Below are positions 1-64,000 of a stretch of DNA of 64,000 nt, piece after piece; within the stretch, counting starts at the first letter, position 1; each line of letters begins with the position of its first letter. The stretch lies in sequence record NC_061443.1. One strand, 5' to 3'. The position numbers were made by a program, and so were the translations under genes. The notes under the pieces were generated by a model. The model saw only the letters and a program-made list of their open reading frames with translations, made no database searches and was not told where the DNA came from.

Positions 1-9
1 GAGCCTTTT

Positions 10-558
10 ATGCGTATTCTTTCAGGCGACCCGGGCAAGGTTAACTTCGCGTTGTCTGTTCAGGAGTTTAAGGACAAGCGCATTACCGTGCTGGGTACGC
101 GGATGTTTCAACATCCTATCCAGAATCTGCATTATGACATGCGCCAGCCTACAAAAGAGTTTCTGGCGGAGCTTGAATTGATGTGGAAACTATACGGACC
201 GTTCGACGCCATGTGCTTCGAGCGATTCCAGTCGCGTGGACTTGGCGGTAACACGATTGAAGCAATCAGTCTGATGCTGGGTGTTATCTCATTCTTCGCA
301 CTGAAAAAGAAATGCCCGCTTGATTTGATTACGGCGAGCCAGTGGAAGAACGCATTCAACCGCACAATGGATCTCAAAGGTTATTACGCAGAACATAACC
401 TGACGTCCAAAAAGAGTCGCAAAGCGATTCACGAATTTGACGCCAGCCTGATTGGCGTCTATACCTTTTACCGTCATTCAGGAATCAAACCGTTCGCTGG
501 CTTCAATCGCATCATTGATGTATATGTGCCTAAATTCCTGGACGCACCTGTGTTGTGA
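10..558 (+). CDS. RuvC-like Holliday junction resolvase
   Basis: N-terminal ILSGDPG matches the RuvC/RNase H-fold first strand (hhGhDPG); acidic residue in CFERFQ; C-terminal helix HEFDA; size 182 aa. Confidence 0.7.
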   Translation: MRILSGDPGKVNFALSVQEFKDKRITVLGTRMFQHPIQNLHYDMRQPTKEFLAELELMWKLYGPFDAMCFERFQSRGLGGNTIEAISLMLGVISFFALKKKCPLDLITASQWKNAFNRTMDLKGYYAEHNLTSKKSRKAIHEFDASLIGVYTFYRHSGIKPFAGFNRIIDVYVPKFLDAPVL

Positions 559-564
559 GGACAT

Positions 565-930
565 ATGGAACAGCTTGACCTGTTACGAGTAGTAAATGAG
601 ATCGTCAGTGAGTTCGGGCGCTCTCATTATCTGGCGCAAGGAAGTGTTGGTACAAACACAGAACACTATGCGACGTATGAAACTCTGATCTCAGTCATGG
701 CCGATAGCACTGGCTCTTTCCATGAGGCAGATCTTCGTGCTAAGATTGCGGCGCAGATTGACGAGTATCGTGTTGTGGGATTCACTCGCACCTACAACGA
801 GCAAGTCAAAGAGTTTGTGCTGAAACTGACCGACCCTGTGTTCACCTACCGCGACCCGCAGGAATGTCCTGCAAATGGTAAAGTTTTGTATTCTGTTTCC
901 ATTGGTTTCCCATTCGTTGCCGCCAATTAA
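565..930 (+). CDS. hypothetical protein
   Basis: GAGGA RBS then ATG; in operon with upstream gene. Confidence 0.75.
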   Translation: MEQLDLLRVVNEIVSEFGRSHYLAQGSVGTNTEHYATYETLISVMADSTGSFHEADLRAKIAAQIDEYRVVGFTRTYNEQVKEFVLKLTDPVFTYRDPQECPANGKVLYSVSIGFPFVAAN

Positions 931-931
931 T

Positions 932-940
932 CTGTAAATA
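932..940 (+). promoter_or_regulatory. CTGTAAATA box, candidate phage-sigma promoter
   Basis: intergenic, 45 nt upstream of ATG 977; motif recurs at similar spacing before several genes. Confidence 0.6.
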
Positions 941-976
941 TCCTTACTTGGTTAACGTGCGCGTGGGATATTGAAA

Positions 977-1654
977 ATGGCGAAGTTGAAGAAAGAACCA
1001 GCGGCGAAAGTCAAAAAGAAAAAGACTTTGGCTGTCAAAACAAATAAAGAAAAAACGATTCCTATTCGTGTTGTGCAGGACACACGACCGATCATCACTT
1101 GCCCTGAAATGGAAGATAAGCCTCAGCCGTTTCTGTTTCGTGGCCAATGTCCAATCGTCACCTGTCAGTATTGCACACGCGAGACACCGACAGGTTGCAT
1201 GGCGCTTGACCGTAAAGAGTCAGCGGATCGTTCAATCTCCAACAAGGAGATACTCCATTACAAGAAAGGTCTCTTCCCTGAACTTAAAGAGATGGATCAG
1301 AAGACGCTGGACAATACGATTCGACGCGCACAAAATCGTACCCGCAATGCTATCTGTCTTACTATGTTTATTGCCGGGATTGATGATTCTGATTGCGATC
1401 GGTCTTTTAAATATGTAGAGGGCCGCTCCAAACTCGTCGATCAGGTTCATAACTATCTGATTCAAACGTTCAACGATTACCGTCCGTGGATGCTTGCGTA
1501 CCTCGACGACGAAAAACGATTCAGCGACATGGTTGGCAAAATAACCAACTCTGACTTTAATTTAGTTAACGCATTACGTTTGACTCCTCGTAAGTATCAG
1601 ACGTTCTGCCAGTCGCTACAAAATCTTAAACAATCTGGAGACTCTCATGAGTAA
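977..1654 (+). CDS. hypothetical protein, Lys-rich N-terminus and Cys cluster (possible Zn binding)
   Basis: ATG at 977 preferred over TTG 971; CPIVTCQYC...GC. Confidence 0.7.
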   Translation: MAKLKKEPAAKVKKKKTLAVKTNKEKTIPIRVVQDTRPIITCPEMEDKPQPFLFRGQCPIVTCQYCTRETPTGCMALDRKESADRSISNKEILHYKKGLFPELKEMDQKTLDNTIRRAQNRTRNAICLTMFIAGIDDSDCDRSFKYVEGRSKLVDQVHNYLIQTFNDYRPWMLAYLDDEKRFSDMVGKITNSDFNLVNALRLTPRKYQTFCQSLQNLKQSGDSHE

Positions 1655-3419
1655 CTTTATCTCCCTCGATCAGTATCGCGCGTTCATCAAGCGCAATATC
1701 CTGAAAGAGCCTCAGATGCTCGTCATTAATCAGACGCAGCCTCTGGGACAAATCTTCTTCCAATGCCCCGGCGATAACTTTGCGATGAAAGATATCATCG
1801 TGCCTGCATCGAAGAACGCGGTCGATCTGACTCAACAGGCGCCACTGGAAAATCTGCTGGCATGTAGTCAACTGAAAGCGCTGCTGCAAACGCAGAAACT
1901 CGTGCTGCTGAATCCGGAAGAAATGCCAACTCCTGGCGAAGGTATTCAGATGCCGCAGTTGAACACGCCTCCTGTTGCTGGTGCAGTGTCTGTTGACGGC
2001 GTGACTATCCCGAACGCAATCGTGATTGTCGAGCAGAACGGTAACGTGTGGACTGGTGCTTCTAACGGCAGCGGCGTATTCACTGTTGACGTATCTGGCC
2101 TGGAAGAAGGCGTGTTCTCGATCACTGTTACTGCTGATGGATTCGTGCCTGCGCGTTACAACTTCACTGCCGGTGCGCAGCCTCTACAGCCAATGCCTGA
2201 GCCTACCGTACACGCTGTCTTCAAAGAGACAACTGTAACGGGAACCACTGTTGCGAATGCTAATATCTCCGTATCAGTGCAGAGCAAAACGTTTACTGGT
2301 CAGGCTGATGATCAAGGTGCGTTCAGCGTTGACGTTGACCCACTGCCGTTTGACACAATTCACCTGACGATTACTGCTGCTGGTTATCTGGATAAAGTTG
2401 TTAACCACGTTGTTGACAGCATTCCTGGTCTGGCTCAGATTAACAGCGCTCCGTTCTTGTCTACCACCATCGCAGGTAAAGCAAGTCCTGAAGCTGAAAT
2501 CGAAATCCTGATCACTGGTCAATCCAATCAGTTCGCTACCGCTGCCGCAAACGGTGACTGGTCTGCGACTGTTGGTGCCGTTAAAGGTGAAGTCTCTATT
2601 CGTGTGCTGGAAAAAGACGGCTACGACGAAGCGACTGCTACCATGCAGCCCACCAAACTGCCTGCTCCTGTGCTTGCTGTTGATGACGCTGATAACATCG
2701 GTGAGAATCAAACAGTATTTGGCGGGGCAATCACTGGCCTGAGTGCAGAAGCAAACGACGTAGCGGTAACGCTGACTGTTCAGGCCGGTCTCTATGAAGG
2801 TACTGTTGACCTGCAATCAAGCCACTGGTCTGTGACTGGTGTTGATGCGAAAGCTGGTGTGGGTTCTGTAGGTGTTGTTAATCTGACGTCGGCCTTCTAT
2901 GAAGATGCCTCAACGCAGTTCAACATTCTGGAAGAGTTCGCACAGCCTACGCTGCAACAAGCGCAGGACGGTCAAACTGCTGTGGTCGGTGACACCGTAG
3001 CTTCTGCTACTGTTAAGATCACGATGGGCGGTGAGACTAAAACTGCTTCTTCAAATCCGCAGGGAGCGTTCTCTGTTGATGGATTTACCAACGTTGTTCC
3101 TGGCTCGATTCGTATTGAACTGTCACGCAACGGTTATCTGCCTGCCGTGTTTAACGTGACGCTTGTTGTTCAGGCGCTCGGACAACTGGATAATGAACTG
3201 GCTGTCGGTGAGGACACCGCTACAGGCCACGCTACACCAGGGTCTACGGTAACACTGACTCAGGGTGGCATTAGTGGTGACGCTGTTGCTGACGCATCTA
3301 CTGGCGAATTTATTATTAGCCTGTCCAGCCCGCTTGCGGCAGACACCCAGGTAGAGCTGAAAGTAGAACACGCGAACTACGTGACGTACACTGAAACCTT
3401 AGCGGTTTCTAATCCTTAA
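1647..3419 (+). CDS. Ig-like repeat virion (decoration/fibre) protein
   Basis: about six beta-rich repeats of the type TTVTGT..ANA.I.V.....TGQADDQGAFSV (bacterial Ig / carboxypeptidase-regulatory-like); N-terminal domain shared with 3472..4119. Confidence 0.7.
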   Translation: MSNFISLDQYRAFIKRNILKEPQMLVINQTQPLGQIFFQCPGDNFAMKDIIVPASKNAVDLTQQAPLENLLACSQLKALLQTQKLVLLNPEEMPTPGEGIQMPQLNTPPVAGAVSVDGVTIPNAIVIVEQNGNVWTGASNGSGVFTVDVSGLEEGVFSITVTADGFVPARYNFTAGAQPLQPMPEPTVHAVFKETTVTGTTVANANISVSVQSKTFTGQADDQGAFSVDVDPLPFDTIHLTITAAGYLDKVVNHVVDSIPGLAQINSAPFLSTTIAGKASPEAEIEILITGQSNQFATAAANGDWSATVGAVKGEVSIRVLEKDGYDEATATMQPTKLPAPVLAVDDADNIGENQTVFGGAITGLSAEANDVAVTLTVQAGLYEGTVDLQSSHWSVTGVDAKAGVGSVGVVNLTSAFYEDASTQFNILEEFAQPTLQQAQDGQTAVVGDTVASATVKITMGGETKTASSNPQGAFSVDGFTNVVPGSIRIELSRNGYLPAVFNVTLVVQALGQLDNELAVGEDTATGHATPGSTVTLTQGGISGDAVADASTGEFIISLSSPLAADTQVELKVEHANYVTYTETLAVSNP

Positions 3420-3427
3420 TATTACCT

Positions 3428-3445
3428 AAGGGGCTTCGGCCCCTT
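3428..3445 (+). terminator. hairpin, probable intrinsic terminator or processing stem
   Basis: AAGGGGC-TTCG-GCCCCTT just after the stop codon. Confidence 0.65.
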
Positions 3446-3471
3446 GTTGAACTACAATTCGGAGATTTACC

Positions 3472-4119
3472 ATGTCAGAGAAAGTTAAAGTACAGCCCAT
3501 CACGCTGACCGCTTACAACGAAAAGTACGGTCAAGACGTTGTTGCACCGATGTATGTTGCTAACCGTACCGAGCCTCGTGGCAACGTAATGTTCAGCGCA
3601 CAGGATGACATGGGCCAGCCGGTTCCTGTTCTCGTTCCAGCTACCTTCATCCCAATCGATCTGACTCAGCAAGCTACCAAAGAGAGCCTGTTGAAATCTA
3701 CTCACCTGCGCCGTGCGTTGCAGCGTAATCAGTTGGTTATCATCGACACTGAAAGCGCCGAGCACTATCTGCGTACCTCAGCATTGGCTAAGTCTGAAAT
3801 GGCTAACCTGAACAAAATGGGTAGCGCTATCGCTGCTGACCTGGGCGAAGAAGGCGGTACTCTGGCTGCAATCGATCTGGGCGGTGCTGCTCGTCGTCAG
3901 GTACACTTCGAAGGTGGTACTCAGTATTCTGAAAACCAATTCGTTAACGCATTCATCGTCCGTGCTGCTGACGATAGCGACGAGTCTGATGACAACCTGC
4001 AACGTGAATTCCTGTCTCGCGGCATTAACCTGCCTACGTCCGAGCTGGAAATCCTGCGTAAGCACATCACTCGTCCTGCAATCGTCGAACTGATCATGCA
4101 GGCTCTTGACGACGCATAA
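3472..4119 (+). CDS. hypothetical protein, paralogue of the N-terminal domain of the Ig-repeat protein
   Basis: GGAG RBS; shared motif VP....IDLTQQA..E.LL....L. Confidence 0.8.
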   Translation: MSEKVKVQPITLTAYNEKYGQDVVAPMYVANRTEPRGNVMFSAQDDMGQPVPVLVPATFIPIDLTQQATKESLLKSTHLRRALQRNQLVIIDTESAEHYLRTSALAKSEMANLNKMGSAIAADLGEEGGTLAAIDLGGAARRQVHFEGGTQYSENQFVNAFIVRAADDSDESDDNLQREFLSRGINLPTSELEILRKHITRPAIVELIMQALDDA

Positions 4120-4134
4120 TTCAGTGCTACAGAC

Positions 4135-4174
4135 AAAAAAAAATGGGAGGCCCCGAAAGGAGTCTCCCATTTTT
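4135..4174. terminator. bidirectional intrinsic terminator
   Basis: A9-TGGGAG...CTCCCA-T5 between convergent genes 3472..4119(+) and primase(-). Confidence 0.8.
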
Positions 4175-4195
4175 GTTACAGCAATTTATTTTCTG

Positions 4196-5263
4196 CTACG
4201 CTCGTTTGTTGGATATTGCTTTCACTGCGTTAGGTCTATTCCATCCCAATGCCTTAGCTGGCATGATGCACTTCTTACCGTGCAGGTCTTTCAACGTCAT
4301 GCGCACTTCTTTGATCAAGTTCATCGGAGCATTGTCTGGGTCGAGCTTAATCAGCTTACCGTCTTCGTCGAACTCACGAGGAAGTTTGAAATGCTTGACT
4401 GGTACTGGAGAGTTTTTCTCAAACTCTGCCTTGATTTTATTACGCAGCAACTTCCCGCCACCATCGTTGTCTGTCATCGTGTAGACAACACTCACGCCTA
4501 ACATCTCAAGCGTTCTACGTTTCGTTTCACCGAACTGCTCTGCGCCTAATACAGCAAGAGCTGGGATCCCATACGATAACAAAGCCAGAGCGTCACGAGG
4601 ACCTTCGACGAGAACAATGTAGCGTAGCTTGTATTTCTTCAAACACTCTTTAACTAAAGGCAAAGGAAACAGACCTTTCTCTTTTGCCCAGTCGCCGTTC
4701 GAGTTCACATAGCTGGTGCCGTTCATTTGCTTACGCAGATACGCAGCGATACCTCCTATGTATTTCGTGCCGTGCTTACAAGGGAAGAAGCAAACGTTAC
4801 TGCCCGTGCGTTGTGCATTAAGCAAACCACCAGCAGCCTGAACAAGCGCTCCAGGATATCCGCGCCACTCAACATCGACTGGCCATTCCATGTAGCTGTT
4901 ACGACCAAGTGCTTTCATCAATAGACCGACAGAAGGGTACGTACCGATCTTATTACCAATCTGCTCATACGTCTTGAACAGCGCACTCAAGCTATTCGTG
5001 TTAGCGTCTTTAAGCGCCCAGCCCTTTATTTCTTGAAGCTTGGCGTGTGCCGCTAATTTATTCCAGCCACCTTTCTCACCGCAACCGAAGCAGTGGAAGA
5101 AACCTAGAGGTATCTCCATACCCACAGAAGTGTAAATACCACAACTAGGGGTCTTGTCACTGTGAAAGGGACAGCACACCATAACAGTGTCACCGTTGTA
5201 TTTCTTATCGCCCGGTATTTTACCGATTTCGTCAAGTATTATCTGATGAACATCTTCTGCCAT
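4196..5263 (-). CDS. dnaG: DNA primase (CHC2 zinc finger + TOPRIM)
   Basis: CCPFHSDKTPSC...HCFGC zinc finger; LVEGPRDAL and TDNDGGG TOPRIM motifs. Confidence 0.9.
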   Translation of the reverse strand: MAEDVHQIILDEIGKIPGDKKYNGDTVMVCCPFHSDKTPSCGIYTSVGMEIPLGFFHCFGCGEKGGWNKLAAHAKLQEIKGWALKDANTNSLSALFKTYEQIGNKIGTYPSVGLLMKALGRNSYMEWPVDVEWRGYPGALVQAAGGLLNAQRTGSNVCFFPCKHGTKYIGGIAAYLRKQMNGTSYVNSNGDWAKEKGLFPLPLVKECLKKYKLRYIVLVEGPRDALALLSYGIPALAVLGAEQFGETKRRTLEMLGVSVVYTMTDNDGGGKLLRNKIKAEFEKNSPVPVKHFKLPREFDEDGKLIKLDPDNAPMNLIKEVRMTLKDLHGKKCIMPAKALGWNRPNAVKAISNKRA

Positions 5264-5302
5264 ACCATCACCTGTTTGTTTCGTAATTTGAGCATATAAG
5301 CA

Positions 5303-5311
5303 TATTTACAG
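5303..5311 (-). promoter_or_regulatory. CTGTAAATA box upstream of primase
   Basis: TATTTACAG on + strand = CTGTAAATA on -, 48 nt before the primase ATG; orientation follows the only minus-strand gene. Confidence 0.65.
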
Positions 5312-5326
5312 AATAAGGACAATAGA

Positions 5327-5659
5327 ATGGGCAATCCACATCGTTACGTGCATACGGCACAGCGTCGGTTCTACGACAAGCACTGGATTGGATTCTGCGA
5401 TCTGATTCGTGTTGAACCTCAGACCTGTGGGGCATTCGACAAACAGGATGATATGATTGGCCTGTCGCTCCCACGAGATTTTGACGTAGACACAGCAACA
5501 AAGAGTCTGCGTCTGATTTATACCGAGACTGACGAGAATGTAGAAGTACGCTGTTACCTGTTTGGTACTCGCTACTATAAATTCGTATTCTTCGAGCAAA
5601 CCATTGCCGTAAGCGAGGACACCAATGAGAACGTTAGCAAACATACCCGCGCGAGTTAA
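5327..5659 (+). CDS. hypothetical protein
   Basis: AAGGA RBS, divergent from primase. Confidence 0.7.
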   Translation: MGNPHRYVHTAQRRFYDKHWIGFCDLIRVEPQTCGAFDKQDDMIGLSLPRDFDVDTATKSLRLIYTETDENVEVRCYLFGTRYYKFVFFEQTIAVSEDTNENVSKHTRAS

Positions 5660-6710
5660 TGATACGCGCAATCTGTCCCGCATCGGTAAAATGATTGACG
5701 CTGCCCTTGACGTAAAGAACCAAGAGAAGCGTTGGCCGAAGAAGCGCGTCAGTCCTTCGATGTTTCCTATCTGCCCGATTCAAGAGGCAGCCAAACTGAT
5801 CTACCAGAAGCATAATAACTGCATGACAGGTGAGTCTGGCACCTTGCTGAACATCTTCGCTAAGGCGGGGACTGGAATGCACGAATCATTGCAGAACGCT
5901 CTGGGACATAGTGGCCAGATGGTTGGTCACTGGAAATGTACGAACGATAAATGCGTTGAGTACCCAAAGACCAAAGGCAAGACTGTCGATGGTGAGTACG
6001 TCAAAGGCAAATACACGCGAACTCGAAGCACGAACAATCGCTGTCCATCGTGCGACAAGCCCATGGCTTATGCAGAACTTAAAGTCCTGTACAAGTCATT
6101 AAAGGGATACGTCGATGGACTGATTGATAATCTGGACGGTACGTACAGCCTGATAGATTTGAAATCGACTATGGTGACCAAAGCTGCTGACGGTTCTTTC
6201 TTCGTTAAGTATCACCGCTTCCAGATTGCGACATACGCATACCTGCTGAAAAAGCGTTACGGCTATAACATCGTAGACTACACCCTGGTCTATGTGCCAC
6301 GCGACAACCCTAAAAAGTTTGTCGAGAAGACCTTTATCTTCGACGAGGCTGAGTCTAAGCGCGCCAAAGACTTTATGATGGAACAAATACGCGCATGGGA
6401 TGCTGCGGTAAAATCGGTGCGCACAGGCGACTTGCTGCCCGCTATCAAGCGGAAGCCGTGCAAGAGTGCCGAGTATTATTGGGACGAGTTCCACGGATAT
6501 GACACATGCCCTTTTGTTGACTATTGCTTTATTCAATCACACATGATTGACTTCATGAAGAAGTTGGAGCAGCGAATCATGGCCAACCCCGAACTGACTT
6601 ATATGGAAATCGTAAGTACAGGGCGGAAAACTCAACAACAAGGTCTGCTGCCGGACAAGAAGTCCAAGACTGGACGTCCGAAGCATATCGTAAAAACATT
6701 TGAGCTATGA
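5625..6710 (+). CDS. Cas4/RecB-family PD-(D/E)xK exonuclease with Fe-S-type Cys set and inserted Zn finger
   Basis: SPSMFPICP, GTGMH, GYVDGLID, IDLKST, QIATYAYL, and C-terminal C...CPFVDYC; extra CTNDKC/CPSC. Confidence 0.8.
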   Translation: MRTLANIPARVNDTRNLSRIGKMIDAALDVKNQEKRWPKKRVSPSMFPICPIQEAAKLIYQKHNNCMTGESGTLLNIFAKAGTGMHESLQNALGHSGQMVGHWKCTNDKCVEYPKTKGKTVDGEYVKGKYTRTRSTNNRCPSCDKPMAYAELKVLYKSLKGYVDGLIDNLDGTYSLIDLKSTMVTKAADGSFFVKYHRFQIATYAYLLKKRYGYNIVDYTLVYVPRDNPKKFVEKTFIFDEAESKRAKDFMMEQIRAWDAAVKSVRTGDLLPAIKRKPCKSAEYYWDEFHGYDTCPFVDYCFIQSHMIDFMKKLEQRIMANPELTYMEIVSTGRKTQQQGLLPDKKSKTGRPKHIVKTFEL

Positions 6711-7117
6711 GCATACAAAAAGATTATGAACGATCTATGCGCCGACTTAAGGAGTCTGTCTATCGCAAAGAGCATCTCGGCTATGTAGTCCCGAGATGCG
6801 TTGACGTTGTTCTCTCGAAATTGAGATCGCCTGAACAGGTAGTGTCGAGAAAGTATTTGGTCATGCTGATGTTATTCAGTCAGACATGCGAACAGCTCGG
6901 CTCAGCCTTGACTATGCGCGAACAACTCGTGGTCAAGATGACTATCCTAAGTCGCAAGCATCCAACGCCAGACATTCAGCGTAAAATCAGACGCCTTGAA
7001 GAACTGGTAATAAGCCAGGATAGAAACATCGAGAGTCATAGATTGCTTCTCGATTATCGTGCCAGCGTATTGATTGATATACTCGACGGCAAAGAACCTA
7101 ATTCACGTTACACTTGA
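6707..7117 (+). CDS. hypothetical protein, coiled-coil-like
   Basis: ATGA overlap with upstream stop. Confidence 0.7.
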   Translation: MSIQKDYERSMRRLKESVYRKEHLGYVVPRCVDVVLSKLRSPEQVVSRKYLVMLMLFSQTCEQLGSALTMREQLVVKMTILSRKHPTPDIQRKIRRLEELVISQDRNIESHRLLLDYRASVLIDILDGKEPNSRYT

Positions 7118-7124
7118 GGTACTC

Positions 7125-7604
7125 ATGGAAATTTATGTAAGCCTGAGTCAGGACAGCACGGATAAGAACCGTAGTAAAGTCACTAGCCCTGAATCAAACA
7201 CTGGGCGTGTCGATGTGTCCGAATACGCTTCACTGGAGAAGAAACTCCGCTTGACAGATGAAGCAAAAGACAAAGAGAAGCTGGCTCAAAAGGCTGGTGG
7301 CGGTGATTCTGTAAAGGGTAAGAAAGGCGCTAAGAAAGATAGCGATAAACCCAAGGATGACGACACTGATACGGACGAAGATCCATCATTAGACGATGAA
7401 GGTGACGCAGATGATTCAGATGACTCTTCCGATACAGATGGAGACGACTCCGATGGAGACACTAAAGCTAAGAAGTCAGGAAAGAAATCTGACAAGTCTG
7501 GAGCAAAGGACTCAGCGGACGCAGAAGACCCTGACGCAGACGAACCCGAAAGTGATGACGGGGATGCAGATGCTGAAGGCGCTGATGACGAGGACATCGA
7601 ATAG
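7125..7604 (+). CDS. low-complexity Asp/Lys-rich protein with N-terminal VSLS motif
   Basis: GAGGT RBS before ATG 7125 (MEIYVSLSQD); D-rich and K-rich blocks. Confidence 0.75.
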   Translation: MEIYVSLSQDSTDKNRSKVTSPESNTGRVDVSEYASLEKKLRLTDEAKDKEKLAQKAGGGDSVKGKKGAKKDSDKPKDDDTDTDEDPSLDDEGDADDSDDSSDTDGDDSDGDTKAKKSGKKSDKSGAKDSADAEDPDADEPESDDGDADAEGADDEDIE

Positions 7605-7617
7605 CGATAACGTCGAT

Positions 7618-8145
7618 GTGCCGAAGACATATGAAGCGTTGCGCGATGTTCTGATTGCTATTCGCTACATGTGCACCAAGCGAATGATCTTTCCTGTCGT
7701 AGTCGCCAACATCGAACAACGTAACGACTATCTGGTGATGAACAAACTCACCTTTAGCATGAAGCCTGGTAAATTCCTGACCGCTATTCAGGACAGCAAC
7801 TGCCCTGTAAACGTGTGTTGGCTCATGCGGGCCTTCACACGCACTGCATTGCACTTCGACCTGAAGCCTGTGATAGCTGATCGTAGTGGGGACTTCCAAC
7901 CACTGGTCAGTCGTTACTTCACTCAGGAAGATCCCGACTTCGCTTACCGTCGTCATTACGACATTCGCTACATGGCTGCGCTCACTGATATTTGTAAGCC
8001 CCGCATGTACACGCTTAATGGAGTTAATTATGGCGTACAAGTCTCTAGCCAAGAAACCGAAGAAGTCGAAAGCTGCGAAAGAAGCCGAGACACGGAACAA
8101 GGCTCACAAGCAAGCTCGCCGTGGGAAGCTCGGTCAGGCTGTTAA
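7618..8145 (+). CDS. hypothetical protein
   Basis: probable GTG start at 7618 after the 7604 stop; the track's 7396 start runs through the upstream gene. Confidence 0.6.
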   Translation: MPKTYEALRDVLIAIRYMCTKRMIFPVVVANIEQRNDYLVMNKLTFSMKPGKFLTAIQDSNCPVNVCWLMRAFTRTALHFDLKPVIADRSGDFQPLVSRYFTQEDPDFAYRRHYDIRYMAALTDICKPRMYTLNGVNYGVQVSSQETEEVESCERSRDTEQGSQASSPWEARSGC

Positions 8146-8686
8146 GACACTCAGCGCTGCATCGAAGAAATCCCGCCGCATGACGAAAGGTGAGAAACGC
8201 GCTATTCAGTTGCAGCCGTTCAAACCTCAAGTCGTACCGCAGCCTCCTAAAACTCCTCTGATGGAGAAAGGTCTTTCACTGAACGCGCTGATCAAATCGA
8301 CGCCACGTTTGATGAAAGAGAACGCCATGGAATGTTATGTCAATGGCGTTAAGCGCGGCAAGACGAACAAAGGTCTGCCTATGATTATGGCAAACGTTCG
8401 TCACAAAGATCCACTGCGTCCTAATAAAACAGTACGCATTCACAAGCCGATGATTATCGGTCTGGATGACCCGTTCAAGCCTATTTCAAAACAAAAGCGT
8501 GTACTGGTCAGTTGTCCCTGCGAGAACTTCGTGTTCATGTGGGAGTATGCAGATACCGAACACGGTGCTGCGCGAATCATTTACGGTAACGGCGAACCAC
8601 CAGACTTCACTAACCCAGGTCATGCGCCCGGTCTGTGCAAGCACCTGATGGCCTTAGCCGATCAAGTAAAACGTAACGGAGACTAA
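8030..8686 (+). CDS. SWIM zinc-finger protein with basic N-terminus
   Basis: GGAG RBS before ATG 8030; VSCPCENF...GLCKHLMAL = CxC...CxH SWIM signature. Confidence 0.75.
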   Translation: MAYKSLAKKPKKSKAAKEAETRNKAHKQARRGKLGQAVKTLSAASKKSRRMTKGEKRAIQLQPFKPQVVPQPPKTPLMEKGLSLNALIKSTPRLMKENAMECYVNGVKRGKTNKGLPMIMANVRHKDPLRPNKTVRIHKPMIIGLDDPFKPISKQKRVLVSCPCENFVFMWEYADTEHGAARIIYGNGEPPDFTNPGHAPGLCKHLMALADQVKRNGD

Positions 8687-8691
8687 TCCGA

Positions 8692-8973
8692 ATGTTCTTT
8701 AACAATCCTGCACCTGGTGTAATCCCGAACTATCCGATTGTGCATTCGATTCATGAGATGCACCGTCGTGTGGCTGAACTGAACGGCGAACTGATTGCCG
8801 CTGGTTGTACTGTTGTCGAGAACTGCGGCGAGATGTTGATTGAAGTGCCTAAAGGCGCATCTGCCAAAGTGGATGATATCATCCAGCGCCATCAGGACAT
8901 GTTCAAAGGCCCTGTTGTCAGCCGACCGGGTCGCTTGCAGATTGGAGGCGAAGATGCAGAAACAGAAGTTTAA
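8692..8973 (+). CDS. hypothetical protein
   Basis: ORF in tight operon. Confidence 0.6.
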   Translation: MFFNNPAPGVIPNYPIVHSIHEMHRRVAELNGELIAAGCTVVENCGEMLIEVPKGASAKVDDIIQRHQDMFKGPVVSRPGRLQIGGEDAETEV

Positions 8974-9382
8974 TCCTGAAACGCATAGCGTGTCGCTGCA
9001 TTTCGGCCAGCACATTGTTCACGGCCACGCGCAAGAAAGCGTGTTTGGTGACGCAATGCAGACGTTGCTTATGCGCGAAATCGAACGCAGTACCAAAGAA
9101 GCTATGGAGCAGTTCTCGGGTATTGCGACTGCGCCTCCTACCATTGAGTGTGAAACGAAAGATGCCAGTTCGATTCTCGCTTCGCTTCGTCAGTGGCAGG
9201 CAGTGATTGAAGCACAAGAACCTGTGAAAGAGTTCGAGCCGTGCTCTATCCCAGACTGGATGCGTCCTAGTCTCAAAGCGAAGGGAATGACAGAGGAAGA
9301 GATTGATAAAATCTTGATCACTGGCATCGAACCTTCGTGGGACGATAAGCCTGGCGTTGTGTTCCGTACAGTCACCATCTAA
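8954..9382 (+). CDS. hypothetical protein
   Basis: GGAGG RBS before ATG 8954. Confidence 0.7.
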   Translation: MQKQKFNPETHSVSLHFGQHIVHGHAQESVFGDAMQTLLMREIERSTKEAMEQFSGIATAPPTIECETKDASSILASLRQWQAVIEAQEPVKEFEPCSIPDWMRPSLKAKGMTEEEIDKILITGIEPSWDDKPGVVFRTVTI

Positions 9383-9597
9383 TGGCCTGTGCAGGTTGTG
9401 GCCGTCGTAGCTCTCGCATTAGTTACAACGGCAGTTCTGCTCCTCAGACAGAAATGGAAGAGGACGATACGTTGAGCGCTGCGCGTTTGACACCTCATGG
9501 CTGGGTACGCACTTGCGTTAAGTGTGGTGCTATCTCCGAGCCTTCACCTTTTGCAGAGAACATTGAAAAGCCTTGTGACTGCAAAACAGACGAGTGA
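9382..9597 (+). CDS. small Cys-rich (Zn-binding) protein
   Basis: CAGC, CVKC, CDC motifs; TAATG overlap. Confidence 0.65.
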   Translation: MACAGCGRRSSRISYNGSSAPQTEMEEDDTLSAARLTPHGWVRTCVKCGAISEPSPFAENIEKPCDCKTDE

Positions 9598-10820
9598 TCA
9601 TGATGAACAATCTCGTTGGTACTGCTGTAGCTTTAGATCATTGTCGCTTCTACGTGGAGAACATGGTCAACCTTCAATTCGAGCAACCGCTGGCATCCAT
9701 TCCGCCAGAGCCTCCATACAACGAACCGATTAACTCTCGTGTTCTGCACTCTTTGATTGACGGCATTCAGACCGCGTTCGACAATGCAATCAGCCGCACT
9801 GATCTGCAATTCCCTTACGCACCGATTCTATACCGCTTTCGTTCTATTTACGGCGTGTACTGTAATCAGTATCTGGATGAGGCAACAATCAAACGTGCTA
9901 AGTCCGAACGTCCTGCGGGCTTCCCTGCTTCTCAGTCTGTTCCTGTTCGCGTCGAAAACGAACACGACAAAGAGTTCGCTGTACGTTTCCTCAGGCATAC
10001 TGCCGATCAAGTCAGCGCGTTCCTGTACATGGTTAGTATAGACCAGTACGCTCGTGAGCAAACAGACTGCTGGTTGCCTGCACCTCCCGATGCGTTTGAT
10101 TTGCCAAAAGCTATTTTGCTTGTGGGTAACGGTGTGGCGTACACCTCCGTGCACAACGAGCTGGTCAATCACTTGATGGAAGCGATGTTGAAAACGTACA
10201 GTGACACGCTGGACATTCATGTATCGCTGCGCGACTACGGTGTGTCTGTGTTGTTCCCGCTGGTGGCTGAATGCCGCAACGTGCTATACGCTGCATGGCC
10301 TATTCCCTCACGTCAGCCTCAGTTCAAGGATAGTGGTGAACACGTAACGTTTGATGATCTGCCTGTTGATGACGACGAGGAAGAGTTCGAGCCGATCCCA
10401 CCAATGGGACCTACGTTCGAGAATCAAGCTGAGTGGGTAACTACCGCAACTGAGATTGCGCAGTCATTCAATCTGCAAGCGTTTGCCGATGATGGAGATT
10501 CCTCTTTCGTACTCAAACCTGTATTGTATAAAAGCGGTGATGACTTCTTGTTCTGGTCAGAGGAGCAGATAACAGGAAAAGTTATCCTTGATATCGCGAT
10601 CAGTCCAATTATAGGTCAAGCCTATGAAGACATGGACGTTAAACTTCGTAGTGTTGGTAAAACACTTAGGGAGTATGCTGAAAAGCATAGTTGTCATATC
10701 ATCTCTCGTTACATCGAACAAGAAGATCAAATCATCGGTGCGTTATTCCGAGTTCGTCGTAACATCGACTTCCCTAATTCGCCGCTCGAAGTGACTACCC
10801 ACGTGGAGATAGCACTATGA
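9594..10820 (+). CDS. hypothetical protein; C-terminal domain paralogous to the next gene
   Basis: long ORF, GTGA overlap; shared TFE.Q..W ... KV.LDI.I ... GAL.RV.RN.DFP. Confidence 0.8.
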   Translation: MIMMNNLVGTAVALDHCRFYVENMVNLQFEQPLASIPPEPPYNEPINSRVLHSLIDGIQTAFDNAISRTDLQFPYAPILYRFRSIYGVYCNQYLDEATIKRAKSERPAGFPASQSVPVRVENEHDKEFAVRFLRHTADQVSAFLYMVSIDQYAREQTDCWLPAPPDAFDLPKAILLVGNGVAYTSVHNELVNHLMEAMLKTYSDTLDIHVSLRDYGVSVLFPLVAECRNVLYAAWPIPSRQPQFKDSGEHVTFDDLPVDDDEEEFEPIPPMGPTFENQAEWVTTATEIAQSFNLQAFADDGDSSFVLKPVLYKSGDDFLFWSEEQITGKVILDIAISPIIGQAYEDMDVKLRSVGKTLREYAEKHSCHIISRYIEQEDQIIGALFRVRRNIDFPNSPLEVTTHVEIAL

Positions 10821-11341
10821 CAGATCAAGTAATCACATTTGAAGACCAGCAGAGCTGGGAAGACTTCGGCAGTGCTGTCTACGAAGAATTTCGTTTGAAC
10901 ACTATGACCGGCAGTAGTCTCGCTATGCAGGTTCCAGAAGTCGGTCCGAACGAAGGTGTTAAACATGCGTTGACCTACCACACGTTGACGCAATGGTCTG
11001 AAAAAGTTGTGCTGGACATTTTGATCAACGAAGTAGCGCTGGCCGAAGGTGAGTCACGCAACTACGATGACGCTACTCTGGATGCTGCCGTACGCAAAGT
11101 CGTAGCGCTGTATCAGGCACGAGCGCGTGATCTCAAGTGTCACATTACAGGCCAGTTCCTGACAGAAGAAAACAATGTGGTTGGTGCGTTGCTGCGCGTC
11201 TATCGCAATGAAGACTTCCCATGTACTGGTCATCCTGAACTGCTGTATGGAAAACCAATAGGTATGTATCACTGCGATAAGTGTCGTGAGATGCAGGTCG
11301 CTGGTACATTCCATCTGCCGCTGGAGAACGACAATGGTTAA
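10817..11341 (+). CDS. hypothetical protein with C-terminal Zn ribbon
   Basis: FPCTGH...HCDKC; GGAG RBS. Confidence 0.8.
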   Translation: MTDQVITFEDQQSWEDFGSAVYEEFRLNTMTGSSLAMQVPEVGPNEGVKHALTYHTLTQWSEKVVLDILINEVALAEGESRNYDDATLDAAVRKVVALYQARARDLKCHITGQFLTEENNVVGALLRVYRNEDFPCTGHPELLYGKPIGMYHCDKCREMQVAGTFHLPLENDNG

Positions 11342-11801
11342 AGGTGGGTTATGGCGTGTCTTCCCTGACTATGACTCGGAAGAGATGCTGATGAAGCTGG
11401 GCGCTGCTATCGGTATTGAGCACGATGATGACGAAGGCCCAGGCGAGTTGCACGTTACTCTGGCTTACGATGACTCTAATCCAGACGTCAAAGCGGAGCA
11501 GAACGATGCTGGCGAGTTCTTCGCAATCGTCAACGGAGCTGAACTGTTTGGTGAAGGGCAGGATAAGATTCTGGTACTCGTACTTGACTCTCCTGACCTG
11601 ATTGCAGAGCATGATCGCATTCACGCCTGTGGTGCCGCTAAGTTCTCATTCAAGCCGTACCGTCCGCACGTTACGCTATTGAAGCAAGCCAAAGACAGTC
11701 AGGTTGAACATCTGAATCAGATCATTCAACACCCAGGCCGTCCTCCAATCACTCTGCGTTTCATCGAAGAAGATCGCAAGGTACTGGAGAAGCGTAACTA
11801 A
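11334..11801 (+). CDS. 2H phosphoesterase, T4 gp57B/Acb1-like anti-CBASS nuclease candidate
   Basis: two HxT motifs (LHVTLAY, PHVTLL); LVLVLDSPDLIAEH...YRPHVTL parallels T4 57B [14 protein letters not shown]...YTPHITL (recalled sequence). Confidence 0.75.
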   Translation: MVKGGLWRVFPDYDSEEMLMKLGAAIGIEHDDDEGPGELHVTLAYDDSNPDVKAEQNDAGEFFAIVNGAELFGEGQDKILVLVLDSPDLIAEHDRIHACGAAKFSFKPYRPHVTLLKQAKDSQVEHLNQIIQHPGRPPITLRFIEEDRKVLEKRN

Positions 11802-11852
11802 ATCCTAGCGGTGGCCATGTGCTGCCGCTTTTGTCATTCTGGAGATATTTCT

Positions 11853-12182
11853 ATGGAAATGCTCGTAAGCCTTAGCCACGAAATTCGCGTAGAGAAACAG
11901 GACAACGCTGCAACAGAAGCGCAGACGCAGGGACCAACTGACGCGCAACAAACAGCATTGGACATCCAAGAGCAACGTCGTATCGTAGAAGAATATGGTA
12001 TCGACGCTTCGAAAGAGGAAGTTGCTGACAAAGAGAAAGACCGCATCGAGCGTGAAGAAGAACAGGCAGATGAAAAACGCATTAAGCCTCCAGCAGATCT
12101 CGGTCAACGTAAGCCAATCGAAGATAAAGACCTGACAGCGACTGACATCCAAAATCAGCACGATAACCTGACGAAGATTTAG
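11853..12182 (+). CDS. acidic hypothetical protein with N-terminal VSLS motif
   Basis: GGAG RBS before ATG 11853 (MEMLVSLSHE). Confidence 0.75.
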   Translation: MEMLVSLSHEIRVEKQDNAATEAQTQGPTDAQQTALDIQEQRRIVEEYGIDASKEEVADKEKDRIEREEEQADEKRIKPPADLGQRKPIEDKDLTATDIQNQHDNLTKI

Positions 12183-12186
12183 GAAA

Positions 12187-12195
12187 CTGTAAATA
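12187..12195 (+). promoter_or_regulatory. CTGTAAATA box upstream of the sigma factor gene
   Basis: intergenic, 41 nt before ATG 12228. Confidence 0.65.
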
Positions 12196-12227
12196 AGAGT
12201 CAAAGCAACTAACAGGTGTATTTGACC

Positions 12228-13265
12228 ATGAACAATAAGTCGAATCTCACAGGCGGTCAGATAGAAAGCGTCATGGACACCATGTTGCATGACTGCCTGT
12301 GTGAAATCGTTGAGAACACGGACATATTCGACGTCCAGCTTACCTATTTATTGGGTCTGGTAACGTCGAATAAGAAACGAAAGCCATACAACGCTGAGAC
12401 ACGCGACCGTGCGATTAGCTTGTTGATTCGAGCACTCTCTGTCCCTCGTGATCAGAAAATGGTTTTCATCCGGGAACTTAAAATGGAGCGTAACTTCATT
12501 TACGTCTTCCTGGAAAATGTAATTAAACGGTACTACACGGTCTATGTCGGACTGTATCGCGCATTCATTACAACGCAAGATTCGACCAAGCGTGTTGCGT
12601 ATTCAAAACGACTTGACGTGTATGTGAAAATGTTTGGTGCCGAGTCGCGTTCAAAGTTATTCGTCGCGCTCTGCCGTCTGAACGATCTACTACCGCAGTT
12701 CATGGAATACTTCCACTCGGTAGTTGCTGACTTCTATCGTCTGTGCAGCAAGCAGACCAAGTTCTATGTTGATACCAATCGTGGTAAGCTCTACGACAGC
12801 AAAGACGTGCGCCAGAACTTCCTGCGTAACGTTATCATTGCAATCAACAAGTATGACTCGTCGCGTGGTGCGATAGTGAGTTATACGAAGTGGTGGATTC
12901 TTAACGCACAAACCTGTAGCAGTAGTGAGCATGAATATGGCATCGCGTACACTATCCCCCAGACTCAACGTAAGAAACTGGCGACAGGTGAAGACACTAC
13001 TTCTCTGAATTTCTCGGTAAGTCTCGATACTCCAGCGAACGAGTCTGATGAAGGGGCGGACGCGTCCTTGCATCAAAAGGTGAGTGACCATCATCACCTA
13101 GAAGATCACGTTGATAGTGAAAGACGTACCGAAAAACTGAGACTGCTTATTAAGCGCGTTGACCCTCTGGGCGTTGCTCGACTGACGATGGACGTTGGTG
13201 AGGAGTTCGATAAGTTTGAAATCGATCTCATGCGTAGACATATGCAAGCTCAAGGGCTAGCCTAA
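12228..13265 (+). CDS. phage sigma70-family RNA polymerase sigma factor
   Basis: DVRQNFLRNVIIAINKYDSSRGAIVSYTKWWI resembles sigma70 region 2 (DLIQEG...AVEKFD..RG..FSTYATWWI); no clear region 4 HTH. Confidence 0.7.
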   Translation: MNNKSNLTGGQIESVMDTMLHDCLCEIVENTDIFDVQLTYLLGLVTSNKKRKPYNAETRDRAISLLIRALSVPRDQKMVFIRELKMERNFIYVFLENVIKRYYTVYVGLYRAFITTQDSTKRVAYSKRLDVYVKMFGAESRSKLFVALCRLNDLLPQFMEYFHSVVADFYRLCSKQTKFYVDTNRGKLYDSKDVRQNFLRNVIIAINKYDSSRGAIVSYTKWWILNAQTCSSSEHEYGIAYTIPQTQRKKLATGEDTTSLNFSVSLDTPANESDEGADASLHQKVSDHHHLEDHVDSERRTEKLRLLIKRVDPLGVARLTMDVGEEFDKFEIDLMRRHMQAQGLA

Positions 13266-13267
13266 AA

Positions 13268-13276
13268 CTGTAAACA
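13268..13276 (+). promoter_or_regulatory. CTGTAAACA box upstream of SSB
   Basis: intergenic, 47 nt before ATG 13315. Confidence 0.6.
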
Positions 13277-13314
13277 GTGCATATCATAGCACAACTCAAT
13301 ATTGAGGAAATATA

Positions 13315-14583
13315 ATGGCACGTGGATTTGGTGACATTCAGGACAACAGCAAACGTGATAGTCTGCGTGAGTCCGAAATCTTTGAAATCTTCCCGCTCTC
13401 AAAGAAAGCAAACGGCAACTGGGTATCAATCCGCCTGTTAGATCTCGACCTGCTTCCTATCAAGAAGCACTGGATCAAGATCATGGGCGGCAAAGACAAA
13501 GATAAAGAAATCAAAATCCCGCGCATGTGCGTCAGCTTCGATCCGGACAATCAGAACAAACCTCTGAACGGTATGAAGTGTCCGTACTGCGGTATTGCAC
13601 ATGGCAACGACGAATCCGGTGCGCCCGCGCAGTACGACTACAAGTGGTATGCGCAAGCGATCATCCGTGACGAGCAAGCCGCCGCGCCACGTAAAATGCC
13701 GAAGCTCACTAAGAAAGAGCAGAAATCCGGCAAGAAAGAAATGGGTAGCGAATCATGGACCCCGGTCATGTGTATTCCGCTGTCTAACTCTCTGGCGCAG
13801 AAAATCAAAGACCTGGGTGAGCGCAACATTCACACGGTCAAAGATAAGAAGTCTGGCAAGAAGTCTAAGCAGGCATTCCAGGTCAACCATCCGAAGTACG
13901 GTTGTGATATCGAAATCAAATACAACCCGAAAAAATCTCCTGCCGAGCGTTACACGCTTGAGCGCGGTGACCCATCTCCACTGACCGGTGACGAGAAAGA
14001 ATATCTGACCTGGGACTTCGACAACTGGAACGAAATCTACGACATGCTCGGCCGTCTGAATGAAGAAGCTGCAATGGCTGACTTCAAGAAGATGGACGTT
14101 ATCGGCGTTAACACCAATGATTCTGACGATGGTGATGACGAAGATGAAGACGACGACATGGCGCTGGGTCGTGGCAAGAAGGGTGCTAAAGGCGATAAGA
14201 AAAAACGCCGCAGCGACGATGACGATGACGACGAAGATGAAGACGAAGATGATCGTCCGTCCAAGAAGTCTAAAAAGTCCAAGCCGACCAAGTCGCGCAA
14301 AATGCTGGACGATGATGAAGACGACGAAGATGATGAAGATGAAGACGAAGATGATCGTCCATCTAAAAAATCCAAGAAGTCTGCTAAGTCCAGCAAGTCT
14401 TCTAAGTCGTCCAAGAAGTCTAAGAAGTCAGATGATGACGACGAAGACGAAGACGACAAGCCTGCCAAGAAGAAAAAGAAATCTTCTGACAAGGTGAAAT
14501 CATCCGATAAGAAGAAAAAGAAAAAGTCTTCTGATGACGATGACGACGACAAGCCAGCGAAGAAGAAAAAGAAGAAAAAGTAA
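13315..14583 (+). CDS. gp32-like single-stranded DNA-binding protein with long charged tail
   Basis: N-terminal G.W..IRLL...H...C....CPYC pattern typical of T4 gp32-like SSBs; located directly upstream of recA; D/E and K blocks in the C-terminal third. Confidence 0.65.
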   Translation: MARGFGDIQDNSKRDSLRESEIFEIFPLSKKANGNWVSIRLLDLDLLPIKKHWIKIMGGKDKDKEIKIPRMCVSFDPDNQNKPLNGMKCPYCGIAHGNDESGAPAQYDYKWYAQAIIRDEQAAAPRKMPKLTKKEQKSGKKEMGSESWTPVMCIPLSNSLAQKIKDLGERNIHTVKDKKSGKKSKQAFQVNHPKYGCDIEIKYNPKKSPAERYTLERGDPSPLTGDEKEYLTWDFDNWNEIYDMLGRLNEEAAMADFKKMDVIGVNTNDSDDGDDEDEDDDMALGRGKKGAKGDKKKRRSDDDDDDEDEDEDDRPSKKSKKSKPTKSRKMLDDDEDDEDDEDEDEDDRPSKKSKKSAKSSKSSKSSKKSKKSDDDDEDEDDKPAKKKKKSSDKVKSSDKKKKKKSSDDDDDDKPAKKKKKKK

Positions 14584-14593
14584 TTCGTGTAAC

Positions 14594-14620
14594 GGGGTAG
14601 CTTAGGCTGCCCCTTCTTTT
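14594..14620 (+). terminator. intrinsic terminator
   Basis: GGGGTAGC-TTAG-GCTGCCCC followed by TTCTTTT. Confidence 0.75.
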
Positions 14621-14641
14621 CTCAATCTGGACTATCCCACA

Positions 14642-17164
14642 ATGGCGAAAGTGAACAACAAGGCCGAGAAAAAGGCCGAGAAGAAAGCTAAAGTTAAAGC
14701 GAAGAAAGGCGGAGCCGAAGCAGTAGCATCTGACGATGTTGGTGGCGTAGAGCTGCTGGGCTTTGACTTAGCAAGCCTGATGGACGATGTGCTTGACGGC
14801 ATCGAGAAGAAAACGAAAGTAAGTTCGCAAGACGCAGCACGACACGCACCTCGTATTTCGACTGGTTGCCTTGCGCTTGACATGTACCTCAGCGGCGGTA
14901 TCGTACCTGGCGGATGGTATACGTTCAGCGGCGGCGAGCAGTCCTGTAAGTCTACAATGACCATGAGCATTATGGCGAGCTTGATTCGTCTGAAATACTC
15001 TGGCATTAGCGTAGTGTTCGACTATGAAGGTTCAACCGATGCAGAGTACGTTGCTGGTCAGTTGAAAACGTTTGGCGTTAAGGTTGACCCGAAAACTATC
15101 TTCGGTGTGCGTGACGACAAAGATGGTAGCTGGATCGTTAAGCCTAAGATTCGCTACTATGCACCAGACAACGGTGAGCGCTTCTTCGACTACATGTCCA
15201 TGTTGCGTCGTCGTCTGCCTGATAAGATCGTAGAGAAAGATGGCTCTGCGTATTACCTCTTTGAGAACAACAAAGAGAACGCGAAGAAAGTTGCTGGCAA
15301 GTACGACAAGAAATGGTTCAGTCGTAACAACCAGTTCAAAGTACCTGCGAACGACGGTCATATGCAGGCTATGGTTATCGTTGACTCTTATCCAGCGATG
15401 CTGCCTGATCAGGTCGATGATGATGACGGTTCGAAAGCAATGGCGTTGCAAGCGCGTATGTTCTCTGACGGCATCAAACGTTTCCGTGGCGGTATGCGTC
15501 GTAAGATGATGACCATCGTGGGCGTTAACCAGTTGCGCCAGAAGCCTGCTGTAATGTTCGGCAGCCCTGAGTATGAACCTGGAGGCGATGCGTTGAAGTT
15601 CTACTGCTTCGACCGGGACACTCTGATTCGTACCGACCACGGCGTGTTGACTGCGCCTCAGATCAAAGAGCTGCTAGACGCTGGCACCGAAGTCTCTGTT
15701 GAATCGTTCGACGGTTATCAGAAGATCAACGGCGCATGGCTTGTCGATGACGCACCGTTCCCGTTCGAGTTGAACGCTGGTGGTCATGTGTATGTTGGCT
15801 CGGCAGAACATCGCCAGTTCACTCTCATGCACGACCTGACTGCCGAAGGTACTCCTGTGCTGCGTCCTGAGTGGAACACGCTCAATCAACTGGCGCAGCA
15901 TCCAGAATCGCAAGGTCAGTACGCTGCTTTACGTGTACCACCTGTTAAGGAACTGAAAGAGAAAGTTCCTGATGCCTTTGATGAAGCTAACGGCTTTATC
16001 TGCGCGTTGATTGAAACGTATAAGCCTGTCAGTCGTCAACTACCTCTGGTAACTCACGGCGATACAACGTTTGCTGCGAATTGCCTGTACATCGACATGA
16101 GCACCAGTGAGGACGATTCGTCATTCTGGGTTCAACGTCTGCTGGACATTGGCATCTTTGCGTATTCAGACGAAACGGGCATCTGGTTGCCAGGTCTGTA
16201 TGAGCACGAACTGACTGCGGCGCTTGCTGCCGACGAACTCGGTGCGTTTGCTGGTATCAGCTTTGAAGCGACCTGTCGTCAACGTCAGACTCAAATGCTG
16301 ACCGTGATTGTCGATCACTTCCCTGAGCTGGTGCGTTACGTTCTGGACTATCAGTTGCAGACAGGCGAAGACAAAATCTATCTGGCGCCTGAGAACGACT
16401 TCGCTCAAGCGCTTGATCTGATTCTGCACAAAGAGATCGCTGGCTACGATGACATGTACGACCTGCTGATGTTCCAGCTGGCGTATGTTGATGACTGGTA
16501 TAACTTCGACTCTGCAATTCTGCCTGTGCCGTTTACGCTTCGTGCGCTTGACGAACAACGCGAGTTCTGGGATGTGAACGTTGAAGAAACTGCGGTAGTT
16601 ATTACCAACGGCTTCGTGTCTCATAACAGTGACGTGCGTGTGCGTCTGGCTTCTCGTGCTGTGCCTGAAGGTTGGCCGAAGCTGAAAGATGCTCCAGGCA
16701 TCGTTGGTGAGAAGTCTGTTACCGTAGAAGGTGGTACTGACCGATACCGCTTCATCGCTGCTAAGACCATCAAGAACAAGATGGGCGGCATCCCGAACCA
16801 GCAGACGTGGTTACGTTTGTGGGAAGCTGATGGTAACGGCGAAGCGCGTGGCTTTGACCCAGTGTTTGACACATGGCACTATCTGAAAACTCTCGGCCTC
16901 GTTAACGGTAGCCGTAAGTCGTTCAAACTGAAAGCGCCATGCCCTCTCGCATCCGATGTTAAGATGGACTGGGATGACTTCCGTACTCTTATCAACGGCA
17001 GCAAAGAGCAAGTTGTCGGCGTGTGTAAGAAACTGAAAGTCAAACCATCTGGCCTTCGCCTGTGGTGCTTCAAGTTCGTTCAGTCCACTAAGGGCAACGA
17101 AATGTTGAAGAACGCAATCAGTAAGTCCGCCAAAAGCTCTGATGATGACGGCGACGACGATTAA
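14642..17164 (+). CDS. recA: RecA/UvsX-family recombinase with intein
   Basis: RISTG...LD..L.GG, Walker A GGEQSCKST, IVDSYPAML, MALQARM, VNQLRQK, GGDALKFY; extein resumes as SDVRVRL and ..KNK. Confidence 0.92.
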   Translation: MAKVNNKAEKKAEKKAKVKAKKGGAEAVASDDVGGVELLGFDLASLMDDVLDGIEKKTKVSSQDAARHAPRISTGCLALDMYLSGGIVPGGWYTFSGGEQSCKSTMTMSIMASLIRLKYSGISVVFDYEGSTDAEYVAGQLKTFGVKVDPKTIFGVRDDKDGSWIVKPKIRYYAPDNGERFFDYMSMLRRRLPDKIVEKDGSAYYLFENNKENAKKVAGKYDKKWFSRNNQFKVPANDGHMQAMVIVDSYPAMLPDQVDDDDGSKAMALQARMFSDGIKRFRGGMRRKMMTIVGVNQLRQKPAVMFGSPEYEPGGDALKFYCFDRDTLIRTDHGVLTAPQIKELLDAGTEVSVESFDGYQKINGAWLVDDAPFPFELNAGGHVYVGSAEHRQFTLMHDLTAEGTPVLRPEWNTLNQLAQHPESQGQYAALRVPPVKELKEKVPDAFDEANGFICALIETYKPVSRQLPLVTHGDTTFAANCLYIDMSTSEDDSSFWVQRLLDIGIFAYSDETGIWLPGLYEHELTAALAADELGAFAGISFEATCRQRQTQMLTVIVDHFPELVRYVLDYQLQTGEDKIYLAPENDFAQALDLILHKEIAGYDDMYDLLMFQLAYVDDWYNFDSAILPVPFTLRALDEQREFWDVNVEETAVVITNGFVSHNSDVRVRLASRAVPEGWPKLKDAPGIVGEKSVTVEGGTDRYRFIAAKTIKNKMGGIPNQQTWLRLWEADGNGEARGFDPVFDTWHYLKTLGLVNGSRKSFKLKAPCPLASDVKMDWDDFRTLINGSKEQVVGVCKKLKVKPSGLRLWCFKFVQSTKGNEMLKNAISKSAKSSDDDGDDD
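15605..16627 (+). mobile_element. intein (341 aa) in RecA
   Basis: begins CFDRDTLI (block A) right after ALKFY; ends ITNGFVSHN followed by Ser +1. Confidence 0.92.
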
Positions 17165-17169
17165 TCCCT

Positions 17170-17189
17170 GAGCGGGCTTCGGCCTGCTC
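17170..17189 (+). terminator. hairpin after recA
   Basis: GAGCGGGC-TTCG-GCCTGCTC; no U tract. Confidence 0.55.
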
Positions 17190-17207
17190 CCCACTCTGGA
17201 GTAAGAA

Positions 17208-17636
17208 ATGCGTACTCAAATCTACACCGCTGATATCGTTAATCTGGAGACCGTCGTCGTTGATGACGAAGGCCAAGAGACACGTAGCCCTACCATCGTT
17301 CCTAATCTCGAAGGCGAACGCGATCTGACTGTCAGCACGCTCGGTACTATCATGGCTACGGTGCAAGCGGAACCAAACGCTGATGCTCGCATGATCGTTC
17401 TGGTGTCTCGCGCTCTGGTCCCTGCATTCGCAGATCCTGAAGGTGACCTGTTCGATATCTTCGACCCAATCGAACGTGTTGCTGATGTTGTTGCTGGGAA
17501 TGTTGGTAGCATTCTCGGTATGCAGGTAGTAATCAACGATAAGTCTGACGACAACGTTCTGGCTATCGCTGATGTTCTCGACAACGAAGCTGGTGTTACC
17601 ATTCGTACCTACGGCGCTGCTGTTATTAGTGCGTAA
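17208..17636 (+). CDS. acidic hypothetical protein
   Basis: GGAG RBS. Confidence 0.8.
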   Translation: MRTQIYTADIVNLETVVVDDEGQETRSPTIVPNLEGERDLTVSTLGTIMATVQAEPNADARMIVLVSRALVPAFADPEGDLFDIFDPIERVADVVAGNVGSILGMQVVINDKSDDNVLAIADVLDNEAGVTIRTYGAAVISA

Positions 17637-17679
17637 GTAAATCGTGTGCGAGAGAATGCCCTTTCGCACACACTCTTAT

Positions 17680-17732
17680 CTCGATAGGCAATGCGCCACG
17701 AGAAAACAAACCACTCGATAGGCAATGCGCCA
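17680..17732 (+). repeat. two perfect 19-bp direct repeats CTCGATAGGCAATGCGCCA
   Basis: copies at 17680-17698 and 17714-17732 (34-bp period), ending at the RBS of 17743. Confidence 0.9.
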
Positions 17733-17742
17733 GGAGTAATGT

Positions 17743-18450
17743 ATGAAAAAGATTCAACACGTAGTTCTTCCGACTGATGCTCTTAACGGCCTTATTCACG
17801 GCTTCCATCATCACAGCAGGACAACCGAGGAGTTCTGCAAATCCCTGTTCTACATTGATGTGACTAATCGAAGCGCACATGACGCTCTCTATTCCATCCT
17901 CAAACGAGACAAGACCTTAGGAATTATCCCTATGGGTTACGACAACGAGAAAGATGCGCGAGGGCATACCTCCCCTGCATCGCTGGCTATCGTGCTGTCT
18001 AACAATTTACTGCATCTGGATGACACGAAAATGTCCAGAGGCATTCTCAATATCTTCGGAGCACTGGCCCGAACCACGCACACTAACGATACTCAAATAA
18101 CAGTGTACGGCGAACCAGGCGTAGATAAAATTCTCAATATCGTGCGTCGTGTTGACTACCGAGATTATACTGAGGGCTCCGGTGTTAGTGCTGACGTAGT
18201 GATTGGAGATTTTGAACTACAATCGAATATCACAATAGACAATTTCGTATCAATGGCGATTGACCCTAAGTTCGAAGACGATGTACGGAACTCGCCTGCC
18301 ACGGAATACAAACTCGGCAGCAACTTCATGTTCATGCACCCTGATGAACTTGCTAAGGCTGTTCGCCTGATACGACGTTGCAGCAAGACCTGCATAATGC
18401 ACCCTGACCTGCATCGCTATTACTTTGAGAATGTAATCTGTAAATACTGA
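17743..18450 (+). CDS. hypothetical protein, paralogue of 19589..20356
   Basis: AGGAG RBS; shared C-terminal F...PDEL....K..I.H.D..R..FE..I. Confidence 0.8.
   Translation: MKKIQHVVLPTDALNGLIHGFHHHSRTTEEFCKSLFYIDVTNRSAHDALYSILKRDKTLGIIPMGYDNEKDARGHTSPASLAIVLSNNLLHLDDTKMSRGILNIFGALARTTHTNDTQITVYGEPGVDKILNIVRRVDYRDYTEGSGVSADVVIGDFELQSNITIDNFVSMAIDPKFEDDVRNSPATEYKLGSNFMFMHPDELAKAVRLIRRCSKTCIMHPDLHRYYFENVICKY
18438..18446 (+). promoter_or_regulatory. CTGTAAATA box upstream of the AcrVA2-like gene
   Basis: at the 3' end of the upstream CDS, 115 nt before ATG 18553. Confidence 0.4.
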
Positions 18451-18497
18451 TCACCAACCGAACACATTGCTGTGTGTAGTCTAGCCCGACTTGGGCA

Positions 18498-18528
18498 GGG
18501 GAGAGCCGGATGGCCTCCCCATTTTTTT
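18498..18528 (+). terminator. intrinsic terminator or attenuator
   Basis: GGGGAG...CTCCCC-ATTTTTTT. Confidence 0.65.
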
Positions 18529-18552
18529 GTCTACAGGCAGCAGGAGAACACC

Positions 18553-19542
18553 ATGTCCAAATCGACTCCTCAAATCTTCCTTGACCTGTTTCTCAAGGAC
18601 GTCAGAATCTTTCTGCCTAAGTTCGACAAGGGACTTGAGGCGTATTTTCAGAAATGCAAAGGCAAGCCAGGTATGTCTGGTGTGTCACTTCATCAATATA
18701 TGAAGTGGCTCAACCCGCGCGCAAAATGCCCTGCTAGCCCGAGTGAGATCTCTATCATAACGTCAGGTTATCTGCATTACTTCTGGCAATTCTCAAAGCC
18801 GAACTTTGTCTTTGACCCTACGATTGTAAATCACTTGGTCGACTCAGTATTGCCTGACGAATTACCTGCCGAAGTGCTGCATCGACTGCCTTACTGGAGT
18901 CAGTGGATAACGATGCCTGTCAGATTGCAGAGCAAAGACAAGACTACGCAACTGGACTTCGATGGTGCGTTCGTGGGTTACACGAATATCAACGGTAGAC
19001 CTGCGCTTTCACTCGCAGCACCGTTTGTCTCAGATGACCTGAGCATACGCTCGAACGACTTCACACCGTTCGTCACATCATACGTGTATCTGGACCAACC
19101 TGTTAAGCCTGAGTTGCTGGTCACGAACTGCCACTTGCTTAATGTTGCAGACACGGTAAGCCGCGATCAATTCGCCTCACTGATAATCAACGTTCATCAC
19201 TACCTGACGAAGATTGTTTGCTGTGTGCTGTACATCTGCTCCGAACAGCAGGCGCTGCATACAGAAGGTCACTCGCAGCCTAGACCTCAACGCTTAGGCA
19301 AAAGCTATCGCATCACTCCGCCGAAGGATGATCGTGTGATCACGCTAGGCACGGAGATGGCGCAATTGCTTAAAGACTTCGAAGCGGAAGTCGAAACGTG
19401 TACTCGCGCTTTCAATGGACGCAGACCGCATCTGAGGAGAGCGCACTACCATCACTTCTGGACAGGACCTAAAGTAGGCGAACAGGTTCTGATCTGCAAG
19501 TGGTTGCCACCGAGAGTTGTTAGAGGAACCATCCCGCAATAA
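18553..19542 (+). CDS. AcrVA2/FinQ-family-like protein
   Basis: AGGAG RBS; LPDELPAEVLHRLPYW, LYICSEQ, C-terminal RRPHLRRAHYHHFWTG...KWLPP parallel AcrVA2 LPDDTPTSIFLNLPDW, LWLCVAEP, KRPHIRRGHWHGYWQG...RWQP (recalled sequence). Confidence 0.7.
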   Translation: MSKSTPQIFLDLFLKDVRIFLPKFDKGLEAYFQKCKGKPGMSGVSLHQYMKWLNPRAKCPASPSEISIITSGYLHYFWQFSKPNFVFDPTIVNHLVDSVLPDELPAEVLHRLPYWSQWITMPVRLQSKDKTTQLDFDGAFVGYTNINGRPALSLAAPFVSDDLSIRSNDFTPFVTSYVYLDQPVKPELLVTNCHLLNVADTVSRDQFASLIINVHHYLTKIVCCVLYICSEQQALHTEGHSQPRPQRLGKSYRITPPKDDRVITLGTEMAQLLKDFEAEVETCTRAFNGRRPHLRRAHYHHFWTGPKVGEQVLICKWLPPRVVRGTIPQ

Positions 19543-19588
19543 CTCGTTATCAATACTCCACGTATGGGCGTTAGGCCCGGAGGCTATT

Positions 19589-20356
19589 ATGAAATCTCGT
19601 GTACAAACTCTATGGATTCCTGATATGGAATCGTATGAACCTTACGTTCGGTCTCTGTGTCATATGGCGCGAGCACTGGAAAACACTGGCCGGAACTACG
19701 GCACGATGAAACGTGTTGTGGTCATTGGTATGTCAAAGCGTAGTGTCGAATCCTACGTCAAGCAGTTGCTCAACTCAAGCACACTGCCAAACACTCTCGT
19801 ATGCTACGGCATCGACGAATCGCCTGTGAGCCACAAGGAGTTCACGTTCTCAGGTGCACACATCGTACTGATGCACGATCTGCGTTACGCCTGTCACGAG
19901 TCACTAGGTCGTGTGGCAGGTCGTGTTGTTGATATCATCGACAGCCTGAAACAGAAAGACGGCGATAAGGAACTCAAGAACACCTGCCTGTCCGTCGTCT
20001 ACCAAATACCCTCACTGTGGTCAAACATTTTAGAGTATGGCGCAAACAGTTTCATTAACATGGGAAGCAAACACGTAGAGTACCGCAGCGGCTTGGTGTC
20101 GTCTGTCAGTCTTGATGCGTTGATGAAGTGTTATGAAAACAAAGACTACCATGAACTTCATGCTGAGGTGATCACGATAGGTAAGGAGTTCCTGTGCGTC
20201 CAGCCTGACGAACTGCTTAATAAGGTAGGCAACTTACTGTGGTCACTCGCATCTACTGGTAGTAAGTTTGAGAAGACACACAAAATTGTCTTCCACGAAG
20301 ACTTCCGACGCTTGTTCTTCGAAGAATACATCCTCAGAGACTTCCGGGGTTTTTAA
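19589..20356 (+). CDS. hypothetical protein, paralogue of 17743..18450
   Basis: GGAGG RBS before ATG 19589. Confidence 0.8.
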   Translation: MKSRVQTLWIPDMESYEPYVRSLCHMARALENTGRNYGTMKRVVVIGMSKRSVESYVKQLLNSSTLPNTLVCYGIDESPVSHKEFTFSGAHIVLMHDLRYACHESLGRVAGRVVDIIDSLKQKDGDKELKNTCLSVVYQIPSLWSNILEYGANSFINMGSKHVEYRSGLVSSVSLDALMKCYENKDYHELHAEVITIGKEFLCVQPDELLNKVGNLLWSLASTGSKFEKTHKIVFHEDFRRLFFEEYILRDFRGF

Positions 20357-20431
20357 GATTAATCTTAGTCCAGTTCTCTAATTTCAATATGTTGGCAAGT
20401 AGTGCTGACTTATCGTTATTGGAGAAATAAC

Positions 20432-20692
20432 ATGTGCGGACGTAGCCTAGTCAGGTTGAAGTACCTCGCACGGTCATCGAACTGGTGCAATAATAAAGTA
20501 AACGCTTGTAGTGAGCGGAAGGCGAAGAATGTACAATGCGAACAATTTTTGGAAGCAACCAAGAATTGCCGCAGTGAACAGAAGTCGTCCAGTGTAGTTT
20601 CTTTCTTCAAAGGTCATGAGCTGGTTGGTCAAGCTATATGGCATGAGATAGAAGGCGACAACACACTTCAATTCCGGTTGCTACTTGCCTAA
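20432..20692 (+). CDS. small hypothetical protein
   Basis: GGAG RBS before ATG 20432. Confidence 0.55.
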   Translation: MCGRSLVRLKYLARSSNWCNNKVNACSERKAKNVQCEQFLEATKNCRSEQKSSSVVSFFKGHELVGQAIWHEIEGDNTLQFRLLLA

Positions 20693-20791
20693 CGACAGAG
20701 GGCCTTTCAGAGTAAAATCTGGTGGGCCCTTTCTTCTTTATATGCTAATTTTCCCTGTCATTAACACACAATCCGACTTCGGGGTAACACT

Positions 20792-22789
20792 ATGTCTTTG
20801 ATTAAAATCGAAGGCGTCCAATCATTGTCTGCGCCAACCAAAGCCCAGAAAGACGCCGCTGTTTATATGTTTGGTTCTAAGGGCCATTCAATCGTTGCTG
20901 TGCTCGACAAATTCAGTCGCGCCAAAGAAGTGCGCACCGCACACATCGACGGTCTGCTCAAGCTGATGAAGGAAGGCGAAGATGATGATATCGTCAAGTT
21001 CGTCGCATCTGCTGCGGGCAAGAAGTCCATCGCTGCCGCGAAACAGTTTGCCATTGCCAAGACCTTGGCTGCGTCTATCAAAGCGCTGAAACTGGTACGT
21101 GTGCCAATGAAGTGGATTGAAGGTCACTCTGATGCTGCCGCTGCTCGCATCACCGAGACGAAAGAAATCCGCGCACGTAAGACTGCGGGCAACAAGCCAG
21201 AGAAGCCTATCAAGCTCGATAACCCACACGCTCCAGAAGCAGTCACTATCGATCAGACCAAAACCAACTCTGCTCTGAGCAAAGTCTACAAGCTGCCTAA
21301 GACCGCAGCGGGTTATGGTTCAGCGCTCACACCCCAGTGGAAAGCAATTATCGCTGCCGCTAATACTGCGTTAGGTGGTATGTTTGTTCTCAAGTGGGCC
21401 AAATCAGAAGGTGGCGCGCAGATCATTCCTACAGGTAAAGGCTATCGCTCAATTCCTAATGCGTACCTGACCGCGGCCATTGATGAAAACAGTTGGTTCA
21501 TGTATGCCGTTGCGCCTACTGATAAGAAAGGCGCAGGTATCGAAGGTAAGATGATCGGTAACCAACTGACCATGGCTTCTATCGCTGCCTTCATGCGTGA
21601 TGTTATGGCACAGCAAAACTCGCCAGTAACTGCTGCAATTAATAAAATGATTGCTGGTGCTACTGTCTTCGATAAAGAAATCGTTCACACAGAAGCAAAT
21701 GACCCTACACTGAAAGCAATTGGTGACGCCAAACGTGCTCAGGATGCAGAGGGTACTGCGAAAGGCGCTATCAACTCTGTTACTAAAATCACCTCTGCAA
21801 ACGTGTCTAAGATTACTCGTGGCGCACAGATCAAGATCGAGCAACAGCTTGATAGCAAATTGAGTGGCGTGTTGAATAACGCGCAGTTCCGTGAGAAAGG
21901 TACCTACGCAGCACTTGACGGCTACCTGTTCGAGATGAATGCGCCTACGTCGTACAAAGATATGCCAAATATCGCCAGCTACGCAATCATTCCTCCTCAG
22001 ACCCGAACAGGTCTGTCAGGTAAGAACTGGCGTGTGAGTGCGTTGGCTATCGGTCGTGCCTCAGCCACTGCTATCATTGATATCGGTCCTACGTTCTCTT
22101 TGGCTAAAGTCAAGTCTGCTGTACGTCAACTTGCCTCAGCCTCTCCTGTAGGCGGCTCGACTGGTACTTCTTCTCCCAAAGGCGTCAAAGAACAGCGCTT
22201 CCTGAACAACCTCCTGTTCAATCTGAACGCGAATGGTAAAGACATTCAGATCGACGGCGACAATGCCTCTATTGGTCTGTTTGAGAAGAACTACATTGAC
22301 ACTGCACCTGCTGCGCTCAATGTCAGCTTCTTGCCTCAGGACGGCTACGCGTTTGTTCGTGCACCTAATGCCACAAATGCCGCCAAATGGATTGCGTGGG
22401 CTAACAAGAAATCAAGCCGCACCCTTCTGCCTGAGCAAGCTGCTTCAATCCCACATTCACCAACAGGCAAATCTCCAATCGCCTTAGTTGATGAACTGGC
22501 CGAAGTCCCTGCACGTAAAATCTCTGCGAAGCCTCTGCAGGCGCGTGAAGAATATTTCAACGCACTGCGTACGGTAATCCAGAACAACCTGCCTAAGCGT
22601 GAAGTGTCTGCGACCTCTACTGGTGTTGTAATCGGTGGTGGTAGCAAGCTGCACACCTTACGTCTGGACAACAACGCATGGACGTTACAGACAGGCGTTA
22701 CTGGCAAAGCTAAACGTATCGGTACCACGTTCGATATCGTTGACTTGCTGGGGATGTTGGACAAAGGCATTCTGCGTCCTAAAGCATAA
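20792..22789 (+). CDS. large Ala/Lys-rich protein, probable virion/internal protein
   Basis: 665 aa, terminator on each side, N-terminal VQSLSA motif. Confidence 0.6.
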   Translation: MSLIKIEGVQSLSAPTKAQKDAAVYMFGSKGHSIVAVLDKFSRAKEVRTAHIDGLLKLMKEGEDDDIVKFVASAAGKKSIAAAKQFAIAKTLAASIKALKLVRVPMKWIEGHSDAAAARITETKEIRARKTAGNKPEKPIKLDNPHAPEAVTIDQTKTNSALSKVYKLPKTAAGYGSALTPQWKAIIAAANTALGGMFVLKWAKSEGGAQIIPTGKGYRSIPNAYLTAAIDENSWFMYAVAPTDKKGAGIEGKMIGNQLTMASIAAFMRDVMAQQNSPVTAAINKMIAGATVFDKEIVHTEANDPTLKAIGDAKRAQDAEGTAKGAINSVTKITSANVSKITRGAQIKIEQQLDSKLSGVLNNAQFREKGTYAALDGYLFEMNAPTSYKDMPNIASYAIIPPQTRTGLSGKNWRVSALAIGRASATAIIDIGPTFSLAKVKSAVRQLASASPVGGSTGTSSPKGVKEQRFLNNLLFNLNANGKDIQIDGDNASIGLFEKNYIDTAPAALNVSFLPQDGYAFVRAPNATNAAKWIAWANKKSSRTLLPEQAASIPHSPTGKSPIALVDELAEVPARKISAKPLQAREEYFNALRTVIQNNLPKREVSATSTGVVIGGGSKLHTLRLDNNAWTLQTGVTGKAKRIGTTFDIVDLLGMLDKGILRPKA

Positions 22790-22800
22790 TAGCAGTAATC

Positions 22801-22829
22801 AAAAGGGGTGGCTTCGGCTGCCCCTTTTT
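22801..22829. terminator. strong intrinsic terminator (possibly bidirectional)
   Basis: AAAAGGGGTGGC-TTCG-GCTGCCCCTTTTT. Confidence 0.85.
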
Positions 22830-22860
22830 GCGTCTACATGCGCCAGAAAGCTGATGAACT

Positions 22861-22915
22861 CTGCATATAATAGGACAAAATAGCTCTATGCTCGTAGCAG
22901 TCAAAATGATACTAT
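22861..22915 (+). promoter_or_regulatory. early promoter module 1
   Basis: box CTGCATATAATAGGACAAAATAGC, TG-A-TACTAT at 22910. Confidence 0.8.
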
Positions 22916-22966
22916 ATAGTCTCTGGCGCAATAACGCGCTCTACAACAACTGCCAAGGGGCACACT

Positions 22967-23338
22967 ATGACTAACTCATTCAATTCTGTTTGCGAAATCT
23001 TTGAAGCTATGAACGAATGCGCGAGCGATTCAGCATTCACCAAACAGTGTGGCTTCCCGTACCCTAAAGTAGAAATTTTGCAGTGTGGCCTGCAGGAAGA
23101 TTTAGGTGTGTACGCGTCGATGGCCGACGGCGTGAACTTCTTAATCGCAGATTCAGATGACCTGTTCTCTGAGCACCTTAAAGGTGACGGTGAGATCACT
23201 GTCTGCCGTATCGAAACACCTAACGGTGAGATGTTCGACGAACCTGAAGCTATCGTTACGCAGTTGGGGACATTTAACGACTTTGCAGAAGCATACGCAG
23301 CATTCACCGCTGCCGTAAACGCTGAACTCAACAAATAA
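22967..23338 (+). CDS. small acidic early protein
   Basis: AAGGGG RBS; about 22 D/E versus 5 K/R by hand count. Confidence 0.8.
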   Translation: MTNSFNSVCEIFEAMNECASDSAFTKQCGFPYPKVEILQCGLQEDLGVYASMADGVNFLIADSDDLFSEHLKGDGEITVCRIETPNGEMFDEPEAIVTQLGTFNDFAEAYAAFTAAVNAELNK

Positions 23339-23383
23339 TAGGTCAAAGGCGCTATAGAAATATAGCGCTGTTTATCGTACTAT
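23329..23383 (+). promoter_or_regulatory. early promoter module 2
   Basis: ..CAAATAATAGGTCAAAGGC box, TACTAT at 23378. Confidence 0.7.
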
Positions 23384-23434
23384 AAAGATGTTGCGCAATG
23401 ATGCGCACATACAACTTCTGCCAAGGGGCATACA

Positions 23435-23809
23435 ATGAAAGCAGCAAACTTTGATAAAGCATTTAACGCGAAAGATGAAGCAACCCTGAACGCATACGCA
23501 GCGCAGATTCTCGAAGCGCTCAACGCTCTGGGACGTAGCGACCTGAAGATTGAAATCATCTTCGGCACTGACCCGTTCAGCGAGTACCCTGACTTCGTTA
23601 ACGACCCCAACGGTTTTCGTATCAGCCAGAACGGCGAAGAAATTTTCGATATCTACACCCCGACAGAAAAACAAGTTGAAGGCGATGCGTCTGACGCTTT
23701 CATCTACGCTTCATGGGCCGAGGTCGAAGCTCCGTGGGGCAAGATCGTTTCTGATAATGACGTTGCTGAAATCGCAGCGCACCTGAACGAATCTATCCCA
23801 GCTCTGTAA
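23435..23809 (+). CDS. small acidic early protein
   Basis: AAGGGG RBS; about 23 D/E versus 8 K/R. Confidence 0.8.
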   Translation: MKAANFDKAFNAKDEATLNAYAAQILEALNALGRSDLKIEIIFGTDPFSEYPDFVNDPNGFRISQNGEEIFDIYTPTEKQVEGDASDAFIYASWAEVEAPWGKIVSDNDVAEIAAHLNESIPAL

Positions 23810-23867
23810 CGAACAACTGACTGCGGGGTTACGGCCCCGCTTATTACAACAACTGCCGAGGGGCACA

Positions 23868-23922
23868 GAGTAAATAACTGGCAGAAAGCGCCGTAGCAAT
23901 GCGGCGCATATCAACGTATTAT
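23868..23922 (+). promoter_or_regulatory. early promoter module 3
   Basis: GAGTAAATAACTGGCAGAAAGCG box, TATTAT at 23917. Confidence 0.65.
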
Positions 23923-23970
23923 GTAATCTCTAGCGCAATGACGCGCTCAACACTGAAAGAGGCAACAACA

Positions 23971-24216
23971 ATGTCAGAGAAACAAATCACTATCGACGTA
24001 ATCGCAGACGTAGCATCGCCAACAGAAGTTGTGTTTGAAGACGGCGAGACTTCTACTCAATGGCTCGCGCCGTTCGATCTGCGCCTGACTGTATCGCAGA
24101 ACTGCGGCCCTGCCGGCGTACCTGAAGTGAACATCATCGGCGATGAAGATAACTTGCGCCGCTTCTTGGCAGCGAACGATCAATTCGAAGACTCTGAGAT
24201 CGTAGACGTTATCTAA
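23971..24216 (+). CDS. small acidic early protein
   Basis: GAGG RBS before ATG 23971; about 17 D/E versus 4 K/R. Confidence 0.75.
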   Translation: MSEKQITIDVIADVASPTEVVFEDGETSTQWLAPFDLRLTVSQNCGPAGVPEVNIIGDEDNLRRFLAANDQFEDSEIVDVI

Positions 24217-24223
24217 CAAACAA

Positions 24224-24248
24224 AGAGCGGCGCTTCGGCGCTGCTTTT
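24224..24248 (+). terminator. intrinsic terminator
   Basis: GAGCGGCGC-TTCG-GCGCTGCTTTT. Confidence 0.75.
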
Positions 24249-24272
24249 CTATTTCTGACTGAGAAAGCCGCT

Positions 24273-24800
24273 ATGAAAAATCAATATCTCATTCTGCGTA
24301 TGCCTGCAACAAACTTCTACGACAAACAGTTTTTGATGCGAGGCTTCAACGCCGCGCGCATTGAGCAGGTCATTGGCGTTATCGTCATCATCGGCGACGA
24401 GCATTCACACTCGCTGAAAAACAGCATGTACCGCCTCGCAAAAATTCACGTCGAACAGCTTACATCTGACACGCAACAAAACTTAGTCAAGCTGCGCTGG
24501 TCGAGCGTAGACAGTAAACTCATTGAAGAAGGCATGACACGTATACCTACTGAGCTGACCGACGCCATACGTGCGATGCGTAACAATCGACTGTACTACG
24601 AAGTCGATACGACGATCCCGCAGGCGTTTCGTGAATGCCACACTGAATTTGATATGCCGACTGGCTCGCAGATGCGGGAGCGCATAAATAAACGCTTGCG
24701 TGACTCGCAGAAGAAAGACGTTCTTGATAAATTCACTGTAGAAGAATTGTTGCAGCACTTAAAGAAACGTACTGGCGCAGAGATTACAATCAAGCTGTAA
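24273..24800 (+). CDS. hypothetical protein
   Basis: ORF in operon. Confidence 0.75.
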   Translation: MKNQYLILRMPATNFYDKQFLMRGFNAARIEQVIGVIVIIGDEHSHSLKNSMYRLAKIHVEQLTSDTQQNLVKLRWSSVDSKLIEEGMTRIPTELTDAIRAMRNNRLYYEVDTTIPQAFRECHTEFDMPTGSQMRERINKRLRDSQKKDVLDKFTVEELLQHLKKRTGAEITIKL

Positions 24801-24863
24801 TAACGAATCAACGTGTGGCGTTACGGCGCCACATCGACACAACTTAATAGAGAGAATCAAATC

Positions 24864-25472
24864 ATGTCTATCGTAACCTTCTTTGTAAAACGCTCGTATG
24901 CTTCACTTGGCGCAGGCAACTTCGCTATCGCTTCATCTTGCGTTCAAGAGCTTGCCGAAGCTGAATGTCTAATCGTGTACACGAACACGGGACTTGGCAA
25001 CACGTTCGCCTTGAAGAACATCACGATTACACCGCTCGATGAAAACAGCGTGACACTTTCATTCGATCCACTGACCGATGTTCACGCGCTGCCTGCTTCG
25101 ATTCTCCCTAAAGAGCGACTGAAAGAATCAGTCGAACGTACCGTAATGTCAGAAGATGATATGCGTGAAGTGCCGCGTTTCTGTGTAGCCAACGATGCGT
25201 CAGGCAACAACCCGAATCTGCTGGCGCTTGATCTTAACTGTCGCCAACGTTTCGTGCAGTACCACGGCGGTCTATGTACACTGACTGATCTTGTGCTGGC
25301 GCTGTATGAAACAGGCGTTCATATCTCTGACATTCACCAAGGCGTGAAACAGAAAAGCAACGTTACTGCCGTGCTTGCACAATATCCCCGCACTGTGTTT
25401 GAGTTGAACAAAGACAACGGCGTTGTGAATGACCAGCTGCCTATGCTGGCGCGCATGACCGTACTAATGTAA
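24864..25472 (+). CDS. hypothetical protein
   Basis: ATG 24864 with GAGAG RBS. Confidence 0.75.
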   Translation: MSIVTFFVKRSYASLGAGNFAIASSCVQELAEAECLIVYTNTGLGNTFALKNITITPLDENSVTLSFDPLTDVHALPASILPKERLKESVERTVMSEDDMREVPRFCVANDASGNNPNLLALDLNCRQRFVQYHGGLCTLTDLVLALYETGVHISDIHQGVKQKSNVTAVLAQYPRTVFELNKDNGVVNDQLPMLARMTVLM

Positions 25473-25519
25473 ACATCTATCGCCTCGCACATGCGGGGCT
25501 TTTCTATTTGGAGAAAGCT

Positions 25520-25867
25520 ATGATCTACGAACGCGAAGGCCTTGAACAGAAAAACTGCATCGAGCTACACGCTATTGCTGAACAGCGTGGCCTGTTATCT
25601 GACTTCGATGAAGAAGATGATATCGACGAGCACCTGCTTATCGGCATTATTCTTGACGCGCAGAACGAAGACCTCGACGCTGAGGTCGAAGAATGTGAAG
25701 AACGCGACGCCGAAGAATACTGCGACGAGTGTGGTGGTTCATTCGAAGGTCATGAAGGCCTTGACGAAGATGAACAGGATGCGCTCGATAAGCAACGCGC
25801 CGAAGATGATCGCGACCCTCGTATCAATCGCCGTGACGGCCAGGATGGTTCTGACGACTACTGTTAA
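25520..25867 (+). CDS. acidic protein with N-terminal Rho-N/HeH-like module
   Basis: GGAG RBS; LEQKNCIELHAIAEQRGL...LLIGIILDAQ. Confidence 0.7.
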   Translation: MIYEREGLEQKNCIELHAIAEQRGLLSDFDEEDDIDEHLLIGIILDAQNEDLDAEVEECEERDAEEYCDECGGSFEGHEGLDEDEQDALDKQRAEDDRDPRINRRDGQDGSDDYC

Positions 25868-25922
25868 GTAAACCCGGAGTCTGCCAAGCGCTGGTGGCCT
25901 CACTCACAACGAAGGAGTAACA

Positions 25923-26273
25923 ATGAAGCGCAAAGTAATATTGATAGACATAGCAGAGTTTCAAAGCAACCTACCGATAGCTGTACCGTCGATAATCGAC
26001 TTCACTGATATCGAATCAGTGGTGTTTGTCGTGAAGACGAATGCAGAGTACGGCGGCATCGAATATTTAGGCGCGTACTTAGCGTCTGAGATCTTCGTGG
26101 ACTATACACAGATACCGTTGGCCCAAACGATCAAGATCAACGCGTACGGTGTCGTACCGTTAGAAGATTCAATGAAGAACAATCTTCAAAGCGGCTATCA
26201 GTACACGGACGATGTGCCTGACGAGCACAAACGCATCTATGCTGCAACGCCAACTACAATAACGTTCGCGTAA
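25923..26273 (+). CDS. hypothetical protein
   Basis: AAGGAG RBS. Confidence 0.75.
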   Translation: MKRKVILIDIAEFQSNLPIAVPSIIDFTDIESVVFVVKTNAEYGGIEYLGAYLASEIFVDYTQIPLAQTIKINAYGVVPLEDSMKNNLQSGYQYTDDVPDEHKRIYAATPTTITFA

Positions 26274-26278
26274 TACCT

Positions 26279-26309
26279 AAGGGCTGCCATTGCTGGTGGC
26301 CCTTTTTCA
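26279..26309 (+). terminator. intrinsic terminator
   Basis: AGGGCTGCCA-TTGC-TGGTGGCCCT-TTTT. Confidence 0.75.
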
Positions 26310-26312
26310 TTT

Positions 26313-26321
26313 CTGTAAATA
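26313..26321 (+). promoter_or_regulatory. CTGTAAATA box
   Basis: directly after a terminator, 39 nt before ATG 26352. Confidence 0.6.
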
Positions 26322-26351
26322 CCTCGTACATTCAACAATGCGAGATATACA

Positions 26352-26720
26352 ATGCGCCGCTTTCTGACAGTCTTCAATGTCACTCAACAAGAATTTGACG
26401 AGCTACGTTTCTATCGCCATAAGCTCAACATCATAACGACTCTGCGCCGTACACACGGTATCTTGCTGGCTGTACGTGAGACAGGCCGCGTGTTCAATGT
26501 CGTAACTGCTATCTATCAGCAGGCAGAAGAATACGATCTGCGCCGTGTAGACTTCACTGCTCCTTGTGAGGTCACGTTTGAACTTGGTGAGCGCTTCCTT
26601 GAATTGAAGCAAGCAATCGCAAATAACCTGCAAGATAAAAGCATCCATTACTTCGGGCGCACGTTGAATCTCAATGAAGTGCAGGAGCAACTGTACGCCA
26701 CCAAACTGGAGATAATCTGA
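26352..26720 (+). CDS. hypothetical protein
   Basis: ORF in operon. Confidence 0.7.
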   Translation: MRRFLTVFNVTQQEFDELRFYRHKLNIITTLRRTHGILLAVRETGRVFNVVTAIYQQAEEYDLRRVDFTAPCEVTFELGERFLELKQAIANNLQDKSIHYFGRTLNLNEVQEQLYATKLEII

Positions 26721-26965
26721 TGACAACAATCGGAGCATCACTTGGTGCTCGCTTCGCTGCCACATCTTCGGAGCGTTGTTCTGCCCGCAAGAAAGCGCAG
26801 CCTCGTAATAAAACGCTCACGGCCGCAACGACTGCTGATATTCATAAAGCTGTCGAACGCCTGTCTATTAAACTGAATCTCACTCGCTCGAACACAATCG
26901 AACTGGCTATCAAGGAGCTGTGTGCGAAACACGGCATTGCAATAGGCGAACCTGATGGCGTCTGA
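26720..26965 (+). CDS. ribbon-helix-helix (CopG/Arc-like) DNA-binding protein candidate
   Basis: KTLTAATTADIHKAVERLSIKLNLTRSNTIELAIKEL fits the beta-helix-helix pattern. Confidence 0.55.
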   Translation: MTTIGASLGARFAATSSERCSARKKAQPRNKTLTAATTADIHKAVERLSIKLNLTRSNTIELAIKELCAKHGIAIGEPDGV

Positions 26966-27320
26966 CACTATCTACTGCCGATTGTACGGCGTTCAGTACC
27001 GTCTGAGAGTTACAGGCATAGACTTCTCACAATCACCTACTGCGTACACCGTAGAGCCTTGTGACCTGTTGCGTATGATGCCACGTATCATGGTGGGCGT
27101 TGCTTACGACATATATACGCCGTACAACGTACTCAAAGCGGGACGCGCAGACTTCAAAATCAAACTGATTGAGAAGGTGAGCGCAGACGAGTGGCGATAT
27201 TCATTTGTTGATTACGCAGGCAGACCGTTCAGCACTATTCTTAAACGGAGAAAGTATGACCATTGGTTTGATCAAAGTCCTAGGCCTAAAGGACAAGGCC
27301 CCAAAAGGGTTCGACCTTGA
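26955..27320 (+). CDS. hypothetical protein
   Basis: ORF in operon. Confidence 0.65.
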   Translation: MASDTIYCRLYGVQYRLRVTGIDFSQSPTAYTVEPCDLLRMMPRIMVGVAYDIYTPYNVLKAGRADFKIKLIEKVSADEWRYSFVDYAGRPFSTILKRRKYDHWFDQSPRPKGQGPKRVRP

Positions 27321-27888
27321 TATCACGCCAGTCTCACGCGACGACGATTGGTGGTCACTGAGTCCTTTCTATCTTGGACCGTGCCGTAAGCCCGATGGAA
27401 CGATGTTCCTAAACATGGAGAACATGTGGCAGTACAGCAAGGTGTACGAAGAACATCTGGTCAACTCGAACGACCTGTTTCACGGTGAGATATCCCGCGA
27501 GTGGTGGGAGTGGCATTTAAAAGGCAGCACAACTGAACAGGCGCATCGCTATCCAGCGGGGAAGGGTCGAAAGGCCCTGTTCTCGAAATGGGGCGACTTG
27601 CGCCTTTCGTACATTCCCGCACGAAAACAGATCTACGTGCCTGAGTATGCGAAGTTGGTGCTCCATAAGCCGAAGTTCAAACGCTTGTTGAAGGAGTATA
27701 AGAAAGGTGCCAAGATAGTCCTCAGGGATTATGACACTTACGACATTCAGAAAGCCTATCCCGATTCTCGTAGTCCTTGGCTGTCTGCCATTCAAAACGA
27801 GAATGCAAAGTTCGGTCATGCGTTTGTTATTGCATTGGCCTTGATGTTTCACGAACGACCACTATGGTACAATCAATGGGTAATCTAA
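27256..27888 (+). CDS. NADAR-superfamily-like protein (DUF6939-like)
   Basis: GGAG RBS; LSPFY...DG..F..MENMWQYSKVY resembles NADAR SNF...DG....VEHYFQA.KF; also LSYIPARKQIYVPEY, KIVLRDYD, GHA. Confidence 0.5.
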   Translation: MTIGLIKVLGLKDKAPKGFDLDITPVSRDDDWWSLSPFYLGPCRKPDGTMFLNMENMWQYSKVYEEHLVNSNDLFHGEISREWWEWHLKGSTTEQAHRYPAGKGRKALFSKWGDLRLSYIPARKQIYVPEYAKLVLHKPKFKRLLKEYKKGAKIVLRDYDTYDIQKAYPDSRSPWLSAIQNENAKFGHAFVIALALMFHERPLWYNQWVI

Positions 27889-28193
27889 AGTATTTAGCCT
27901 GCATCGAGTTAAACACAAGAGAAGGCAACCTCAGAATGCCTATCTTGCCTCGCTGTGATATGCGTTCTTTTCTTCTCGATAGCCTCACAGGTATCAAGGT
28001 GCCTGTGACGTTCGATACCACAAATATCATCAAGATACACAACCAGACGTGCGGTAGCCTGCAAATGCTGACCGTGGCAGATATGATTCTATGGTCGTCG
28101 TTCGAGCCTGAAAGATTCACGTTATACATTGAACGGATATCTACTGCTATCGAGAACACAAGCGCCCAGCAGGCTGCTGAACTCTGCAAATAA
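27876..28193 (+). CDS. hypothetical protein
   Basis: ORF in operon. Confidence 0.6.
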   Translation: MGNLKYLACIELNTREGNLRMPILPRCDMRSFLLDSLTGIKVPVTFDTTNIIKIHNQTCGSLQMLTVADMILWSSFEPERFTLYIERISTAIENTSAQQAAELCK

Positions 28194-28238
28194 TTGGCTA
28201 AAATAGCCATTCAGTCTGATACGCTCCTGTGTTATACT
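28184..28238 (+). promoter_or_regulatory. early promoter module 4
   Basis: CTGCAAATAATTGGCTAAAATAGC box, TG-T-TATACT at 28233. Confidence 0.8.
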
Positions 28239-28283
28239 ATATGTGAGCGCAGTGCTCATACAACCCACGCTGAGGAGCGTATC

Positions 28284-28733
28284 ATGACCACTCTATCTAT
28301 CGCTGATTTGAAAACCCCTGCTGCTTTCACTACGAACCTGACTTTCGGTCACATGGAAGAACTGCGGGCCAACCTAGAACGCGCCTTGAATCGCCCTGAC
28401 CTTGAGGTCTATGTCGATTGTGATTCTAACTACACAATCGAAGAAGCAAACACTGACGGTCCTGACCAGCTGGTGGGCGACCATGAATGTATTAACGTTC
28501 ACGTTCGTTATGCGGGTATGTCGTTTGATGAATCAACGGCGAAAGGTGTGTGGGATATCCTGATGCAAACTCCACACGAAGATAACAGCATGAGTGAATG
28601 GTCGAACTCATACATCATGTTCGTGGCTGACGAAGACCTCGACGCGCTGGAAGAAGTGACGGTGGAAAACGGAAATCCACGTATGTACGAAACATTCGTT
28701 GATCGCATCAACTACTGGTTACCTAAGCTGTAA
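28284..28733 (+). CDS. acidic early protein
   Basis: GAGGAG RBS before ATG 28284. Confidence 0.8.
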   Translation: MTTLSIADLKTPAAFTTNLTFGHMEELRANLERALNRPDLEVYVDCDSNYTIEEANTDGPDQLVGDHECINVHVRYAGMSFDESTAKGVWDILMQTPHEDNSMSEWSNSYIMFVADEDLDALEEVTVENGNPRMYETFVDRINYWLPKL

Positions 28734-28735
28734 GC

Positions 28736-29157
28736 GATTTGTGAAGGGCATTTGCGAGTGCCCTTTGAAAATCCTAAACCATAAGCTGAGGAGCTTAACA
28801 TGTCATCTTCTACTACTCTGACTTTCATCTTCCCAGAACTCACCACTCTGGAAGTAACCATCGGCAACGGCGTTGTACCTGCGCGCCTTGAGGTTGCAGA
28901 GAATAAAAGCAAAACGTTCAGCGATATTGAAGCGCTGCGCCTGATGCAAGACTCAAACGTTAACGGCGTAATGTCGGGCTTCGACCTGTCGCTATTGAAT
29001 CTGCTTATTGACCGCCACAACAATCGTGAGCACTTTCACTGTCAGGAGTGCGTAATGTCAGGCGCAACATACGCCCCATCGACGGGCTTGTACCTGAGAG
29101 TATCGCACCACCGCTAAGATTTGTGAAGGGCATTCTAACGAGTGCCCTTTGAAAATC
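28736..29157 (+). repeat. duplicated intergenic hairpin cassette GATTTGTGAAGGGCA...GAGTGCCCTTTGAAAATC
   Basis: copies at 28736-28773 and 29118-29157, bracketing gene 28800..29117. Confidence 0.85.
28800..29117 (+). CDS. hypothetical protein
   Basis: GAGGAG RBS. Confidence 0.65.
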   Translation: MSSSTTLTFIFPELTTLEVTIGNGVVPARLEVAENKSKTFSDIEALRLMQDSNVNGVMSGFDLSLLNLLIDRHNNREHFHCQECVMSGATYAPSTGLYLRVSHHR

Positions 29158-29180
29158 AAACCTGTTCTAAGGAGAACAAC

Positions 29181-29534
29181 ATGCCAGTAACTGAACTGCC
29201 TATCGACGCTCGCGCTTTTGACGATCTGAGCAACAACGGTTTCGTGCAAGTAAGCAATGCAGTCTCTATGTGTGTCTGTCGTGGTGACCTTGAATTTCGC
29301 TATCACATTAAAGGTCGTCACATTGACGTTGCATATCGTGACCGCAGCCCGAATGTCTTCGGGATTAGCACCTGTCGCATTCTGATGCCTTCAGAAGTTC
29401 TACGCGAAGATATTGTCGAGGACTTTGAAATCGTATGTGGCGATGCGGTAATTCAGATTGAACGCCAGCGAGATTCGTTCTCGACGTTGCAGCGTATCGC
29501 TGGTGCTATCGAAGCGTGTATGCCTAAGAAGTGA
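29181..29534 (+). CDS. hypothetical protein
   Basis: AAGGAG RBS before ATG 29181. Confidence 0.75.
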   Translation: MPVTELPIDARAFDDLSNNGFVQVSNAVSMCVCRGDLEFRYHIKGRHIDVAYRDRSPNVFGISTCRILMPSEVLREDIVEDFEIVCGDAVIQIERQRDSFSTLQRIAGAIEACMPKK

Positions 29535-29598
29535 TTGTTGCTCGCAGGTTCTTACGAGAGCCTGCTGTCAACATAACCCATAAGCTGAGGAGCTTAAC

Positions 29599-30003
29599 AT
29601 GAAACAATATCCACTGCGCGGCCGAGTATACACTCTGAGAGAAATCGAGAATGACCTCGAATTGCGTGATAGTCCGTTCCTGCGCTTCGTTCCGCAGAAA
29701 GTTCGTCTGGCTGGGGAAAGCGAAGCTGGTATTCAGGTAATCCAGCAGTCACATATCGCCGACCTGTCTGACGTTGAAGGCTGGGCAGACACTGAATGGT
29801 CATACGTGCGCGAGACCGAAGAGTGGATTCCGCTTTTCCGTGCTGTTGATGACGCGGCGATTGAAGCGCTCTGTGTGATCGAGCCTGACGTGTCGCAGTA
29901 TCGTTCTGAAAACAGCATGTTCATTTATCCTAAAGGCACTGTCTGCAAACAGTACGACGGGTACGATGAATCAATTCACGGTGATATGCTGATTCGCCTC
30001 TAA
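29599..30003 (+). CDS. hypothetical protein
   Basis: GAGGAG RBS identical to that of 28800. Confidence 0.75.
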   Translation: MKQYPLRGRVYTLREIENDLELRDSPFLRFVPQKVRLAGESEAGIQVIQQSHIADLSDVEGWADTEWSYVRETEEWIPLFRAVDDAAIEALCVIEPDVSQYRSENSMFIYPKGTVCKQYDGYDESIHGDMLIRL

Positions 30004-30013
30004 TAACTAAACA

Positions 30014-30050
30014 GGGATGCTCACGCAGGTGGGTGTCCCATTTCTCATTT
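30014..30050 (+). terminator. intrinsic terminator
   Basis: GGGATGCTCAC-GCAG-GTGGGTGTCCC-ATTTCT. Confidence 0.6.
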
Positions 30051-30064
30051 AAGGACAATTTCCC

Positions 30065-30574
30065 ATGATACCAGAACTCACCCATATCTTTAACGTAATG
30101 ATGACCAGCCTGAAAGATATTCGCAGCGTTGATCGTCTCCATCTCATTAGCAAGAGCGCTGTACGCTTCCACCTGAAAGGCAAACAGTTCGACGTGCGGG
30201 GACACTTCCCGCTGTTCTCCGTACACGAAGTTGAAAGCCAGTGCTTGTCGTATTCGAAAGCCGCCAAAGAGATTGAAGCTCAACTCAATGGCGACCCTAT
30301 CGAAGAAATCGAAGACCACACCCATGACGTGGCTATGGATGACGTGTTGATTGCACATGTTGACAGCATGGAAGAAGATCGCGTTCGCGCATACAATGAA
30401 GAATGCGGCGGTCCTGATTTAGACCCGATCAACATGCAGCGCACTTGGCTCAAGACGCATTTCCTGCATATCGGGCACAACACACCAGACCTCCTCGAAA
30501 CAGTCCACATGATGGAGGGAACAGAACGCCGCAACGAACTGGCAGAAGCCGTTAAGGGGAAACTATGTTTCTAG
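30065..30574 (+). CDS. hypothetical protein
   Basis: AAGGA RBS. Confidence 0.75.
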   Translation: MIPELTHIFNVMMTSLKDIRSVDRLHLISKSAVRFHLKGKQFDVRGHFPLFSVHEVESQCLSYSKAAKEIEAQLNGDPIEEIEDHTHDVAMDDVLIAHVDSMEEDRVRAYNEECGGPDLDPINMQRTWLKTHFLHIGHNTPDLLETVHMMEGTERRNELAEAVKGKLCF

Positions 30575-30846
30575 CTTGGCTTAAATACTTGCGGAGTAAA
30601 CGCAACAATCAATTCATGATCGAAGTGACAGCGGCAATCGGCAAGTTAGACCAACGTGACCGTGACCTGCTATGTCGAGCATTCAACTTACCTGCAAGCG
30701 ATGACGGGTTGCTTACGTTAAGCAACATGAAGCGCAAGCAACTCGCCGTGCAGTGCAATCAATACTACACCCGTGTGTCGGGTAATAAGTGGAGCGTGTA
30801 CGAAGCGTTTCGCAAAGTCATTCACGTAGTAAGAACAGGAAAATAA
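30565..30846 (+). CDS. hypothetical protein
   Basis: ORF in operon. Confidence 0.7.
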   Translation: MFLAWLKYLRSKRNNQFMIEVTAAIGKLDQRDRDLLCRAFNLPASDDGLLTLSNMKRKQLAVQCNQYYTRVSGNKWSVYEAFRKVIHVVRTGK

Positions 30847-30849
30847 ACC

Positions 30850-31290
30850 ATGAACGAAATAGATATTCTGATCCGTGAGTTCGACCGGGCGTATCTGAAA
30901 GCAGAAGCATCACCTTTCGGTAACGTCGCCTATCACGTACAAGACCAAACAGACGGCCTGAAAAACATTGCACTCTATCTGCGTTTTCGTTCTGGCCCGC
31001 AGGCTCTTTGGCGGCGCCCTTGTTTAGTGCTCGCCACTATTGATGTACGCAACTCAGGTAAAGGTACATTCAGTGAATTGCTTCGCCGCACGAAAGACTT
31101 ATGCCGTGAGCGTGACTGGATTCTTCAAATTGAAAACGTCCTGACCCCTCAATTCAGGAAATTCTTACAGCGTGGTGGCTTCAAGCCATTCGGCATCGAC
31201 AAGGATGTACCGTACGGAAGTCTCTACTGGTTTCATGACGAAACAATCCCGCAGCAATGTGGTATGTATCAAGAGAGGGCACACCCATGA
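30850..31290 (+). CDS. GNAT-fold acetyltransferase-like protein
   Basis: IDVRNSGKGTFSELL resembles acetyl-CoA binding motif A (R/QxxGxG); FRKFLQRGGF resembles the FYxxxGF motif. Confidence 0.55.
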   Translation: MNEIDILIREFDRAYLKAEASPFGNVAYHVQDQTDGLKNIALYLRFRSGPQALWRRPCLVLATIDVRNSGKGTFSELLRRTKDLCRERDWILQIENVLTPQFRKFLQRGGFKPFGIDKDVPYGSLYWFHDETIPQQCGMYQERAHP

Positions 31291-31727
31291 TTAACTGGCC
31301 TGTAGTTCTCTGTGGATTGTTTCCGCTGATTGCTTGCTACATAACAATCCCGTGGTTTCGCGTTGCTGTCAATCGTAGGCTGACATTCAAAGCGTTTGAC
31401 TATGATGCACTGGACGAAATACTGACTGATGGTATGCCTGAGAAACTATCGATCACATGCCTGCAGGCTGTGTACAGAGTCAACACGCCCGCACACTCCC
31501 ATGTTGATATCTACGCACACAAAGACAACGTTGCTGTTGTGCGTATGCTGGTGGACCCTAACTTCCCGATAGCGCGTTGCTTTCATGATGTACTGAACGC
31601 GAACATAAACGCATTCGCCTTGAAGTCACATAGACCTCCTGCACTCATAATCAACCAGTGTATCTATCCTGTAGTTGAATATGAGTATGACGATACGTAC
31701 CTGTTGATTTACGTTAAGCACAAGTAA
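31287..31727 (+). CDS. hypothetical membrane-anchored protein
   Basis: N-terminal hydrophobic segment WPVVLCGLFPLIACYITIPWF. Confidence 0.65.
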   Translation: MINWPVVLCGLFPLIACYITIPWFRVAVNRRLTFKAFDYDALDEILTDGMPEKLSITCLQAVYRVNTPAHSHVDIYAHKDNVAVVRMLVDPNFPIARCFHDVLNANINAFALKSHRPPALIINQCIYPVVEYEYDDTYLLIYVKHK

Positions 31728-31736
31728 GGAAACATC

Positions 31737-32036
31737 ATGGTCACCCAACAACAACTAACCGAGTTCGCTCTGCTGCCAACACTGCATCGTAAAGTTGTAC
31801 TGCGTAGTATGCAGGTTGAAATGTTGGGTGCCTTGCCTGAGCTTACCGACATTGTGCGTGAAATGCTTTATCGTGCGATTGTCGTGGATGTGGCTCAGGC
31901 TGAACTGGCACTCTTAGCCGCCCGTCAAATGTGTGACAACAAAGATGTCCGCAAAGACATTGATGACCTTCTGCAATTTGCTGCGCGTCTGCATGACGTT
32001 GCAACTGATAACTTTATTACTGGAGATTTACTATGA
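31737..32036 (+). CDS. hypothetical protein
   Basis: AAGGA RBS. Confidence 0.75.
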   Translation: MVTQQQLTEFALLPTLHRKVVLRSMQVEMLGALPELTDIVREMLYRAIVVDVAQAELALLAARQMCDNKDVRKDIDDLLQFAARLHDVATDNFITGDLL

Positions 32037-33097
32037 ACAAGACTGTTGGCCTGATGATTGATGAAGACGTAATGAACTGGCTGGACATGCTCATGCCTCA
32101 CGAACTGCGCCGCGTTATCGACGCTCTGAATAACATCGTGTACGCTCGTCGTCAGGAACTTACTGTCGAACGTCTGACCGAAGATGAAGACGTAGGCGCC
32201 CTGTCTCATAAAGAGCTGGAGATCATTCTACGTCACGCTTCCCCTAAGCATGAGTACGACACGTCCGTTCTGTCTAATGAGCAACTGCTCCGCTTGGCTA
32301 TTGACGCGCAATCCATCATCCAGTACACACTGCCGTGTCACTGTTCGCCTATCATGGTCAAACGTGCTTTTGCTAACGGTCTTACGTGCTCCCTGCTGGG
32401 TAGCTTCTCGAATCGTGCTGATATCATCATGGCTGTTCATCATTGGGAGTACGGCCTATCTAACATCTCACTTGATTCTATTACCGATAGCGATGCGCGT
32501 CCTGATGAACAGGGCCTGTACCTGTGCTATGACGAACACAAACAGATTCGCTATGGTCGTCTATTCAAGAATGCAAACGAAGGCTGGACCTTCCATGAAT
32601 CGTATTCGAATGGCGGCTCGACTTCATGGCTCGAAGCTGCGGAAGGTAAAGCACTTGATGACGATGACCTGCCGATCTGCTTGCTGTCTAATTGGGTATT
32701 CGTAGCACCCGACCAGTCTCCGTCAATCATTCGCAAAGAGACAGATATCAAACGTCTGTCTGACACACAACGCATCTTCCTCTACCTGCGTAGCCTGAGT
32801 CCTCACGTTAAGGCTGAAATCGTTACTCACTTCGACGGTGTGCTCGACAATCGCGTATTCACGTCTGTTGATCAGATTGGTCGTCTGACAGAAACTGATT
32901 GGCGCAATGCTGCTATCGCAATCGGTGAAGAAGAACGTGGTCAAGAAGGTAAACACTACTGGGATGATCGCAGTGCTTGGGCCTGTTTCGTCGCTGTGCT
33001 CAACTCTCTGTGTTATGACATGGAAACACGCGACTTCCAACCTCAGTACGAGTATCAGGCTAACGACGACACTATGGAAGAAGATAACAATGGCTAA
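32033..33097 (+). CDS. hypothetical protein with HeH-like module near the N-terminus
   Basis: GGAG RBS; LSHKELEIILRH...LSNEQLLRLAIDAQ. Confidence 0.8.
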   Translation: MNKTVGLMIDEDVMNWLDMLMPHELRRVIDALNNIVYARRQELTVERLTEDEDVGALSHKELEIILRHASPKHEYDTSVLSNEQLLRLAIDAQSIIQYTLPCHCSPIMVKRAFANGLTCSLLGSFSNRADIIMAVHHWEYGLSNISLDSITDSDARPDEQGLYLCYDEHKQIRYGRLFKNANEGWTFHESYSNGGSTSWLEAAEGKALDDDDLPICLLSNWVFVAPDQSPSIIRKETDIKRLSDTQRIFLYLRSLSPHVKAEIVTHFDGVLDNRVFTSVDQIGRLTETDWRNAAIAIGEEERGQEGKHYWDDRSAWACFVAVLNSLCYDMETRDFQPQYEYQANDDTMEEDNNG

Positions 33098-33623
33098 ATC
33101 ACTTGGCGTATACATGACTTACATTCTGCGCCACAAGCCGCAGGATATCGGAATTGCAATGGACACTCAAGGCTGGGTGTCTGTTCTGGACTTTTTGCAG
33201 AAAGCGAAGTATGCGAAACAGGTCACGCTCGAAATGCTGATTGCAGAAGTTGAGGCAGACGAGAAAGGCCGCTTCGAGTTCAACTCAAACAAGTCCAAGA
33301 TTCGTTGTGTTCAAGGCCACTCGGTAGAGAACGTCATCCTGAACCTTGAGCCGTTCACAGAACTTGAACCTCTGTATCACGGCACGGCAGAAAAGAACGT
33401 TGCTTCGATCATGCACGAAGGTATCACGAAACGCCGACGCAAACATGTTCACATTAGTCGTGAGCAAGAAACTGCCGAGAACGTTGGGCGCCGTCACGGT
33501 CTGCCTGTTGTGTTCGAGATCGACACATTGGCGATGATCACTCACGGCTACAAGTTCTACCGTGCAGAGAACGGTGTGATCTTAACGGACCACGTACCTT
33601 CCAGATACATCAAGCTGGTGTGA
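33090..33623 (+). CDS. kptA: RNA 2'-phosphotransferase, Tpt1/KptA family
   Basis: YILRH, MD..GWV, KGRFE, IRCVQGHS, LYHGT, I..EG....R.HVH, G.KFY.AENGV.L. Confidence 0.92.
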   Translation: MAKSLGVYMTYILRHKPQDIGIAMDTQGWVSVLDFLQKAKYAKQVTLEMLIAEVEADEKGRFEFNSNKSKIRCVQGHSVENVILNLEPFTELEPLYHGTAEKNVASIMHEGITKRRRKHVHISREQETAENVGRRHGLPVVFEIDTLAMITHGYKFYRAENGVILTDHVPSRYIKLV

Positions 33624-33624
33624 T

Positions 33625-34026
33625 ATGGAAAAGACGTACATGACACATTGGGGATCGCGCTATGTGCGGTCCTCTTCCGGAAAGTGGTATTCAGTTCATG
33701 GGCGTGATGGTACTTGGGTAACGAATCGTTATGGTACGCAGTTCTATCGTAGCGGCTCTGAGGTATGGAGGGACATAACTCTTGCCGACCGTCAGTCGTT
33801 GGAACGTGAGTTAATCAAACGCACCAGTGAAGACTACACCGAGCAAAAGCGTAGGTACGAATACTGGGGACGATTGGTGAGAGCGATTGCTCGCTGTTCA
33901 GAAGAGGAGAAGAATGAGCATACGGCAGAACTTGCCGAGATGATCGAAGCGCTTAGACAGCAATTCTATGGACAGAAAGTGCAGCAATTAAGCACAACAT
34001 TGGACGAAATAGCCGTTAAATCATAA
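33625..34026 (+). CDS. hypothetical protein
   Basis: ORF in operon. Confidence 0.7.
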   Translation: MEKTYMTHWGSRYVRSSSGKWYSVHGRDGTWVTNRYGTQFYRSGSEVWRDITLADRQSLERELIKRTSEDYTEQKRRYEYWGRLVRAIARCSEEEKNEHTAELAEMIEALRQQFYGQKVQQLSTTLDEIAVKS

Positions 34027-34044
34027 GCTCGTTCGTGCTATAAT
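33990..34044 (+). promoter_or_regulatory. early promoter module 5
   Basis: AAGCACAACATTGGACGAAATAGC box, TG-C-TATAAT at 34039. Confidence 0.75.
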
Positions 34045-34093
34045 AGAGATGAACGCTAGACAGTCGTTTAGCTACTTACATGAGGATATGTAT

Positions 34094-35671
34094 ATGAAAA
34101 AGATTAAACACACTTTCCGTCTGACCGACTTGGTACACATCGCCAAACTTCCTGCAGGTATGTCCAAATTCCATGAAGGTTCGGATGCGATTGTTGTCGG
34201 CCGCAACGAAGATAGTGACCAGTATACCCTGCATGTTAAACATGTCGGTGAGCTTTCTTGGTATGAAGGTAAATCGTTGACGTTGATCAGCCATAACAAT
34301 GGCGAACTGCTTGACCAGTGGGAAGCGGGCGACTACGGCCGTGACAAGAAAAAGAAACGCAAGATCCCAAAAGAGCTGCGTAACTTCACGGCTATCCTGC
34401 CTGTTACCTGCAACGCCGATTGTTCGTTCTGCCCTGAGAAAGAAATGGAGCAGAAAGCCACTCAACAAGAGTGGCAAGACAATCTGATCTACAGCATCAA
34501 ACGTATGACGCTGAAAACCCGATTCGACCACATATCAATCTCAGGTGGCGAGCCTTCGTTGCGTTCGAAGTTCTTGTTCGAGACTATCGACCGCATTCAG
34601 AAAGAAACGCCAATCAAGAAAGTCGGCCTGACTTCTAACGGCTTCTTCCTTGAAAAGCAAAACAGCACGTTCGACTTCTTAGATCGCAACACTACGCCTG
34701 AGATGACTAGCAAGCTGTCGCATCTGAATATCAGTATGCACTCGTTTATGCGTGAACGTGCGAACAAGATCATGGGCGTGAACTACAAACAGACGCTGGA
34801 AGATTTGGTTCGTTTCCGTCGCCAGCTGGGTCGTGATGTTAGCTTTCACATCAATTTTGTGATCAACGACAAGACTGGCTCTATTACGGAAGAGTTCAAA
34901 ATGGCCGCTAACTTCATGCGAGCCAATCCGTTTATCGACGTTGTGTTCCGTGTTGACTACAACGATGTTGAACTGTCGAAAGCGTTGCGTGAATACGCTA
35001 TGGAATATGAAGCGTGGCAGGAAGCAAGCCGTATCGCAATCGCAACTCGCAAGAAATGCAAAGTGAAAGAGCCTAAAGCTCCGCACATCGTTCAGAAGTT
35101 TGACCGCTACTTCGGTGGCCAGAACCTTGCAGATGTTGAAAGCGCTTGGACTACAGGCTGCCCGTCATGTTTCACCCATGCGTCGAACCCTGTCAATAAC
35201 AGTCGCGCATATTTGAAAGCGTCCTCGTATGAACCGAACGAAGACGAAGAAGAATACACTGAGCTGGTGTATCACATGGACGGCACACTGTACTGGGATT
35301 GGACTCGTAATGACCCAGTGCCTGCGCCGCGTAGCAAGCGTTTTGACTTCGACATGAAAGACGAAGAAGATACGCAGCCTAAGAGCAAGAGCAAGAACAA
35401 AAAGACTGAACAAGATAAGGCGTGGGAACATGGTTCCGTAGCCGAGGCGATTAACGCCAATCGCTGCTCGTTCGGTCCTGCGGCACCTCATCATTGCTCT
35501 TACGATTCTACTGGTACTGCCGTGGCTCCGCAGACAGTCAAGCCGCAGCCTAAGACTGTTAAGGCGAAAACAGTCAAACCTTCTAAGAAAGTGAGCAAAG
35601 GTAAAGTTTCAACCACACCTGGCGGTTCCCCTGGCGTGTGTGGTTACGGTCATAGTCGTTGTGGTTACTAA
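34094..35671 (+). CDS. radical SAM protein with N-terminal extra domain and Cys/Gly-rich C-terminal tail
   Basis: CNADCSFC (CxxxCxxC) at 34409; ISGGEPSL; LTSNG; NISMH; GAGGA RBS favours ATG 34094. Confidence 0.85.
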   Translation: MKKIKHTFRLTDLVHIAKLPAGMSKFHEGSDAIVVGRNEDSDQYTLHVKHVGELSWYEGKSLTLISHNNGELLDQWEAGDYGRDKKKKRKIPKELRNFTAILPVTCNADCSFCPEKEMEQKATQQEWQDNLIYSIKRMTLKTRFDHISISGGEPSLRSKFLFETIDRIQKETPIKKVGLTSNGFFLEKQNSTFDFLDRNTTPEMTSKLSHLNISMHSFMRERANKIMGVNYKQTLEDLVRFRRQLGRDVSFHINFVINDKTGSITEEFKMAANFMRANPFIDVVFRVDYNDVELSKALREYAMEYEAWQEASRIAIATRKKCKVKEPKAPHIVQKFDRYFGGQNLADVESAWTTGCPSCFTHASNPVNNSRAYLKASSYEPNEDEEEYTELVYHMDGTLYWDWTRNDPVPAPRSKRFDFDMKDEEDTQPKSKSKNKKTEQDKAWEHGSVAEAINANRCSFGPAAPHHCSYDSTGTAVAPQTVKPQPKTVKAKTVKPSKKVSKGKVSTTPGGSPGVCGYGHSRCGY

Positions 35672-35678
35672 GAGGAAT

Positions 35679-36239
35679 ATGAAAATGAAAAAAGAATTGA
35701 ATCATGAAGGCTACTGGTACAGCACTTACGAAAAACATCTGCCTCAGCCTCTTGCGCGTGTTCGTCCATTCAAAGGTAAAGCGGAGTTTCTTGCTGCGCT
35801 TGAAGCTGTAGAGTCTAAGGCCCAGAAACGCCAGTACAAAGGCTTCTCTACTTGTCGTATTTGTGACTGTGCAAACGGTAGTGCTGACTATAACTACAAA
35901 GACTGGCAGTGGCCGTCGGGTTATTCTCACTACATCAAAAAGCATAACGTACAGCCTTCGAAAGAGTTCCATGAGTTTATCCTGGAGTGTGCTGAGACAC
36001 TGCTGGGACCGACGAACAAAACAGTTGAGCCTGCGGTGACCAAGCGCGAGCTGCGCCAGCTAATGGGCGTTGTTATGGAGTATACAGGCTCCGAGAAGCA
36101 TCGACTATATGCAATGCTGACCGTGAAGAAGTTGCAGCGTCAACTTAACGGTCAGAAGATTCCAGCCTCTATCGCTGCCTTAACTGTGAAAGCAACGGAA
36201 GACGAACTTAATAAAGCGCTCAAGCGTCTGGGAGACTGA
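35679..36239 (+). CDS. hypothetical protein with probable metal-binding motif
   Basis: YKGFSTCRICDCANG...WPSGYSHYIKKH. Confidence 0.75.
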   Translation: MKMKKELNHEGYWYSTYEKHLPQPLARVRPFKGKAEFLAALEAVESKAQKRQYKGFSTCRICDCANGSADYNYKDWQWPSGYSHYIKKHNVQPSKEFHEFILECAETLLGPTNKTVEPAVTKRELRQLMGVVMEYTGSEKHRLYAMLTVKKLQRQLNGQKIPASIAALTVKATEDELNKALKRLGD

Positions 36240-36240
36240 C

Positions 36241-36603
36241 ATGAAAGAACGTCGTAACTATTACTATGACAGTCCGTTCTATTACGGTCTGATCACTTGG
36301 CGCAAACGCCTGTTCATCGTCGTGGCCTTCTTTGTCTTCATCGTAATGTTCCATGCAGACAAGCCGCACGTATCAAACCATCAGTGGGTGTGGACAGCAA
36401 TCATCTTTGGCTTGTTGTTCGCTCTCTGTTATATCAAGCTGCGTGTGTACGAAACGTATTTGCTTGAAGCGATGGGTCCGCTGGACAACAACACCATTAT
36501 TGGTAGTTTGTCGTTTGATCGTCTTGAACGTCAGCATGAAGTCTGGTACGAAAAGAAGTTTGGTCACAAGCCACCTAAGACTAACACATGGAGCATCGAC
36601 TAA
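36241..36603 (+). CDS. membrane protein (2 TM)
   Basis: two hydrophobic segments. Confidence 0.7.
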   Translation: MKERRNYYYDSPFYYGLITWRKRLFIVVAFFVFIVMFHADKPHVSNHQWVWTAIIFGLLFALCYIKLRVYETYLLEAMGPLDNNTIIGSLSFDRLERQHEVWYEKKFGHKPPKTNTWSID

Positions 36604-36980
36604 TGGCACTCATGTTTACTGAACGGCATCGCAAGCAGTTCGGCCGCGATAGCAGTGACCCGCAGTATCATGGCGATGCGTGTGAAGCTGTGTACAATCA
36701 TGGCATGGAATTGCTGCGTGAGCATAAGCGCCTGATGTTGATCATTGGTGCAAAGCGTAGAACGCGCATGGGAAGTAAAGCACCTCTGACCAAACGTTCA
36801 CGCAAGCAGTGGATTGAAGACAAGTCACTGGCGAACGAAGACACACGACCAATCGCTATGTTGATTGCTCGATTCAAAGAAGTGTCTGTGCTGTTAAAGC
36901 TGGCCCGTATGAATTACACCGACCTGCACACTTTGCGTCACGGCATTCGTCGTCCAAGCTACTTCCACTGGAGAGACTAA
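36603..36980 (+). CDS. hypothetical protein
   Basis: TAATG overlap. Confidence 0.7.
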   Translation: MALMFTERHRKQFGRDSSDPQYHGDACEAVYNHGMELLREHKRLMLIIGAKRRTRMGSKAPLTKRSRKQWIEDKSLANEDTRPIAMLIARFKEVSVLLKLARMNYTDLHTLRHGIRRPSYFHWRD

Positions 36981-36981
36981 C

Positions 36982-37557
36982 ATGGAAAAGAAATTCTGCA
37001 AACTGGCGCACATTGGCGCTGATGTGATCATGCCAGCTATCCTGTACGCACTGAATAGAAAGATGCAGGCAGGCATTCAAGTAGATCTGGCCGAAGCGTA
37101 CACCTTGCTTAACGATACTCAAGCCGTGTATCTCACTATCGCAAGCGGGCAGCCAGATCGTTACTACACGCAACTTGAGCCTACCATTCGAGCGCTCCTT
37201 GTGAAGTATGAGATACAGTGGGCGCTTGACCGTGATGCGTTGGCGAAATACTGTCAATCGTATATGAAGCGTAAAGGTTTCACTCACGTTGAAGACGATG
37301 TGTATTCATATCCAGAAGTTGTCGCGTATAACAATTACGACCGCGTGTTCATACGTGCTCTGATTGGTACGCCTGAATACAACCCACTGGAAGCTGCTAT
37401 CCAAGACGAGATGGACGTCGCGGCTGAGATGGACGTGATTGATAAGAAACTCGACCGCATAGAGGAAGGCTGCTGCTCTGAGTGCGGCACAAAACTCGAT
37501 CCCGATATTGATGGTCCGTTCATGTGCTTGGCATGTGACGAGGACGATGGAGAATAA
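36982..37557 (+). CDS. hypothetical protein with C-terminal Zn ribbon
   Basis: CSECG...MCLAC. Confidence 0.75.
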   Translation: MEKKFCKLAHIGADVIMPAILYALNRKMQAGIQVDLAEAYTLLNDTQAVYLTIASGQPDRYYTQLEPTIRALLVKYEIQWALDRDALAKYCQSYMKRKGFTHVEDDVYSYPEVVAYNNYDRVFIRALIGTPEYNPLEAAIQDEMDVAAEMDVIDKKLDRIEEGCCSECGTKLDPDIDGPFMCLACDEDDGE

Positions 37558-37559
37558 AA

Positions 37560-37823
37560 ATGGCTGTAGGCTTCGTAAAAGATGATGGCGTTAACGACAC
37601 CATCGAAGCTAACCTGAACAACGAGATTGACCGCGCCCGTGCAGAGCTGTTGGGTAAGGGCACTACGCATTGCGTTAACCCTGATTGCGGTGCAGAGATT
37701 CCTCTCATGCGCCGTGTAGCTATGCCGAATGCACGTTACTGTGTTACCTGTCAATCAAGCCACGATGGTTCGGCTGTTAGCCACTATAATCGTCGTGGTT
37801 CAAAAGATTCTCAACTGAGGTAA
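37560..37823 (+). CDS. TraR/DksA C4-type zinc finger protein (YbiI-like)
   Basis: HCVNPDCGAEIPLMRRVAMPNARYCVTCQS; N-terminal helix with acidic D..E. Confidence 0.85.
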   Translation: MAVGFVKDDGVNDTIEANLNNEIDRARAELLGKGTTHCVNPDCGAEIPLMRRVAMPNARYCVTCQSSHDGSAVSHYNRRGSKDSQLR

Positions 37824-37827
37824 GATT

Positions 37828-38145
37828 ATGCTGCGTAAACTTTGGGTAGCAATGGGTTTCATGTTCCCTACTGTTAGGGATGCGCTGAATAGCGGCGCAC
37901 ACTGTACTCGCATTGGATATCGTAACTATTGTGTTCGAAGCTCTGGTGGTTTTGCCGAAGCCTTCTCTGACCACTTGATTCAGTATCGTGGAAGCTCAAT
38001 GTCTCTTGCACGGAATGAAGACAGGCACGAAGACGTGCTGAATAAAGCGCGCCATTTGGAATATCCGTGCGTCATCTATTTCAACGACAACACGTTCAAC
38101 TCTATTCCTGTAGAAGAACCTCATATAAGGTACCCTGCGCCATGA
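37828..38145 (+). CDS. hypothetical protein
   Basis: GAGGT RBS. Confidence 0.65.
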   Translation: MLRKLWVAMGFMFPTVRDALNSGAHCTRIGYRNYCVRSSGGFAEAFSDHLIQYRGSSMSLARNEDRHEDVLNKARHLEYPCVIYFNDNTFNSIPVEEPHIRYPAP

Positions 38146-38167
38146 AACCTAACTTAGGAGTGTGATC

Positions 38168-38404
38168 ATGACTGACGAAGAATATCAACGCTTCCTCCAG
38201 CGTATAGCTGAACGCGGTGCCTCGCGTATGACTCCAGAAGAGATGGAGAGTCTGCACTTCAAAGCAAGGGTCGGTCAGACGCAGCGCCCTATGCCTGATT
38301 CTCACACTATGCCTGACCCGAAATTCGATACGCACAAGATTGACCCGAGCACTGATATGATTGTCGGGGATATCAAACACCACTTTCCGCCGAAAGGTAA
38401 TTGA
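38168..38404 (+). CDS. hypothetical protein
   Basis: AGGAG RBS. Confidence 0.65.
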   Translation: MTDEEYQRFLQRIAERGASRMTPEEMESLHFKARVGQTQRPMPDSHTMPDPKFDTHKIDPSTDMIVGDIKHHFPPKGN

Positions 38405-38405
38405 A

Positions 38406-38534
38406 ATGTCAGAACCGTATTCTAAATGTGAAGACTGCCGTACACCTCTGAACGAGGGTGAAGTGTATGGTGAGTGGGATGACCTGTGTGAGAACTGTTG
38501 CGCTGATCGTGAGGACGAAGGAGAGTCAACGTGA
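38406..38534 (+). CDS. 42-aa Zn-ribbon microprotein (not in the ORF track)
   Basis: MSEPYSKCEDCRTPLNEGEVYGEWDDLCENCCADREDEGEST*; AAGGT RBS, GTGA overlap with next gene. Confidence 0.65.
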   Translation: MSEPYSKCEDCRTPLNEGEVYGEWDDLCENCCADREDEGEST

Positions 38535-38866
38535 AGAAGGTAACTAATGCTGTAAATGCAGTGCATGGTAAGCGTGTCATCCCAATCTTCTTCGACGACA
38601 AAGCCACGCCGTATATCGGTAAAGCATTCTGGGACAGCCTGTGCTTGCGTGACGACCTGTTCAAAGAACCTGAAACGCAACAGGTCTTGCATGAAGATGA
38701 ACGCGTGAACAGAACCGAGTTCGTCCGCGTGTCTACTTTCCCTGATGTGATCAGCGCACTGCACCACTGCCGCAACTACATCCGTTACTTTGAGTATATC
38801 AGTGACGAAGACATTGACGACCTGAGTGAAGCTCTTAGCCACTGGGTAAAAGAGGAAGCATCCTAA
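38531..38866 (+). CDS. hypothetical protein
   Basis: AAGGAG RBS, GTG start. Confidence 0.7.
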   Translation: MKKVTNAVNAVHGKRVIPIFFDDKATPYIGKAFWDSLCLRDDLFKEPETQQVLHEDERVNRTEFVRVSTFPDVISALHHCRNYIRYFEYISDEDIDDLSEALSHWVKEEAS

Positions 38867-39585
38867 TGGAACACGAAAAGCATTTAGAAGCAATCAAGCA
38901 AATCACCGTCAACCAGATTCAATCGTTCAGCTACGTGGCCGCAATCATTCACACGCAGGCCGGTAGTCAACCCGAAGTTCTGTCAGAAGTATGGCAGCGT
39001 CATATGTGTGCTACGCTCGGTCTGACTTATGAACACTGGACGTATTACAATGAGCTGGCTAACTACATGGAACTGGGTATGGTTCCTTACATGCCTGTGC
39101 TGCAAGTTGCCGTCACTGCATTCGTTGGTGCAGACGTTCGTGAGACACTGGCCCGCTTCTCGCATCTCGATAAAGAGCTGGTAGTGTCTGCATATGAAGT
39201 AGGTAACGAGTGGTTGCTGGACAATCATCGTCTAATCTGCACCTGTCGTGCAATCGACGCGCTGATCAGTCTGTACTCTACGCACAAGCTGGAGATAGAC
39301 GAACAGGAAGAGAGTCGCTGCATCGCCTACCCTGGGATGCCGAACATGCCGCATCAGTTTGTTGAGATGTACAAACTGATCGAAGAAGCGCGTATGAGTG
39401 TAGACGGTCACTGGCGCTCACCTCTGCGTTACTTCCATTCCAGAGAACGTGACTATCTCTGGAACTATCCGCCGAACATGTCCAGTATGCAGAACGTGAT
39501 CATTCAGACAGACGCAGGTACTATCTATCTGACTGGTGCACCTAAACGCGGCGATACTAACGCTAACCACCTGCGTTCTGTGTGA
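38866..39585 (+). CDS. hypothetical protein
   Basis: TAATG overlap. Confidence 0.75.
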   Translation: MEHEKHLEAIKQITVNQIQSFSYVAAIIHTQAGSQPEVLSEVWQRHMCATLGLTYEHWTYYNELANYMELGMVPYMPVLQVAVTAFVGADVRETLARFSHLDKELVVSAYEVGNEWLLDNHRLICTCRAIDALISLYSTHKLEIDEQEESRCIAYPGMPNMPHQFVEMYKLIEEARMSVDGHWRSPLRYFHSRERDYLWNYPPNMSSMQNVIIQTDAGTIYLTGAPKRGDTNANHLRSV

Positions 39586-39586
39586 A

Positions 39587-39595
39587 CTGTAAACC
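39587..39595 (+). promoter_or_regulatory. CTGTAAACC variant box
   Basis: intergenic, 40 nt before ATG 39627. Confidence 0.5.
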
Positions 39596-39626
39596 TATAA
39601 CATCAACCTGATTGAGGTATTGAGAC

Positions 39627-39995
39627 ATGATTAAGAAAGTGACAGCGTTCATCGCTAAAGATGAAATGACCGTAGAGCAAATGGCAGAGAAACTCAACCT
39701 GTCCAATTACAATGCGATTCATCGTGGTGGCTACACGGTAGTTTGTGGTACTGATGGTCAAGGTGATCGTATCAGCTTGGTTTGCGGTCCGTACGTGTTG
39801 CAGCAAAGTCTTTGGGGAGTTCAGAAGATGCTGGATGCAGGGTTCAGTGAGACTGACGCGCTGCTTGCTCTCGGCCTGACTCGTCATGCTTACACCGCCC
39901 TCAAGAAGAAAGAGCGTGAACAAAAGAAAGCTGCTGAGCAAGCCGCTAAACAACAACCACGACGTGGTTCTGCCTTATCTCTTGATGACCTCTAA
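39627..39995 (+). CDS. hypothetical protein
   Basis: GAGGT RBS. Confidence 0.75.
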   Translation: MIKKVTAFIAKDEMTVEQMAEKLNLSNYNAIHRGGYTVVCGTDGQGDRISLVCGPYVLQQSLWGVQKMLDAGFSETDALLALGLTRHAYTALKKKEREQKKAAEQAAKQQPRRGSALSLDDL

Positions 39996-40005
39996 GGAAA
40001 CAGCA

Positions 40006-40515
40006 ATGAAACAGTTATTCGTAGGTAGCCATCCAAACGTTGTTAAGTTCTCTGACCTTGACGGACGTGATCGCGTCTGTGAGATTCGTGTTATGATCGC
40101 TGCGGCGTACACTGTGTTGCGCGATGCTATCGGCGAGCAAGCTAAGATCGAAAGCAATACCTTCCACGGTCCGTGGCTTGTGTTCCGTAATCTCATGAAT
40201 GAACACCCTGCTGCCTGTCTTGAGGAGTATCGCCACGCTTCGATTTATTTCGACGCTGACACAGAAGGCAAGATCACTGAAATCTGCGAACTGATTGAAC
40301 AGCACATCGAACTGACCAGAGAGTCACTCGACTTGCGCGGTACGTATAAACATCAGGCTGATGCTATGATCGGTATCGCAAGCACCGCTGGTAAAATGGA
40401 AACGACCGTATTGCAGGGAGCTGGCAAGACACGCGGCTCTGACCCAAGCCAGAACTTCGATTTTGATATCGGCGATGACCCGGCGGCTGGCGATGAAAAC
40501 TATGCGTTTCGTTAA
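40006..40515 (+). CDS. hypothetical protein
   Basis: AAGGA RBS before ATG 40006. Confidence 0.75.
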   Translation: MKQLFVGSHPNVVKFSDLDGRDRVCEIRVMIAAAYTVLRDAIGEQAKIESNTFHGPWLVFRNLMNEHPAACLEEYRHASIYFDADTEGKITEICELIEQHIELTRESLDLRGTYKHQADAMIGIASTAGKMETTVLQGAGKTRGSDPSQNFDFDIGDDPAAGDENYAFR

Positions 40516-40699
40516 ACTCTACTGGCGTGAGGCGATGATACTGACTGTGTTGGTCGTCATCGCTTTCGCTCTCCCTTTCTTCGAAGTACGCAACCCGACG
40601 TTGGTAATGCTTGTCGCTGTTATCGTCGCTGCGTATTTTATTGCTACTTGGGCATGTAAGCCTGTATATGGATCAGACGACGATGAAAAAGAAAAATGA
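40493..40699 (+). CDS. small membrane protein (2 TM)
   Basis: two hydrophobic helices. Confidence 0.6.
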   Translation: MKTMRFVKLYWREAMILTVLVVIAFALPFFEVRNPTLVMLVAVIVAAYFIATWACKPVYGSDDDEKEK

Positions 40700-41237
40700 A
40701 ATCAAATTGAGCGATGCCGATATTTCGACAGGTATCGTCTGCATTAATGAAGCTCTGGCGAAACATGGCTTGTCCTGTGCATTAGGTGATGTGGGATACG
40801 AAACTGTGTACACTGACGACCACGGTGAAACACAGGGTGGTTGGTATGCAGAGTTTGATAAGAAGTCCCGTGAGAAGCTGCGGGAATCTAAACAAGTGTC
40901 ATGGCGCAACACGGGTATGTTGAGCGGTGATACGATTGACAGCATCCTGCGCACAATCGCAAGTCTCAAGTTCCGCAATCACGCTAAAGAGCCTACGCCG
41001 TTGCAGTTGAAAAAGGCTGAGACAGCTCTGAGCAAAGAAGAAGCTACTAAGAAAGCGCTGGACGTCTATAACTCGGCACTTCCTCTGTCTGACGCGGATC
41101 TAAAGCTGTGTATCGATCACTTCCGTACGCTGGAGAAGATGATTCGAATCGACCCTATGTTGAAGCTCGCACAGCCTTACGTTGTGAACAATCTATATCA
41201 ACTCGAAAACTATTTACACGCACGTAAGTGTAAGTAA
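40683..41237 (+). CDS. hypothetical protein
   Basis: ORF in operon. Confidence 0.7.
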   Translation: MKKKNEIKLSDADISTGIVCINEALAKHGLSCALGDVGYETVYTDDHGETQGGWYAEFDKKSREKLRESKQVSWRNTGMLSGDTIDSILRTIASLKFRNHAKEPTPLQLKKAETALSKEEATKKALDVYNSALPLSDADLKLCIDHFRTLEKMIRIDPMLKLAQPYVVNNLYQLENYLHARKCK

Positions 41238-41240
41238 ACA

Positions 41241-41270
41241 ATAGGGAGGTCCTTAACGGGATCTCCCTAT
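41241..41270 (+). terminator. hairpin / intrinsic terminator
   Basis: ATAGGGAGGTCC-TTAACG-GGATCTCCCTAT. Confidence 0.6.
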
Positions 41271-41291
41271 GTCATTTCTGGAGTAAATTTT

Positions 41292-42272
41292 ATGCGATTC
41301 GGATTCGCCTGCAAACTGATTGAACCGAACGGTAAGCAGCCCTACACAAATAAGAGCCTGAGCTATAAGCACTTCTCTGCGTTGTCTGCGCCTGACCAGC
41401 ACGGTAAACTCTTGGACGTTGTTACGCACAATCTGACTTCATTGCTCAACATGATAAAGCACGTTGGCAGACTGCGTACCGATATGCGTATGTTCCGAAT
41501 CACAAGTGAGTTGCTTCCACTGTATACTCACCCTAAGGTGTTTCACATGTACCTACGCCACGATATCGCGGCACTGGTTGAATCGTTACTTGCCTTATGT
41601 GGTGCAGAGGCTCGACGACGTGATGTGCGACTTTCGTTTCACCCAGGACAATTCACGGTGCTCGCATCTGATCGACCTGACGTTGTTCAGAACTCGATTG
41701 CCGAACTTGAGTACCATGCGTACTGCGCCTATCACATGGGATATGGCAGACGCTTTCAAGACTTCAAGATCAACATTCACCTGAGTGGTAGACTCGGTGC
41801 TACGGGATTTAGAACAGCCTTTAGCAAACTCTCTGACCGCTGCCGTTTGATGCTGACCGTGGAGAATGATGAAATCACTTCGAGCGTCGAGGACTGCTTA
41901 ACGTTATCCGACATATGCCCTATAGTGTTGGACATTCATCACCACTGGGTAATGACTAACGAATACATACGACCAGAAGATGATCGTGTCCAGAGAGTTA
42001 TAGACTCTTGGAGAGGCGTTCGACCTGTCGCGCATTACTCTGTGTCTCGACCTGAGTTCGTTAAGTCTCGTGGACTGCCTGATCAAAACAAGCTGTCTGC
42101 TAATCGTATGCAGTTACGAGCACACTCTGATTACTATCACAATGAAGACGTAAACGAGTGGGCGCTTTCGTTCACTGCTTTTGACCTAATGTGCGAGTCA
42201 AAAGCGAAGAATCTAGCTAGATCGAAATTGGCATGTTTTAGCCTCAACTCTGCAAATAACTGGACAAAATAA
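41292..42272 (+). CDS. uvsE: UV damage endonuclease UvsE/UvdE
   Basis: RFGFAC, MFRITSELLP, RLSFHPGQFTVL.S, INIH, LTVENDE, VLDIHHH, HSDY, DLMCESKAKNLA. Confidence 0.92.
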   Translation: MRFGFACKLIEPNGKQPYTNKSLSYKHFSALSAPDQHGKLLDVVTHNLTSLLNMIKHVGRLRTDMRMFRITSELLPLYTHPKVFHMYLRHDIAALVESLLALCGAEARRRDVRLSFHPGQFTVLASDRPDVVQNSIAELEYHAYCAYHMGYGRRFQDFKINIHLSGRLGATGFRTAFSKLSDRCRLMLTVENDEITSSVEDCLTLSDICPIVLDIHHHWVMTNEYIRPEDDRVQRVIDSWRGVRPVAHYSVSRPEFVKSRGLPDQNKLSANRMQLRAHSDYYHNEDVNEWALSFTAFDLMCESKAKNLARSKLACFSLNSANNWTK

Positions 42273-42305
42273 GGCTTGTTTCTGTAGGTAGCCCTGTGAT
42301 ACACT
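42250..42305 (+). promoter_or_regulatory. early promoter module 6
   Basis: CTGCAAATAACTGGACAAAATAAG box, TTGTTT -35, TG-A-TACACT at 42300. Confidence 0.8.
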
Positions 42306-42356
42306 AGATATGAGCAATATCGCTCGCTTATAACTAGACTGACTGAGGAAATCGCA

Positions 42357-42650
42357 ATGTTCACAACTACCCTCTCAACACGGAAGCCTGCTATCAACAT
42401 GTCCTATTCGAACGGCAACGCATATGCACCACGCAATCGTATCTCGTGTGTTTGGCCTGGCGCTTTGGACGTTCCTGCTCCAATCAAACGCTGGTGCCGT
42501 GCCCATGAAATCATTATTGACCTCGACGCCTACATGCGCGTTCGTTTTCGTGGTCGTCGTCCTGACATTCTGCTTTTGATTGCAGAACAGATCGCGCCGA
42601 ACAATCCTGACCTTGCCGGTCGAATCTTTGCAACTATCACTGAGGCTTAA
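42357..42650 (+). CDS. hypothetical protein
   Basis: GAGGA RBS. Confidence 0.7.
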   Translation: MFTTTLSTRKPAINMSYSNGNAYAPRNRISCVWPGALDVPAPIKRWCRAHEIIIDLDAYMRVRFRGRRPDILLLIAEQIAPNNPDLAGRIFATITEA

Positions 42651-42651
42651 A

Positions 42652-42915
42652 ATGAAAGTTCAATCTATGGAAGCTGTATATGGTGCTCAATACACCAACT
42701 CTCCTATGACGGAGAAACGCGGCTTTCGTTCTATCGAATCGCAGTATGTCGATGGAACGGAGGTTAGATTACAACGGCTATCGCATGATATACATGAACG
42801 TGTGATTGTGGGCTATGACCGTCTTGGTCGTGCTGTGTACGGGACATTCGTACCGCAAACAACGTTCGAAGTGCGTGACAGCAAGGAAAGCGAACCGAAT
42901 AAGACGGCGCCCTAG
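42652..42915 (+). CDS. hypothetical protein
   Basis: GAGG RBS before ATG 42652. Confidence 0.65.
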   Translation: MKVQSMEAVYGAQYTNSPMTEKRGFRSIESQYVDGTEVRLQRLSHDIHERVIVGYDRLGRAVYGTFVPQTTFEVRDSKESEPNKTAP

Positions 42916-42986
42916 CAAGCTCACAACCAGAAGCCATAGAATAACAATACCAATTCATGCGCTTACCTATCGTGGGGTGTCTTAAA

Positions 42987-43364
42987 ATGATCGTTATATG
43001 TAATAGCTCGAAAGAATTTTCAGCCGACCGTTTGGCTCATGGTGACGCTTTTGTTTTTGGGAAGACACGCATGTTGTTACGTGCTGACTTCATCGTCCTG
43101 ACCGACAAGAACAATAACGTTTTCGTAGTACGCAAATCTGATGTTGTTTGGTCTCCCGAGCTTACGGGCGCAACGCATGTGATTAAAATCCGGGCGTATG
43201 CCCAGGTTAAGCCGTTTGAACTCAACGCAGCATGTCCTCAGTTTAACAGTCGTGTGTTTGGGACAATCGCGTTCCGTAACCCACACTTCGAGCACCGTCT
43301 TGGTAGCTTGAAATATACAGAGACAATCTTCGGAGGTTTACATGGCACGGTATCATGTGTTTAG
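42987..43364 (+). CDS. hypothetical protein
   Basis: ORF in operon; start uncertain. Confidence 0.6.
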   Translation: MIVICNSSKEFSADRLAHGDAFVFGKTRMLLRADFIVLTDKNNNVFVVRKSDVVWSPELTGATHVIKIRAYAQVKPFELNAACPQFNSRVFGTIAFRNPHFEHRLGSLKYTETIFGGLHGTVSCV

Positions 43365-43593
43365 TGCGACTCATAAATACTACGGCGAAGCATATGAAGG
43401 GACTTGGCTGAAAGAGGTAACTCTTAACGGTCATCAAGTCCTCAACGCAGAGTTCCCCAACTTCGAATCGGCAAAAGAGTGTGCCGACAAGTTGCATGAG
43501 GTTTGCGATATTGGGTGGATCGTGTATAACGCTTTCTCTGAACGCGCTATGTACGATACCCGTACTGAACAAGGCGAGTCTGTAAACAACTAA
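43342..43593 (+). CDS. hypothetical protein
   Basis: GGAGGT RBS. Confidence 0.7.
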   Translation: MARYHVFSATHKYYGEAYEGTWLKEVTLNGHQVLNAEFPNFESAKECADKLHEVCDIGWIVYNAFSERAMYDTRTEQGESVNN

Positions 43594-43611
43594 CAGGCCC
43601 GCCTGTAAATC
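43580..43611 (+). promoter_or_regulatory. tandem CTGTAAACA / CTGTAAATC boxes
   Basis: copies at 43580 and 43603, upstream of ATG 43665. Confidence 0.5.
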
Positions 43612-43664
43612 CCTAATCGTGATGCTTACGGGCTTCACACAAATACACAATACGAGGCTATAAA

Positions 43665-44174
43665 ATGAAATTCACTGCAATCGCTATCGCACTGGTTATG
43701 TCTGCTTCCGCTTCTGCTGCCAACTTCGTTGCACCTGCTCCTACCGCGGGCATGAAGTCTTCTGGTATGACTATCAGCGACAAGCTGGACGATAGCTGCC
43801 AGCAGAAACTTAGTCAGGCAATTGACCTGCGTCATTCTGTGATTGACTTCGCCGTGTCTAAAGATGCAATCGACACTGTGGCTGCTTGGCCGCTTGTGTG
43901 TTCTCCAACTGTCGAATCTGCCTCTGTCACTATCGAGCGTATCGGCAGTGACATTACGATCACCTACGTGAACAACGACAAGACGCTGGCGAATCTGAGC
44001 CTCGTATTGCAGCGTGTAGAGTCCACCACTGAGGACGACGCACCAGCGTATCAAATCGTTCAGATTGGTGACCTGAACGCTATGGGATATCAAGAGCAAA
44101 CTGATCTGAAAGAGTGGTTGCTCGATTGTTATGCCGCCACTGTCCAAGACAATCTGGCAATGGCGAAGAACTGA
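43665..44174 (+). CDS. secreted/periplasmic protein with Sec signal peptide
   Basis: MKFTAIAIALVMSASASA|A: basic N-terminus, hydrophobic core, A-x-A cleavage site. Confidence 0.75.
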   Translation: MKFTAIAIALVMSASASAANFVAPAPTAGMKSSGMTISDKLDDSCQQKLSQAIDLRHSVIDFAVSKDAIDTVAAWPLVCSPTVESASVTIERIGSDITITYVNNDKTLANLSLVLQRVESTTEDDAPAYQIVQIGDLNAMGYQEQTDLKEWLLDCYAATVQDNLAMAKN

Positions 44175-44479
44175 TGAAAGGAAAAAAGTTAAACGTATTC
44201 TTGCAGCAACGAACGGCAGTAAACAAAGTTGCGTCCAGCCCTGAAGATTGGGAGACGTATAAAGAAATGCTGCTAAACATACGTCTAGCTGTCGCGGTTG
44301 ACCCACGCCCGGATGCTGCTATTCGCCACTTGGCTCGTACTTGGTACGCTGAATCAAAGTACGCGCTCCCTGTTTGTCAGGCCACGCTTTTAAAACTAAT
44401 GACGTTGAAGAAAGCAAACCAGACGCTCGAAGAAATGATTGTTCTTTATATTGACTTAGAGGAAGGAACTGAAAAATGA
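44174..44479 (+). CDS. hypothetical protein
   Basis: TGATG overlap. Confidence 0.7.
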   Translation: MKGKKLNVFLQQRTAVNKVASSPEDWETYKEMLLNIRLAVAVDPRPDAAIRHLARTWYAESKYALPVCQATLLKLMTLKKANQTLEEMIVLYIDLEEGTEK

Positions 44480-45672
44480 CCGAAGACAGAATGAACATTG
44501 AACATATCCGTAGCGTTACAAAAGAAGTCTTCAAAAAAGGCACCGTGCAGCAACGCGATGCGCTACGTTCAATCGCTAACAAGGTGCTGGCGCCAAGCGT
44601 TATGTTTGCCTGTGAAGACACCGCCCCTGATGTAGAGACTGCGTACCGTCTGCTGGAAGATATTAAGTTCAGTGGCGACGGTACTCAGATGCTGCCTGCC
44701 GACGGCGTGTATGCACTCGATTCTATTCTGAATAAAACGTGGCGCGAAGACTTCTTTAGCGCCGTGTGTAACATGGCATTGACAATGTATGCCACTGACC
44801 CAGCTACTGTGGGTAAAGGCTACTGGCCAAAGAATCACAATGACTTTAACCGACTGATCACCCGCGCATTCATCTGGGTTGTGGCCCAGCACGGTCTGAT
44901 CAATCTACTCTCCCCGAGAGATGCTCATGTGGTAAGCCATACTCGTCTGCCGCAGTTCATGATTGCTACACAGGTCGTTGGACAAGACGAAGGTTGCTTG
45001 CGTCACTACACCCTGTACCAACCGCAGCAAGATACAGGCAGCATGGATTCCTACAATGTAGTGCCTGATAGCTACATCGAAAAAATTCGTGCAGACCGCC
45101 GGGCGAATCAGCCGCCTGAATACGAAGAAGCCGCAAACATGTCGTTCTCTGATCTTGCCGATCTGTGTGAGCGCCTGCACGTCATTGGTCCTGAGGCCAC
45201 GTTCCCTCCTTGCAAATGCAAAGTGGAAGATGATTGTGAATGTGACGAAGATGAATACCAGTCGCGTGAAGATTTTGATGAAGACCAGGAAGAGCTACTC
45301 GAAACTTTCTACAATAAGTTCGGCTTCCCTGACGATAGCTCCGACGAGCCAGAAGAAGAAAAGTGGCTTGAAGGTATCTCACTCATGGAAGTTGAAGTCG
45401 ATCTGCCGACCGTGCGACTGCCTACGCCTGAACTCAACACTATGCGCAACAATAGCCGCATGAAGAAGCCTCACCAAAAAGCGCGTCGTGAGAAAATCAG
45501 ACTTACTCCTGAACAACAAATCTGGCATAAGGTTGATACGGATCCGCTGTCTATTGATCGTCGTTTCGCTATCAGTCTCGTATCTCGCCACACATGCGGC
45601 GTTAATCGTGCTGTCGCTACGCAGCGTGAAGCTATGGCAGTCGCTGCTGCTTTGATGGAAGTCAGCGAATAA
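44476..45672 (+). CDS. hypothetical protein with acidic tract
   Basis: long ORF; GAGGAAGG RBS. Confidence 0.8.
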   Translation: MTEDRMNIEHIRSVTKEVFKKGTVQQRDALRSIANKVLAPSVMFACEDTAPDVETAYRLLEDIKFSGDGTQMLPADGVYALDSILNKTWREDFFSAVCNMALTMYATDPATVGKGYWPKNHNDFNRLITRAFIWVVAQHGLINLLSPRDAHVVSHTRLPQFMIATQVVGQDEGCLRHYTLYQPQQDTGSMDSYNVVPDSYIEKIRADRRANQPPEYEEAANMSFSDLADLCERLHVIGPEATFPPCKCKVEDDCECDEDEYQSREDFDEDQEELLETFYNKFGFPDDSSDEPEEEKWLEGISLMEVEVDLPTVRLPTPELNTMRNNSRMKKPHQKARREKIRLTPEQQIWHKVDTDPLSIDRRFAISLVSRHTCGVNRAVATQREAMAVAAALMEVSE

Positions 45673-45717
45673 CTGGTCAGAATAGCGCTTCTTCGTGAGG
45701 CGCTTCTATGATATAAT
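45663..45717 (+). promoter_or_regulatory. early promoter module 7
   Basis: CAGCGAATAACTGGTCAGAATAGC box, TG-A-TATAAT at 45712. Confidence 0.8.
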
Positions 45718-45785
45718 CATAGATAGAGCAATAGTGCTCTCAACGTTATCTCAACCATACGTTTAACAACGGGAATTGTCATACT

Positions 45786-46088
45786 ATGTCACGCACCATT
45801 TCACGCAAGAAAGCATTAGAACTGATGGCTAAAACTTACAACGCCAAGCACCCTGAATATCTGCCACGCTTGATGGCCGAAGATATGGATTCGAAAGACC
45901 TGTTCGAATTCCGTGAAGATGTTGTCGCCCAGATTCGTGAAGGCAAAGATCCTGTTAAAGTTGTTGATGCTATGATCGACAACGCAATTCGTGTGACTCT
46001 GGTACGCCGTCGTTCAAGCAACGATTACAATCCTAAAATCTCCGACGTACTTACTGATGAAATTCGTGATATGCTCCGTAACCTATAA
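45786..46088 (+). CDS. hypothetical protein
   Basis: first gene after the promoter. Confidence 0.75.
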   Translation: MSRTISRKKALELMAKTYNAKHPEYLPRLMAEDMDSKDLFEFREDVVAQIREGKDPVKVVDAMIDNAIRVTLVRRRSSNDYNPKISDVLTDEIRDMLRNL

Positions 46089-46096
46089 GGAATAAA

Positions 46097-46648
46097 ATGA
46101 AAAGCTACGGTTACTTTTATATGTTGAACCACATCGCAATGGCCGTAGACGCACCCAGCAAGGACGCTGGGTTTAAAGCTATGGTTGAGCTGGATATGTT
46201 CAATCGCGCGTCTATCTTCACCCGCCCCGACGCTGAGCCTCGTGCTGCTCAACTCGTCAAAGACCTGACTGCTGCAATCTACCCTGTCGGCGATTGTCAC
46301 CCGACTATTGAACAACGCATGATGCTTGTTCAAGCTCTGCACGATCAAGAGCTGGAAAAGATTGTAGGCTCGATTCGTTTCTTCGTACCTTTCGCATACA
46401 CGAAAGAAGTGTTATGCGATACGTTCGGCTTCTTCGACAACGGAGATACGTTAAGCATTCCGTATTTCTTGCGTCATCATTTCATGGACGACCAAGCCGT
46501 CTTCTGCGAAGGCAAGTTGACCAGCTTCGCACACTCCTGTTCTCATGGAGAAGTGTCGCAGACTGCTCGCCAGTACGGCTTGTTCCCAGCATACGCTTAT
46601 GGTAAGAATGATATACCTGAGCAATTCAAACATCTGCCTCTGTTTTAG
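46097..46648 (+). CDS. hypothetical protein
   Basis: AAGGA RBS. Confidence 0.75.
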   Translation: MKSYGYFYMLNHIAMAVDAPSKDAGFKAMVELDMFNRASIFTRPDAEPRAAQLVKDLTAAIYPVGDCHPTIEQRMMLVQALHDQELEKIVGSIRFFVPFAYTKEVLCDTFGFFDNGDTLSIPYFLRHHFMDDQAVFCEGKLTSFAHSCSHGEVSQTARQYGLFPAYAYGKNDIPEQFKHLPLF

Positions 46649-46657
46649 GAGACTCTC

Positions 46658-47119
46658 ATGGGAGTAGTTAAAGGCATAACCGCCACCACGTTCCCTTCTC
46701 GGGGACGTGACGAGGGCCAGAAGATTGCTCTCAAAACTCGCTGGGGGATTTTCCCTGCTACTGTTGTTCGTCAAGACAATGATCTTCCTCATAACGAGAT
46801 TTGGAAGATTGACGCAAAGAATCTTCCTCGTCGTTACTTCACTGAGATGGACGACTTGTATGTGTCCCGCACGTTCATTGAGAACTTCCCTAAGCTCTCG
46901 CCGATTTGTGCGAAAGGCGAACACGAAGACAAGTTCGTTGACGTTGTGTTCGACCATGACGTGCAAAACAAGTGCGAAGGTATTGTCCTGACACACAGGA
47001 ACTCGTTGCTGATTATTTTGATAACGACAGGTCCACATGAAGGTCGTTATGTCACCGGTAAAGAATGCCAGTACGCCGAGAAGCCCCGTAAGGTTAAGGA
47101 GCTGATCGATGAAAACTGA
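46658..47119 (+). CDS. hypothetical protein
   Basis: AGGAG RBS. Confidence 0.75.
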   Translation: MGVVKGITATTFPSRGRDEGQKIALKTRWGIFPATVVRQDNDLPHNEIWKIDAKNLPRRYFTEMDDLYVSRTFIENFPKLSPICAKGEHEDKFVDVVFDHDVQNKCEGIVLTHRNSLLIILITTGPHEGRYVTGKECQYAEKPRKVKELIDEN

Positions 47120-47390
47120 GAACGGTAATTTTCTTGCACGTTTGCAATCGGGCGAAACATTCTACATGAGTGTTAGCGGCAAGAAGAAAGGTCAGCCGCG
47201 TCAGGGTGTGACGCTAGGCCATGATGCTCGATACAAAGACTTGATGATGGCTGTTGGCGGTGTAGCATTCACTCACGGCTACAAGAACATTCAAGTATCA
47301 TTCAGCCGCAACATCATGGCGGACGCTGATGGTGTTGTGATATTTCGTGTTAAACAATCAATCACTGTTAAAGAAGAAAGGACGTACTAA
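47109..47390 (+). CDS. hypothetical protein
   Basis: AAGGAG RBS. Confidence 0.7.
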   Translation: MKTENGNFLARLQSGETFYMSVSGKKKGQPRQGVTLGHDARYKDLMMAVGGVAFTHGYKNIQVSFSRNIMADADGVVIFRVKQSITVKEERTY

Positions 47391-47929
47391 TGGAATTTTT
47401 GATTAAGCCTGATGCAGACCGTTTCCCGAACTTCATTCCTCCTGCTCGCGCTACAGCCAAAGCTGCTGGCTTCGACCTGTTCGCTCAGGAAGATATGATC
47501 ATCACGGGCGACACTGTGCTGTTTGACTTGGGCTTCCGCACCAAGGTGCCAAAAGACCACGTTGCTATCATCTTCCCTCGCTCAGGTCTGGGCGCTAAGT
47601 TCCACGTTGAGCTGTCGAACACTAACGGCGTTATCGACGAAGACTACACCGGCCTCTGGATGGCAGCGCTGCATCTGGGCGGTAAAGGCACTAAGGTCGA
47701 ACAACTCGATTGGCTGTCTGCTGCCTACGAGCAATCCAGCTTCAAAGAAATCCCTGACATTGACGACGACGAAGACCAGAAAGCGTTGTTGATCAAGCGT
47801 GGCGATGCGTTCGCGCAAGTGCTGTTCTTCCCTGTGCCTGATGTTGAAGTCGTTATCACGCACGAAGAACTGCCTGAAACTGATCGCGGTGAGGGTGGCT
47901 TCGGTTCTACCACGAAGGCCAGTGCCTAG
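47390..47929 (+). CDS. dut: trimeric dUTPase with an insertion between motifs III and IV
   Basis: AAGFDL, PRSGLG, GVIDEDYTG, GDAFAQ, RGEGGFGST. Confidence 0.95.
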   Translation: MEFLIKPDADRFPNFIPPARATAKAAGFDLFAQEDMIITGDTVLFDLGFRTKVPKDHVAIIFPRSGLGAKFHVELSNTNGVIDEDYTGLWMAALHLGGKGTKVEQLDWLSAAYEQSSFKEIPDIDDDEDQKALLIKRGDAFAQVLFFPVPDVEVVITHEELPETDRGEGGFGSTTKASA

Positions 47930-48140
47930 CCTATTGACAGTAGTGCTCATTGCTTACTACGTTGTTGGTACTATTCACTTTGTCCTGGAAGTTCGTTCTA
48001 TACCTGACGACGACCCAAGCATAGTGATGTTCAACCATCACATGGACACTGAGTCCCACGCGCAGTTGCTTTGGTCAGCGACAAAACTTTTGCTGTATGT
48101 GTTATTCATTCACATTCCGTGCTGGATATTCCGCATATAG
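47922..48140 (+). CDS. small membrane protein
   Basis: GTG start overlapping the dut stop; two hydrophobic segments. Confidence 0.55.
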   Translation: MPSLLTVVLIAYYVVGTIHFVLEVRSIPDDDPSIVMFNHHMDTESHAQLLWSATKLLLYVLFIHIPCWIFRI

Positions 48141-48198
48141 TGATATCGTTCACACGAGGGGCCTTACGTGGGCTCCTCATTATCGTAATATAAATGCT

Positions 48199-48513
48199 AT
48201 GGGAAAGAAAACTTATCTGCTGCCACGCGAACGCCCTAGCCCTCTGCCGAACTTACGTGCCTATCTCGCGTATCTCGCCCGGAAGCCTAACGCTCACCGC
48301 GAAGTATTAGAAACGTATTGTAATGCAAGTCTAGCTCAAATGCGCCGCGAACGGTTTTTCGTCGGTAAGCTCTTTGCCTACAAAGTGTATACGAAATCGA
48401 ATAAGCTCGCGTACACGGTTGTCTGGATTGACCCATACAACTACGACTGCCTTGTTCTCAACCACCAAAGGAGATGTGTAGAGTTTAAAAACTTATACGG
48501 CCTGCTATTATAG
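48199..48513 (+). CDS. basic hypothetical protein
   Basis: ORF; weak RBS. Confidence 0.55.
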   Translation: MGKKTYLLPRERPSPLPNLRAYLAYLARKPNAHREVLETYCNASLAQMRRERFFVGKLFAYKVYTKSNKLAYTVVWIDPYNYDCLVLNHQRRCVEFKNLYGLLL

Positions 48514-48551
48514 TTGGGTCCTAGCGCCTTCACACTAGGGGAAATATTCCG

Positions 48552-49232
48552 ATGATAACTGTCCTTAACAATCGTACCGACGAGGTAATGAAACGCCTGA
48601 ACGTAGCAGTATGGGTTTGCGTTGTGTTCGCTTTCGCTGTCTTAATAGCGCTGCGTATCTCACCAGCATTCGCCAGTATGTCTACAGGCCCTGACAACGC
48701 CATTGATGTATCTTCCGCCGTGTCACTCGATCCCTCCAATCGTGTGGCGACAAAATACAAGGAGATCGAAAAGGCAGTAGCAGTCAAAGACGAACGAAGG
48801 CCAAAACGCTATGTAACCCGCGAGCGCCTCCGACAACTTTATGCGCACTTGCCTCATCCTTCTGACTTAGGCAAGCAGATTGATTTGGCCGCAGAGAAGT
48901 ATAGTGTAGATGCAAAACTGCTTCTCTCTATCTGCGTCTCCGAGTCGCATCTTCGTGCAAAGGTCAGAAACAAGTCCGGCGCTACAGGTCTGTGTCAAAT
49001 CATGCCTGACATGCACGGACGTTCTGTGCGGGAACTTATGGACTACCGAGTCAATGTTGATCAGGCAGCCCAAATAGTTGCGTTACTAAACAAGCAGTGC
49101 AAGGGACGACGCGCCTGCGTCATTCAATCTTACAACACTGGTTGGGGAGCATATTTGAAGGGCGTTCGTTCGCCTCAATATTTAGCTAAAGTTCAGACCG
49201 AGTATCGCCGCAAGCATACTCCTTCTTCCTGA
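48552..49232 (+). CDS. SLT-type lytic transglycosylase with N-terminal TM segment
   Basis: A..Y.VD..LL..I..SES (catalytic Glu), GATGLCQIMP, SYNTG; hydrophobic N-terminus. Confidence 0.85.
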   Translation: MITVLNNRTDEVMKRLNVAVWVCVVFAFAVLIALRISPAFASMSTGPDNAIDVSSAVSLDPSNRVATKYKEIEKAVAVKDERRPKRYVTRERLRQLYAHLPHPSDLGKQIDLAAEKYSVDAKLLLSICVSESHLRAKVRNKSGATGLCQIMPDMHGRSVRELMDYRVNVDQAAQIVALLNKQCKGRRACVIQSYNTGWGAYLKGVRSPQYLAKVQTEYRRKHTPSS

Positions 49233-49246
49233 TAGAGGATATAATA

Positions 49247-49921
49247 ATGAACATGAATATTACCGCGCTGTACAAAATGCAGTTCCAGTTGTTGAAACCC
49301 CTGTCACCTCGTCAAGAGTACGCACTGGTAGTGCTGCTGTGTGATGACATTGTTGATGGTGATGTTAAAGCAATGGCAGAAGTAATCATCCGTGACTATC
49401 CGCACGTTGCCCGTCTGTATGACGCATTCGCTGCGGCAAATCAATACGATAACGCAGTACCGTTCATCGTGCCTGTGCTTAACTCGGAAGAAGTGACCGA
49501 AGAGATCTTCTGCATCCGTGACCATGCACTCGTCGTTGCTCCAGAACTGCGTGAACTTCTGAATCAGGCGCTGTCTCGTGTCGTAACAATGCACGAAACG
49601 CCTGATGAACTGCTGATGCGTGAAGGTGCCGAGCTGCTACTCTGTGAAGATGCGATGCCATTTATCTTGGGTCAATTCATGGACAGTATGCTCGATGCCT
49701 ACAACTGCGGTGTATTGCCTATGATCGTGCGCCCTTCGAAAGAGCAACAGGCAATGCGTCCTGAACGTTTGCTCTCATTCGAAATGCTACGCGAACATAA
49801 CATGTTCTCAGGAAGTCTGGACTTTACTAAAGCGCTACAGCCGAGTGAGAAAGCTCGCGTTATTGCACAACAGTTGCTGGCACGTTTACGCCACAATTCG
49901 TTACGTGTTGTAGCTCAATAA
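49247..49921 (+). CDS. hypothetical protein
   Basis: GAGGA RBS. Confidence 0.75.
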   Translation: MNMNITALYKMQFQLLKPLSPRQEYALVVLLCDDIVDGDVKAMAEVIIRDYPHVARLYDAFAAANQYDNAVPFIVPVLNSEEVTEEIFCIRDHALVVAPELRELLNQALSRVVTMHETPDELLMREGAELLLCEDAMPFILGQFMDSMLDAYNCGVLPMIVRPSKEQQAMRPERLLSFEMLREHNMFSGSLDFTKALQPSEKARVIAQQLLARLRHNSLRVVAQ

Positions 49922-49926
49922 AACCC

Positions 49927-49960
49927 AACGGGAGACCTTAACTGGTTTCCCGTTTTTCAT
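49927..49960 (+). terminator. intrinsic terminator
   Basis: AACGGGAGACC-TTAACT-GGTTTCCCGTT-TTT. Confidence 0.75.
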
Positions 49961-49989
49961 TTCTGCGCAAATTTTTAAGGACTACCACA

Positions 49990-50931
49990 ATGACTAAAAT
50001 GATCAACATGCCGTTTGCTACTTTTTCTAGTCGTAGCTCATTCTTCTCGGCAAAAGTTCGTGAACTCGATCTCCAGAACGTCTGGAGCTACGTTGTATCA
50101 AACAACAAACCACAATGGCAAGGCGACCCATTGCTGCACCACATGCACTATCATTCTACCGAGCACATGAAGCAAGTAACTGCTCTCGCCCTGTGGCTGC
50201 TGAATGAAGAAGCCGAACAACCATGGCAGTATGATCTGGGTGCGCTGCCGCTGGCTGTCGCCTGTATGTTCCACGATATGCACCATTCTCTTGGCCGCTT
50301 GAGCGATGCAGTCAACGTGCGTACTGCACAAGACGCTTTCAAACAATATGTGACCGTGTGTGAAGACCCACGCATTATCGACCAGCAGGAAATCATTCTC
50401 GAACTGATAGGCATTACGGAATTCCCGTACATGAAGAACCGCCAGCCGAAGAATCTGATTGAGCGTTGCATTCGTGATGCGGATATCCTATACGGTATGC
50501 AGGACGATGCACTGGACGTTGTGATGTTCGCACTACGCCGTGAGGTGAATCGTGCTGTGAACAAGCCAACGCACTTCACGCCAGAACAGTGGGCAGTAGG
50601 TCGTGTTGACTTCCTCATGTCTGTTGAGATGTATACGCCTGCAGCAAGTGCGATCATGGACTGGCTGTTGGCAAAAGACAACGATCACAATCATCAGTCT
50701 AAGATTGATAGCTGGATGCGGGATAACGTTATCTTCCGTGATACGTCAGCACACAAGCTCCAGGCCAATGATGTGTTGTTTATCGACACTGAGGCAGACA
50801 GTACGCCGAAGCGCCGTTTGATTGAACGTGTTGAGTCAGTACATCCGTACATCAACTTCTATTTCCACGACGGCGAAACTATCTCGCTGCGTGACGGTGA
50901 GAGTTGTGTGGTCTGCGAAAGACGCAAATAA
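49990..50931 (+). CDS. HD-domain metal-dependent phosphohydrolase
   Basis: YHSTEH, ACMFHDMHH, IRDAD. Confidence 0.8.
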   Translation: MTKMINMPFATFSSRSSFFSAKVRELDLQNVWSYVVSNNKPQWQGDPLLHHMHYHSTEHMKQVTALALWLLNEEAEQPWQYDLGALPLAVACMFHDMHHSLGRLSDAVNVRTAQDAFKQYVTVCEDPRIIDQQEIILELIGITEFPYMKNRQPKNLIERCIRDADILYGMQDDALDVVMFALRREVNRAVNKPTHFTPEQWAVGRVDFLMSVEMYTPAASAIMDWLLAKDNDHNHQSKIDSWMRDNVIFRDTSAHKLQANDVLFIDTEADSTPKRRLIERVESVHPYINFYFHDGETISLRDGESCVVCERRK

Positions 50932-50975
50932 TAGGCTGAAATAGACGTATACGAACCACGTGCCTGTGATATAAT
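50922..50975 (+). promoter_or_regulatory. early promoter module 8
   Basis: ACGCAAATAATAGGCTGAAATAGA box, TG-A-TATAAT at 50970. Confidence 0.75.
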
Positions 50976-51007
50976 ACGCATAGGCACACATAATAGAGAG
51001 AACTCGA

Positions 51008-51712
51008 ATGAAATACTTGAAGCGCATTCATCCCGGTGTGGACGCAAGTCTGTTTGCGATTAACGGAATCGTAATACCGATGGCTTTCTTCTACATGGAC
51101 GTCACTATCCATGATCAAGAGCGCGGTGACAAAGAAATAAAGCTCGGTGTGCGTATGAATCCACACGTTCCTGTAGAATCCTATCTGCCTGGCGTGGACT
51201 ACAGAACGTATATTCCAGTGTTGGCCTGCGACCCATCTGATGACGAAGGGTTCCATACGGAGCTGGGATTTATTGACATTAACAGTCGCTATGTTGATCT
51301 GCATCACCAGAAGCGAACGTATCTTGCTTATCTAGGTTCGTTGCCTGATGTTGCGGAGTCCGATGTGCGCGACAAACGATATGTATGTCCGATAGACATA
51401 CGCCAAATACCGCCGCACCCTGACATGCCTCAACGTTTTCGCAACACACCACGCTACGGCGCAACGATTCGCACGGATTACCTGCGTACCTCTGCCCTCG
51501 ACCAGATCGACGATGAAACGTGGGAAGCGCTGCGCACCATTGACCACGCTAAAGGTACTACGTGGTCACAGTTTTTAGACGCCGCAACGTCAGGGCGCTT
51601 CACGCCACACGATGATCTGTCAGACTGTTTGGAGAACATCGACCACGAGTACATGCCTGAACATATCTTCAAGCGTATTCGTATCGCTCAATTCGAGAAA
51701 AGAAGGAACTGA
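51008..51712 (+). CDS. hypothetical protein
   Basis: first gene after the promoter. Confidence 0.75.
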   Translation: MKYLKRIHPGVDASLFAINGIVIPMAFFYMDVTIHDQERGDKEIKLGVRMNPHVPVESYLPGVDYRTYIPVLACDPSDDEGFHTELGFIDINSRYVDLHHQKRTYLAYLGSLPDVAESDVRDKRYVCPIDIRQIPPHPDMPQRFRNTPRYGATIRTDYLRTSALDQIDDETWEALRTIDHAKGTTWSQFLDAATSGRFTPHDDLSDCLENIDHEYMPEHIFKRIRIAQFEKRRN

Positions 51713-51714
51713 TC

Positions 51715-51945
51715 ATGATGCACGATTTGTATAAGGTAAGTGCTATCCTGTTCTACACGCTGGGCGCTATGGCTTTCCTTGCACATATCGTAGGCTTCAT
51801 GAAGAACTGGATGAAAATTCAGGAGATGCGCCAGAAGGCAAAAGCGAAAGCCGCTAAGGTACGCTCTCCACTGCAAGACATTAAACGCCGTCTGCGTAAA
51901 GCAGAAGAACGCGCACGGCATCGCCCACGTAAATTGAGAGACTAA
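51715..51945 (+). CDS. small membrane-anchored basic protein
   Basis: one TM helix followed by a basic coiled tail. Confidence 0.7.
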   Translation: MMHDLYKVSAILFYTLGAMAFLAHIVGFMKNWMKIQEMRQKAKAKAAKVRSPLQDIKRRLRKAEERARHRPRKLRD

Positions 51946-51947
51946 TC

Positions 51948-52256
51948 ATGGCTGAATTAACCCGCGACGATAATCTGGCGAACAAAGTACAACGTGCTTT
52001 GGAAATCTGCTGGGAAGAGACAACGAAGCGTAATGAAGGTGAACACACCTATGCGTTTCTCGCGTCTGAGTTTGCCGCTAACGGTAAAAACTTGTTTGAC
52101 GGCGAATTGCGAATGCTGAACGTCATGTTACGTGACGCCGTTAACATCAACATGTACGGCCGTTACGTTGCAACCGTTTATACAGGTAACAAAGGCATCA
52201 TGGTTGCGTTCCAGCCTGTTGCTGATCTGGAAGATATCATCGAAATGAGGTTCTAG
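51948..52256 (+). CDS. hypothetical protein
   Basis: ORF in operon. Confidence 0.7.
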   Translation: MAELTRDDNLANKVQRALEICWEETTKRNEGEHTYAFLASEFAANGKNLFDGELRMLNVMLRDAVNINMYGRYVATVYTGNKGIMVAFQPVADLEDIIEMRF

Positions 52257-52257
52257 C

Positions 52258-52833
52258 ATGGAACAGATTGATATGTTCGAAACGTACGGCGCGCATGAGA
52301 TCTCTGACTACACTCAACTTGAGTATGAGCGTCTGGCGCCCGACTATATAGCTAAGTCTGACCGTCGAGTTCAGGTCGCGTTCGGTACTCAGGCTCCGAC
52401 TGCCGAGACGATTGAGTTGCACCCGCATCTGACGCCAGGCACGTTGAAGTTCCGTAAGAAGCTGGTTATGATTCAGGAGTTCGTACTTGTTACGCACGAT
52501 AAACTGAAAGCCAGCTTGATTAAGAACCCGGGCCGTCTTAGTGACGTGAACAACATCGACCCGCAGTATTTGATCAACGTGTACAATCACAATGAGAAGC
52601 TCGCGCTGTTCATGAGTGACTTCCACGACTTCATGAGCGACTTCATGAATGCCGTCTACCTGTTCACAGTTGCAACCGTGTATGATGGTCGCTTGTTGGT
52701 CTATGCAGAGAACGGCGAGCCTCTTGTTACTACCAAAGAAACGCTGGATATGCTGACAGAGATCGAGCACTTCATCAACAAAAGCAAGGTCTACCGCGTA
52801 CTGTCCAGCAACTCTATCTATCGCACAATCTAA
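52258..52833 (+). CDS. hypothetical protein
   Basis: GAGGT RBS. Confidence 0.75.
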   Translation: MEQIDMFETYGAHEISDYTQLEYERLAPDYIAKSDRRVQVAFGTQAPTAETIELHPHLTPGTLKFRKKLVMIQEFVLVTHDKLKASLIKNPGRLSDVNNIDPQYLINVYNHNEKLALFMSDFHDFMSDFMNAVYLFTVATVYDGRLLVYAENGEPLVTTKETLDMLTEIEHFINKSKVYRVLSSNSIYRTI

Positions 52834-52880
52834 ACCTTACTTAACATGGGCGCTTACGGGCGCTCTACTGGAGAAACATT

Positions 52881-54503
52881 ATGTCATTCGATCTTCGTCA
52901 AAACTTACTGCTTGTTCGTGACGCTACTCTGACAGGCAAGCCACTGTTCTATTTCTACAACGCTATGGGCCGTGAGATGGTACTCACAGGTGATGTGCTG
53001 CGTGAAATCCTTGATCGTCAGAAAGACGGTACGCTCTGCACTAACACGTACTGGGGTTTTGCTACTGACCCTACGCTGGAAGTTTGGTCGTTCGATGATA
53101 ACAATGACCTAATGCTTCACCACCACATCGGCAAGTCCTGCAAAACGTTTCTGCCTTACGAAATGATTGCAAGCGCCCATGACGGATTCAAGCCAATCAA
53201 TGGCATGTTCATTGAAGACAGCCTGCGCCGTATCATCGCTATTCACCTCAAGGCGACTTGTCGTGAAGAACAAAAGATTACGTGGTTCGCTGACATGCCT
53301 GAGCCTGAGATGCGTAGCATGTTACTTTCGTTTGGTCTGGGCCCGCTGCGTGTGTCGCGTGAAGACAAAGAAGGTCTGGTCAAGCTGCACGATCAGTGGC
53401 TGGAAGACTTTGACGACAAATACAAATACACGCACAACGCGATTGGCCTTGATGACGACGAGAAGATACCTGCTGACTACCGCCCTGAACGTATTCGTGA
53501 CATTATGAAGCGTATGATGCACAACACCAAGACGCAGGAGATGATGGTTCAGACTCTGAATGACCTGTTGCGTCAGTGTCGTATCAGAGGCGATATCCCA
53601 ATGCCTGGTGCCAACTTCAATCTCCAGCAGTTGATCTGCTACTACGCAACGCATTTAATCTATGCGCCTGATGCAGACGAAAAGCTGCGCAGCCTGATCG
53701 ATAATCCGCAGTTCGTTGTCAACTTCATCTACGGCTGGTACCCAGACTATTCGTGGATTGCGGTCAATGAAGAAACGTTCGACTATCAGCAATCGCTGGT
53801 ACGCGCGGCGCTGATCTCGTTAAAGCGTCATGTAGAGAATGAAATCGGTACGTACAAGATTGTTCACGGCATGGTTAAGTTTGCGGACGGCTTCGACCCA
53901 CACGCGAAAGACAAACCAGAAGAAGTCGAAGAGGAAGAGTTCGACGAGGACGAAGACGAAGACGAGACTGATGACCAAGAGAAAGAGGTCATCGACTACC
54001 TGCGTACCAAGACCGAAGACGAACTGCGTAAAGCAGCGCTCAGAAATAAAATGGCACGTCCGATTAAATTGAAGAACATGGACATGGAAGATTTGCTTGA
54101 GCTGTGTGCTGACTACTACGGCACTTCGATGCCAGAAGACTTCGATGAAGAAGAAAAGGAACAGGAGCGTGTTCCAGGGACTCGCAAGTTCCCTGCGCTG
54201 TCTAACGAGTCCAACATTAGTTATGAGACTATCCGCAGTATTCTGAGCCGTGCTCGTTTGTATAAGGCACGACCTGTACGCGTTAAGAACAAAGATCGTA
54301 ATGCACGTAAAGAAGCAGAAGCTGTCGAGCGTAAGAACATTACTAGCGTCCTTCGTGATGCTATCAATGATGGCTGGTTGGAATCTCTGCCTGCGAATAC
54401 GTTAACGGCTCTTGCATACTCCCTGACTAGGATGAAAGACAACGACCGTTATCCTCGTGACTGCGCATTCCTGAAAGAACTAATTAAACACGCGGTCAAG
54501 TGA
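52881..54503 (+). CDS. large hypothetical protein with acidic tracts and HeH-like module
   Basis: GGAG RBS; KTEDELRKAALRNKM...MDMEDLLELCADY. Confidence 0.85.
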   Translation: MSFDLRQNLLLVRDATLTGKPLFYFYNAMGREMVLTGDVLREILDRQKDGTLCTNTYWGFATDPTLEVWSFDDNNDLMLHHHIGKSCKTFLPYEMIASAHDGFKPINGMFIEDSLRRIIAIHLKATCREEQKITWFADMPEPEMRSMLLSFGLGPLRVSREDKEGLVKLHDQWLEDFDDKYKYTHNAIGLDDDEKIPADYRPERIRDIMKRMMHNTKTQEMMVQTLNDLLRQCRIRGDIPMPGANFNLQQLICYYATHLIYAPDADEKLRSLIDNPQFVVNFIYGWYPDYSWIAVNEETFDYQQSLVRAALISLKRHVENEIGTYKIVHGMVKFADGFDPHAKDKPEEVEEEEFDEDEDEDETDDQEKEVIDYLRTKTEDELRKAALRNKMARPIKLKNMDMEDLLELCADYYGTSMPEDFDEEEKEQERVPGTRKFPALSNESNISYETIRSILSRARLYKARPVRVKNKDRNARKEAEAVERKNITSVLRDAINDGWLESLPANTLTALAYSLTRMKDNDRYPRDCAFLKELIKHAVK

Positions 54504-54961
54504 ATCGTAAACAATACCTAACATTGAAGGGAAACAAAATGCAATTCGAACAAAACATTCTGGTAGTTAATCGTGTAGCTCTTATCATGGGTGATGACTT
54601 AGTGGCTAAGTGGGGCGAGGCAGCAAATGCCAATCGCGATCAAGCTGCATACGCAACAATCGTCATTCTGTCTCGCTTGCAGCAAAAGATTATCACCGCT
54701 CTTGCTGCTGAGAATCCAGAAGCCTGTTGTCGTCCTGATATGCTTTGGACGGACTACGGTTCAATCTCAACGTCCGGCCTGTTCGTTATTGCCTCATCGG
54801 CAGATCGTGAGGTGCTGAATCACTTCGAGGACCACGACTACCTGAATCATCTGCACACGATCAAACGTGTCGCCGAAGAGAACGGGTTCACGTTAACAGT
54901 TACTCCAGTGAAGCACTTATTCCCATTCACTAACACTGAAATCCCAGCTAACATGAAATGA
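54500..54961 (+). CDS. hypothetical protein
   Basis: GTG 54500 or ATG 54539. Confidence 0.7.
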   Translation: MNRKQYLTLKGNKMQFEQNILVVNRVALIMGDDLVAKWGEAANANRDQAAYATIVILSRLQQKIITALAAENPEACCRPDMLWTDYGSISTSGLFVIASSADREVLNHFEDHDYLNHLHTIKRVAEENGFTLTVTPVKHLFPFTNTEIPANMK

Positions 54962-54969
54962 GGTGACAT

Positions 54970-55269
54970 ATGCCACGTGAACAAATCCTGATGAATGATG
55001 TTGCCATCGTCCTGACTATGAGTGAGCGCCGTGCGTTCCTTGGTCCGAAAGCAGACGGCTTTGTGTACCTCCCATCGAAGGAGGCCCTTACGAAGTTTGA
55101 GGCGCATATCAAGAAGTATGGCAGTTCTGATGACTATGCGTTTATCGAACACCGTGAACTGCACTCTCTGAACTCTGCGGGTATTGTAGCTATCGCTCAT
55201 GCTGTCGAGTCTGACTCTGAGCGCCCATGGCTGTGGACGAAAGAAGACTTCCGCGTCAAGCTGTGGTAA
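54970..55269 (+). CDS. hypothetical protein
   Basis: GAGGTG RBS. Confidence 0.75.
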   Translation: MPREQILMNDVAIVLTMSERRAFLGPKADGFVYLPSKEALTKFEAHIKKYGSSDDYAFIEHRELHSLNSAGIVAIAHAVESDSERPWLWTKEDFRVKLW

Positions 55270-55322
55270 GCATAAAACTGGCTAAAATCGCGGTATCAAT
55301 CTGAGTCTGTCTGTGATACAAT
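55268..55322 (+). promoter_or_regulatory. early promoter module 9
   Basis: AAGCATAAAACTGGCTAAAATCGC box, TG-A-TACAAT at 55317. Confidence 0.8.
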
Positions 55323-55374
55323 AGAAGCGTAGCTTGTGCTGCGCTTTCTTACACTACGTCTGAGGAGACAACTG

Positions 55375-55836
55375 ATGGAAACAATCAAACCCACATTTTC
55401 TGATTTAGAGCTGCAAGATCAAATGATGGATGTGGCTGCCCAGAAGATTATCGAACTGAAACCTGAATGGGTGGACGTTTGTGTTGCTGCGTTGCGCCTG
55501 TATCTGATCGTGTGCGACGATATCGGTGGCCCTATCCCTGAACTGCGTTTCGTTCATAACGCGAAGCCTTGCCGCCTACAGTTCAACTTGCTGGAATCGT
55601 CTGGCGGTACCGAGTTCGTTGCGAATGAGATCGATAAAGACAAGCAGATGGAAATTGTTGAAGCGCTGTTGTCTACAGCCGAGGCGAGTCCGACAGGTCA
55701 CTCTATGTTAGACTTCGCAATCTGTTCTGGCCGCCTGTTTATGATTGGCTATGACGGTCTTGCTGGTACGCTCGATAAGATCTGCTTCCGTGCTGACAAG
55801 AAAAACTACACCATGAATCTGGTCGAAGGGGAATAA
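55375..55836 (+). CDS. hypothetical protein
   Basis: GAGGAG RBS before ATG 55375. Confidence 0.75.
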   Translation: METIKPTFSDLELQDQMMDVAAQKIIELKPEWVDVCVAALRLYLIVCDDIGGPIPELRFVHNAKPCRLQFNLLESSGGTEFVANEIDKDKQMEIVEALLSTAEASPTGHSMLDFAICSGRLFMIGYDGLAGTLDKICFRADKKNYTMNLVEGE

Positions 55837-55837
55837 T

Positions 55838-56518
55838 ATGAAACCTGATTACACTCTGCTTAAACGCAGTAAGACGAACGAAGATGTTTTCGCTTTCGTG
55901 TTTGATGGCGACGTGTTGGCTAAATTCAATGCCTCCAACTTATACAGAGCGTTTGTGGAGACGCTCAAGACAAACTGCATCAATGAGGTCGATATCCTGT
56001 GGCGTGACGGCACACGCACTGTTGAGCAACTGGTGATTCATCATACCAAAGAGTTCGCCTCGTTCGACACTATCGTCCACGACTACCTCGTATGCTTGAT
56101 GCTTCGCGCACAGGGTGTTGGTCATTCGCTCGCTGTCCCTGTCGATATTCGCTCTATGTATGATGCCGACGGCCCGATGATCAATGAGATTCGCATTGAT
56201 AGTGAAATCGTCGCTGACATGATGCGCCATATCAAAGACGCGCCTGTGGACGTCATAGACGATGAAGACGATGAAGACGACGACATGGACGAAGACGACG
56301 AGTGCTGGGATGAAGACCAGACCGAGTTCCACGATATCGAAACAGAATCTATCGCCGACAACAAATTGCAGATTGGCGATTGGGGATATCGCGCACATGA
56401 CTGGGCGATCACTCTGACCGACGAACAGGTAGACCGCATCCACTTCCTCGAAGTTGGAATTGACCCTGACATTGAACTGCCTCTTGCAGATGATGCTAAG
56501 AAGGACGCATTCTTCTAA
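55838..56518 (+). CDS. acidic hypothetical protein
   Basis: AAGGGG RBS; D/E tract. Confidence 0.75.
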   Translation: MKPDYTLLKRSKTNEDVFAFVFDGDVLAKFNASNLYRAFVETLKTNCINEVDILWRDGTRTVEQLVIHHTKEFASFDTIVHDYLVCLMLRAQGVGHSLAVPVDIRSMYDADGPMINEIRIDSEIVADMMRHIKDAPVDVIDDEDDEDDDMDEDDECWDEDQTEFHDIETESIADNKLQIGDWGYRAHDWAITLTDEQVDRIHFLEVGIDPDIELPLADDAKKDAFF

Positions 56519-56709
56519 TGAAAACGATTAACGAACAGGTCAAAGAATTGAAACAGCGCGGCGTGCTTATTATCGAAGAACACCAGAAACACACGCTGCC
56601 TGATTTAACCTTCACGCTAGATTGCATGTGCCTGTCACACACGAAGCGAGAAGTAGAGACAACCACGCGCGGCCGCGTTGTTAAGATTCGACTGACTAAC
56701 GTTCACTAA
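56518..56709 (+). CDS. small hypothetical protein
   Basis: TAATG overlap. Confidence 0.6.
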   Translation: MKTINEQVKELKQRGVLIIEEHQKHTLPDLTFTLDCMCLSHTKREVETTTRGRVVKIRLTNVH

Positions 56710-56722
56710 CTTTTGTGGTCTT

Positions 56723-56797
56723 GGCCCGCCCGTCCAGCAATGCTCACCCCCAATGAGGTGTCTCGCGCAGAGGCATGACGGTCACCGGGTCCTTTTT
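56723..56797 (+). ncRNA. candidate structured RNA (multi-stem junction)
   Basis: nested pairings GGCCCG/CGGGTC, CCGTC/GACGG, ATGC/GCAT enclosing CACC/GGTG and CTC/GAG, then TTTTT. Confidence 0.35.
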
Positions 56798-56853
56798 AGA
56801 GCGCACTTCCTAGTACGCTGTATAAAGTAAAACACAATCAACAGGAGGCTGTT

Positions 56854-57252
56854 ATGAAGTTCAACGATGTGTCCACTAAAGCTCAGGTGGTTCTTATGGC
56901 GAGTGCATTCGGTGGTGCGGTGGAAGTTCTGTCCCGTTCAATGGACGATGAAGGTCGCAAGTTTCTGGAAGTTGCGTTGCAGCGTGTCGGTCTAACCGTT
57001 GGTGAGTTCCAAACTCTTATCAATGACCTCGACGATCCTACCAGTCGAGAGATCGTTGCTGTTATGGAAACAGCGCAGGCAGAAGATTCTGAGCGTGATG
57101 CAGAAGCGCAACGCCAACGTCTGGCTGATGAAGAGGACGATGAAGACGAAGAAGCTGCCGACGACTCTGATACAGACGCAGACGGTTGGCAGGACCTGCA
57201 TGAAGATCGCATATGTCTCATATGTAACCGTGAATACTGCGTCTGTCACTAA
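56854..57252 (+). CDS. acidic protein with C-terminal Cys/His motif
   Basis: AGGAGG RBS; CLICNREYCVCH. Confidence 0.8.
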   Translation: MKFNDVSTKAQVVLMASAFGGAVEVLSRSMDDEGRKFLEVALQRVGLTVGEFQTLINDLDDPTSREIVAVMETAQAEDSERDAEAQRQRLADEEDDEDEEAADDSDTDADGWQDLHEDRICLICNREYCVCH

Positions 57253-57253
57253 T

Positions 57254-57308
57254 CTGCATAAATCTGGACAAAACGACGGTTGTCTCAAATAGCTGCCTGA
57301 ACTATACT
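57254..57308 (+). promoter_or_regulatory. early promoter module 10
   Basis: CTGCATAAATCTGGACAAAACGAC box, TTGTCT-17-TATACT. Confidence 0.8.
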
Positions 57309-57315
57309 ATATAGA

Positions 57316-57505
57316 CAGCGAGACAACGTTCTCTCTGAATGCCTTTGTAATTGCTTTGACCATGTGTTTTCTTTTTCCCGGCACATGGTCCTTTTTAAAG
57401 ACGGCTTCCAGCGAGGCTGCTTTAAAAAGGGTTCGATACCCTTTGAGCGCGTCGGGCTTTACGCGGTTTTCGCCTTACGTGCTCTCATGCTAAACCGCAA
57501 AGGAA
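57316..57505 (+). ncRNA. structured 5' leader or ncRNA with possible pseudoknot
   Basis: perfect 9-bp and 11-bp inverted repeats, an alternative hairpin, and a loop GCGGTTT complementary to AAACCGC just before the RBS. Confidence 0.5.
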
Positions 57506-57511
57506 ATTGAA

Positions 57512-58225
57512 ATGCCTACTACTTCACGTCCTAAGACAGAAGACAAGTTCTCCCGTGCTCGCGCTGCTAAGAACTCACCTGAACGTCAGGCAGCGGCTGC
57601 TAAGAAAACTCCACGAGGTCCTTCCTCGGTTCGTCCTAAATCAACGGCAGATCGTGAGCCTAAGATTCGTGACGAGGAGCGTGTGTACAATCTCGTACAT
57701 GCAATTCTGAGCGCGTGGAAAGCTGATGTGGGACATGCCGAAAACACGGCAGCATCTGCTGGTATCATCAAAGTGTCTCGTCGTAAAATTGAAGGTGCAT
57801 TGCGTGACCTCAAGAATACACGCTTCACTAAAATCCCGACGCTCATTAATGATATCCTGACAGGCTCTGATATCTGCGACGAGTTCGGCATGTGGGTGTA
57901 CGTCGAGCACGATAGTCCTGATTGGATTTTCGTCCGTCTGCCTGATAACAGCACACCTGTGATTCGTGCCGATATCAGTTACGAAAAGACTGGCGAAAGG
58001 TCCGCGTCTGTCACAACGTCCAGTGAAGCACTCATGGAAACGTTCGACGACAATGAAGACGAAATCGAGATCGAAATCTTCGACTGCACTGAAAGCGATA
58101 TTGAAGACCTCGAAGCTGCTGAGATGCGCAAGCGTCTGATCGATGCGAAAATCATCAATCCAGAAGCTGCCCCGAAGCTGTCACGCAATGACTTAATGAA
58201 GCTCTGCGCGTACTACAGCGCATAA
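57512..58225 (+). CDS. hypothetical protein with basic N-tail and C-terminal HeH-like module
   Basis: AAGGA RBS; IEDLEAAEMRKRLIDA...LSRNDLMKLC. Confidence 0.8.
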   Translation: MPTTSRPKTEDKFSRARAAKNSPERQAAAAKKTPRGPSSVRPKSTADREPKIRDEERVYNLVHAILSAWKADVGHAENTAASAGIIKVSRRKIEGALRDLKNTRFTKIPTLINDILTGSDICDEFGMWVYVEHDSPDWIFVRLPDNSTPVIRADISYEKTGERSASVTTSSEALMETFDDNEDEIEIEIFDCTESDIEDLEAAEMRKRLIDAKIINPEAAPKLSRNDLMKLCAYYSA

Positions 58226-58271
58226 GCAATAACGAGCAGGCAGCACGTACACTGCCTGCTATCTGCGAAGT

Positions 58272-58327
58272 ATGCAGAAAACTGGACAAAATCGTGGTTG
58301 TTATCTGACGACCACCTATGCTATACT
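58272..58327 (+). promoter_or_regulatory. early promoter module 11
   Basis: ATGCAGAAAACTGGACAAAATCGT box, TTGTTA -35, TG-C-TATACT at 58322. Confidence 0.8.
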
Positions 58328-58387
58328 TAATGCAGGTGCACAACGCACCGCAAACAAAACTACCACTTATACTGAGGAGTATTAAAC

Positions 58388-60007
58388 ATGGCTCGTATCG
58401 AAACTAACACTAATCTGGTTGGCAAAACTATCGTCCTGCTGAACGGCACCAAAGCTAAAATCGAAGATGCAATCGCGTCTGGTTACAAAGTGAAAGGCCA
58501 GACCAAACGTATCGCCACTCGCTGCGTTATCAAAGAAGGCGCTCACTTCAAAGAAATCGAGCGCATGAACATGAGCCTGCTGGAAGATACTGGCGAAGGT
58601 TATGTGAAGCTGAAAGACGCGAAAGCGGCGAAAGCGTCAACCAAGAAACCAGCGGCGAAAGAGAAAGCGCCGAAAGCAGATAAGAAAGCTGCGAAGCCTG
58701 CGAAAGAGAAAGAACCTAAGGTTCGTCGTAAGTCTTCAAAAGAGAAAGGCGACGAGTATCAAGATCTGGCACACGCTATCATCAAAGGCGGCAAACGTGC
58801 GGCGCCTGTTGAAATCGCTGAAATCGACGCTGACCTGACCGACTGTGTTGCTCAACGTCTGGTAGACGTGTTGAACAATAGCGAAGTTGCGAAGCTGTGC
58901 GCCGATAACAAGACGCCGATCGCAAACGCAGTCGAAGTAACGTACGGCGCTGAGTTCGCTCCTGAGACGAACGTCATGCAGATCACGTTGAGCCTGCAAT
59001 ATGCGAAGCCTGTTCAAGCGCTGTCTCGTCCGACTCTGGAAAACGCAGAAGCTATCGCGTTACGTGCTCAAAAAATGGCGGCGCCTAAGCTGTCTATGAA
59101 ACTCAAGAAAGCGATTCGTGAAGCGTTCAGCCTTGAAGACGCTAACGACCTTGAGCTGGGCACTGTGTTGTTGTCTGACGGCGAAGAATTTGTGTACTTC
59201 GGCGAATCTGCGAAGCATGTCGGCAAAGCGCTGCTGTATGTCGTAGAGACCGACAAGTTCAAATCTGTGCTGGGTTCTACTCTGGGTGAGTATGAAATCC
59301 CAGACGAAGAAGACGGCGAAGAGGAAGAAGAAGAAGTCGAAGACGAGTCCGAGGAAGAGGAAGAAGAGGATGAAGTCGAAGACGGCGAAGAAGAAGACGG
59401 CGAAGAAGAAGACGACGCCGAATATGAATACGTCGCAGTTAACAAAGACCAGCTCGATATGGTCAACAAGAAAGTGACTGCCAAGTATCACGCTGCGCTG
59501 GCTGAACGATTCAATACGACCGAAGAAGTTCTGATTCCTGGCCTGATGCTGACTGATGGCGAAACTACTTTCGCTTATCTGGGCTGTGATAGTAAAGGCG
59601 GGCTGCTGGTAATCGACTGTGGTGATGAAGGCGAAGGTGAAGACGTGCTGATGTATAGCAAGTCTGATATCAAACAGCTGGACGACTTCAATCCTGTGAT
59701 GGGCGAAGCTGACGAAGACGGCGAAGAATCTGATGCCGAAGAAGACGACGGCGAAGACGGCGACGATGAAGAAGATCTGGATGATGAAGAAGACGGCGAC
59801 GATGAAGAAGATCTGGATGATGAAGAAGGCGACGACGAAGACGAAGACGACAACGACTTTGACTTCGACGATGTGCCAGAAGCTGATATCGAAGATCTGA
59901 CCGAAGACGAACTGCGTGACCGCGTAGTTGAAGCCGGCCTGACTACTCCGCGTAAAGCTGATAACATGGACGAAGCTAAACTGCGCAAGCTGCTGAAAAG
60001 CGCATAA
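58388..60007 (+). CDS. large acidic multidomain protein (histone-like K/A linker, acidic tracts, HeH-like C-terminus)
   Basis: GAGGAG RBS; strongly biased codons suggest high expression. Confidence 0.85.
   Translation: MARIETNTNLVGKTIVLLNGTKAKIEDAIASGYKVKGQTKRIATRCVIKEGAHFKEIERMNMSLLEDTGEGYVKLKDAKAAKASTKKPAAKEKAPKADKKAAKPAKEKEPKVRRKSSKEKGDEYQDLAHAIIKGGKRAAPVEIAEIDADLTDCVAQRLVDVLNNSEVAKLCADNKTPIANAVEVTYGAEFAPETNVMQITLSLQYAKPVQALSRPTLENAEAIALRAQKMAAPKLSMKLKKAIREAFSLEDANDLELGTVLLSDGEEFVYFGESAKHVGKALLYVVETDKFKSVLGSTLGEYEIPDEEDGEEEEEEVEDESEEEEEEDEVEDGEEEDGEEEDDAEYEYVAVNKDQLDMVNKKVTAKYHAALAERFNTTEEVLIPGLMLTDGETTFAYLGCDSKGGLLVIDCGDEGEGEDVLMYSKSDIKQLDDFNPVMGEADEDGEESDAEEDDGEDGDDEEDLDDEEDGDDEEDLDDEEGDDEDEDDNDFDFDDVPEADIEDLTEDELRDRVVEAGLTTPRKADNMDEAKLRKLLKSA
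59756..59827 (+). repeat. 36-bp perfect tandem duplication (DGDDEEDLDDEE x2)
   Basis: units 59756-59791 and 59792-59827. Confidence 0.9.
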
Positions 60008-60089
60008 CGATCTAACGTAACATCGAAACACTGTGCGGCTCTCACGGGGCCGCATACTTGACAAATAAAGCTGATTGAGGAATCACACT

Positions 60090-61346
60090 ATGTCAAACGC
60101 AAACAAAATTCTGCTTAACGCTCGTGTACGCCGTTTAGACGGAACCAGCACCTACATCAACAAAGTGAACGCTAACGGCTATAGCACCGATGCGAAAGGC
60201 CCGCAGATTCCTGTGAAGCGTATCGTGTTTGCAGGCAAGACGCTGAAAGAGATTGAAGCGCCGTTCGAGAAAGGCGAGTATGTCATTGTGCAGGGCGTTG
60301 CAGTGAAGCTGAACAAGCGCCAGCAACGTGAACTGGCGGATAACACTCTCGACGAAAAAGCGCTGCGTCCTGACTTCGGACGTCTGGCATTCATCGACCG
60401 CGATGACGGCAAAGCAACTGACGGCAAGAAAGTGAAGCCGAAAGCTGAGAAGAAAGAAGGCGGGTTGAAAGCAACTCGCAAGCAGAACGGTGACAAGCGC
60501 ACCAAGAAAGAGCGCAAGGCAGAGAAGGCGAATCTGAAAGACGACCTCGACTTCATCGCGTCTGACAAGATCGACCGTAAAGCTGAACTGGCTCACATCA
60601 TCGACGCTACCATCGAAGACTGCAACACTAAAGAGCGCCGCAAGCTGCTGTCTGACTCGTTTGACATGGACTGGAAAGACATTAAGAAGCACGGCGGTAA
60701 GGGTGTCGTCAAACACATGGGACGCAAAGCCGCTCAAGCTGCTGTGAACAAAATGAGCGCGACTGTTACTCAAGACGCATTCATCAAACAGATGCCTGCT
60801 GAGTTGAAGCGACTGATTGCTGACCGTCGCCTCGTACTGAACAAGCGCCAGATAGAAGCTGTGCTCTCTGCGCTTGGGCTTGACGTGAAGTTCTATAACA
60901 TCGCAATGCAGACGCTGCTGGGTAATCTGTCGCTCGCTGTGGATGACACGCTGGTCAAGCCTAAGGCTGAGAAGCCTGCAAAGCTGAAAAAGCACAAGCA
61001 AGCGAAGCCGCAGTATCTGACTGAGAAAGACCAGCAACGTCGCATGAAGAAAATGAAAGTGAAGCTGTTGGCGCCTACTGAGAAAGGCATGAAGAAAGCC
61101 AAAGCGCATTTGAAACAGGCGAAAGTAATTCTCGCAAATAAGCTGGGCATCACGTCGAAAGAAATCAAACGTGGTCTGATTGCGTATCGCCCGAACGGCG
61201 TGGACTATATGTTCGTTGCCAGCGATGCGCGCGGCCCGATCTTCATCGACAAGCACGGCGACCCATGCGTGTACACTTACGAGAATCTCGAAGCAACTTT
61301 CGACTTCACTTTGAACAAACCTTCTGAACTGGATGCTACTGTATGA
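60090..61346 (+). CDS. Lys-rich paralogue of 58388..60007
   Basis: GAGGA RBS before ATG 60090; shared N-terminal and C-terminal domains. Confidence 0.85.
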   Translation: MSNANKILLNARVRRLDGTSTYINKVNANGYSTDAKGPQIPVKRIVFAGKTLKEIEAPFEKGEYVIVQGVAVKLNKRQQRELADNTLDEKALRPDFGRLAFIDRDDGKATDGKKVKPKAEKKEGGLKATRKQNGDKRTKKERKAEKANLKDDLDFIASDKIDRKAELAHIIDATIEDCNTKERRKLLSDSFDMDWKDIKKHGGKGVVKHMGRKAAQAAVNKMSATVTQDAFIKQMPAELKRLIADRRLVLNKRQIEAVLSALGLDVKFYNIAMQTLLGNLSLAVDDTLVKPKAEKPAKLKKHKQAKPQYLTEKDQQRRMKKMKVKLLAPTEKGMKKAKAHLKQAKVILANKLGITSKEIKRGLIAYRPNGVDYMFVASDARGPIFIDKHGDPCVYTYENLEATFDFTLNKPSELDATV

Positions 61347-61726
61347 TTAATAGTGAGGTCATTCTGACTGGTGTTTTCGCTCAACTGTATTCGCGGCTAG
61401 TAATGGCCGCTATACAGCGCGTCCATGTATACTACTCTGATCTCGCACCTGTCATCTTCGGCGTACAGTTTACGCGCATGGGAAAAGCGCAGTATAAAGC
61501 ACTGGAAGCGCTCGTTGTGGAAACGATGCGCGTTGATATTAAAAACGGCCGTCCGCCTATAGCGGCCATCTATGTGTCACGAGCAAACGACACTAAGAAG
61601 CCGACCCAGTCCTTCTTTGATGAATACGAAAGACTGACTGGGAAGCGACTCACTGACGATGAATGGTTGGTGCTCGTTGAACAAGTGTGGAAACAATATG
61701 CACCAGACCTTCGGGAGCCATCATGA
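61343..61726 (+). CDS. hypothetical protein
   Basis: ATGA overlap. Confidence 0.7.
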   Translation: MINSEVILTGVFAQLYSRLVMAAIQRVHVYYSDLAPVIFGVQFTRMGKAQYKALEALVVETMRVDIKNGRPPIAAIYVSRANDTKKPTQSFFDEYERLTGKRLTDDEWLVLVEQVWKQYAPDLREPS

Positions 61727-62184
61727 AAAAGTCAAAAGTTGTAATTAGCCGTGGTGGGTATCGACCCGTATCGGCAGAAGAAGCAAAGAAGTTGGTTGTT
61801 GAAATGCTGCTTGCCTCCATCGGCGTTGACCCGACAATTCTGAGCCAGCAGATGTTGTTGAACATTGCGAACTACAATTACCTGACGTCTATTGTAGACA
61901 CGGGCAAAGCGAATACTGCGAACCAGACAGTTCTGCATAAAACTGTAAAAGAACTTAATGCGTTCTGTAGATTGCACAAGATTCCTCTGGGCTTACTAAT
62001 TATGCCCCATACATCGGCAAGTGATTACTCCGGTGACGAGGTTGTAGCGATTCCCTGGGAGTCTGTGCGCAAGAACGCATCGAGCCAGTCCGCTGTCAAC
62101 TCCCTGTTCCAAACAGTCGAAGCTGATGGCTATCCGCAGTTTGTGACTGATGCGAAAACAGTAGAGGACTACAATGTTTTATGA
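61723..62184 (+). CDS. hypothetical protein
   Basis: GGGAG RBS before ATG 61723. Confidence 0.7.
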   Translation: MKKSKVVISRGGYRPVSAEEAKKLVVEMLLASIGVDPTILSQQMLLNIANYNYLTSIVDTGKANTANQTVLHKTVKELNAFCRLHKIPLGLLIMPHTSASDYSGDEVVAIPWESVRKNASSQSAVNSLFQTVEADGYPQFVTDAKTVEDYNVL

Positions 62185-63454
62185 TCACGTATTCAACCAC
62201 GACGAGAAGCAATTGCTCCTGAATGTGGCTGAGACTCGATATCTGGTGCGGCTTGATTGCCCTGAGTATTTGAAGAAGTCAAAACACTCGATTGAAATTC
62301 GCCATACAGTTACCAACCGTGGTGAGCAACGTCGAAGCGGTGTTGTTAACACAACGTTTGTGCCGCGTATTCACGCCTCAACTGTGCAGCGCCTGTTACG
62401 TGAAATACGTGACAACGCAACTGTCAGTTCGGCAAACAGTCTGGCTGCATTGTTTGAGCTGGGACTTGGTGTGCCGAAGCAACGTGATATCGCAACGTAC
62501 CTGCGTGACTACTCTCGGGAGAACGATAAGAAAGGCGTGGGTATCAAGTATATCCGCAAGCTGGTAAATGAGTATCACCGCAAGCACCGCCATAGTTTTG
62601 CGGGTAGTCGCTGGATGATGCCTGCCGCTTACACGGCGAACTTGCTGAACATGCAGTCCTTCATTCATCTGAAAGAAGACGGCTATAGCAAGAAAGTGAA
62701 AGTGCCTGACGGTCTGCCTGTTGTTCTGATCTATCATAACACGAACCACGCCGAGTCTGAGTTCTCTCTGTGTGACGCATTCGCTATTAGCCCGCTGGGT
62801 TATCCTATGCCATTCGCCCAGATTGCTCTACGCCCAGAGTTCAAAGCTGTGCCGAAGACGTTTCAATCTAAAGCGCTGCGTGGGCAAGGCATGTACAGCA
62901 TGGTGATGGGCATTGTTCACTGGGCAAAGGGCGATGCGCTGACGAACGTCCGTGAGCTAAACGCTATCGACGATGACCCGTACCTGACGTTGCTTGCAAG
63001 TGACCAGTATGCTGATCGTCGTTCGCCTGAGTATCAAGAACTGCTGGACAAACGCGCTGCATTCGCTGAACAGCGCCATGAGTGGACAGAAGTGCTTGCG
63101 AAGTATGGCAACACAACACGTACACTCAAGCCTAAGCAGTTAGAACGATTGGCGCAGGCAGAAGACTTCTTCAAAGAACGTAAATCGTTTATGGACGAGT
63201 TTGATAAGTTCGAGAAGAAAGAGAACCACCACGCTGCTAAGAAGTTCGCAGTAGCCAGTGCGCAATTCGCTGCCGTTGACTGTGGTACCATCGCTGACCG
63301 TTCAACGTATATGTCCGTTGCTTCTGGCCTCGACAAGGTACACAAGATTCTCACGAAGTGGGGATTCACCACGGTCGATACTGTTAATAGTAGTTTGAAG
63401 AAATCAATCCTTACATTCGACCCAACAACCGCTACTCGCGTGTGGTCACTGTAA
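62174..63454 (+). CDS. hypothetical protein
   Basis: GAGGA RBS; long ORF. Confidence 0.8.
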   Translation: MFYDHVFNHDEKQLLLNVAETRYLVRLDCPEYLKKSKHSIEIRHTVTNRGEQRRSGVVNTTFVPRIHASTVQRLLREIRDNATVSSANSLAALFELGLGVPKQRDIATYLRDYSRENDKKGVGIKYIRKLVNEYHRKHRHSFAGSRWMMPAAYTANLLNMQSFIHLKEDGYSKKVKVPDGLPVVLIYHNTNHAESEFSLCDAFAISPLGYPMPFAQIALRPEFKAVPKTFQSKALRGQGMYSMVMGIVHWAKGDALTNVRELNAIDDDPYLTLLASDQYADRRSPEYQELLDKRAAFAEQRHEWTEVLAKYGNTTRTLKPKQLERLAQAEDFFKERKSFMDEFDKFEKKENHHAAKKFAVASAQFAAVDCGTIADRSTYMSVASGLDKVHKILTKWGFTTVDTVNSSLKKSILTFDPTTATRVWSL

Positions 63455-63480
63455 ACACAACTTATCTGAGGAGATAACGC

Positions 63481-64000
63481 ATGTCTGACAATAACCTGGG
63501 CGCTGCTGCAACATTCGGCTCTGAGACTCAAAAGCAATTAAACGACCAACAGCGTCGTGCGCATTCTGCTGAGTCCGGCCACGTAAACAAATGTACCATC
63601 GTCGTGCTGACTGCGCTTAACGCGCACGGCCGCTTCTCTTTCCTGACCTCTGACGAGCAACTGCGTGAACGGTCCATCGAAGGTAAAGTGATGGACCGTC
63701 TGCCGGATCTGATTGGACGTGCATCAGGCCCGTCTACTGACCCGAACAGCGCGTACCACATTCTGCATCCGAACAACGGCGTGCCAACTCGCATTGACGA
63801 GCGCATCAAAGTTGGCGAAGCGGATTCGGTCATCATTTCATATACTGTAAATAAAGCAGTGTCAGAGATGTATGGCAGTTTATCGCTGGCGCTGTTTAGT
63901 GCTGGTGAAAGTGATATCGCTGATTTGGCGGCTGAGTTTGGTATTCACTCCATCTCAATCGTTGAAGAAGCGAAAGCGCCTGACTATATCAAAGCTCTTA
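63481..64000 (+). CDS. hypothetical protein, truncated by the window end
   Basis: GAGGAG RBS; open frame MSDNNLGAAATFGSE... to 64000. Confidence 0.75.
   Translation, partial: MSDNNLGAAATFGSETQKQLNDQQRRAHSAESGHVNKCTIVVLTALNAHGRFSFLTSDEQLRERSIEGKVMDRLPDLIGRASGPSTDPNSAYHILHPNNGVPTRIDERIKVGEADSVIISYTVNKAVSEMYGSLSLALFSAGESDIADLAAEFGIHSISIVEEAKAPDYIKAL

Follow-up and report, generated by a model that had tools for sequence, protein, structure and literature searches.

Bacteriophage T4 early promoters follow the arrangement 'UP/-35/TGn/-10' with extra consensus regions, and they are tuned by the injected Alt ADP-ribosyltransferase, which acts on Arg265 of the alpha subunit (PMC2988021). In T4 middle promoters, which depend on sigma appropriation through AsiA/MotA, the MotA box replaces the -35 element and is centred at -30 (PMC2988021). 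The UP element of E. coli (rrnB P1 type) has the consensus sequence AAAWWTWTTTTNNNAAA, with subsites centred at -42 and -52 (PMC2412878, PMC2613000). T4-type phages also carry promoter-early stem-loop (PeSL) cassettes (Arbiol et al. 2010; Comeau et al. 2014), whose stem-loop often lies between the -35 and -10 elements and acts as a terminator (PMC2839356). Lineage-specific early-promoter consensus sequences and promoter/stem-loop cassettes among ORFans are already known in this group (PMC2988021, PMC2839356).

The window analysed here comprises 64,000 nucleotides, positions 186,001-250,000 of the 265-kb genome of the Erwinia jumbo phage pEa_SNUABM_2 (Alexandravirus). No RNA polymerase (RNAP) is annotated in this genome, and no RNAP domain was found in 10 of the largest proteins without informative annotation. 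In the literature, the group has been described as jumbo phages that lack an RNAP and encode a sigma factor. Since it has no RNAP of its own, such a phage would have to capture the host sigma70 holoenzyme as infection begins.

The promoters described below share with the T4 early promoters a phage without its own RNAP, a host sigma70 promoter with an extended -10 and a predicted upstream alpha-CTD region, extra phage-specific consensus positions, and many copies before small early genes. They differ in two respects: the -35 element is excellent in T4 and a vestigial TnG in pEa_SNUABM_2, and the upstream region is an A/T-rich UP element in T4, whereas in pEa_SNUABM_2 it includes G/C positions that do not vary, carries about 30 bits of information (a value inflated by site selection) and keeps a spacing fixed within 1 bp. 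As in T4 middle promoters, a DNA element specific to the phage accompanies a -10 or extended -10 of host type. Nevertheless, a MotA-type middle promoter was rejected, and sigma appropriation as it is known does not apply, because the element occupies -66 to -36, with the T and G of the -35 (T-35/G-33) kept.

Box promoters in the ORFan arm

Both strands of the entire 265-kb genome were scanned with a 34-nt matrix at a cut-off of 14 bits; the scan is not circular, because the matrix was trained solely on six other phages. Exactly 13 positions reached the cut-off, all on the + strand, with box scores of 17.6-42.9 bits, while the best minus-strand score was about 11. The original prediction had located 11 boxes in the window and all of them were recovered at those coordinates; the genome total is nevertheless 13, with two further sites at genome positions 256,830 and 260,924, beyond the window. 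The consensus sequence that it had proposed, with up to three mismatches, gave 6 matches against 0.05 expected. In 13/13 sites, a TAnnnT begins 48-50 nt after the box start (in the window 49 nt in eight copies, 50 nt in two and 48 nt in one, as had been described), and each site has a T at -35. All 13 copies are located within 208.8-261 kb of the genome, an ORFan arm whose proteins have almost no Pfam hits, which agrees with the proposed confinement of the box to the accessory part. Of the 96 TGnTAnnnT matches genome-wide, 10 bear the box and the other 86 score below -9.9. A generic -35/-10 scan picked up only 2 of the 11 window copies, and ordinary -35/-10 promoters showed no enrichment in the box-bearing region. 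Each of the 13 predicted host-type early promoters is marked by a strictly positioned upstream signature of about 30 bases. The units of the window, all on the + strand, are as follows (window coordinates; bits are box scores; TSS, predicted transcription start site).

22857..22940, + strand, 5' of gp251: AAnT 22857-22860, box 22861-22884 (38.3 bits), -35 TATGCT 22887-22892, TG 22907-22908, -10 TACTAT 22910-22915, TSS ~22922, 5' hairpin 22925-22940
23325..23410, + strand, 5' of gp252: box 23329-23352 (26.1 bits), whose TAA is the gp251 stop codon; terminator-like spacer inverted repeat with T-run 23348-23369 (-12.9 kcal/mol, z -4.2), -10 TACTAT 23378-23383 without TG, TSS ~23390, 5' hairpin 23388-23410
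23864..23961, + strand, 5' of gp253: box 23868-23891 (17.6 bits), the most degenerate of the window; spacer hairpin GCGCCG..CGGCGC (-15.5 kcal/mol, z -4.3) with a compensatory change in Alexandra, -10 TATTAT 23917-23922, TSS ~23929, 5' hairpin about 23933-23948
28180..28259, + strand, 5' of gp262: box 28184-28207 (41.0 bits), a perfect match to the originally proposed consensus, with the upstream stop inside it; TGTG 28228-28231, -10 TATACT 28233-28238, TSS ~28245, 5' hairpin 28243-28259
33986..34072, + strand, 5' of gp274 (radical SAM protein): box 33990-34013 (29.7 bits), preceding CDS ending in the spacer at 34026, -10 TATAAT 34039-34044 with TG, TSS ~34051, 5' hairpin 34055-34072
42246..42325, + strand, 5' of gp290: box 42250-42273 (42.9 bits), containing the stop of the UvdE gene; -35 TTGTTT 42276-42281, TGTG 42295-42298, -10 TACACT 42300-42305 (spacing 50), TSS ~42312, 5' hairpin 42312-42325
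45659..45740, + strand, 5' of gp297: box 45663-45686 (32.7 bits), upstream stop formed by the box TAA; spacer hairpin AGCGC..GCGCT (-12.8 kcal/mol, z -4.5), -10 TATAAT 45712-45717 with TG, TSS ~45724, 5' hairpin 45725-45740
50918..50982, + strand, 5' of gp305: box 50922-50945 (28.6 bits), upstream stop formed by the box TAA; TGTG, -10 TATAAT 50970-50975 (spacing 48), TSS ~50982, short leader of 26 nt with no convincing 5' hairpin
55264..55344, + strand, 5' of gp312: box 55268-55291 (33.5 bits), TGTG, -10 TACAAT 55317-55322, TSS ~55329, strong 5' hairpin 55327-55344 (-12.5 kcal/mol)
57250..57395, + strand, about 200 nt before gp316: box 57254-57277 (35.7 bits), -35 TTGTCT 57280-57285, -10 TATACT 57303-57308 without TG, TSS ~57315, 5' hairpin 57316-57337, 11-bp stem with U-run at about 57358-57395
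58268..58351, + strand, 5' of gp317: box 58272-58295 (38.0 bits), -35 TTGTTA 58298-58303, spacer hairpin, TG, -10 TATACT 58322-58327 (spacing 50), TSS ~58334, 5' hairpin 58332-58351 (z -4.7), its stem with compensatory changes in Alexandra and AD1

For the unit preceding gp316, a short RNA or an attenuated leader is possible. An intrinsic terminator lies directly upstream of the gp251 unit. Further details of the original prediction were confirmed in the window: a TG at -15/-14 in 8 of the 11 copies, the three -35 hexamers TTGTTT, TTGTCT and TTGTTA (at 42276, 57280 and 58298), and the overlap of the box with the preceding stop codon in 6/11 copies, four of them through the TAA of the box itself.

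Column conservation and the UP-element register

Across the 72 clade copies, the upstream element spans -66 to -36 relative to the start site, and conservation extends beyond the 24 nt first assigned to the box, to AAnT at -65 to -62 and to T-35/G-33. The -10 positions T-12, A-11 and T-7, present in 11/11 window and 72/72 clade copies, were a selection criterion; T-35 (99%), G-33 (62%), T-17 (75%), R-16 (77%), T-15 (86%) and G-14 (82%) played no part in site selection. With its 17-bp spacer, the core would be an extended -10 promoter (T-17, R-16, T-15, G-14, n, TAtAaT) with a vestigial -35 (TnG): only T-35 and G-33 remain of a TTGACA-like hexamer, so that the -35, previously called weak or absent, is weak and not absent. 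The anticipated architecture, in which sigma70-type extended -10 promoters carry an upstream element at a constant place (about -61 to -38), was borne out.

The phage itself encodes a candidate reader of its promoters. Its gp242 was assigned (E 1e-156) to a PHROG family whose annotation is RNA polymerase sigma factor, and HHpred placed relatives in the sigma70 family (PMC7412058). If this factor, rather than host sigma70, read the box promoters, they would be middle and not early promoters. We regard this as very improbable: the elements are of the primary-sigma type (TRTGnTAtAaT, TnG at -35, 17-bp spacer), and some promoter class must suit the unmodified host polymerase at time zero. A better candidate target of the phage factor is a second motif, CTGTAAATA, which is strongly over-represented (27 exact copies against about 2 expected), clearly unlike the box promoters, and located 5' of genes for replication and recombination as well as of the sigma gene.

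Within the box, A-57, A-55 and A-44 to A-42 are A in 93-100% of copies on the non-template strand. G-59 and C-58 are invariant, G-49 is present in 100% and G-48 in 89%, and these G/C columns are strand-specific (G, never C). Position -46 is a pyrimidine in 96% and -45 a purine in 100%, with bases spread over C/T and A/G, a pattern that a structural constraint would explain as well as direct base readout would. The box contains three A/T tracts, whose centres near -64, -53.5 and -42.5 are roughly one helical turn apart; short G/C islands separate them, and pyrimidine-purine steps lie at their flanks.

Agreement with the UP consensus sequence is greatest at a shift of -1/0 (8.5 and 7.9 of 14, over a background of 4.4 with sd 1.7), and the subsite consensus sequences each peak within 1 bp of the expected register. 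Like the rrnB P1 type of UP element, the box covers -60 to -38 in the same register relative to the -10/-35, with non-template A at -57 to -55 and -44 to -42 and two tracts, at -53.5 and -42.5, about one helical turn apart and close to the subsites near -52/-42. Because the A-tracts of the box share the register of the UP-element subsites, its best reading is docking of the host alpha-CTD, one of the options first put forward. We favour, with modest confidence, the prediction that the box is the alpha-CTD-recruiting upstream half of host sigma70 early promoters. The box (about -66 to -36) would form this upstream half; since its two downstream A/T tracts coincide with the distal and proximal UP subsites, it would most likely recruit RNAP through the two alpha C-terminal domains. 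It may also bend or wrap the upstream DNA and offset the weak -35, which would give highly competitive promoters. The analysis shows the anatomy of the sequence, its fixed geometry, its conservation throughout the clade, its register with the UP consensus and its absence from the bacteria and unrelated viruses scanned; that the promoters act early, that alpha-CTD contacts the box, that the box bends DNA and what the hairpins do is what we infer from the sequence.

Other features fit alpha-CTD docking less well. The box matches the UP consensus only partially (about 8/14); the consensus has no G-59, C-58, G-49 or G-48 and prefers T at -50 to -47, where the phage box has WGK(N) in place of the T-tract. 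The box also has a third tract at -65 to -62 and is far more tightly conserved than natural UP elements, its information, although inflated by site selection, lying far above theirs. Strand-specific G/C columns would be expected of a site read directly by a protein rather more than of a spacer. On the other hand, the earlier contrast with UP elements as lacking a GG core is weaker than it was stated, because the GG is only partly conserved over the clade and the flanks of the proximal A-tract (-46/-45) are constrained as pyrimidine-purine.

Distribution of the box and its possible readers

About 72 copies are present in 7 phages of 5 named genera, with a spacing of 49 in 61/76, and additional copies with the same conserved columns occur in a Yersinia phage, a sixth lineage. 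Not every phage has the GG core: G-49 alone never varies, whereas Dickeya phage JA29, like some of the copies in the Yersinia phage, has T in place of G-48. The central hexamer differs even between phages of one Dickeya solani strain, with TGG[A/T]C in 10/10 copies of AD1 and TGTCC in 7/8 of JA29 (Fisher p 2e-5 at -48), and it is not obvious how a single host polymerase would account for this difference. A further central variant is carried by the Yersinia phage.

These data bear on a second reading, in which the box is the site of a putative, co-evolving, sequence-specific protein encoded by the phage. One possibility is an activator brought in by the virion, which would recruit host RNAP at time zero; another is a regulator made early, which would later silence the promoters by covering the region where alpha-CTD docks. 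On this reading, the A-tracts would belong to the protein's site or merely coexist with it. Neither an injected activator nor an 'undescribed early-transcription system', as originally suggested, is shown by anything found here. The idea is kept alive because the UP consensus leaves the invariant, strand-specific G-59, C-58 and G-49 and the lineage-specific hexamers, different in phages of the same host strain, unexplained. Additionally, G-59/C-58 and G-49/G-48, about 10 bp apart, would present two successive major grooves on one face; for an upstream region, the box carries a very large amount of information; TGTCCA is the reverse complement of TGGACA; and T4 offers a precedent of injected proteins that tune early promoters. 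Nevertheless, several centre variants are tolerated within one genome (e.g., TAGGCT and CTGGAC in SNUABM_2 and Y3), and the -46/-45 constraint is pyrimidine-purine and not a fixed base. The core promoter (TRTGn with a good -10) should function without an activator, and the UP-subsite register would be a coincidence. A Pfam scan of 38 of the ~71 early-arm proteins (32 hypothetical) and a PHROGs rescan of five larger ones revealed no DNA-binding domain above the curated threshold. We consider a phage-encoded reader possible but doubtful.

With this exact geometry, the box does not mark a host regulon. In a scan of 185,579 bacterial species genomes that demanded the exact box/promoter geometry, 99 stretches were found against about 70 expected by chance; three mis-binned phage contigs alone scored above 35 bits, the remaining stretches did not exceed about 26 bits, and Enterobacterales contributed no stretch of 22 bits or more. 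The regulon of a host activator with this geometry was rejected because the architecture is absent from these genomes apart from the mis-binned contigs, an absence that also favours a reader encoded by the phage; a regulon of looser geometry could have escaped the scan. The architecture was not found in unrelated viral contigs either, and no description of the upstream element was found in the literature searched.

The repeated regulatory cassette

The promoter is embedded in a repeated regulatory cassette: the gene before it frequently ends within the box, a terminator-like hairpin is predicted between box and -10 in about a quarter of the copies (28%), and the transcript would open with a stem-loop, probably stabilising its 5' end, followed by the SD and ATG. 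The 5' stem-loop is supported by z -1.63 versus -0.15 (p 4e-13). As in PeSLs, the unit is repeated and intergenic, is concentrated among ORFans, and consists of a stop codon upstream of the -35, a sigma70-type promoter, a stem-loop, an SD and an ATG, with a lineage-specific consensus. In PeSLs, however, the -35/-10 are near-consensus and the upstream region merely AT-rich, whereas here the box is the distinctive part and the most regular hairpin lies downstream of the predicted start site, at the RNA 5' end.

This layout and its position among ORFans raise the question of whether box conservation stems mainly from the origin and spread of the cassette. Most box positions would then have no recognition role, and duplication or recombination between copies, a process proposed for the PeSLs of T4-type phages, would maintain them as homology patches for gene shuffling. 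Consistent with this, homology with two distant relatives resumes exactly at a cassette in 5/19 unaligned segments (Y3) and 5/17 (SNUABM_7), against about 0.4 expected, and conservation is 0.75-0.9 in the promoter regions versus 0.52 in the upstream coding sequence. Against it, comparison with the close relative Alexandra gave 8 indels, none of which has an end at a cassette, and identical columns are maintained over five genera and the sixth lineage. Moreover, the free columns -56, -51 and -47 interleave with invariant ones, and the 20-nt spacer beside the box varies among copies; such position-specific conservation indicates selection on individual positions and not recent copying. We therefore judge cassette spread an improbable main cause.

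With docking of the host alpha-CTD as the preferred reading, the design is a version of a known promoter type that is specific to this clade and unusually rich in information.

Sites and anatomy of the box promoters

The window is identical to positions 186,001-250,000 of the genome of Erwinia phage pEa_SNUABM_2 (NC_061443.1, Alexandravirus, 265,442 bp). Across the whole annotated genome, + strand genes occupy the stretch from 186 kb across the record end to 43 kb, and the - strand arm (43-186 kb) carries the structural and replication genes. All eleven copies of the 24-nt upstream box were found where the original prediction had placed them, with starts at window positions 22861, 23329, 23868, 28184, 33990, 42250, 45663, 50922, 55268, 57254 and 58272. 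Its consensus, allowing at most three mismatches, matched six sites against 0.05 expected. Counted from box start to -10, eight window copies show a spacing of 49 nt, two of 50 nt and one of 48 nt; TG was present at -15/-14 in 8/11, and the three better -35 hexamers agreed with those first proposed. The preceding stop codon fell within the box in six of the eleven copies, and in four it was the box's own TAA.

The number and extent of the sites needed revision, since the genome holds 13 and the conserved block is longer than the 24 nt reported. A 34-nt matrix spanning -66 to -33, trained on six other phages only and thus avoiding circularity, reached at least 14 bits at exactly 13 genome positions when both strands were scanned: the 11 window sites, 256,830 (upstream of the topoisomerase II large subunit) and 260,924. 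These scored 17.6-42.9 bits; no other plus-strand position of the genome reached 14 bits with this matrix, and the minus-strand maximum was about 11. The pattern TGnTA[TCA][AT][AC]T had 96 genome-wide matches, 10 of which carried a box; the other 86 scored below -9.9, with nothing between.

With the -10 hexamer numbered -12 to -7, the 24-nt box occupies -61 to -38. We collected 72 convincing copies from seven phages of five genera (pEa_SNUABM_2, Alexandra, Dickeya AD1, SNUABM_7, Y3, Yoloswag and Dickeya JA29), all on the coding strand, with the 49-nt spacing in 61 of 76 raw hits. Based on the information content of these copies, conservation extends upstream of the reported box to A-65, A-64 and T-62. 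The first conserved island comprises G-59 (86%), C-58 (99%), A-57 (99%), A-55 (93%) and W-54 (100%), followed by the central columns T-50 (74%), G-49 (100%) and G-48 (89%) and the proximal columns Y-46 (96%), R-45 (100%), A-44 to A-42 (94-100%) and T-41 (74%). Downstream lie a -35 remnant, T-35 (99%) and G-33 (62%), and an extended -10 made of T-17 (75%), R-16, T-15 (86%) and G-14 (82%), then TAtAaT. Columns -65 to -62, -35, -33 and -17 to -14 played no part in site selection and therefore constitute independent evidence; they describe what appears to be a promoter for the primary sigma, with an extended -10 of TRTGn type, a 17-bp spacer and only a vestige of the -35 (TnG). When the region was scanned for generic -35/-10 promoters, fewer sites were found than in shuffled sequence and only 2/11 box promoters were caught, so that no host-type promoter class other than the box with its extended -10 is recognisable there. 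Among orthologous promoters, with only 11 close pairs, per-position identity showed the whole promoter to be conserved, so that this comparison does not distinguish box from spacer.

Candidate readers of the box

Phage Y3, AD1 and their relatives are described as jumbo phages without an RNA polymerase that encode a sigma70-family factor and need the host enzyme (PMC7412058, PMC13282480, PMC7824862). The annotation of the whole pEa_SNUABM_2 genome likewise contains no RNA polymerase, and none of ten of the largest proteins without informative annotation has an RNA polymerase domain; these ten include a family A DNA polymerase, an intein-containing C5 methylase and a VgrG-like spike. Promoters for a phage multisubunit or virion polymerase, of the phiKZ or N4 type, were ruled out on these grounds. 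Gp242 (window 12228-13265) falls in a PHROG family with a sigma-factor annotation (E 1e-156); it has no Pfam match, and a sequence search against solved structures was also empty. Its putative sigma label comes from PHROGs and the literature.

Several other annotation details emerged. Gp45 (genome 28354-30483, + strand), annotated only as hypothetical protein, is a C-5 cytosine DNA methylase split by an intein (Hint/intein splicing domains). RefSeq leaves gaps at window 26965-27256 (290 nt) and 47929-48552 (622 nt); at the place equivalent to the second gap, small genes are annotated in Alexandra, and ORFs of 113 and 138 aa are present.

The original prediction offered two readers for the box, an injected phage activator or a (modified) alpha-CTD. 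The second gained support from the register of the A-tracts with the UP subsites; the first is a possible though not a probable alternative. Three A/T tracts of the box, with centres near -64, -53.5 and -42.5, follow one another at intervals of about a helical turn. In the UP element, whose consensus is AAAWWTWTTTTNNNAAA, the subsites are centred near -52 and -42 (PMC2412878, PMC2613000). This consensus fits the box best at a shift of -1/0, scoring 8.5 and 7.9 of 14 against a background of 4.4 (sd 1.7), and the proximal and distal subsite consensuses peak at most 1 bp off. The invariant A's at -57, -55 and -44 to -42 coincide with same-strand A's of the UP consensus, and the pyrimidine-purine step at -46/-45 (C/T, A/G) would suit a deformable step edging a rigid A-tract better than direct base readout. 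Because of this tract register and step pattern, docking of alpha-CTD combined with phased bending appears to be the best-supported mechanism: the two alpha C-terminal domains of the host polymerase would dock on the box, phased bending would assist them, and together they would make up for the weak -35. We infer both the alpha-CTD contact and the early timing.

The match with the UP element is partial, and a phage-encoded DNA-binding protein that co-evolves with the lineage could read the box instead, acting as a time-zero activator of the host polymerase that enters with the DNA or as a shut-off regulator made early. G-59, C-58, G-49 and G-48 are among the top columns yet absent from the UP consensus, which favours T at -50 to -47, unlike the box. 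The G/C columns are strand-specific and spaced by about 10 bp, which would place them in consecutive major grooves of one face, and the upstream block carries roughly 30 bits, a figure inflated by the selection procedure. Moreover, AD1 and JA29, which both infect Dickeya solani MK10, differ in the centre of the box: TGG[A/T]C in 10/10 copies of AD1 versus TGTCC in 7/8 of JA29 (G at -48, 10/10 versus 0/8, Fisher p 2e-5; C at -47, 2/10 versus 8/8). The JA29 centre, TGTCCA, is the reverse complement of TGGACA. Two internally uniform optima are not readily explained by one host polymerase. Since the UP reading leaves the G/C columns, the information content and this split unexplained, a phage-encoded reader stays a serious rival; tentatively, such a protein would bind between the tracts on which alpha-CTD docks and recognise GCA...(W)GK(N)YR in two consecutive major grooves. 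Against it, one genome carries several central variants, an activator should be unnecessary for the core promoter, and no DNA-binding candidate was seen in the 38 early-arm proteins scanned. No DNA-binding domain exceeded the curated cut-off with Pfam on these 38 of about 71 early-arm proteins, or with PHROGs on five larger ones; the only matches were a DksA/TraR zinc finger, Tpt1, radical SAM, UvdE and domains of unknown function.

The zinc finger belongs to gp279 (window 37560-37823, + strand; PF01258, E 1e-11), a small protein of the early arm whose type is also annotated in AD1, Y3, Yoloswag, JA29 and the Yersinia phage. DksA/TraR-type proteins bind the RNA polymerase secondary channel. 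The discriminators of the box promoters (-6 to -3) are A/T-rich, so gp279 might depress host rRNA promoters and spare the phage ones. A Tpt1/KptA RNA 2'-phosphotransferase (E 7e-44), the radical SAM protein and the UvdE UV endonuclease, all of the early arm, have an annotated RNA ligase nearby. Together they form an RNA-repair-like set, possibly active against host defences that cleave tRNA/RNA.

Genes of the RNA-repair-like set
window 11334-11801: gp240
window 33090-33623: gp272
window 34094-35671: gp274, radical SAM protein
window 41292-42272: gp289, UvdE UV endonuclease

The consensus sequences of host regulators were compared with the box by eye and rejected: the -24/-12 spacing of sigma54 is 2 bp off, CRP matches 6/10 and would be centred at -52.5 on the wrong face, Fis and IHF do not fit, and the recognition elements of the MarA/SoxS marbox are 2 bp too distant.

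Leader hairpins and a second, promoter-like motif

A stem-loop at about +1 to +25 opens the predicted transcripts (mean z -1.63 versus -0.15 for random same-locus segments, Mann-Whitney p 4e-13). Its stems show compensatory changes among orthologues, GGTGC..GCACC in pEa_SNUABM_2 versus GACGCA..TGCGTC in Alexandra and AD1. This hairpin may have a stabilising role. About 28% of copies also have a strong inverted repeat between box and -10, often followed by a T-run and with a compensatory change of its own (GCGCCG..CGGCGC versus GCGCCA..TGGCGC); it looks like a terminator of read-through from upstream. Rfam and tRNA scans of the window gave no match, which means that the hairpins belong to no known RNA family.

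The layout resembles that of known systems. T4 early promoters have been described as 'UP/-35/TGn/-10' with additional consensus regions, and are boosted by the injected Alt enzyme via alpha Arg265 (PMC2988021). The PeSL elements of T4-type phages share the order upstream-region stop, early promoter, stem-loop, SD and ATG; their stem-loop often lies between -35 and -10 and acts as a terminator, and they are concentrated among ORFans (PMC2839356, PMC4122927). The box class fits a known kind, phage early promoters with a host core and an upstream alpha-CTD region in PeSL-like cassettes, but differs from known phage early promoters in its vestigial -35, far tighter upstream module, invariant G/C and regular 5' stem-loop.

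Concerted evolution of a mobile cassette could also produce conserved boxes. As a check for PeSL-like recombination, we compared synteny breakpoints: homology with distant relatives restarts exactly at cassettes for 5/19 segment ends in Y3 and 5/17 in SNUABM_7, with about 0.4 expected, yet 0/8 indels relative to Alexandra end at a cassette. Given also the divergent spacers and a column-wise conservation pattern that does not fit copying, we consider this explanation very improbable.

It is also unlikely that the phage sigma factor reads the box promoters, because a different motif, CTGTAAATA, is a better candidate for it. This motif has 27 exact genome copies, about 2 being expected by our own arithmetic, and its degenerate form has 41, versus 16-20 in Markov-1 resamples. 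Every copy points the same way as the genes, and most lie 20-70 nt ahead of a start codon belonging to a replication or recombination gene; the annotated sigma factor, SSB, ligase and clamp loader are among these genes. The motif resembles the T4 late TATAAATA and probably marks a phage-factor-dependent middle promoter class.

Window copies of the second motif
932-940, 12187-12195, 18438-18446, 26313-26321, 63845-63853: CTGTAAATA, exact
13268, 43580, 63449: CTGTAAACA

Strong intrinsic terminators (+ strand) occur in the window at
24223-24258
26279-26314
41241-41280
49927-49964
and are followed by the recurring tail TTTC(A/T)ATTTCTG. One such tail leads straight into CTGTAAATA, and the combination could represent a junction between a terminator and a second-class promoter. 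In Dickeya phage JA29 (for instance, L012 30569-30630 and 34011-34070), several box promoters have CTGTAAACT or CTGTAAAAT as -10 region, which overlaps the second-class motif CTGTAAA, and only 3/8 carry TG at -15/-14; the two classes may share elements in this lineage.

Downstream of promoter 57254, whose transcript start is kept in Alexandra, AD1 and Y3, the 5' hairpin is followed by an 11-bp stem and U-run about 45-80 nt past the predicted start. This structure (window 57315-57395, + strand; fold -24.9 kcal/mol, z -2.1) leaves about 120 nt to the next ORF and is a candidate for a short non-coding RNA or an attenuated leader. Two tandem copies of a 19-nt sequence, CTCGATAGGCAATGCGCCA, lie upstream of gp246 (window 17690-17740, + strand), and the related GATAGAGCAATGCGCGGCC lies upstream of gp22 (genome 15,640-15,665); the 19-nt sequence resembles ATAGAGCAAT, the start of several box-promoter transcripts.

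Distribution and significance

The box architecture is clade-specific. A pattern scan of IMG/VR returned at least 120 stretches; among the contigs listed, those with at least 28 bits are about 110-270 kb long and represent isolates of the group and a few metagenomic relatives, and the others score no more than 20 bits. In one scan of 185,579 bacterial and archaeal species genomes, 99 stretches turned up in unrelated taxa, against about 70 expected by chance, with no Enterobacterales among those of at least 22 bits. Only three contigs of one MAG, labelled Raoultibacter sp. CGS1Y3-bin67 (JAVWLC010000385.1, JAVWLC010000023.1 and JAVWLC010000226.1), exceeded 35 bits, with boxes of 35-42 bits in promoters orthologous to those of Alexandravirus; they are almost certainly mis-binned jumbo-phage DNA. 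Yersinia phage fHe-Yen9-02 has the same architecture with a central variant of its own.

In the searchable literature, no description of box promoters and no TSS or transcriptome data for the clade were found. Most jumbo phages have no polymerase of their own, and little is known of how they take over the host enzyme in the opening minutes of infection; detailed work concerns T4 and phiKZ-type phages. This clade offers a clean, computable early-promoter class, with 13 sites per genome, no intermediate scores and an upstream module far more constrained than a normal UP element. It can be used to annotate operon starts, early genes, temporal classes and mis-binned contigs for Erwinia and Dickeya biocontrol phages. 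Should alpha-CTD be the sole reader, the box would represent a high-information alpha-CTD/bending site of natural origin, and a promoter part for Enterobacterales that is both compact and strong. Reading by a phage protein would make it a new takeover mechanism, an early-transcription control common to at least six lineages of Enterobacterales jumbo phages that lack an RNA polymerase.

Follow-up and report, generated by a model that had tools for sequence, protein, structure and literature searches.

Repeated early-promoter cassettes in the genome of phage pEa_SNUABM_2

The stretch of DNA analysed here (64 000 nt of NC_061443.1, hereafter the window) belongs to the Erwinia jumbo phage pEa_SNUABM_2 (Alexandravirus), which has a genome of 265 kb. 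A predicted early-promoter cassette of about 100 nt is repeated along this genome: nhmmer finds 13 copies in a region of 52 kb, every one on the + strand and flanked by small ORFans without family matches. Eleven of the 13 copies lie inside the window, all on the + strand (Table 1). The cassette is built in a constant order, namely an (A)AATAACTGGACAAAAT box, an extended −10 (TGnTAnnnT) at a fixed distance of 38 ± 1 nt downstream of the box, a hairpin, a CA-rich leader and a Shine–Dalgarno (SD) sequence. T1, A2 and T6 of the −10 hexamer are found in all 13 cassettes and TGn in 10 of them. There is no good −35, and the promoters combine TGn with a non-AT box (CTGGACA) at −50. In four cassettes the interval from box to −10 holds a further hairpin, stronger than the one downstream of the −10.

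Pfam searches of the genome for RNA_pol_Rpb2_6, a T7-type RNA polymerase and σ70 region 2 gave no match (a divergent phage polymerase could escape them), and the host σ70 RNA polymerase is therefore the likely reader of these promoters. It probably recognizes the extended −10, and the conserved upstream box, located at about −50, where an UP element would be, may assist it. From the position of the −10 we infer a transcription start 6–8 nt past the hexamer.

Table 1. Positions and elements of the 11 cassettes of the window.
Cassette	Position	Strand	−10 hexamer	Start-site hairpin	Remarks
A	22865..22940	+	TACTAT 22910-22915, with TG	GGCGC-AATAAC-GCGCT 22925-22940	box AATAGGACAAAAT
B	23333..23407	+	TACTAT 23378-23383	TGCGC(A)-ATGA-(T)GCGCA 23392-23407	box; spacer hairpin 23348-23369
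C	23872..23947	+	TATTAT 23917-23922	AGCGC-AATGAC-GCGCT 23932-23947	box; spacer hairpin
D	28188..28260	+	TATACT 28233-28238, with TG	(TG)TGAGC-GCAGT-GCTCA(TA) 28242-28260	box overlapping the upstream gene's stop codon
E	33994..34072	+	TATAAT 34039-34044, with TG	GCTAGAC-AGTC-GTTTAGC 34055-34072	absent from the preliminary description
F	42254..42326	+	TACACT 42300-42305, with TG	TGAGC-AATATC-GCTCG 42311-42326	
G	45667..45740	+	TATAAT 45712-45717, with TG	AGAGC(A)-ATAG-(T)GCTCT 45725-45740	spacer hairpin; stop codon of the upstream gene is TAA within the box
H (exception)	50926..50987	+	TATAAT 50970-50975	none	same box; inverted repeat 50960-50968 / 50979-50987 encloses the −10 hexamer
I	55272..55345	+	TACAAT 55317-55322, with TG	AGCGTAGC-TTGT-GCTGCGCT 55326-55345	includes a U·G pair
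J	57258..57337	+	TATACT 57303-57308	CAG-C-GAGA-CAACGT-TCTC-T-CTG 57316-57337	followed by a leader of ~200 nt
K	58276..58349	+	TATACT 58322-58327, with TG	GGTGC-ACAAC-GCACC 58335-58349	box; spacer hairpin

A hairpin fixed at the predicted start site

The preliminary description of this DNA listed nine hairpins as the beginnings of early transcripts. All nine are present at the positions given and fold as described, the longer stem being that of cassette I, and they do lie where transcripts from the strong extended −10 promoters are predicted to begin. Their cores at 28244-28258 (D), 42312-42325 (F) and 57320-57333 (J) are extended by outer bases in Table 1. A tenth hairpin, in cassette E, had been overlooked, and one cassette of the same class, H, has none. 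The stems are GC-rich and of 4–8 bp, with energies of −3 to −13 kcal/mol. Counted from the end of the −10 hexamer, the hairpins begin 4–12 nt downstream, which corresponds to −3 to +6 relative to the predicted +1, and they would form the transcribed 5′ end of the early messages. They are followed on their 3′ side by an unstructured CA-rich (CAAC-rich) linker with no U-tract, and the SD is often displayed in a small loop.

The first 24 nt fold at −5 kcal/mol or below in 10 of the 13 cassettes, compared with 11% of random genome windows (binomial p ≈ 5e-8; Mann–Whitney 4e-6), and under a simple-hairpin criterion 11 of the 13 pass, compared with 25% of random windows (p = 1e-5). This structure is particular to the cassettes: a second promoter-like motif, ATCTGTAAATA (29 copies), is a class without the start-site hairpin, only four of its 29 sites passing the same simple-hairpin criterion. 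Moreover, GCAAYRNNGC with a stem of at least 5 bp occurs six times in 265 kb, five of them at cassettes. An Rfam search of the window gave no match.

We compared the cassettes with those of eight related phages from three genera, including Snuvirus SNUABM_7 and Sasquatchvirus Y3, in which nhmmer finds 10–11 syntenic cassettes per phage. Over the nine phages the hairpin is kept in 78 of 94 cassette copies, and in 77 of these 78 its first base falls within the same range, −3 to +6; in 10 of the 11 orthologous groups it occupies the same 10-nt window at the predicted start site. Cassette H lacks the 5′ hairpin in all nine phages.

Selection acts on pairing

The preliminary description proposed stems that covary around a conserved loop. 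The first part is borne out by 35 distinct hairpins. Pairing is found in 95% of the cells, a percentage inflated by construction, since the sequences were chosen for forming hairpins. Changes on both sides of the stem number 39 cells compared with 14 ± 2.7 in shuffles (0/500 shuffles reach this value), and the covariation score is 0.54 compared with 0.18 when shuffled (0/500) and no more than 0.14 in controls with a slid partner. Several stems have been altered by double compensatory substitutions, as seen among the orthologues of cassette K (GGTGC/GCACC, GACGC/GCGTC and CGAGC/GCTCG) and of cassette D (GAGC/GCTC and AAGC/GCTT), and the inner stem of cassette E has been replaced in Alexandra. 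Internal pairs are of the G·U type in 25 cases and of the A·C type in two, an asymmetry that identifies the + strand, and thus the RNA, as the one that folds. Selection maintains the pairing of these hairpins and not their primary sequence.

The second part holds for a few positions. Pairwise comparison of columns among orthologues gives a divergence of 0.11 in the −10 and 0.14 in the stems, but 0.38 in the loops, close to the 0.35 of the downstream sequence. Of the 11 cassettes of the window, five have the proposed AAU(A/G)NY loop, which also fits 21 of 35 distinct GC-closed hexaloop hairpins across the nine phages. Yet these hexaloops keep R1 (35/35), U3 (34/35) and Y6 (33/35; C as often as T) over an invariant C–G closing pair.

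A putative 5′-terminal stabilizer

The fixed position of the hairpins and their structure-first conservation are consistent with the 5′ shield suggested in the preliminary description. We propose that the hairpin is a 5′-terminal stabilizer of the ompA or T7 φ10 type, built into an early-promoter cassette that resembles the PeSL (promoter early stem-loop) cassettes of other phages, a reading to which we give an even chance. RNase E is slowed by pairing of the 5′ end, and the pyrophosphohydrolase RppH prefers unpaired ends (review PMC3997798, referring to Emory 1992 and Bouvet & Belasco 1992). The paired end of the early phage messages would likewise be a poor substrate for RppH and for 5′-end-dependent RNase E, and the hairpin would therefore lengthen their life.

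The comparison with the stabilizers of ompA, papA and T7 class III transcripts is close in several respects: a short stem-loop lies at the 5′ end (here predicted) or a few nucleotides from it, pairing matters rather than sequence, and the enterobacterial host has the RppH and RNase E pathway. The hairpin of the T7 φ10 leader has a role in mRNA stability. The start of this transcript, as annotated in NC_001604, folds as GGGAGACC-ACAAC-GGUUUCCC (−13.4 kcal/mol) and shares its ACAAC loop with cassette K. On the other hand, the putative stabilizers described here are shorter and weaker, carry the loop signature R-N-U-N-N-Y, and lie within a 13-copy σ70 promoter cassette conserved across three phage genera. 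Shielding of the 5′ end is a known principle; here it would be a family-wide feature built into the promoter.

The fit is not the same in every cassette. With the +1 as predicted, cassettes A, B, C and E have 2–4 unpaired nucleotides before the hairpin, perhaps more than complete protection allows, and the outermost base pairs of the stem fall upstream of the predicted +1 in D, F and I. Moreover, a purely structural shield leaves unexplained the kept loop positions 1, 3 and 6, as well as the near-constant GC...GC top of the stem.

Alternative roles of the hairpin

We may wonder whether these constant features form a tag, GC-RNUNNY-GC, the upper stem and loop of which are read by sequence by a phage or host RNA-binding protein. 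This protein could be an antiterminator of the N/boxB kind that works at the internal terminators, a regulator of translation, or a 5′-end-modifying enzyme. We regard such a tag as possible but unlikely. The loop signature and the invariant closing pair argue for it, as do identical 10-mers (GCAATAGTGC, GCAATATCGC and GCAATAACGC) carried on different lower stems in different cassettes. However, R1 and Y6 can simply pair (A–U or A·C wobble) and leave a tetraloop, and whole-cassette swaps between positions can spread identical loops without selection. The tag loop is present in only about half of the cassettes, the others having UUGU, AGUC, GCAGU, ACAAC or CAACGU, and the loops drift among orthologues at the rate of their flanks. 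In favour of the tag, and as the preliminary description had noted, the early operons do contain intrinsic terminators (24223, 25482, 26279, 30014, 41241 and 49927), with genes behind some of them that have no recognizable promoter, but nothing ties these terminators to the hairpins. Also in its favour, a homologue of RNA 2′-phosphotransferase is annotated in the early region of the relatives. Against it, the first genes downstream of 10 promoters contain no domain that Pfam assigns to RNA binding or antitermination, and no candidate N-like protein emerged from a scan for arginine-rich windows, which is noisy.

The analogy with λ boxB and HK022 put, also drawn in the preliminary description, is not supported. 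As in λ nut sites, a hairpin of about 15 nt with an A-rich loop is found early in early transcripts, in phage operons that contain terminators. Unlike them, the R-N-U-N-N-Y loops are of 4–6 nt (consensus A-A-U-A-N-Y) and none is GAARA, the GNRA-like purine pentaloop of boxB (GAAAA/GAAGA) being absent; the hairpin sequences vary among operons; and the predicted position is strictly 5′-terminal, for which a nut site has no need. No boxA-like partner stands beside the hairpins: over the first 45 nt, the best boxA match (CGCUCUUA / GCUCUUUAACAA) has 5.2 mismatches on average, compared with 5.5 in random windows, and cassette A alone comes close (two mismatches). The put RNA of HK022 is about 70 nt long, with two stems and conserved internal loops. 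It shares with the cassettes the placement of a cis-acting RNA immediately 3′ of early promoters, but a single hairpin of 14–20 nt is found here, followed by the unstructured linker. In the boldest version of the tag reading, which we consider very unlikely, the GC-closed R-N-U-N-N-Y hairpin would mark early transcripts for a dedicated phage factor, delivered with the DNA or made first, which might be an RNA-tethered antiterminator or an enzyme that modifies or protects the 5′ end. If true, the hairpin and the −50 CTGGACAAAAT box would constitute a previously undescribed early-gene control system of jumbo phages devoid of an RNA polymerase.

Another precedent is provided by T4-like phages, in which cassettes where a σ70 early promoter is combined with a stem-loop are repeated in ORFan-rich regions, the position of the stem-loop being variable and including 'downstream of the -10' (PMC2839356). 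By this precedent the stem-loop would act on read-in transcripts, as an attenuator, an insulator or a 3′-end barrier, and the cassette would be a recombination site that shuffles early ORFans, the 5′ position being incidental. We consider this decidedly unlikely. The likeness is real: as in PeSLs (PMC2839356, PMC4122927), a strong σ70-type early promoter, A-rich upstream DNA and a stem-loop are repeated as a composite in a region rich in ORFans, here the small ones that flank the cassettes. Signs of recombination between copies are also seen. Cassette A of Alexandra is a chimera with its junction inside the hairpin, an A-type hairpin is found at the position of cassette K in Y3, and at a place with two cassettes in most relatives pEa_SNUABM_2 carries three, with different intervening genes. 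In addition, the inverted repeat around the −10 of cassette H can act only in read-through RNA or in DNA. However, recombination depends on homology and has no need of pairing conserved through compensatory changes. The stem-loops of PeSLs are terminators of the G-run/C-run type and lie at scattered positions, whereas the hairpins described here evolve by compensation, sit at the predicted start site in 10 of the 11 orthologous groups and are not terminators, because the sequence 3′ of them is CA-rich with no U-tract; several are weak (−3 to −7 kcal/mol), and a terminator scan does not list them on the + strand. The stronger hairpin between box and −10 in four cassettes could already do that job. 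The promoters, with TGn and a non-AT box in place of a good −35, also differ from those of PeSLs, and the phages are not T4-like.

Finally, an element acting on DNA or at initiation, either the operator of a shut-off repressor or a nascent hairpin aiding promoter escape or a promoter-proximal pause, is most improbable: the palindromes overlap the predicted +1, a frequent place for repressor binding, escape can be the limiting step where a strong extended −10 promoter has an UP-like element, and the AT-rich loops bear a faint likeness to a −10 (AATAGT, AATGAT), but the stems differ among cassettes and change by compensation, so that no single DNA-binding protein could recognize every one of them, the excess of G·U over A·C indicates a strand-specific fold and not a symmetric duplex site, and the −7 T that σ requires in a −10-like pause element is not conserved, as loop position 6 shows.

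The early-promoter cassette

The window matches bases 186001-250000 of Erwinia phage pEa_SNUABM_2 (MZ443786.1, 265,442 bp, genus Alexandravirus) at 100% identity, and every gene in it is annotated as 'hypothetical'. The nine small hairpins listed in the preliminary description are borne out and, taken with the sequence upstream, all belong to a single repeated unit. With an nhmmer profile of these nine sites plus upstream sequence, exactly 13 copies were retrieved genome-wide (cassettes A-M), all on the + strand at 208.8-261.0 kb, with 11 (A-K) in the window.

The cassette consists of five parts. The first is a box, (A)AATAACTGGACAAAAT, whose WGG precedes the -10 hexamer by 38±1 nt in each of the 13 cassettes. 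The box is thus centred at about -50, and several copies of it overlap the upstream gene's stop codon. This is where an UP element would lie, yet the core of the box is non-AT (CTGGNCA); the alpha-CTD, or else an activator, may bind there. The box is followed by a variable spacer (with a stable hairpin in only about 5/13 copies) and by the -10 hexamer, in which T1, A2 and T6 are present in all copies, preceded by TGn in 10/13. The fourth part, immediately 3' of the discriminator, is the small hairpin. The fifth is a leader, some 20-25 nt long, in which CAAC is over-represented (8 instances in 12 leaders versus about 1.2 expected), and then the SD, often shown in the 4-nt loop of a short hairpin. 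Permissive genome scans with the box alone or TGnTAnnnT alone were swamped by noise.

In many early leaders the looped SD is GAGG or AAGG on a stem of 4-5 bp (for example ACGCU-GAGG-AGCGU, AAGCU-GAGG-AGCUU, UGCC-AAGG-GGCA, GUCU-GAGG-AGAC and UACU-GAGG-AGUA). At cassette I, the GTG start at 55336 given by the ORF tool (55336-55836) falls within the 5' hairpin. Since the same gene in the relatives starts at an ATG about 45 nt past the promoter, behind GUCU-GAGG-AGAC, its true start is probably the ATG near 55372.

Whole-genome searches for a beta-type domain of multisubunit RNAP, for a T7-type RNAP and for sigma70 region 2 were all negative. According to a recent review, most jumbo phages, which have no RNAP of their own, use that of the host (PMC13282480). 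The cassette therefore appears to be an early promoter of the extended -10 type, served by host sigma70, with an element at the UP position. The layout is similar to that of the T4 'UP/-35/TGn/-10' early promoters (PMC2988021), but the Erwinia phage cassette has no good -35. An N4-type hairpin promoter for a phage polymerase was rejected: no polymerase was found, and the hairpin is downstream of a good sigma70 -10.

Window coordinates of the cassettes (+ strand) and of other features of the early region
Feature	Box WGG start	Hairpin start	Position	Remark
Cassette A	22872	22925		
Cassette B	23340	23392		
Cassette C	23879	23932		
Cassette D	28195	28242		
Cassette E	34001	34055		
Cassette F	42261	42311		
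Cassette G	45674	45725		
Cassette H	50933		50960-50987	inverted repeat
Cassette I	55279	55326		
Cassette J	57265	57316		
Cassette K	58283	58335		
SD-loop hairpin			22948-22960	
SD-loop hairpin			23416-23428	
SD-loop hairpin			28264-28277	
SD-loop hairpin			28779-28792	
SD-loop hairpin			29578-29591	
SD-loop hairpin			55358-55369	
SD-loop hairpin			58370-58381	
ATCTGTAAATA motif			26311-26321	
Intrinsic terminator			24223	
Intrinsic terminator			25482	
Intrinsic terminator			26279	
Intrinsic terminator			30014	
Intrinsic terminator			41241-41270	ATCTGTAAATA behind it
Intrinsic terminator			49927-49954	ATCTGTAAATA behind it
Post-gene hairpin			23826-23841	
Post-gene hairpin			24818-24838	
Post-gene hairpin			28747-28770	
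Post-gene hairpin			29131-29154	
Post-gene hairpin			29546-29567	
Post-gene hairpin			52852-52869	
Annotation gap			26966-27255	290 nt
Annotation gap			51713-51947	open frame ~51715-51945
Annotation gap			56519-56853	335 nt

A hairpin at the predicted start site

With +1 set at the seventh base after the -10 hexamer and the fold taken over the first 24 nt, 10 of the 13 cassettes reach -5 kcal/mol or lower, compared with 11% of 6000 random genome windows (binomial 5e-8). Moreover, most hairpins taken singly outperform dinucleotide shuffles of the same sequence. As an internal control we used another promoter-like motif, ATCTGTAAATA, with 29 copies (at most one mismatch, whole genome, both strands): a hairpin of this kind accompanies only four of them, in line with the background. 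This motif lies 20-45 nt upstream of start codons, often right after an intrinsic terminator (TTTCATTTCTGTAAATA); it is reminiscent of the T4 late motif TATAAATA and probably represents a middle or late promoter class.

A terminator reading of the cassette hairpins was rejected, as the CA-rich sequence 3' of them has no U-tract; a terminator scan of the + strand did not detect them either. Rfam gave no family match in the window, and nearly all matches of an IMG/VR pattern scan for more distant cassettes were due to chance.

Pairing is conserved across three genera

We compared the colinear 50-kb region of eight phages, namely six Alexandravirus relatives (SNUABM_22, SNUABM_35, Alexandra, AD1, SNUABM_33 and SNUABM_20), Snuvirus SNUABM_7 and Sasquatchvirus Y3. 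Each has 10-11 cassettes at syntenic positions, conserved over the three genera. A hairpin of -3 kcal/mol or lower is found in 78/94 cassette copies, 77 of the 78 starting between -3 and +6 of the predicted +1. This count is free of hairpin-selection bias, as is the column-wise comparison of orthologous groups (A-K, named after the pEa_SNUABM_2 cassettes; SNUABM_7 and Y3 assigned by hand from order and sequence), in which orthologues differ pairwise by a mean of 0.11 in the -10 hexamer, 0.14 in the stem, 0.38 in the loop and 0.35 in the downstream leader. Stem constraint is about that of the -10, and loop freedom about that of the flanks.

Among the orthologues, pairing outlasts sequence change. 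The group K stem is GGTGC/GCACC in pEa_SNUABM_2, GACGC/GCGTC in six relatives and CGAGC/GCTCG in SNUABM_7; in group D, GAGC/GCTC is replaced by AAGC/GCTT in Y3; the inner four pairs of group E are swapped in Alexandra, and a U·G of group I becomes U-A. Aligned without gaps, 35 distinct GC-closed hairpins show pairing in 95.4% of cells, a percentage inflated by the fact that the rows were picked as hairpins, and double changes in four of the five pairs. Bearing in mind that E-values and shuffles on related sequences overstate independence, doubly changed cells number 39 versus 14±2.7 in shuffles (0/500), and the covariation score is 0.54 versus 0.18 in shuffles and at most 0.14 with the partner slid. 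Among the in-helix mismatches of 57 distinct hairpins, 25 are G·U on the + strand versus two that are G·U only on the - strand (about 7 versus 1 in independent positions). It is therefore the + strand, and hence the RNA, that folds, which sets the hairpin apart from a symmetric duplex site.

The loop had been described as conserved on covarying stems. The covariation holds, whereas the loops change freely within groups (AAUAGU, AAUAUC, AACAAU, AAUGUC, AAUAUU and AAUAUA in group G; AAUAUC, GUUAUC, AUUAUC, GCUUUA and ACUUUC in group F), with three positions kept: R1 in 35/35, U3 in 34/35 and Y6 in 33/35 distinct GC-closed hexaloops. The AAU(A/G)NY consensus first proposed is nevertheless real, occurring in 5/11 window cassettes and in 21 of these 35 hexaloops. 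If R1 and Y6 form an extra A-U or A·C pair, as they may, only an N-U-N-N tetraloop is left. A -10-like pause element in the loop was ruled out, the -7T equivalent not being conserved.

Evidence for recombination between cassettes

Several copies bear signs of recombination between cassettes, and whole cassettes appear to move. The same 10-mers, such as GCAAUAGUGC, are found on differing lower stems in groups G, K and D. The K position of Y3 (L009:37000-37040) holds an A-type hairpin together with its flank, and cassette A of Alexandra (L004:3315-3360) is a chimera of a B-type hairpin 5' half and an A-type 3' half, with the joint inside the hairpin. pEa_SNUABM_2 has three cassettes (A, B and C) versus two in most relatives, with different genes between them. 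With cassettes apparently moving whole, shared loops cannot be taken as unambiguous evidence of convergence.

Group H (-10 at 50970) has no 5' hairpin in 9/9 phages. In its place, cassette H has an inverted repeat around the -10 hexamer, whose arms are wholly different in SNUABM_20 (13 bp) and SNUABM_7 (12 bp) with complementarity kept; it can only act in read-through RNA or in DNA.

Possible roles of the hairpin

The hairpin's fixed place at the 5' end, its conservation of structure before sequence, its strand specificity and its absence from the ATCTGTAAATA class are best matched by a 5'-terminal protective stem-loop; we give this reading about an even chance. A paired 5' end would make early phage RNA a poor substrate for RNase E and pyrophosphohydrolase, and would thereby protect it. 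A direct parallel, checked on the T7 sequence, is phi10, where RNA beginning at the annotated start forms GGGAGACC-ACAAC-GGUUUCCC (-13.4 kcal/mol). This T7 hairpin is known to stabilise its mRNA. In E. coli, a base-paired 5' end is a poor RNase E substrate and pyrophosphohydrolases favour unpaired ends, with ompA and papA as the classic 5'-paired cases (review PMC3997798 and references therein). The protective reading has three weak points: the transcription starts are predicted from the -10, 2-4 unpaired nt precede the hairpin at the predicted starts of cassettes A, B, C and E, and the loop signature, U3 included, is left unexplained.

A less likely reading is a protein tag read by sequence, boxB-like antitermination included. 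It is kept alive by the R1/U3/Y6 signature and by the intrinsic terminators within early operons, some with following genes lacking a visible promoter. No candidate protein emerged among the first genes behind the promoters, and the hairpin differs from nut sites and put RNA in the features that define them (loop type, boxA and size), so that the boxB/put analogy of the preliminary description finds no support. A boxA-like motif 3' of the hairpin, GCUCUACAACAA in cassette A, is attractive by eye but shows no enrichment, and an Arg-rich scan for an N-like protein, which gave no candidate, was too noisy to be informative, its matches lying mostly in non-coding frames.

In T4-like phages, repeated early-promoter/stem-loop cassettes (PeSLs) terminate upstream transcription and mediate gene shuffling (PMC2839356, PMC4122927). 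A PeSL-type element is a good description of our entire cassette, chimeric copies included; yet it leaves unexplained why a hairpin that is no terminator keeps its place at the start site and evolves by compensatory changes. DNA-level operators are unlikely in view of the covariation and the strand asymmetry.

Shielding RNA with a 5' hairpin and coupling a promoter to a stem-loop in one cassette are principles already known. What is new is that a start-site hairpin with a loop signature is hard-wired, family-wide, into sigma70-type early promoters in a jumbo phage lineage without RNAP. Little is known about how jumbo phages, most of them without an RNAP, gain the upper hand in the first minutes of infection, and the literature that could be searched holds no account of the promoters or transcripts of Alexandravirus, Y3 or AD1. 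The lineage displays a standard early-expression cassette: upstream box, extended -10, 5' hairpin, CA-rich linker and loop-displayed SD. If the hairpin does shield against decay, it would be a compact natural part that prolongs short-lived early messages and may also keep host or phage RNases off them during shut-off, and it could serve directly in expression design in Erwinia and other enterobacteria. If the loop signature is instead the site of a binding protein, the hairpin opens the way to a new regulator. As the phages can be grown on E. amylovora, both ideas are testable.

Other features of the early region

The genes at 24273-26273 lie behind terminators without a recognisable promoter, and their expression must therefore rely on read-through. 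Nearly all short early genes have a GC-rich hairpin behind them; many of these hairpins carry loops of the UUACG or UUCG type, and only some are followed by a U-tract. Finally, the open frame in one of the annotation gaps would encode 76 aa with a basic Arg/Lys-rich tail.

Follow-up and report, generated by a model that had tools for sequence, protein, structure and literature searches.

A jumbo-phage radical SAM protein with a conserved Cys-x-aromatic tail that may serve as its own tethered substrate

The 525-aa radical SAM (rSAM) protein encoded by the ORF at 34094-35671 (+) of the Erwinia jumbo phage pEa_SNUABM_2 carries a C-terminal tail with four Cys-x-aromatic motifs, and this tail is, as judged from sequence, probably the built-in substrate or partner of the enzyme itself. 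The window, i.e., the whole stretch of DNA analysed here, comprises 64,000 nt of the record NC_061443.1, and its features are given in Table 1. The preferred reading is that the tail would be a tethered substrate of the rSAM enzyme, modified at the Cys motifs, to which we give a probability of about 0.45. The ORF and every motif were located exactly where the first-pass annotation, made from the letters of the window, had put them.

Table 1. Features of the rSAM gene and its upstream region (positions in the window)
Feature	Position	Strand	Basis
Extended -10 promoter element TGCTATAAT	34036..34044	+	Read from sequence; kept in alignment
7-bp hairpin in 5' leader, GCTAGAC-agtc-GTTTAGC	34055..34072	+	RNAalifold consensus, 7 phages
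RBS GAGGA, 7 nt 5' of ATG	34082..34086	+	Read from sequence; kept in phage alignment
CDS of the 525-aa rSAM protein, stop codon included	34094..35671	+	pEaSNUABM2_00274, annotated 'hypothetical protein'
N-terminal small beta-barrel domain, SH3/KOW-like, residues 1-80; then KKKKRK hinge	34094..34333	+	Predicted structure
Radical SAM core, residues 96-410	34379..35323	+	Pfam PF04055, PF13353; AlphaFold pLDDT
CX3CX2C motif CNADCSFC, residues 106-113 (C106, C110, C113), ligands of the SAM-binding [4Fe-4S] cluster	34409..34432	+	Invariant, 50 homologues
CPSC (C356, C359), residues 356-359, beta-hairpin turn	35159..35170	+	Invariant, 50 homologues
Disordered C-terminal tail, residues 411-525: acidic/basic stretch, two Cys motifs, Lys-rich spacer, two Cys motifs	35324..35668	+	pLDDT <50
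KRFDFD short linear motif within linker	35336..35353	+	Pattern recurs in homologue tails
Cys-x-aromatic motif 1, C458-S-F460 (RCSFG 457-461)	35465..35473	+	Sequence, homologue comparison
Cys-x-aromatic motif 2, C468-S-Y470 (HCSYD 467-471)	35495..35503	+	Sequence, homologue comparison
Cys-x-aromatic motif 3, C516-G-Y518 (VCGYG 515-519)	35639..35647	+	Sequence, homologue comparison
Cys-x-aromatic motif 4, C523-G-Y525 (RCGY 522-525), protein C-terminus	35660..35668	+	Sequence, homologue comparison

The rSAM core with CNADCSFC and GGEP described in the first-pass annotation was recovered. Pfam PF04055 (Radical_SAM) was matched with 44.8 bits against a gathering threshold of 29.5 and PF13353 with 38.1 bits against a cut-off of 22, and GGEP, which contains the SAM-binding GGE motif (residues 151-154), was invariant in the homologues; by its CX3CX2C motif, its GGE motif and its Pfam score the protein is a member of the radical SAM superfamily. 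Most of residues 96-410 had pLDDT >90 in the AlphaFold model and formed a partial TIM-barrel fold. The CPSC pair and the LVYHMDGTLY motif (residues 391-400) are also present, the former between the strands 352-356 and 359-363 of the modelled hairpin, and of 194 wide-family members, 193 had CxxC, mostly CPxC, at the CPSC position. The SPASM/twitch-like label attached to this part was not upheld, because C356 and C359 were the only additional conserved Cys C-terminal to the core barrel, with no third or fourth. A SPASM domain is a C-terminal 7-Cys motif (CX9-15GX4C ... CX2CX5CX3C ... C) with two auxiliary clusters, and a twitch domain is a C-terminal domain whose three or four conserved Cys ligate one auxiliary cluster. 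The former was rejected since the 7-Cys motif is absent and PF13186 was not matched, and the latter (BtrN/MoaA type) since the core has just the two Cys of CPxC. The N-terminal domain was modelled with five strands and one helix at a pLDDT of about 85; its best structural matches, KOW domains with Z 7.5 and an rmsd of 2.0 A across 59 residues, did not rise above background. This domain is missing from most members of the rSAM family, and the ESM Atlas search with it gave no usable match.

The charged linker, the disordered tail and the four Cys-x-aromatic motifs were likewise confirmed at their coordinates. AlphaFold gave pLDDT <50 for residues 417-525 and left the tail disordered and undocked from the core. 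The charged stretch KRFDFDMKDEED occupies residues 415-426, residues 406-525 contain 21 K+R and 12 D+E, and KxK and PKK stretches are frequent in the linker. Of 56 homologues, 15 had the pattern [KRE]F[DGE][FL][DE], to which KRFDFD belongs, in the tail, and none had it in the core. The motif pattern of the tail is not due to chance: all four tail Cys have an aromatic at +2, which was matched by none of 100,000 shuffles of the tail. Conservation in homologues had been suggested as a check, and the Cys-x-aromatic tail was kept in every one. Across the 48 homologues used for tail statistics (35-100% identity), F or Y followed at +2 for 125 of 147 tail Cys, a further 13 Cys being too close to the C-terminus for a +2 residue, and Phe (58) and Tyr (67) were about equally frequent. 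The residue at +1 was G (49), S (34), N (18) or R (18) in most of about 136 motifs. Each tail held 2-6 copies of the motif, and the C-terminal end was C-x-[YF] in 32 of the 48 and G-[ML]-C in 11; C523 was invariant in the 16 cultured-phage homologues. The linker ranged from 46 to 120 aa and its sequence drifts too. For example, a homologue with 60% identity to the window protein (P0025) showed the same 2+2 layout with the x residues changed. Such a cluster of motifs was found in none of the other ORFs of the 265-kb phage genome; a second CxY-bearing substrate was therefore rejected, which leaves the tail as the sole phage-encoded substrate candidate.

The window clade is nested in a far larger rSAM family without a name, which was collected by a profile search of 1.8 billion proteins. 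The search gave about 1,700 hits; the family comprises at least about 150 clusters at 50% identity and was found on phage-like contigs only, apart from one MAG contig. The best 144 cluster representatives were looked at, and mostly they carried 2-9 Gly/Ser-flanked Cys repeats at the C-terminal end. The tail could be delimited in 108 members, with at least two Cys in 97 (exactly two being commonest), one in a single member and none in 10; for 88 of the 108, the last Cys was at most 3 residues away from the C-terminus. Spacing of the tail Cys varied (4-15 and more), and odd counts were common. When 185,579 prokaryote genomes were scanned, two MAG contigs were obtained, of which just one held a family member, with its tail fused. 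Nine tail-less members were informative, and six of these had a small same-strand ORF directly downstream that encodes a helix, a basic patch and the same Cys repeats; four of the six small ORFs began no more than 4 nt from the end of the rSAM gene or overlapped its stop. Natural split pairs are, e.g., the rSAM protein P0154 with a 65-aa peptide (L022:4834-5031) and P0160 with the peptide at L063:2770-3018. Assembly artefacts were rejected as the source of the split genes, as the six loci are independent and divergent and the genes have their own start codons. Genetic coupling of the RiPP type is thus found in both arrangements, fused in most members and as an adjacent small ORF in these six of nine, and the fusion/fission pattern matches, at the level of sequence, that of an rSAM maturase with a precursor peptide. 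The first-pass annotation had offered an in-cis precursor or a metal-cluster-binding extension for the tail. A separable peptide module is favoured, because in tail-less relatives a tail of this kind is encoded on its own, by a small gene just after the rSAM gene.

In sequence comparisons, no named family was reached by the rSAM core. No Pfam, NCBIfam or PHROG family was specific to this rSAM family, and PHROGs and PADLOC gave only generic rSAM and pVip resemblance, with nothing specific for the enzyme or the small peptides. Clustering of the core with a known enzyme had been named as what would count against the first-pass idea, and it was not observed, the scores being far below the cut-offs for MoaA, viperin, HxsC, NrdG and QueE. 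HxsC (TIGR03977) was the best-scoring and longest family match (E 4e-15, residues 103-319) and was rejected with 55.4 bits against 267.9, HxsA, HxsB and HxsD not being among the neighbours. The homologue in phage Y3 is annotated 'GTP 3',8-cyclase'; MoaA (TIGR02666 / NF001199) was rejected with 50.7-54.1 bits against cut-offs of 231-284 and with neither CX2CX13C nor a C-terminal Gly-Gly, and hhalign aligned E. coli MoaA with residues 103-229 only, i.e., the N-terminal half. Also rejected were viperin/pVip (NF038283, PDLC02903; 47 bits against 180), with the PADLOC pVip profile matched only in its N-terminal part, at 9-148 of 257 (in viperins the C-terminal half binds the nucleotide triphosphate), and NrdG, PflA and QueE (16-27 bits against 126-232). 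Fold comparison by VIA-align gave Z 16-17 to GDGT-MAS, MoaA and viperin, and Z 13.5-15.5 to the peptide maturases SuiB, ChlB, SkfB and CteB and to anSME. MoaA (GTP 3',8-cyclase) and viperin, whose solved structures rank among the nearest in fold (Z 16.0-16.5, about 230-255 residues aligned), share a CNxxCxFC-type cluster motif with the window protein; however, neither is known with a Cys-repeat tail.

The core of rSAM enzymes binds SAM on the [4Fe-4S] cluster of the CX3CX2C motif and generates a 5'-deoxyadenosyl radical, as is established for the superfamily. We infer that the tail could enter this active site and be modified there, with some benefit to the phage. The disordered Lys-rich linker would bring the C-terminal [GS]-[SR]-Cys-x-[Tyr/Phe] motifs to the active site, guided perhaps by a basic patch or by the KRFDF motif binding to the conserved acidic surface EPNEDEEEYTE, and the motifs would be modified successively, at or beside the Cys. 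Candidate reactions are a Cys-to-aromatic or Cys-to-backbone crosslink, epimerisation and Cys oxidation, and an auxiliary metal site that binds the substrate thiol may be present at the CPxC hairpin. In the relatives with split genes, the same peptide (helix, basic patch and Cys repeats) would be a separate product modified in trans.

Tethering of a substrate is suggested by the fact that the motif is kept while the linker drifts, and by the small downstream ORFs of the tail-less members, whose arrangement is that of a leader-core precursor beside its rSAM maturase. It is also suggested by the best match being HxsC and by the presence of YydG/EpeE, SuiB, ChlB, SkfB, CteB and anSME among the sequence or fold neighbours. 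Repeated modification sites are favoured over a fixed cofactor site because the number of copies varies and the surrounding sequence is low-complexity Gly/Ser. However, on the other hand, the core has no SPASM domain and just two extra conserved Cys, and the nucleotide-acting MoaA and viperin are as close in fold as the peptide maturases. Moreover, the locus neighbourhood showed no RRE, protease or exporter near the rSAM gene, a 1:1 fusion of enzyme and substrate would be wasteful for a secreted product, and three of the nine informative tail-less members showed no partner peptide on the DNA available. The tail is also left undocked in the AlphaFold model, which is evidence neither way. The presence of two or more Cys in all but one of the Cys-bearing tails checked, together with the near-universal CPxC, would be just as compatible with a 2+2 metal site or with a dithiol shuttle.

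The first of these alternatives, which we consider unlikely, is that two Cys of the tail or of the separate peptide complete an auxiliary Fe-S or metal site with CPxC, the real substrate being, e.g., a nucleotide or nucleic acid. Such a site would account for a CxxC that is nearly always present with no third or fourth conserved core Cys, and for the prevalence of tails with two Cys; the fold also aligns over residues 87-414 with MoaA, which has a C-terminal auxiliary cluster. However, with variable Cys spacing, 2 to 9 copies and a disordered linker of 46-120 aa the tail does not look like a set of structural ligands, this reading gives no reason for the near-invariant aromatic at +2, and since the profile alignment to E. 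coli MoaA covers the N-terminal half only, CPSC could not be equated with the cluster Cys of MoaA.

A similarly small chance is given to the tail as a redox or sulfur shuttle, i.e., a dithiol/disulfide arm, a Dph3/Kti11-like iron-binding electron donor or a sacrificial sulfur donor, serving chemistry on a small molecule or on DNA or RNA. The number of Cys per tail and the last Cys close to the C-terminus resemble the C-terminal Cys pair of class Ia ribonucleotide reductase (C754/C759 in E. coli NrdA), and the resemblance of the core to the nucleotide-acting MoaA and viperin points the same way. RNA-repair genes recur near family members (Tpt1 at the window locus; RtcB and RNA ligase at L019; CCA-adding enzyme, PTH2 and Macro at L017; Thg1 at L063) but are not conserved across the family. 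Odd Cys counts and copy numbers up to 9 do not suit a shuttle, dedicated redox partners are normally folded proteins and not Gly/Ser-rich low-complexity peptides, and a redox-active Tyr is not required where Phe is about as frequent at +2.

It is improbable that the tail has no catalytic link to the core and is a Lys-rich disordered arm for nucleic-acid binding or localisation, with Cys for disulfides or metal. The abundant KxK and PKK stretches would suit such an arm, but the Cys repeats always travel with one rSAM family, in the same or the adjacent gene, are found in no other ORF of the phage, and follow at the very C-terminus a strict Cys-x-aromatic rule that an arm would not explain. Very improbable is a glycyl-radical tail fused to its activase, for although several motifs are RCGY or RCGF and so [SR]-C-G-[YF] resembles RV[CSA]G[FY], two relatives were named 'organic radical activating enzyme' by JGI and the PFL activase is a fold neighbour (Z 13.2), the invariant Gly of R-V-[CSA]-G-[FWY] is not conserved in the clade (49 of about 136 motifs at +1), some whole proteins carry only CRF or CSY motifs, a buried site is needed and the tail is disordered, and the NrdG and PflA models scored far below cut-off.

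The tethered-substrate reading has partial parallels in known systems. In the HXS system, the His-Xaa-Ser repeat protein HxsA is matured by the rSAM enzymes HxsB and HxsC with HxsD, and HxsC is implicated with HxsD in modifying the HxS tripeptide repeats on a basic protein (Nat Commun 2026, PMC13128918). Like the candidate target here, the target in that system is a three-residue repeat carried by a basic protein, and the rSAM enzyme positioned there lacks a complete SPASM domain (PMC13128918). However, the repeat of the window protein is Cys-x-Tyr/Phe instead of His-x-Ser and is fused to the enzyme, HxsB, HxsD and a peptidoglycan-binding domain are missing, and the gene is phage-encoded, whereas HXS is a bacterial defence. 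The Cys-targeting maturases (CteB, PapB; SCIFF, CXXX-repeat, Cys-every-fifth) share the arrangement of an rSAM enzyme beside a small peptide with several spaced C-terminal Cys; CteB (5wgg) is a fold neighbour with Z 14.1, and CefB and PapB were weak NCBIfam matches. Unlike the sacti/ranthipeptide synthases, which have SPASM with 7 Cys and usually an RRE, the window enzyme has one CPxC pair and no RRE (by Pfam, no PqqD-like winged helix was found in the protein, its N-domain being an SH3/KOW-like beta-barrel); here the peptide is in most cases part of the enzyme, and motif and phage setting differ. The peptide epimerase YydG/EpeE is similar (E 1.5e-7 to solved structures, NCBIfam 5e-8, fold Z 13) and acts on a peptide while itself having few additional Cys, but the sequence alignment is limited to the first ~100 residues of the core and YydF is a separate peptide without Cys repeats. 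Borosin synthases, e.g., OphMA, are methyltransferases fused to their own C-terminal core peptide that modify themselves, with split versions in other organisms. The likeness to OphMA is one of architecture only, since its chemistry is SAM-dependent N-methylation without a radical, and fold and organisms differ.

It is tentatively proposed that this largely phage-restricted rSAM family acts on its own Cys-repeat peptide, either tethered or encoded by the adjacent gene, and that the Erwinia/Dickeya/Yersinia jumbo-phage clade makes a new Cys/aromatic modification, e.g., a three-residue Cys-x-Tyr/Phe crosslink. Pairs of rSAM enzymes and Cys-rich peptides have been a rich source of new chemistry; to our knowledge they are known from bacteria, where the enzyme carries a SPASM domain and the precursor is a separate peptide. 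If the proposal is true, this would be the first self-contained fusion of rSAM maturase and substrate and, for a lytic phage, a rare case of a pathway that is RiPP-like or leads to a protein-derived cofactor. The fusion itself names the likely substrate. If the tail is a cluster ligand or redox arm, it would represent a new way to build an rSAM cofactor site, and either answer would explain a conserved gene of Erwinia fire-blight biocontrol phages. Published mention of the protein was limited to a table covering phages AD1 and Y3, where it is listed as 'Radical SAM superfamily protein', and nothing relevant was found on phage rSAM enzymes and enzyme-substrate fusions.

The start codon, ATG 34094, is the same as that annotated in MZ443786, and MKKIKH opens all homologues. 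The in-frame ATG at 34049 was rejected as a start, as it lies 4-5 nt past the -10 element, where transcription would not yet be expected to have begun, and its use as a start is not conserved. The promoter of its own that had been ascribed to the gene was borne out in part: the TGnTATA[A/C]T columns of the extended -10 were invariant in 7 diverged phages aligned, but the element has no good -35 and was not called by the consensus promoter scan. TGNTATAATA occurred twice in the window against 0.3 expected. Among the sequencing runs checked, none exceeded 6% of sampled words and none was clearly an RNA run. In the leader hairpin between the -10 element and the RBS, two of the seven pairs were preserved through changes on both sides among the 7 phages in RNAalifold.

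Every motif that the first-pass annotation had named was found in the radical SAM (rSAM) protein of Erwinia phage pEa_SNUABM_2, and the Cys-x-aromatic tail proved to be conserved. Among cultured jumbo phages of Erwinia, Dickeya and Yersinia, all 16 homologues end in Cys-x-Tyr/Phe motifs, behind a linker that varies in length and sequence. Searching with a word index yielded 56 homologues at identities as low as 35%, most of them encoded on metagenomic contigs that reach 330 kb. Over the 48 tails counted, an aromatic residue (F or Y) follows 125 of the 147 tail Cys at +2, and another 13 lie so close to the C-terminus that they lack a +2 position; the motif, present in 2 to 6 copies, has the consensus [GS]-[SR]-C-[GSNR]-[YF], and the exact C-terminus was C-x-[YF] in 32 proteins and G-[ML]-C in 11. 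Four such motifs arose in none of 100,000 shuffles of the window protein's tail, and no comparable cluster occurred in other ORFs of the phage genome; the tail is not a product of chance.

Profile searching of 1.8 billion cluster representatives returned some 14 close ones, followed by many rSAM proteins of 270-470 aa (288 matches with E <1e-10). This wide family, which has no name, shares with the window protein an N-terminal NF[ST]I[IV]LPGxCNAxCxFC and H.DG.LY.DW at the end of the core, and 193 of 194 members have a second CxxC, mostly CPxC. Tails could be delimited automatically in 108 members; at least two Cys were present in 97 of them, in the context [GS][GS]-C-G and usually with C or CG at the end. 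Since Cys tails run through most of the family, the Cys repeat is ancestral and Cys-x-aromatic the version of the Erwinia-type clade, to which the window protein belongs. Intermediate metagenomic relatives (P0049, P0051, P0056-P0064) combine an Erwinia-type core, in which FCPEKE follows the cluster motif, with S-C-G-G type tails; the switch from C-G-G to C-x-aromatic therefore occurred inside the clade, independently of FCPEKE. The surroundings of family members are phage-like (T4_Y16D, Acb1, YopX, SLT, IMG/VR contigs), and pattern scanning across 185,579 prokaryote genomes turned up a single member, carried by a MAG contig. Other phage rSAM enzymes matched at weak E-values had no Cys-repeat tails.

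About one tenth of the wide family is tail-less, ending shortly after the core. Ten such members were examined, one of them on a contig that ended too early, and in six of the nine informative cases a small ORF lay downstream on the same strand. In all six, the product combines an amphipathic helix with a basic patch and with C-terminal Gly/Ser-Cys-Gly repeats that end in C or CG; a loose form of this tail rule is satisfied by only 1.4% of random six-frame ORFs from the phage genome. The tail is thus a separable module that accompanies the enzyme, whether fused to it or encoded by the next gene.

The signature of peptide-modifying rSAM systems is an rSAM gene coupled to a small peptide that has a part for recognition and, C-terminally, a run of spaced Cys motifs. 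As the enzyme is coupled here to such a Cys-motif peptide, we favour the tail as a tethered substrate of the rSAM core, with a probability of about 0.45. The linker would bring the C-terminal motifs to the active site and the enzyme would modify them at or beside Cys; a copy number that varies and Gly/Ser surroundings are in keeping with repeated modification sites. The arrangement resembles that of borosin synthases, which are also enzyme-substrate fusions. The closest named analogue is HxsC of the HXS defence system, which with HxsD is implicated in a modification inside the HxS tripeptide repeat of a basic protein that binds DNA (PMC13128918). What appears to be new is the fusion of an rSAM enzyme to a Cys-repeat peptide, in a family that lacks SPASM and is all but confined to phages. 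The fusion itself points to a candidate substrate, which makes the enzyme worth experiment.

Between an in-cis precursor and a cluster-binding extension, the two possibilities raised in the first-pass annotation, the adjacent-gene peptides of the split members favour the precursor; the cluster-ligand option is one of two serious rivals. The CPxC pair and the tail Cys could form a 2+2 metal or Fe-S site, which is less probable: the universal CPxC and the rule of at least two tail Cys agree with it, whereas varying spacing, varying copy number and an aromatic residue that is nearly invariant do not. The same evidence, for and against, applies equally to the second rival, a flexible dithiol or electron-donor arm that would serve chemistry on a nucleotide or a nucleic acid and that has about the same probability as the first; the RNR C-terminal tail and Dph3 are precedents for such arms. 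A redox-active Tyr is disfavoured, Phe being about as frequent at +2 as Tyr (58 versus 67). The glycyl-radical reading fails because the Gly following Cys is unconserved.

Radical_SAM and Fer4_12 were above-threshold Pfam matches, and no curated family was reached: HxsC scored 55 bits against a cut-off of 268, MoaA 51-54 against 231-284, prokaryotic viperin 47 against 180, and YydG, NrdG and QueE lower than these. No specific model exists in PHROGs, NCBIfam, Pfam or PADLOC, and the literature names the protein only as 'radical SAM superfamily protein'. Its neighbours among solved structures were GDGT-MAS, MoaA and viperin (Z 16-17), with the peptide maturases SuiB, ChlB, SkfB and CteB, plus anSME, at Z 13.5-15.5. 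The label 'SPASM/twitch-like' had to be dropped, since just two Cys, the CPSC pair, are conserved beyond the SAM cluster and neither definition applies.

The AlphaFold model, built on 50 homologues, comprises a small beta-barrel (residues 1-80), a KKKKRK hinge, a confident core (96-410) and an undocked tail (417-525) at pLDDT <50. The barrel resembles SH3/KOW domains at a level that does not exceed background (Z 7.5, rmsd 2.0 Å over 59 residues) and is absent from most of the wide family. In the Rivsvirus-like Erwinia phages SNUABM_5, _34 and _46 the rSAM protein lacks it and begins right at RNFTAILPVTCNADC; the barrel was therefore gained later, in the Alexandravirus/Y3 lineage. In related phages a small zinc-ribbon protein starts with a paralogue of the barrel (34-37% identity); at the corresponding place, window gene 36982-37557 keeps the C-terminal zinc ribbon (CCSECG...CLAC) with an unrelated N-terminal part.

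Coordinates of the rSAM gene, its protein motifs and related features (L-handles are loci of relatives)
Feature	Position	Strand	Remark
rSAM CDS	34094-35671	+	525 aa; annotated 'hypothetical protein'
Extended -10 TGCTATAAT	34036-34044	+	key bases invariant, 7 phages
5'-leader hairpin, 7 bp	3' of -10, within 34036-34072	+	two compensatory changes
CNADCSFC	residues 106-113	+	translated ORF
GGEP	residues 151-154	+	translated ORF
CPSC	residues 356-359	+	hairpin turn; conserved Cys pair
LVYHMDGTLY	residues 391-400	+	translated ORF
Acidic/basic stretch	from residue 415	+	translated ORF
RCSFG, HCSYD, VCGYG, terminal RCGY	C-terminal tail	+	translated ORF
Zinc-ribbon proteins with SH3-like N-domain	L002 5080-5481; L004 4746-5171; L009 4746-5234; L007 4717-4989		
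rSAM genes without N-domain	L013/L015 2498-3637; L014 2492-3652		
Small ORF	L020 5011-5316	rSAM strand	helix, basic patch, Cys repeats
Small ORF	L021 4991-5230	rSAM strand	second gene downstream; helix, basic patch, Cys repeats
Small ORF	L022 4834-5031	rSAM strand	helix, basic patch, Cys repeats
Small ORF	L024 1418-1645	rSAM strand	helix, basic patch, Cys repeats
Small ORF	L063 2770-3018	rSAM strand	helix, basic patch, Cys repeats
Small ORF	L064 1565-1801	rSAM strand	helix, basic patch, Cys repeats

In this 265-kb Alexandravirus jumbo phage, window base 34094 is record base 220094. The N-terminus MKKIKH, common to all homologues, supports the start there, and the in-frame ATG at 34049 was ruled out by the conserved -10 and by a GAGGA RBS before 34094. 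The key bases of the -10 are unchanged in phages otherwise only about 70-85% identical in that region, and a dedicated promoter of host type is plausible. Of the proposed 'own early promoter' the extended -10 stands; no good -35 accompanies it, a consensus promoter scan left the site unlisted, and 'early' is inference only. In phage Alexandra two pairs of the leader hairpin are preserved by compensatory changes (A-U to G-C and G-U to U-A); near the predicted mRNA 5' end, the hairpin may be a stabilising stem-loop.

One gene upstream lies an RNA 2'-phosphotransferase (Tpt1/KptA, PF01885, E 7.5e-44; 33090-33623), retained in this position in Alexandra, Y3, AD1 and Yersinia phages. Distant members likewise have RNA-repair genes in their vicinity (RtcB and an RNA ligase at L019; a CCA-adding enzyme, PTH2 and Macro at L017; Thg1 and phosphatases at L063); such proximity may mean no more than that auxiliary genes of large phages cluster together. 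The gene that follows the rSAM gene (35685-36239; weak DUF7919 match, E 2e-4) has the stretch W.W..(G/S)Y.H(Y/M)I..HNV.PS.EF in common with a 111-aa ORF (L003 2139-2474) inserted directly upstream of the rSAM gene in several relatives; the module seems to shift position around the rSAM gene. A few genes downstream, a DksA/TraR-type C4 zinc-finger protein (PF01258, E 1e-11; 37560-37823) is found in all relatives examined.
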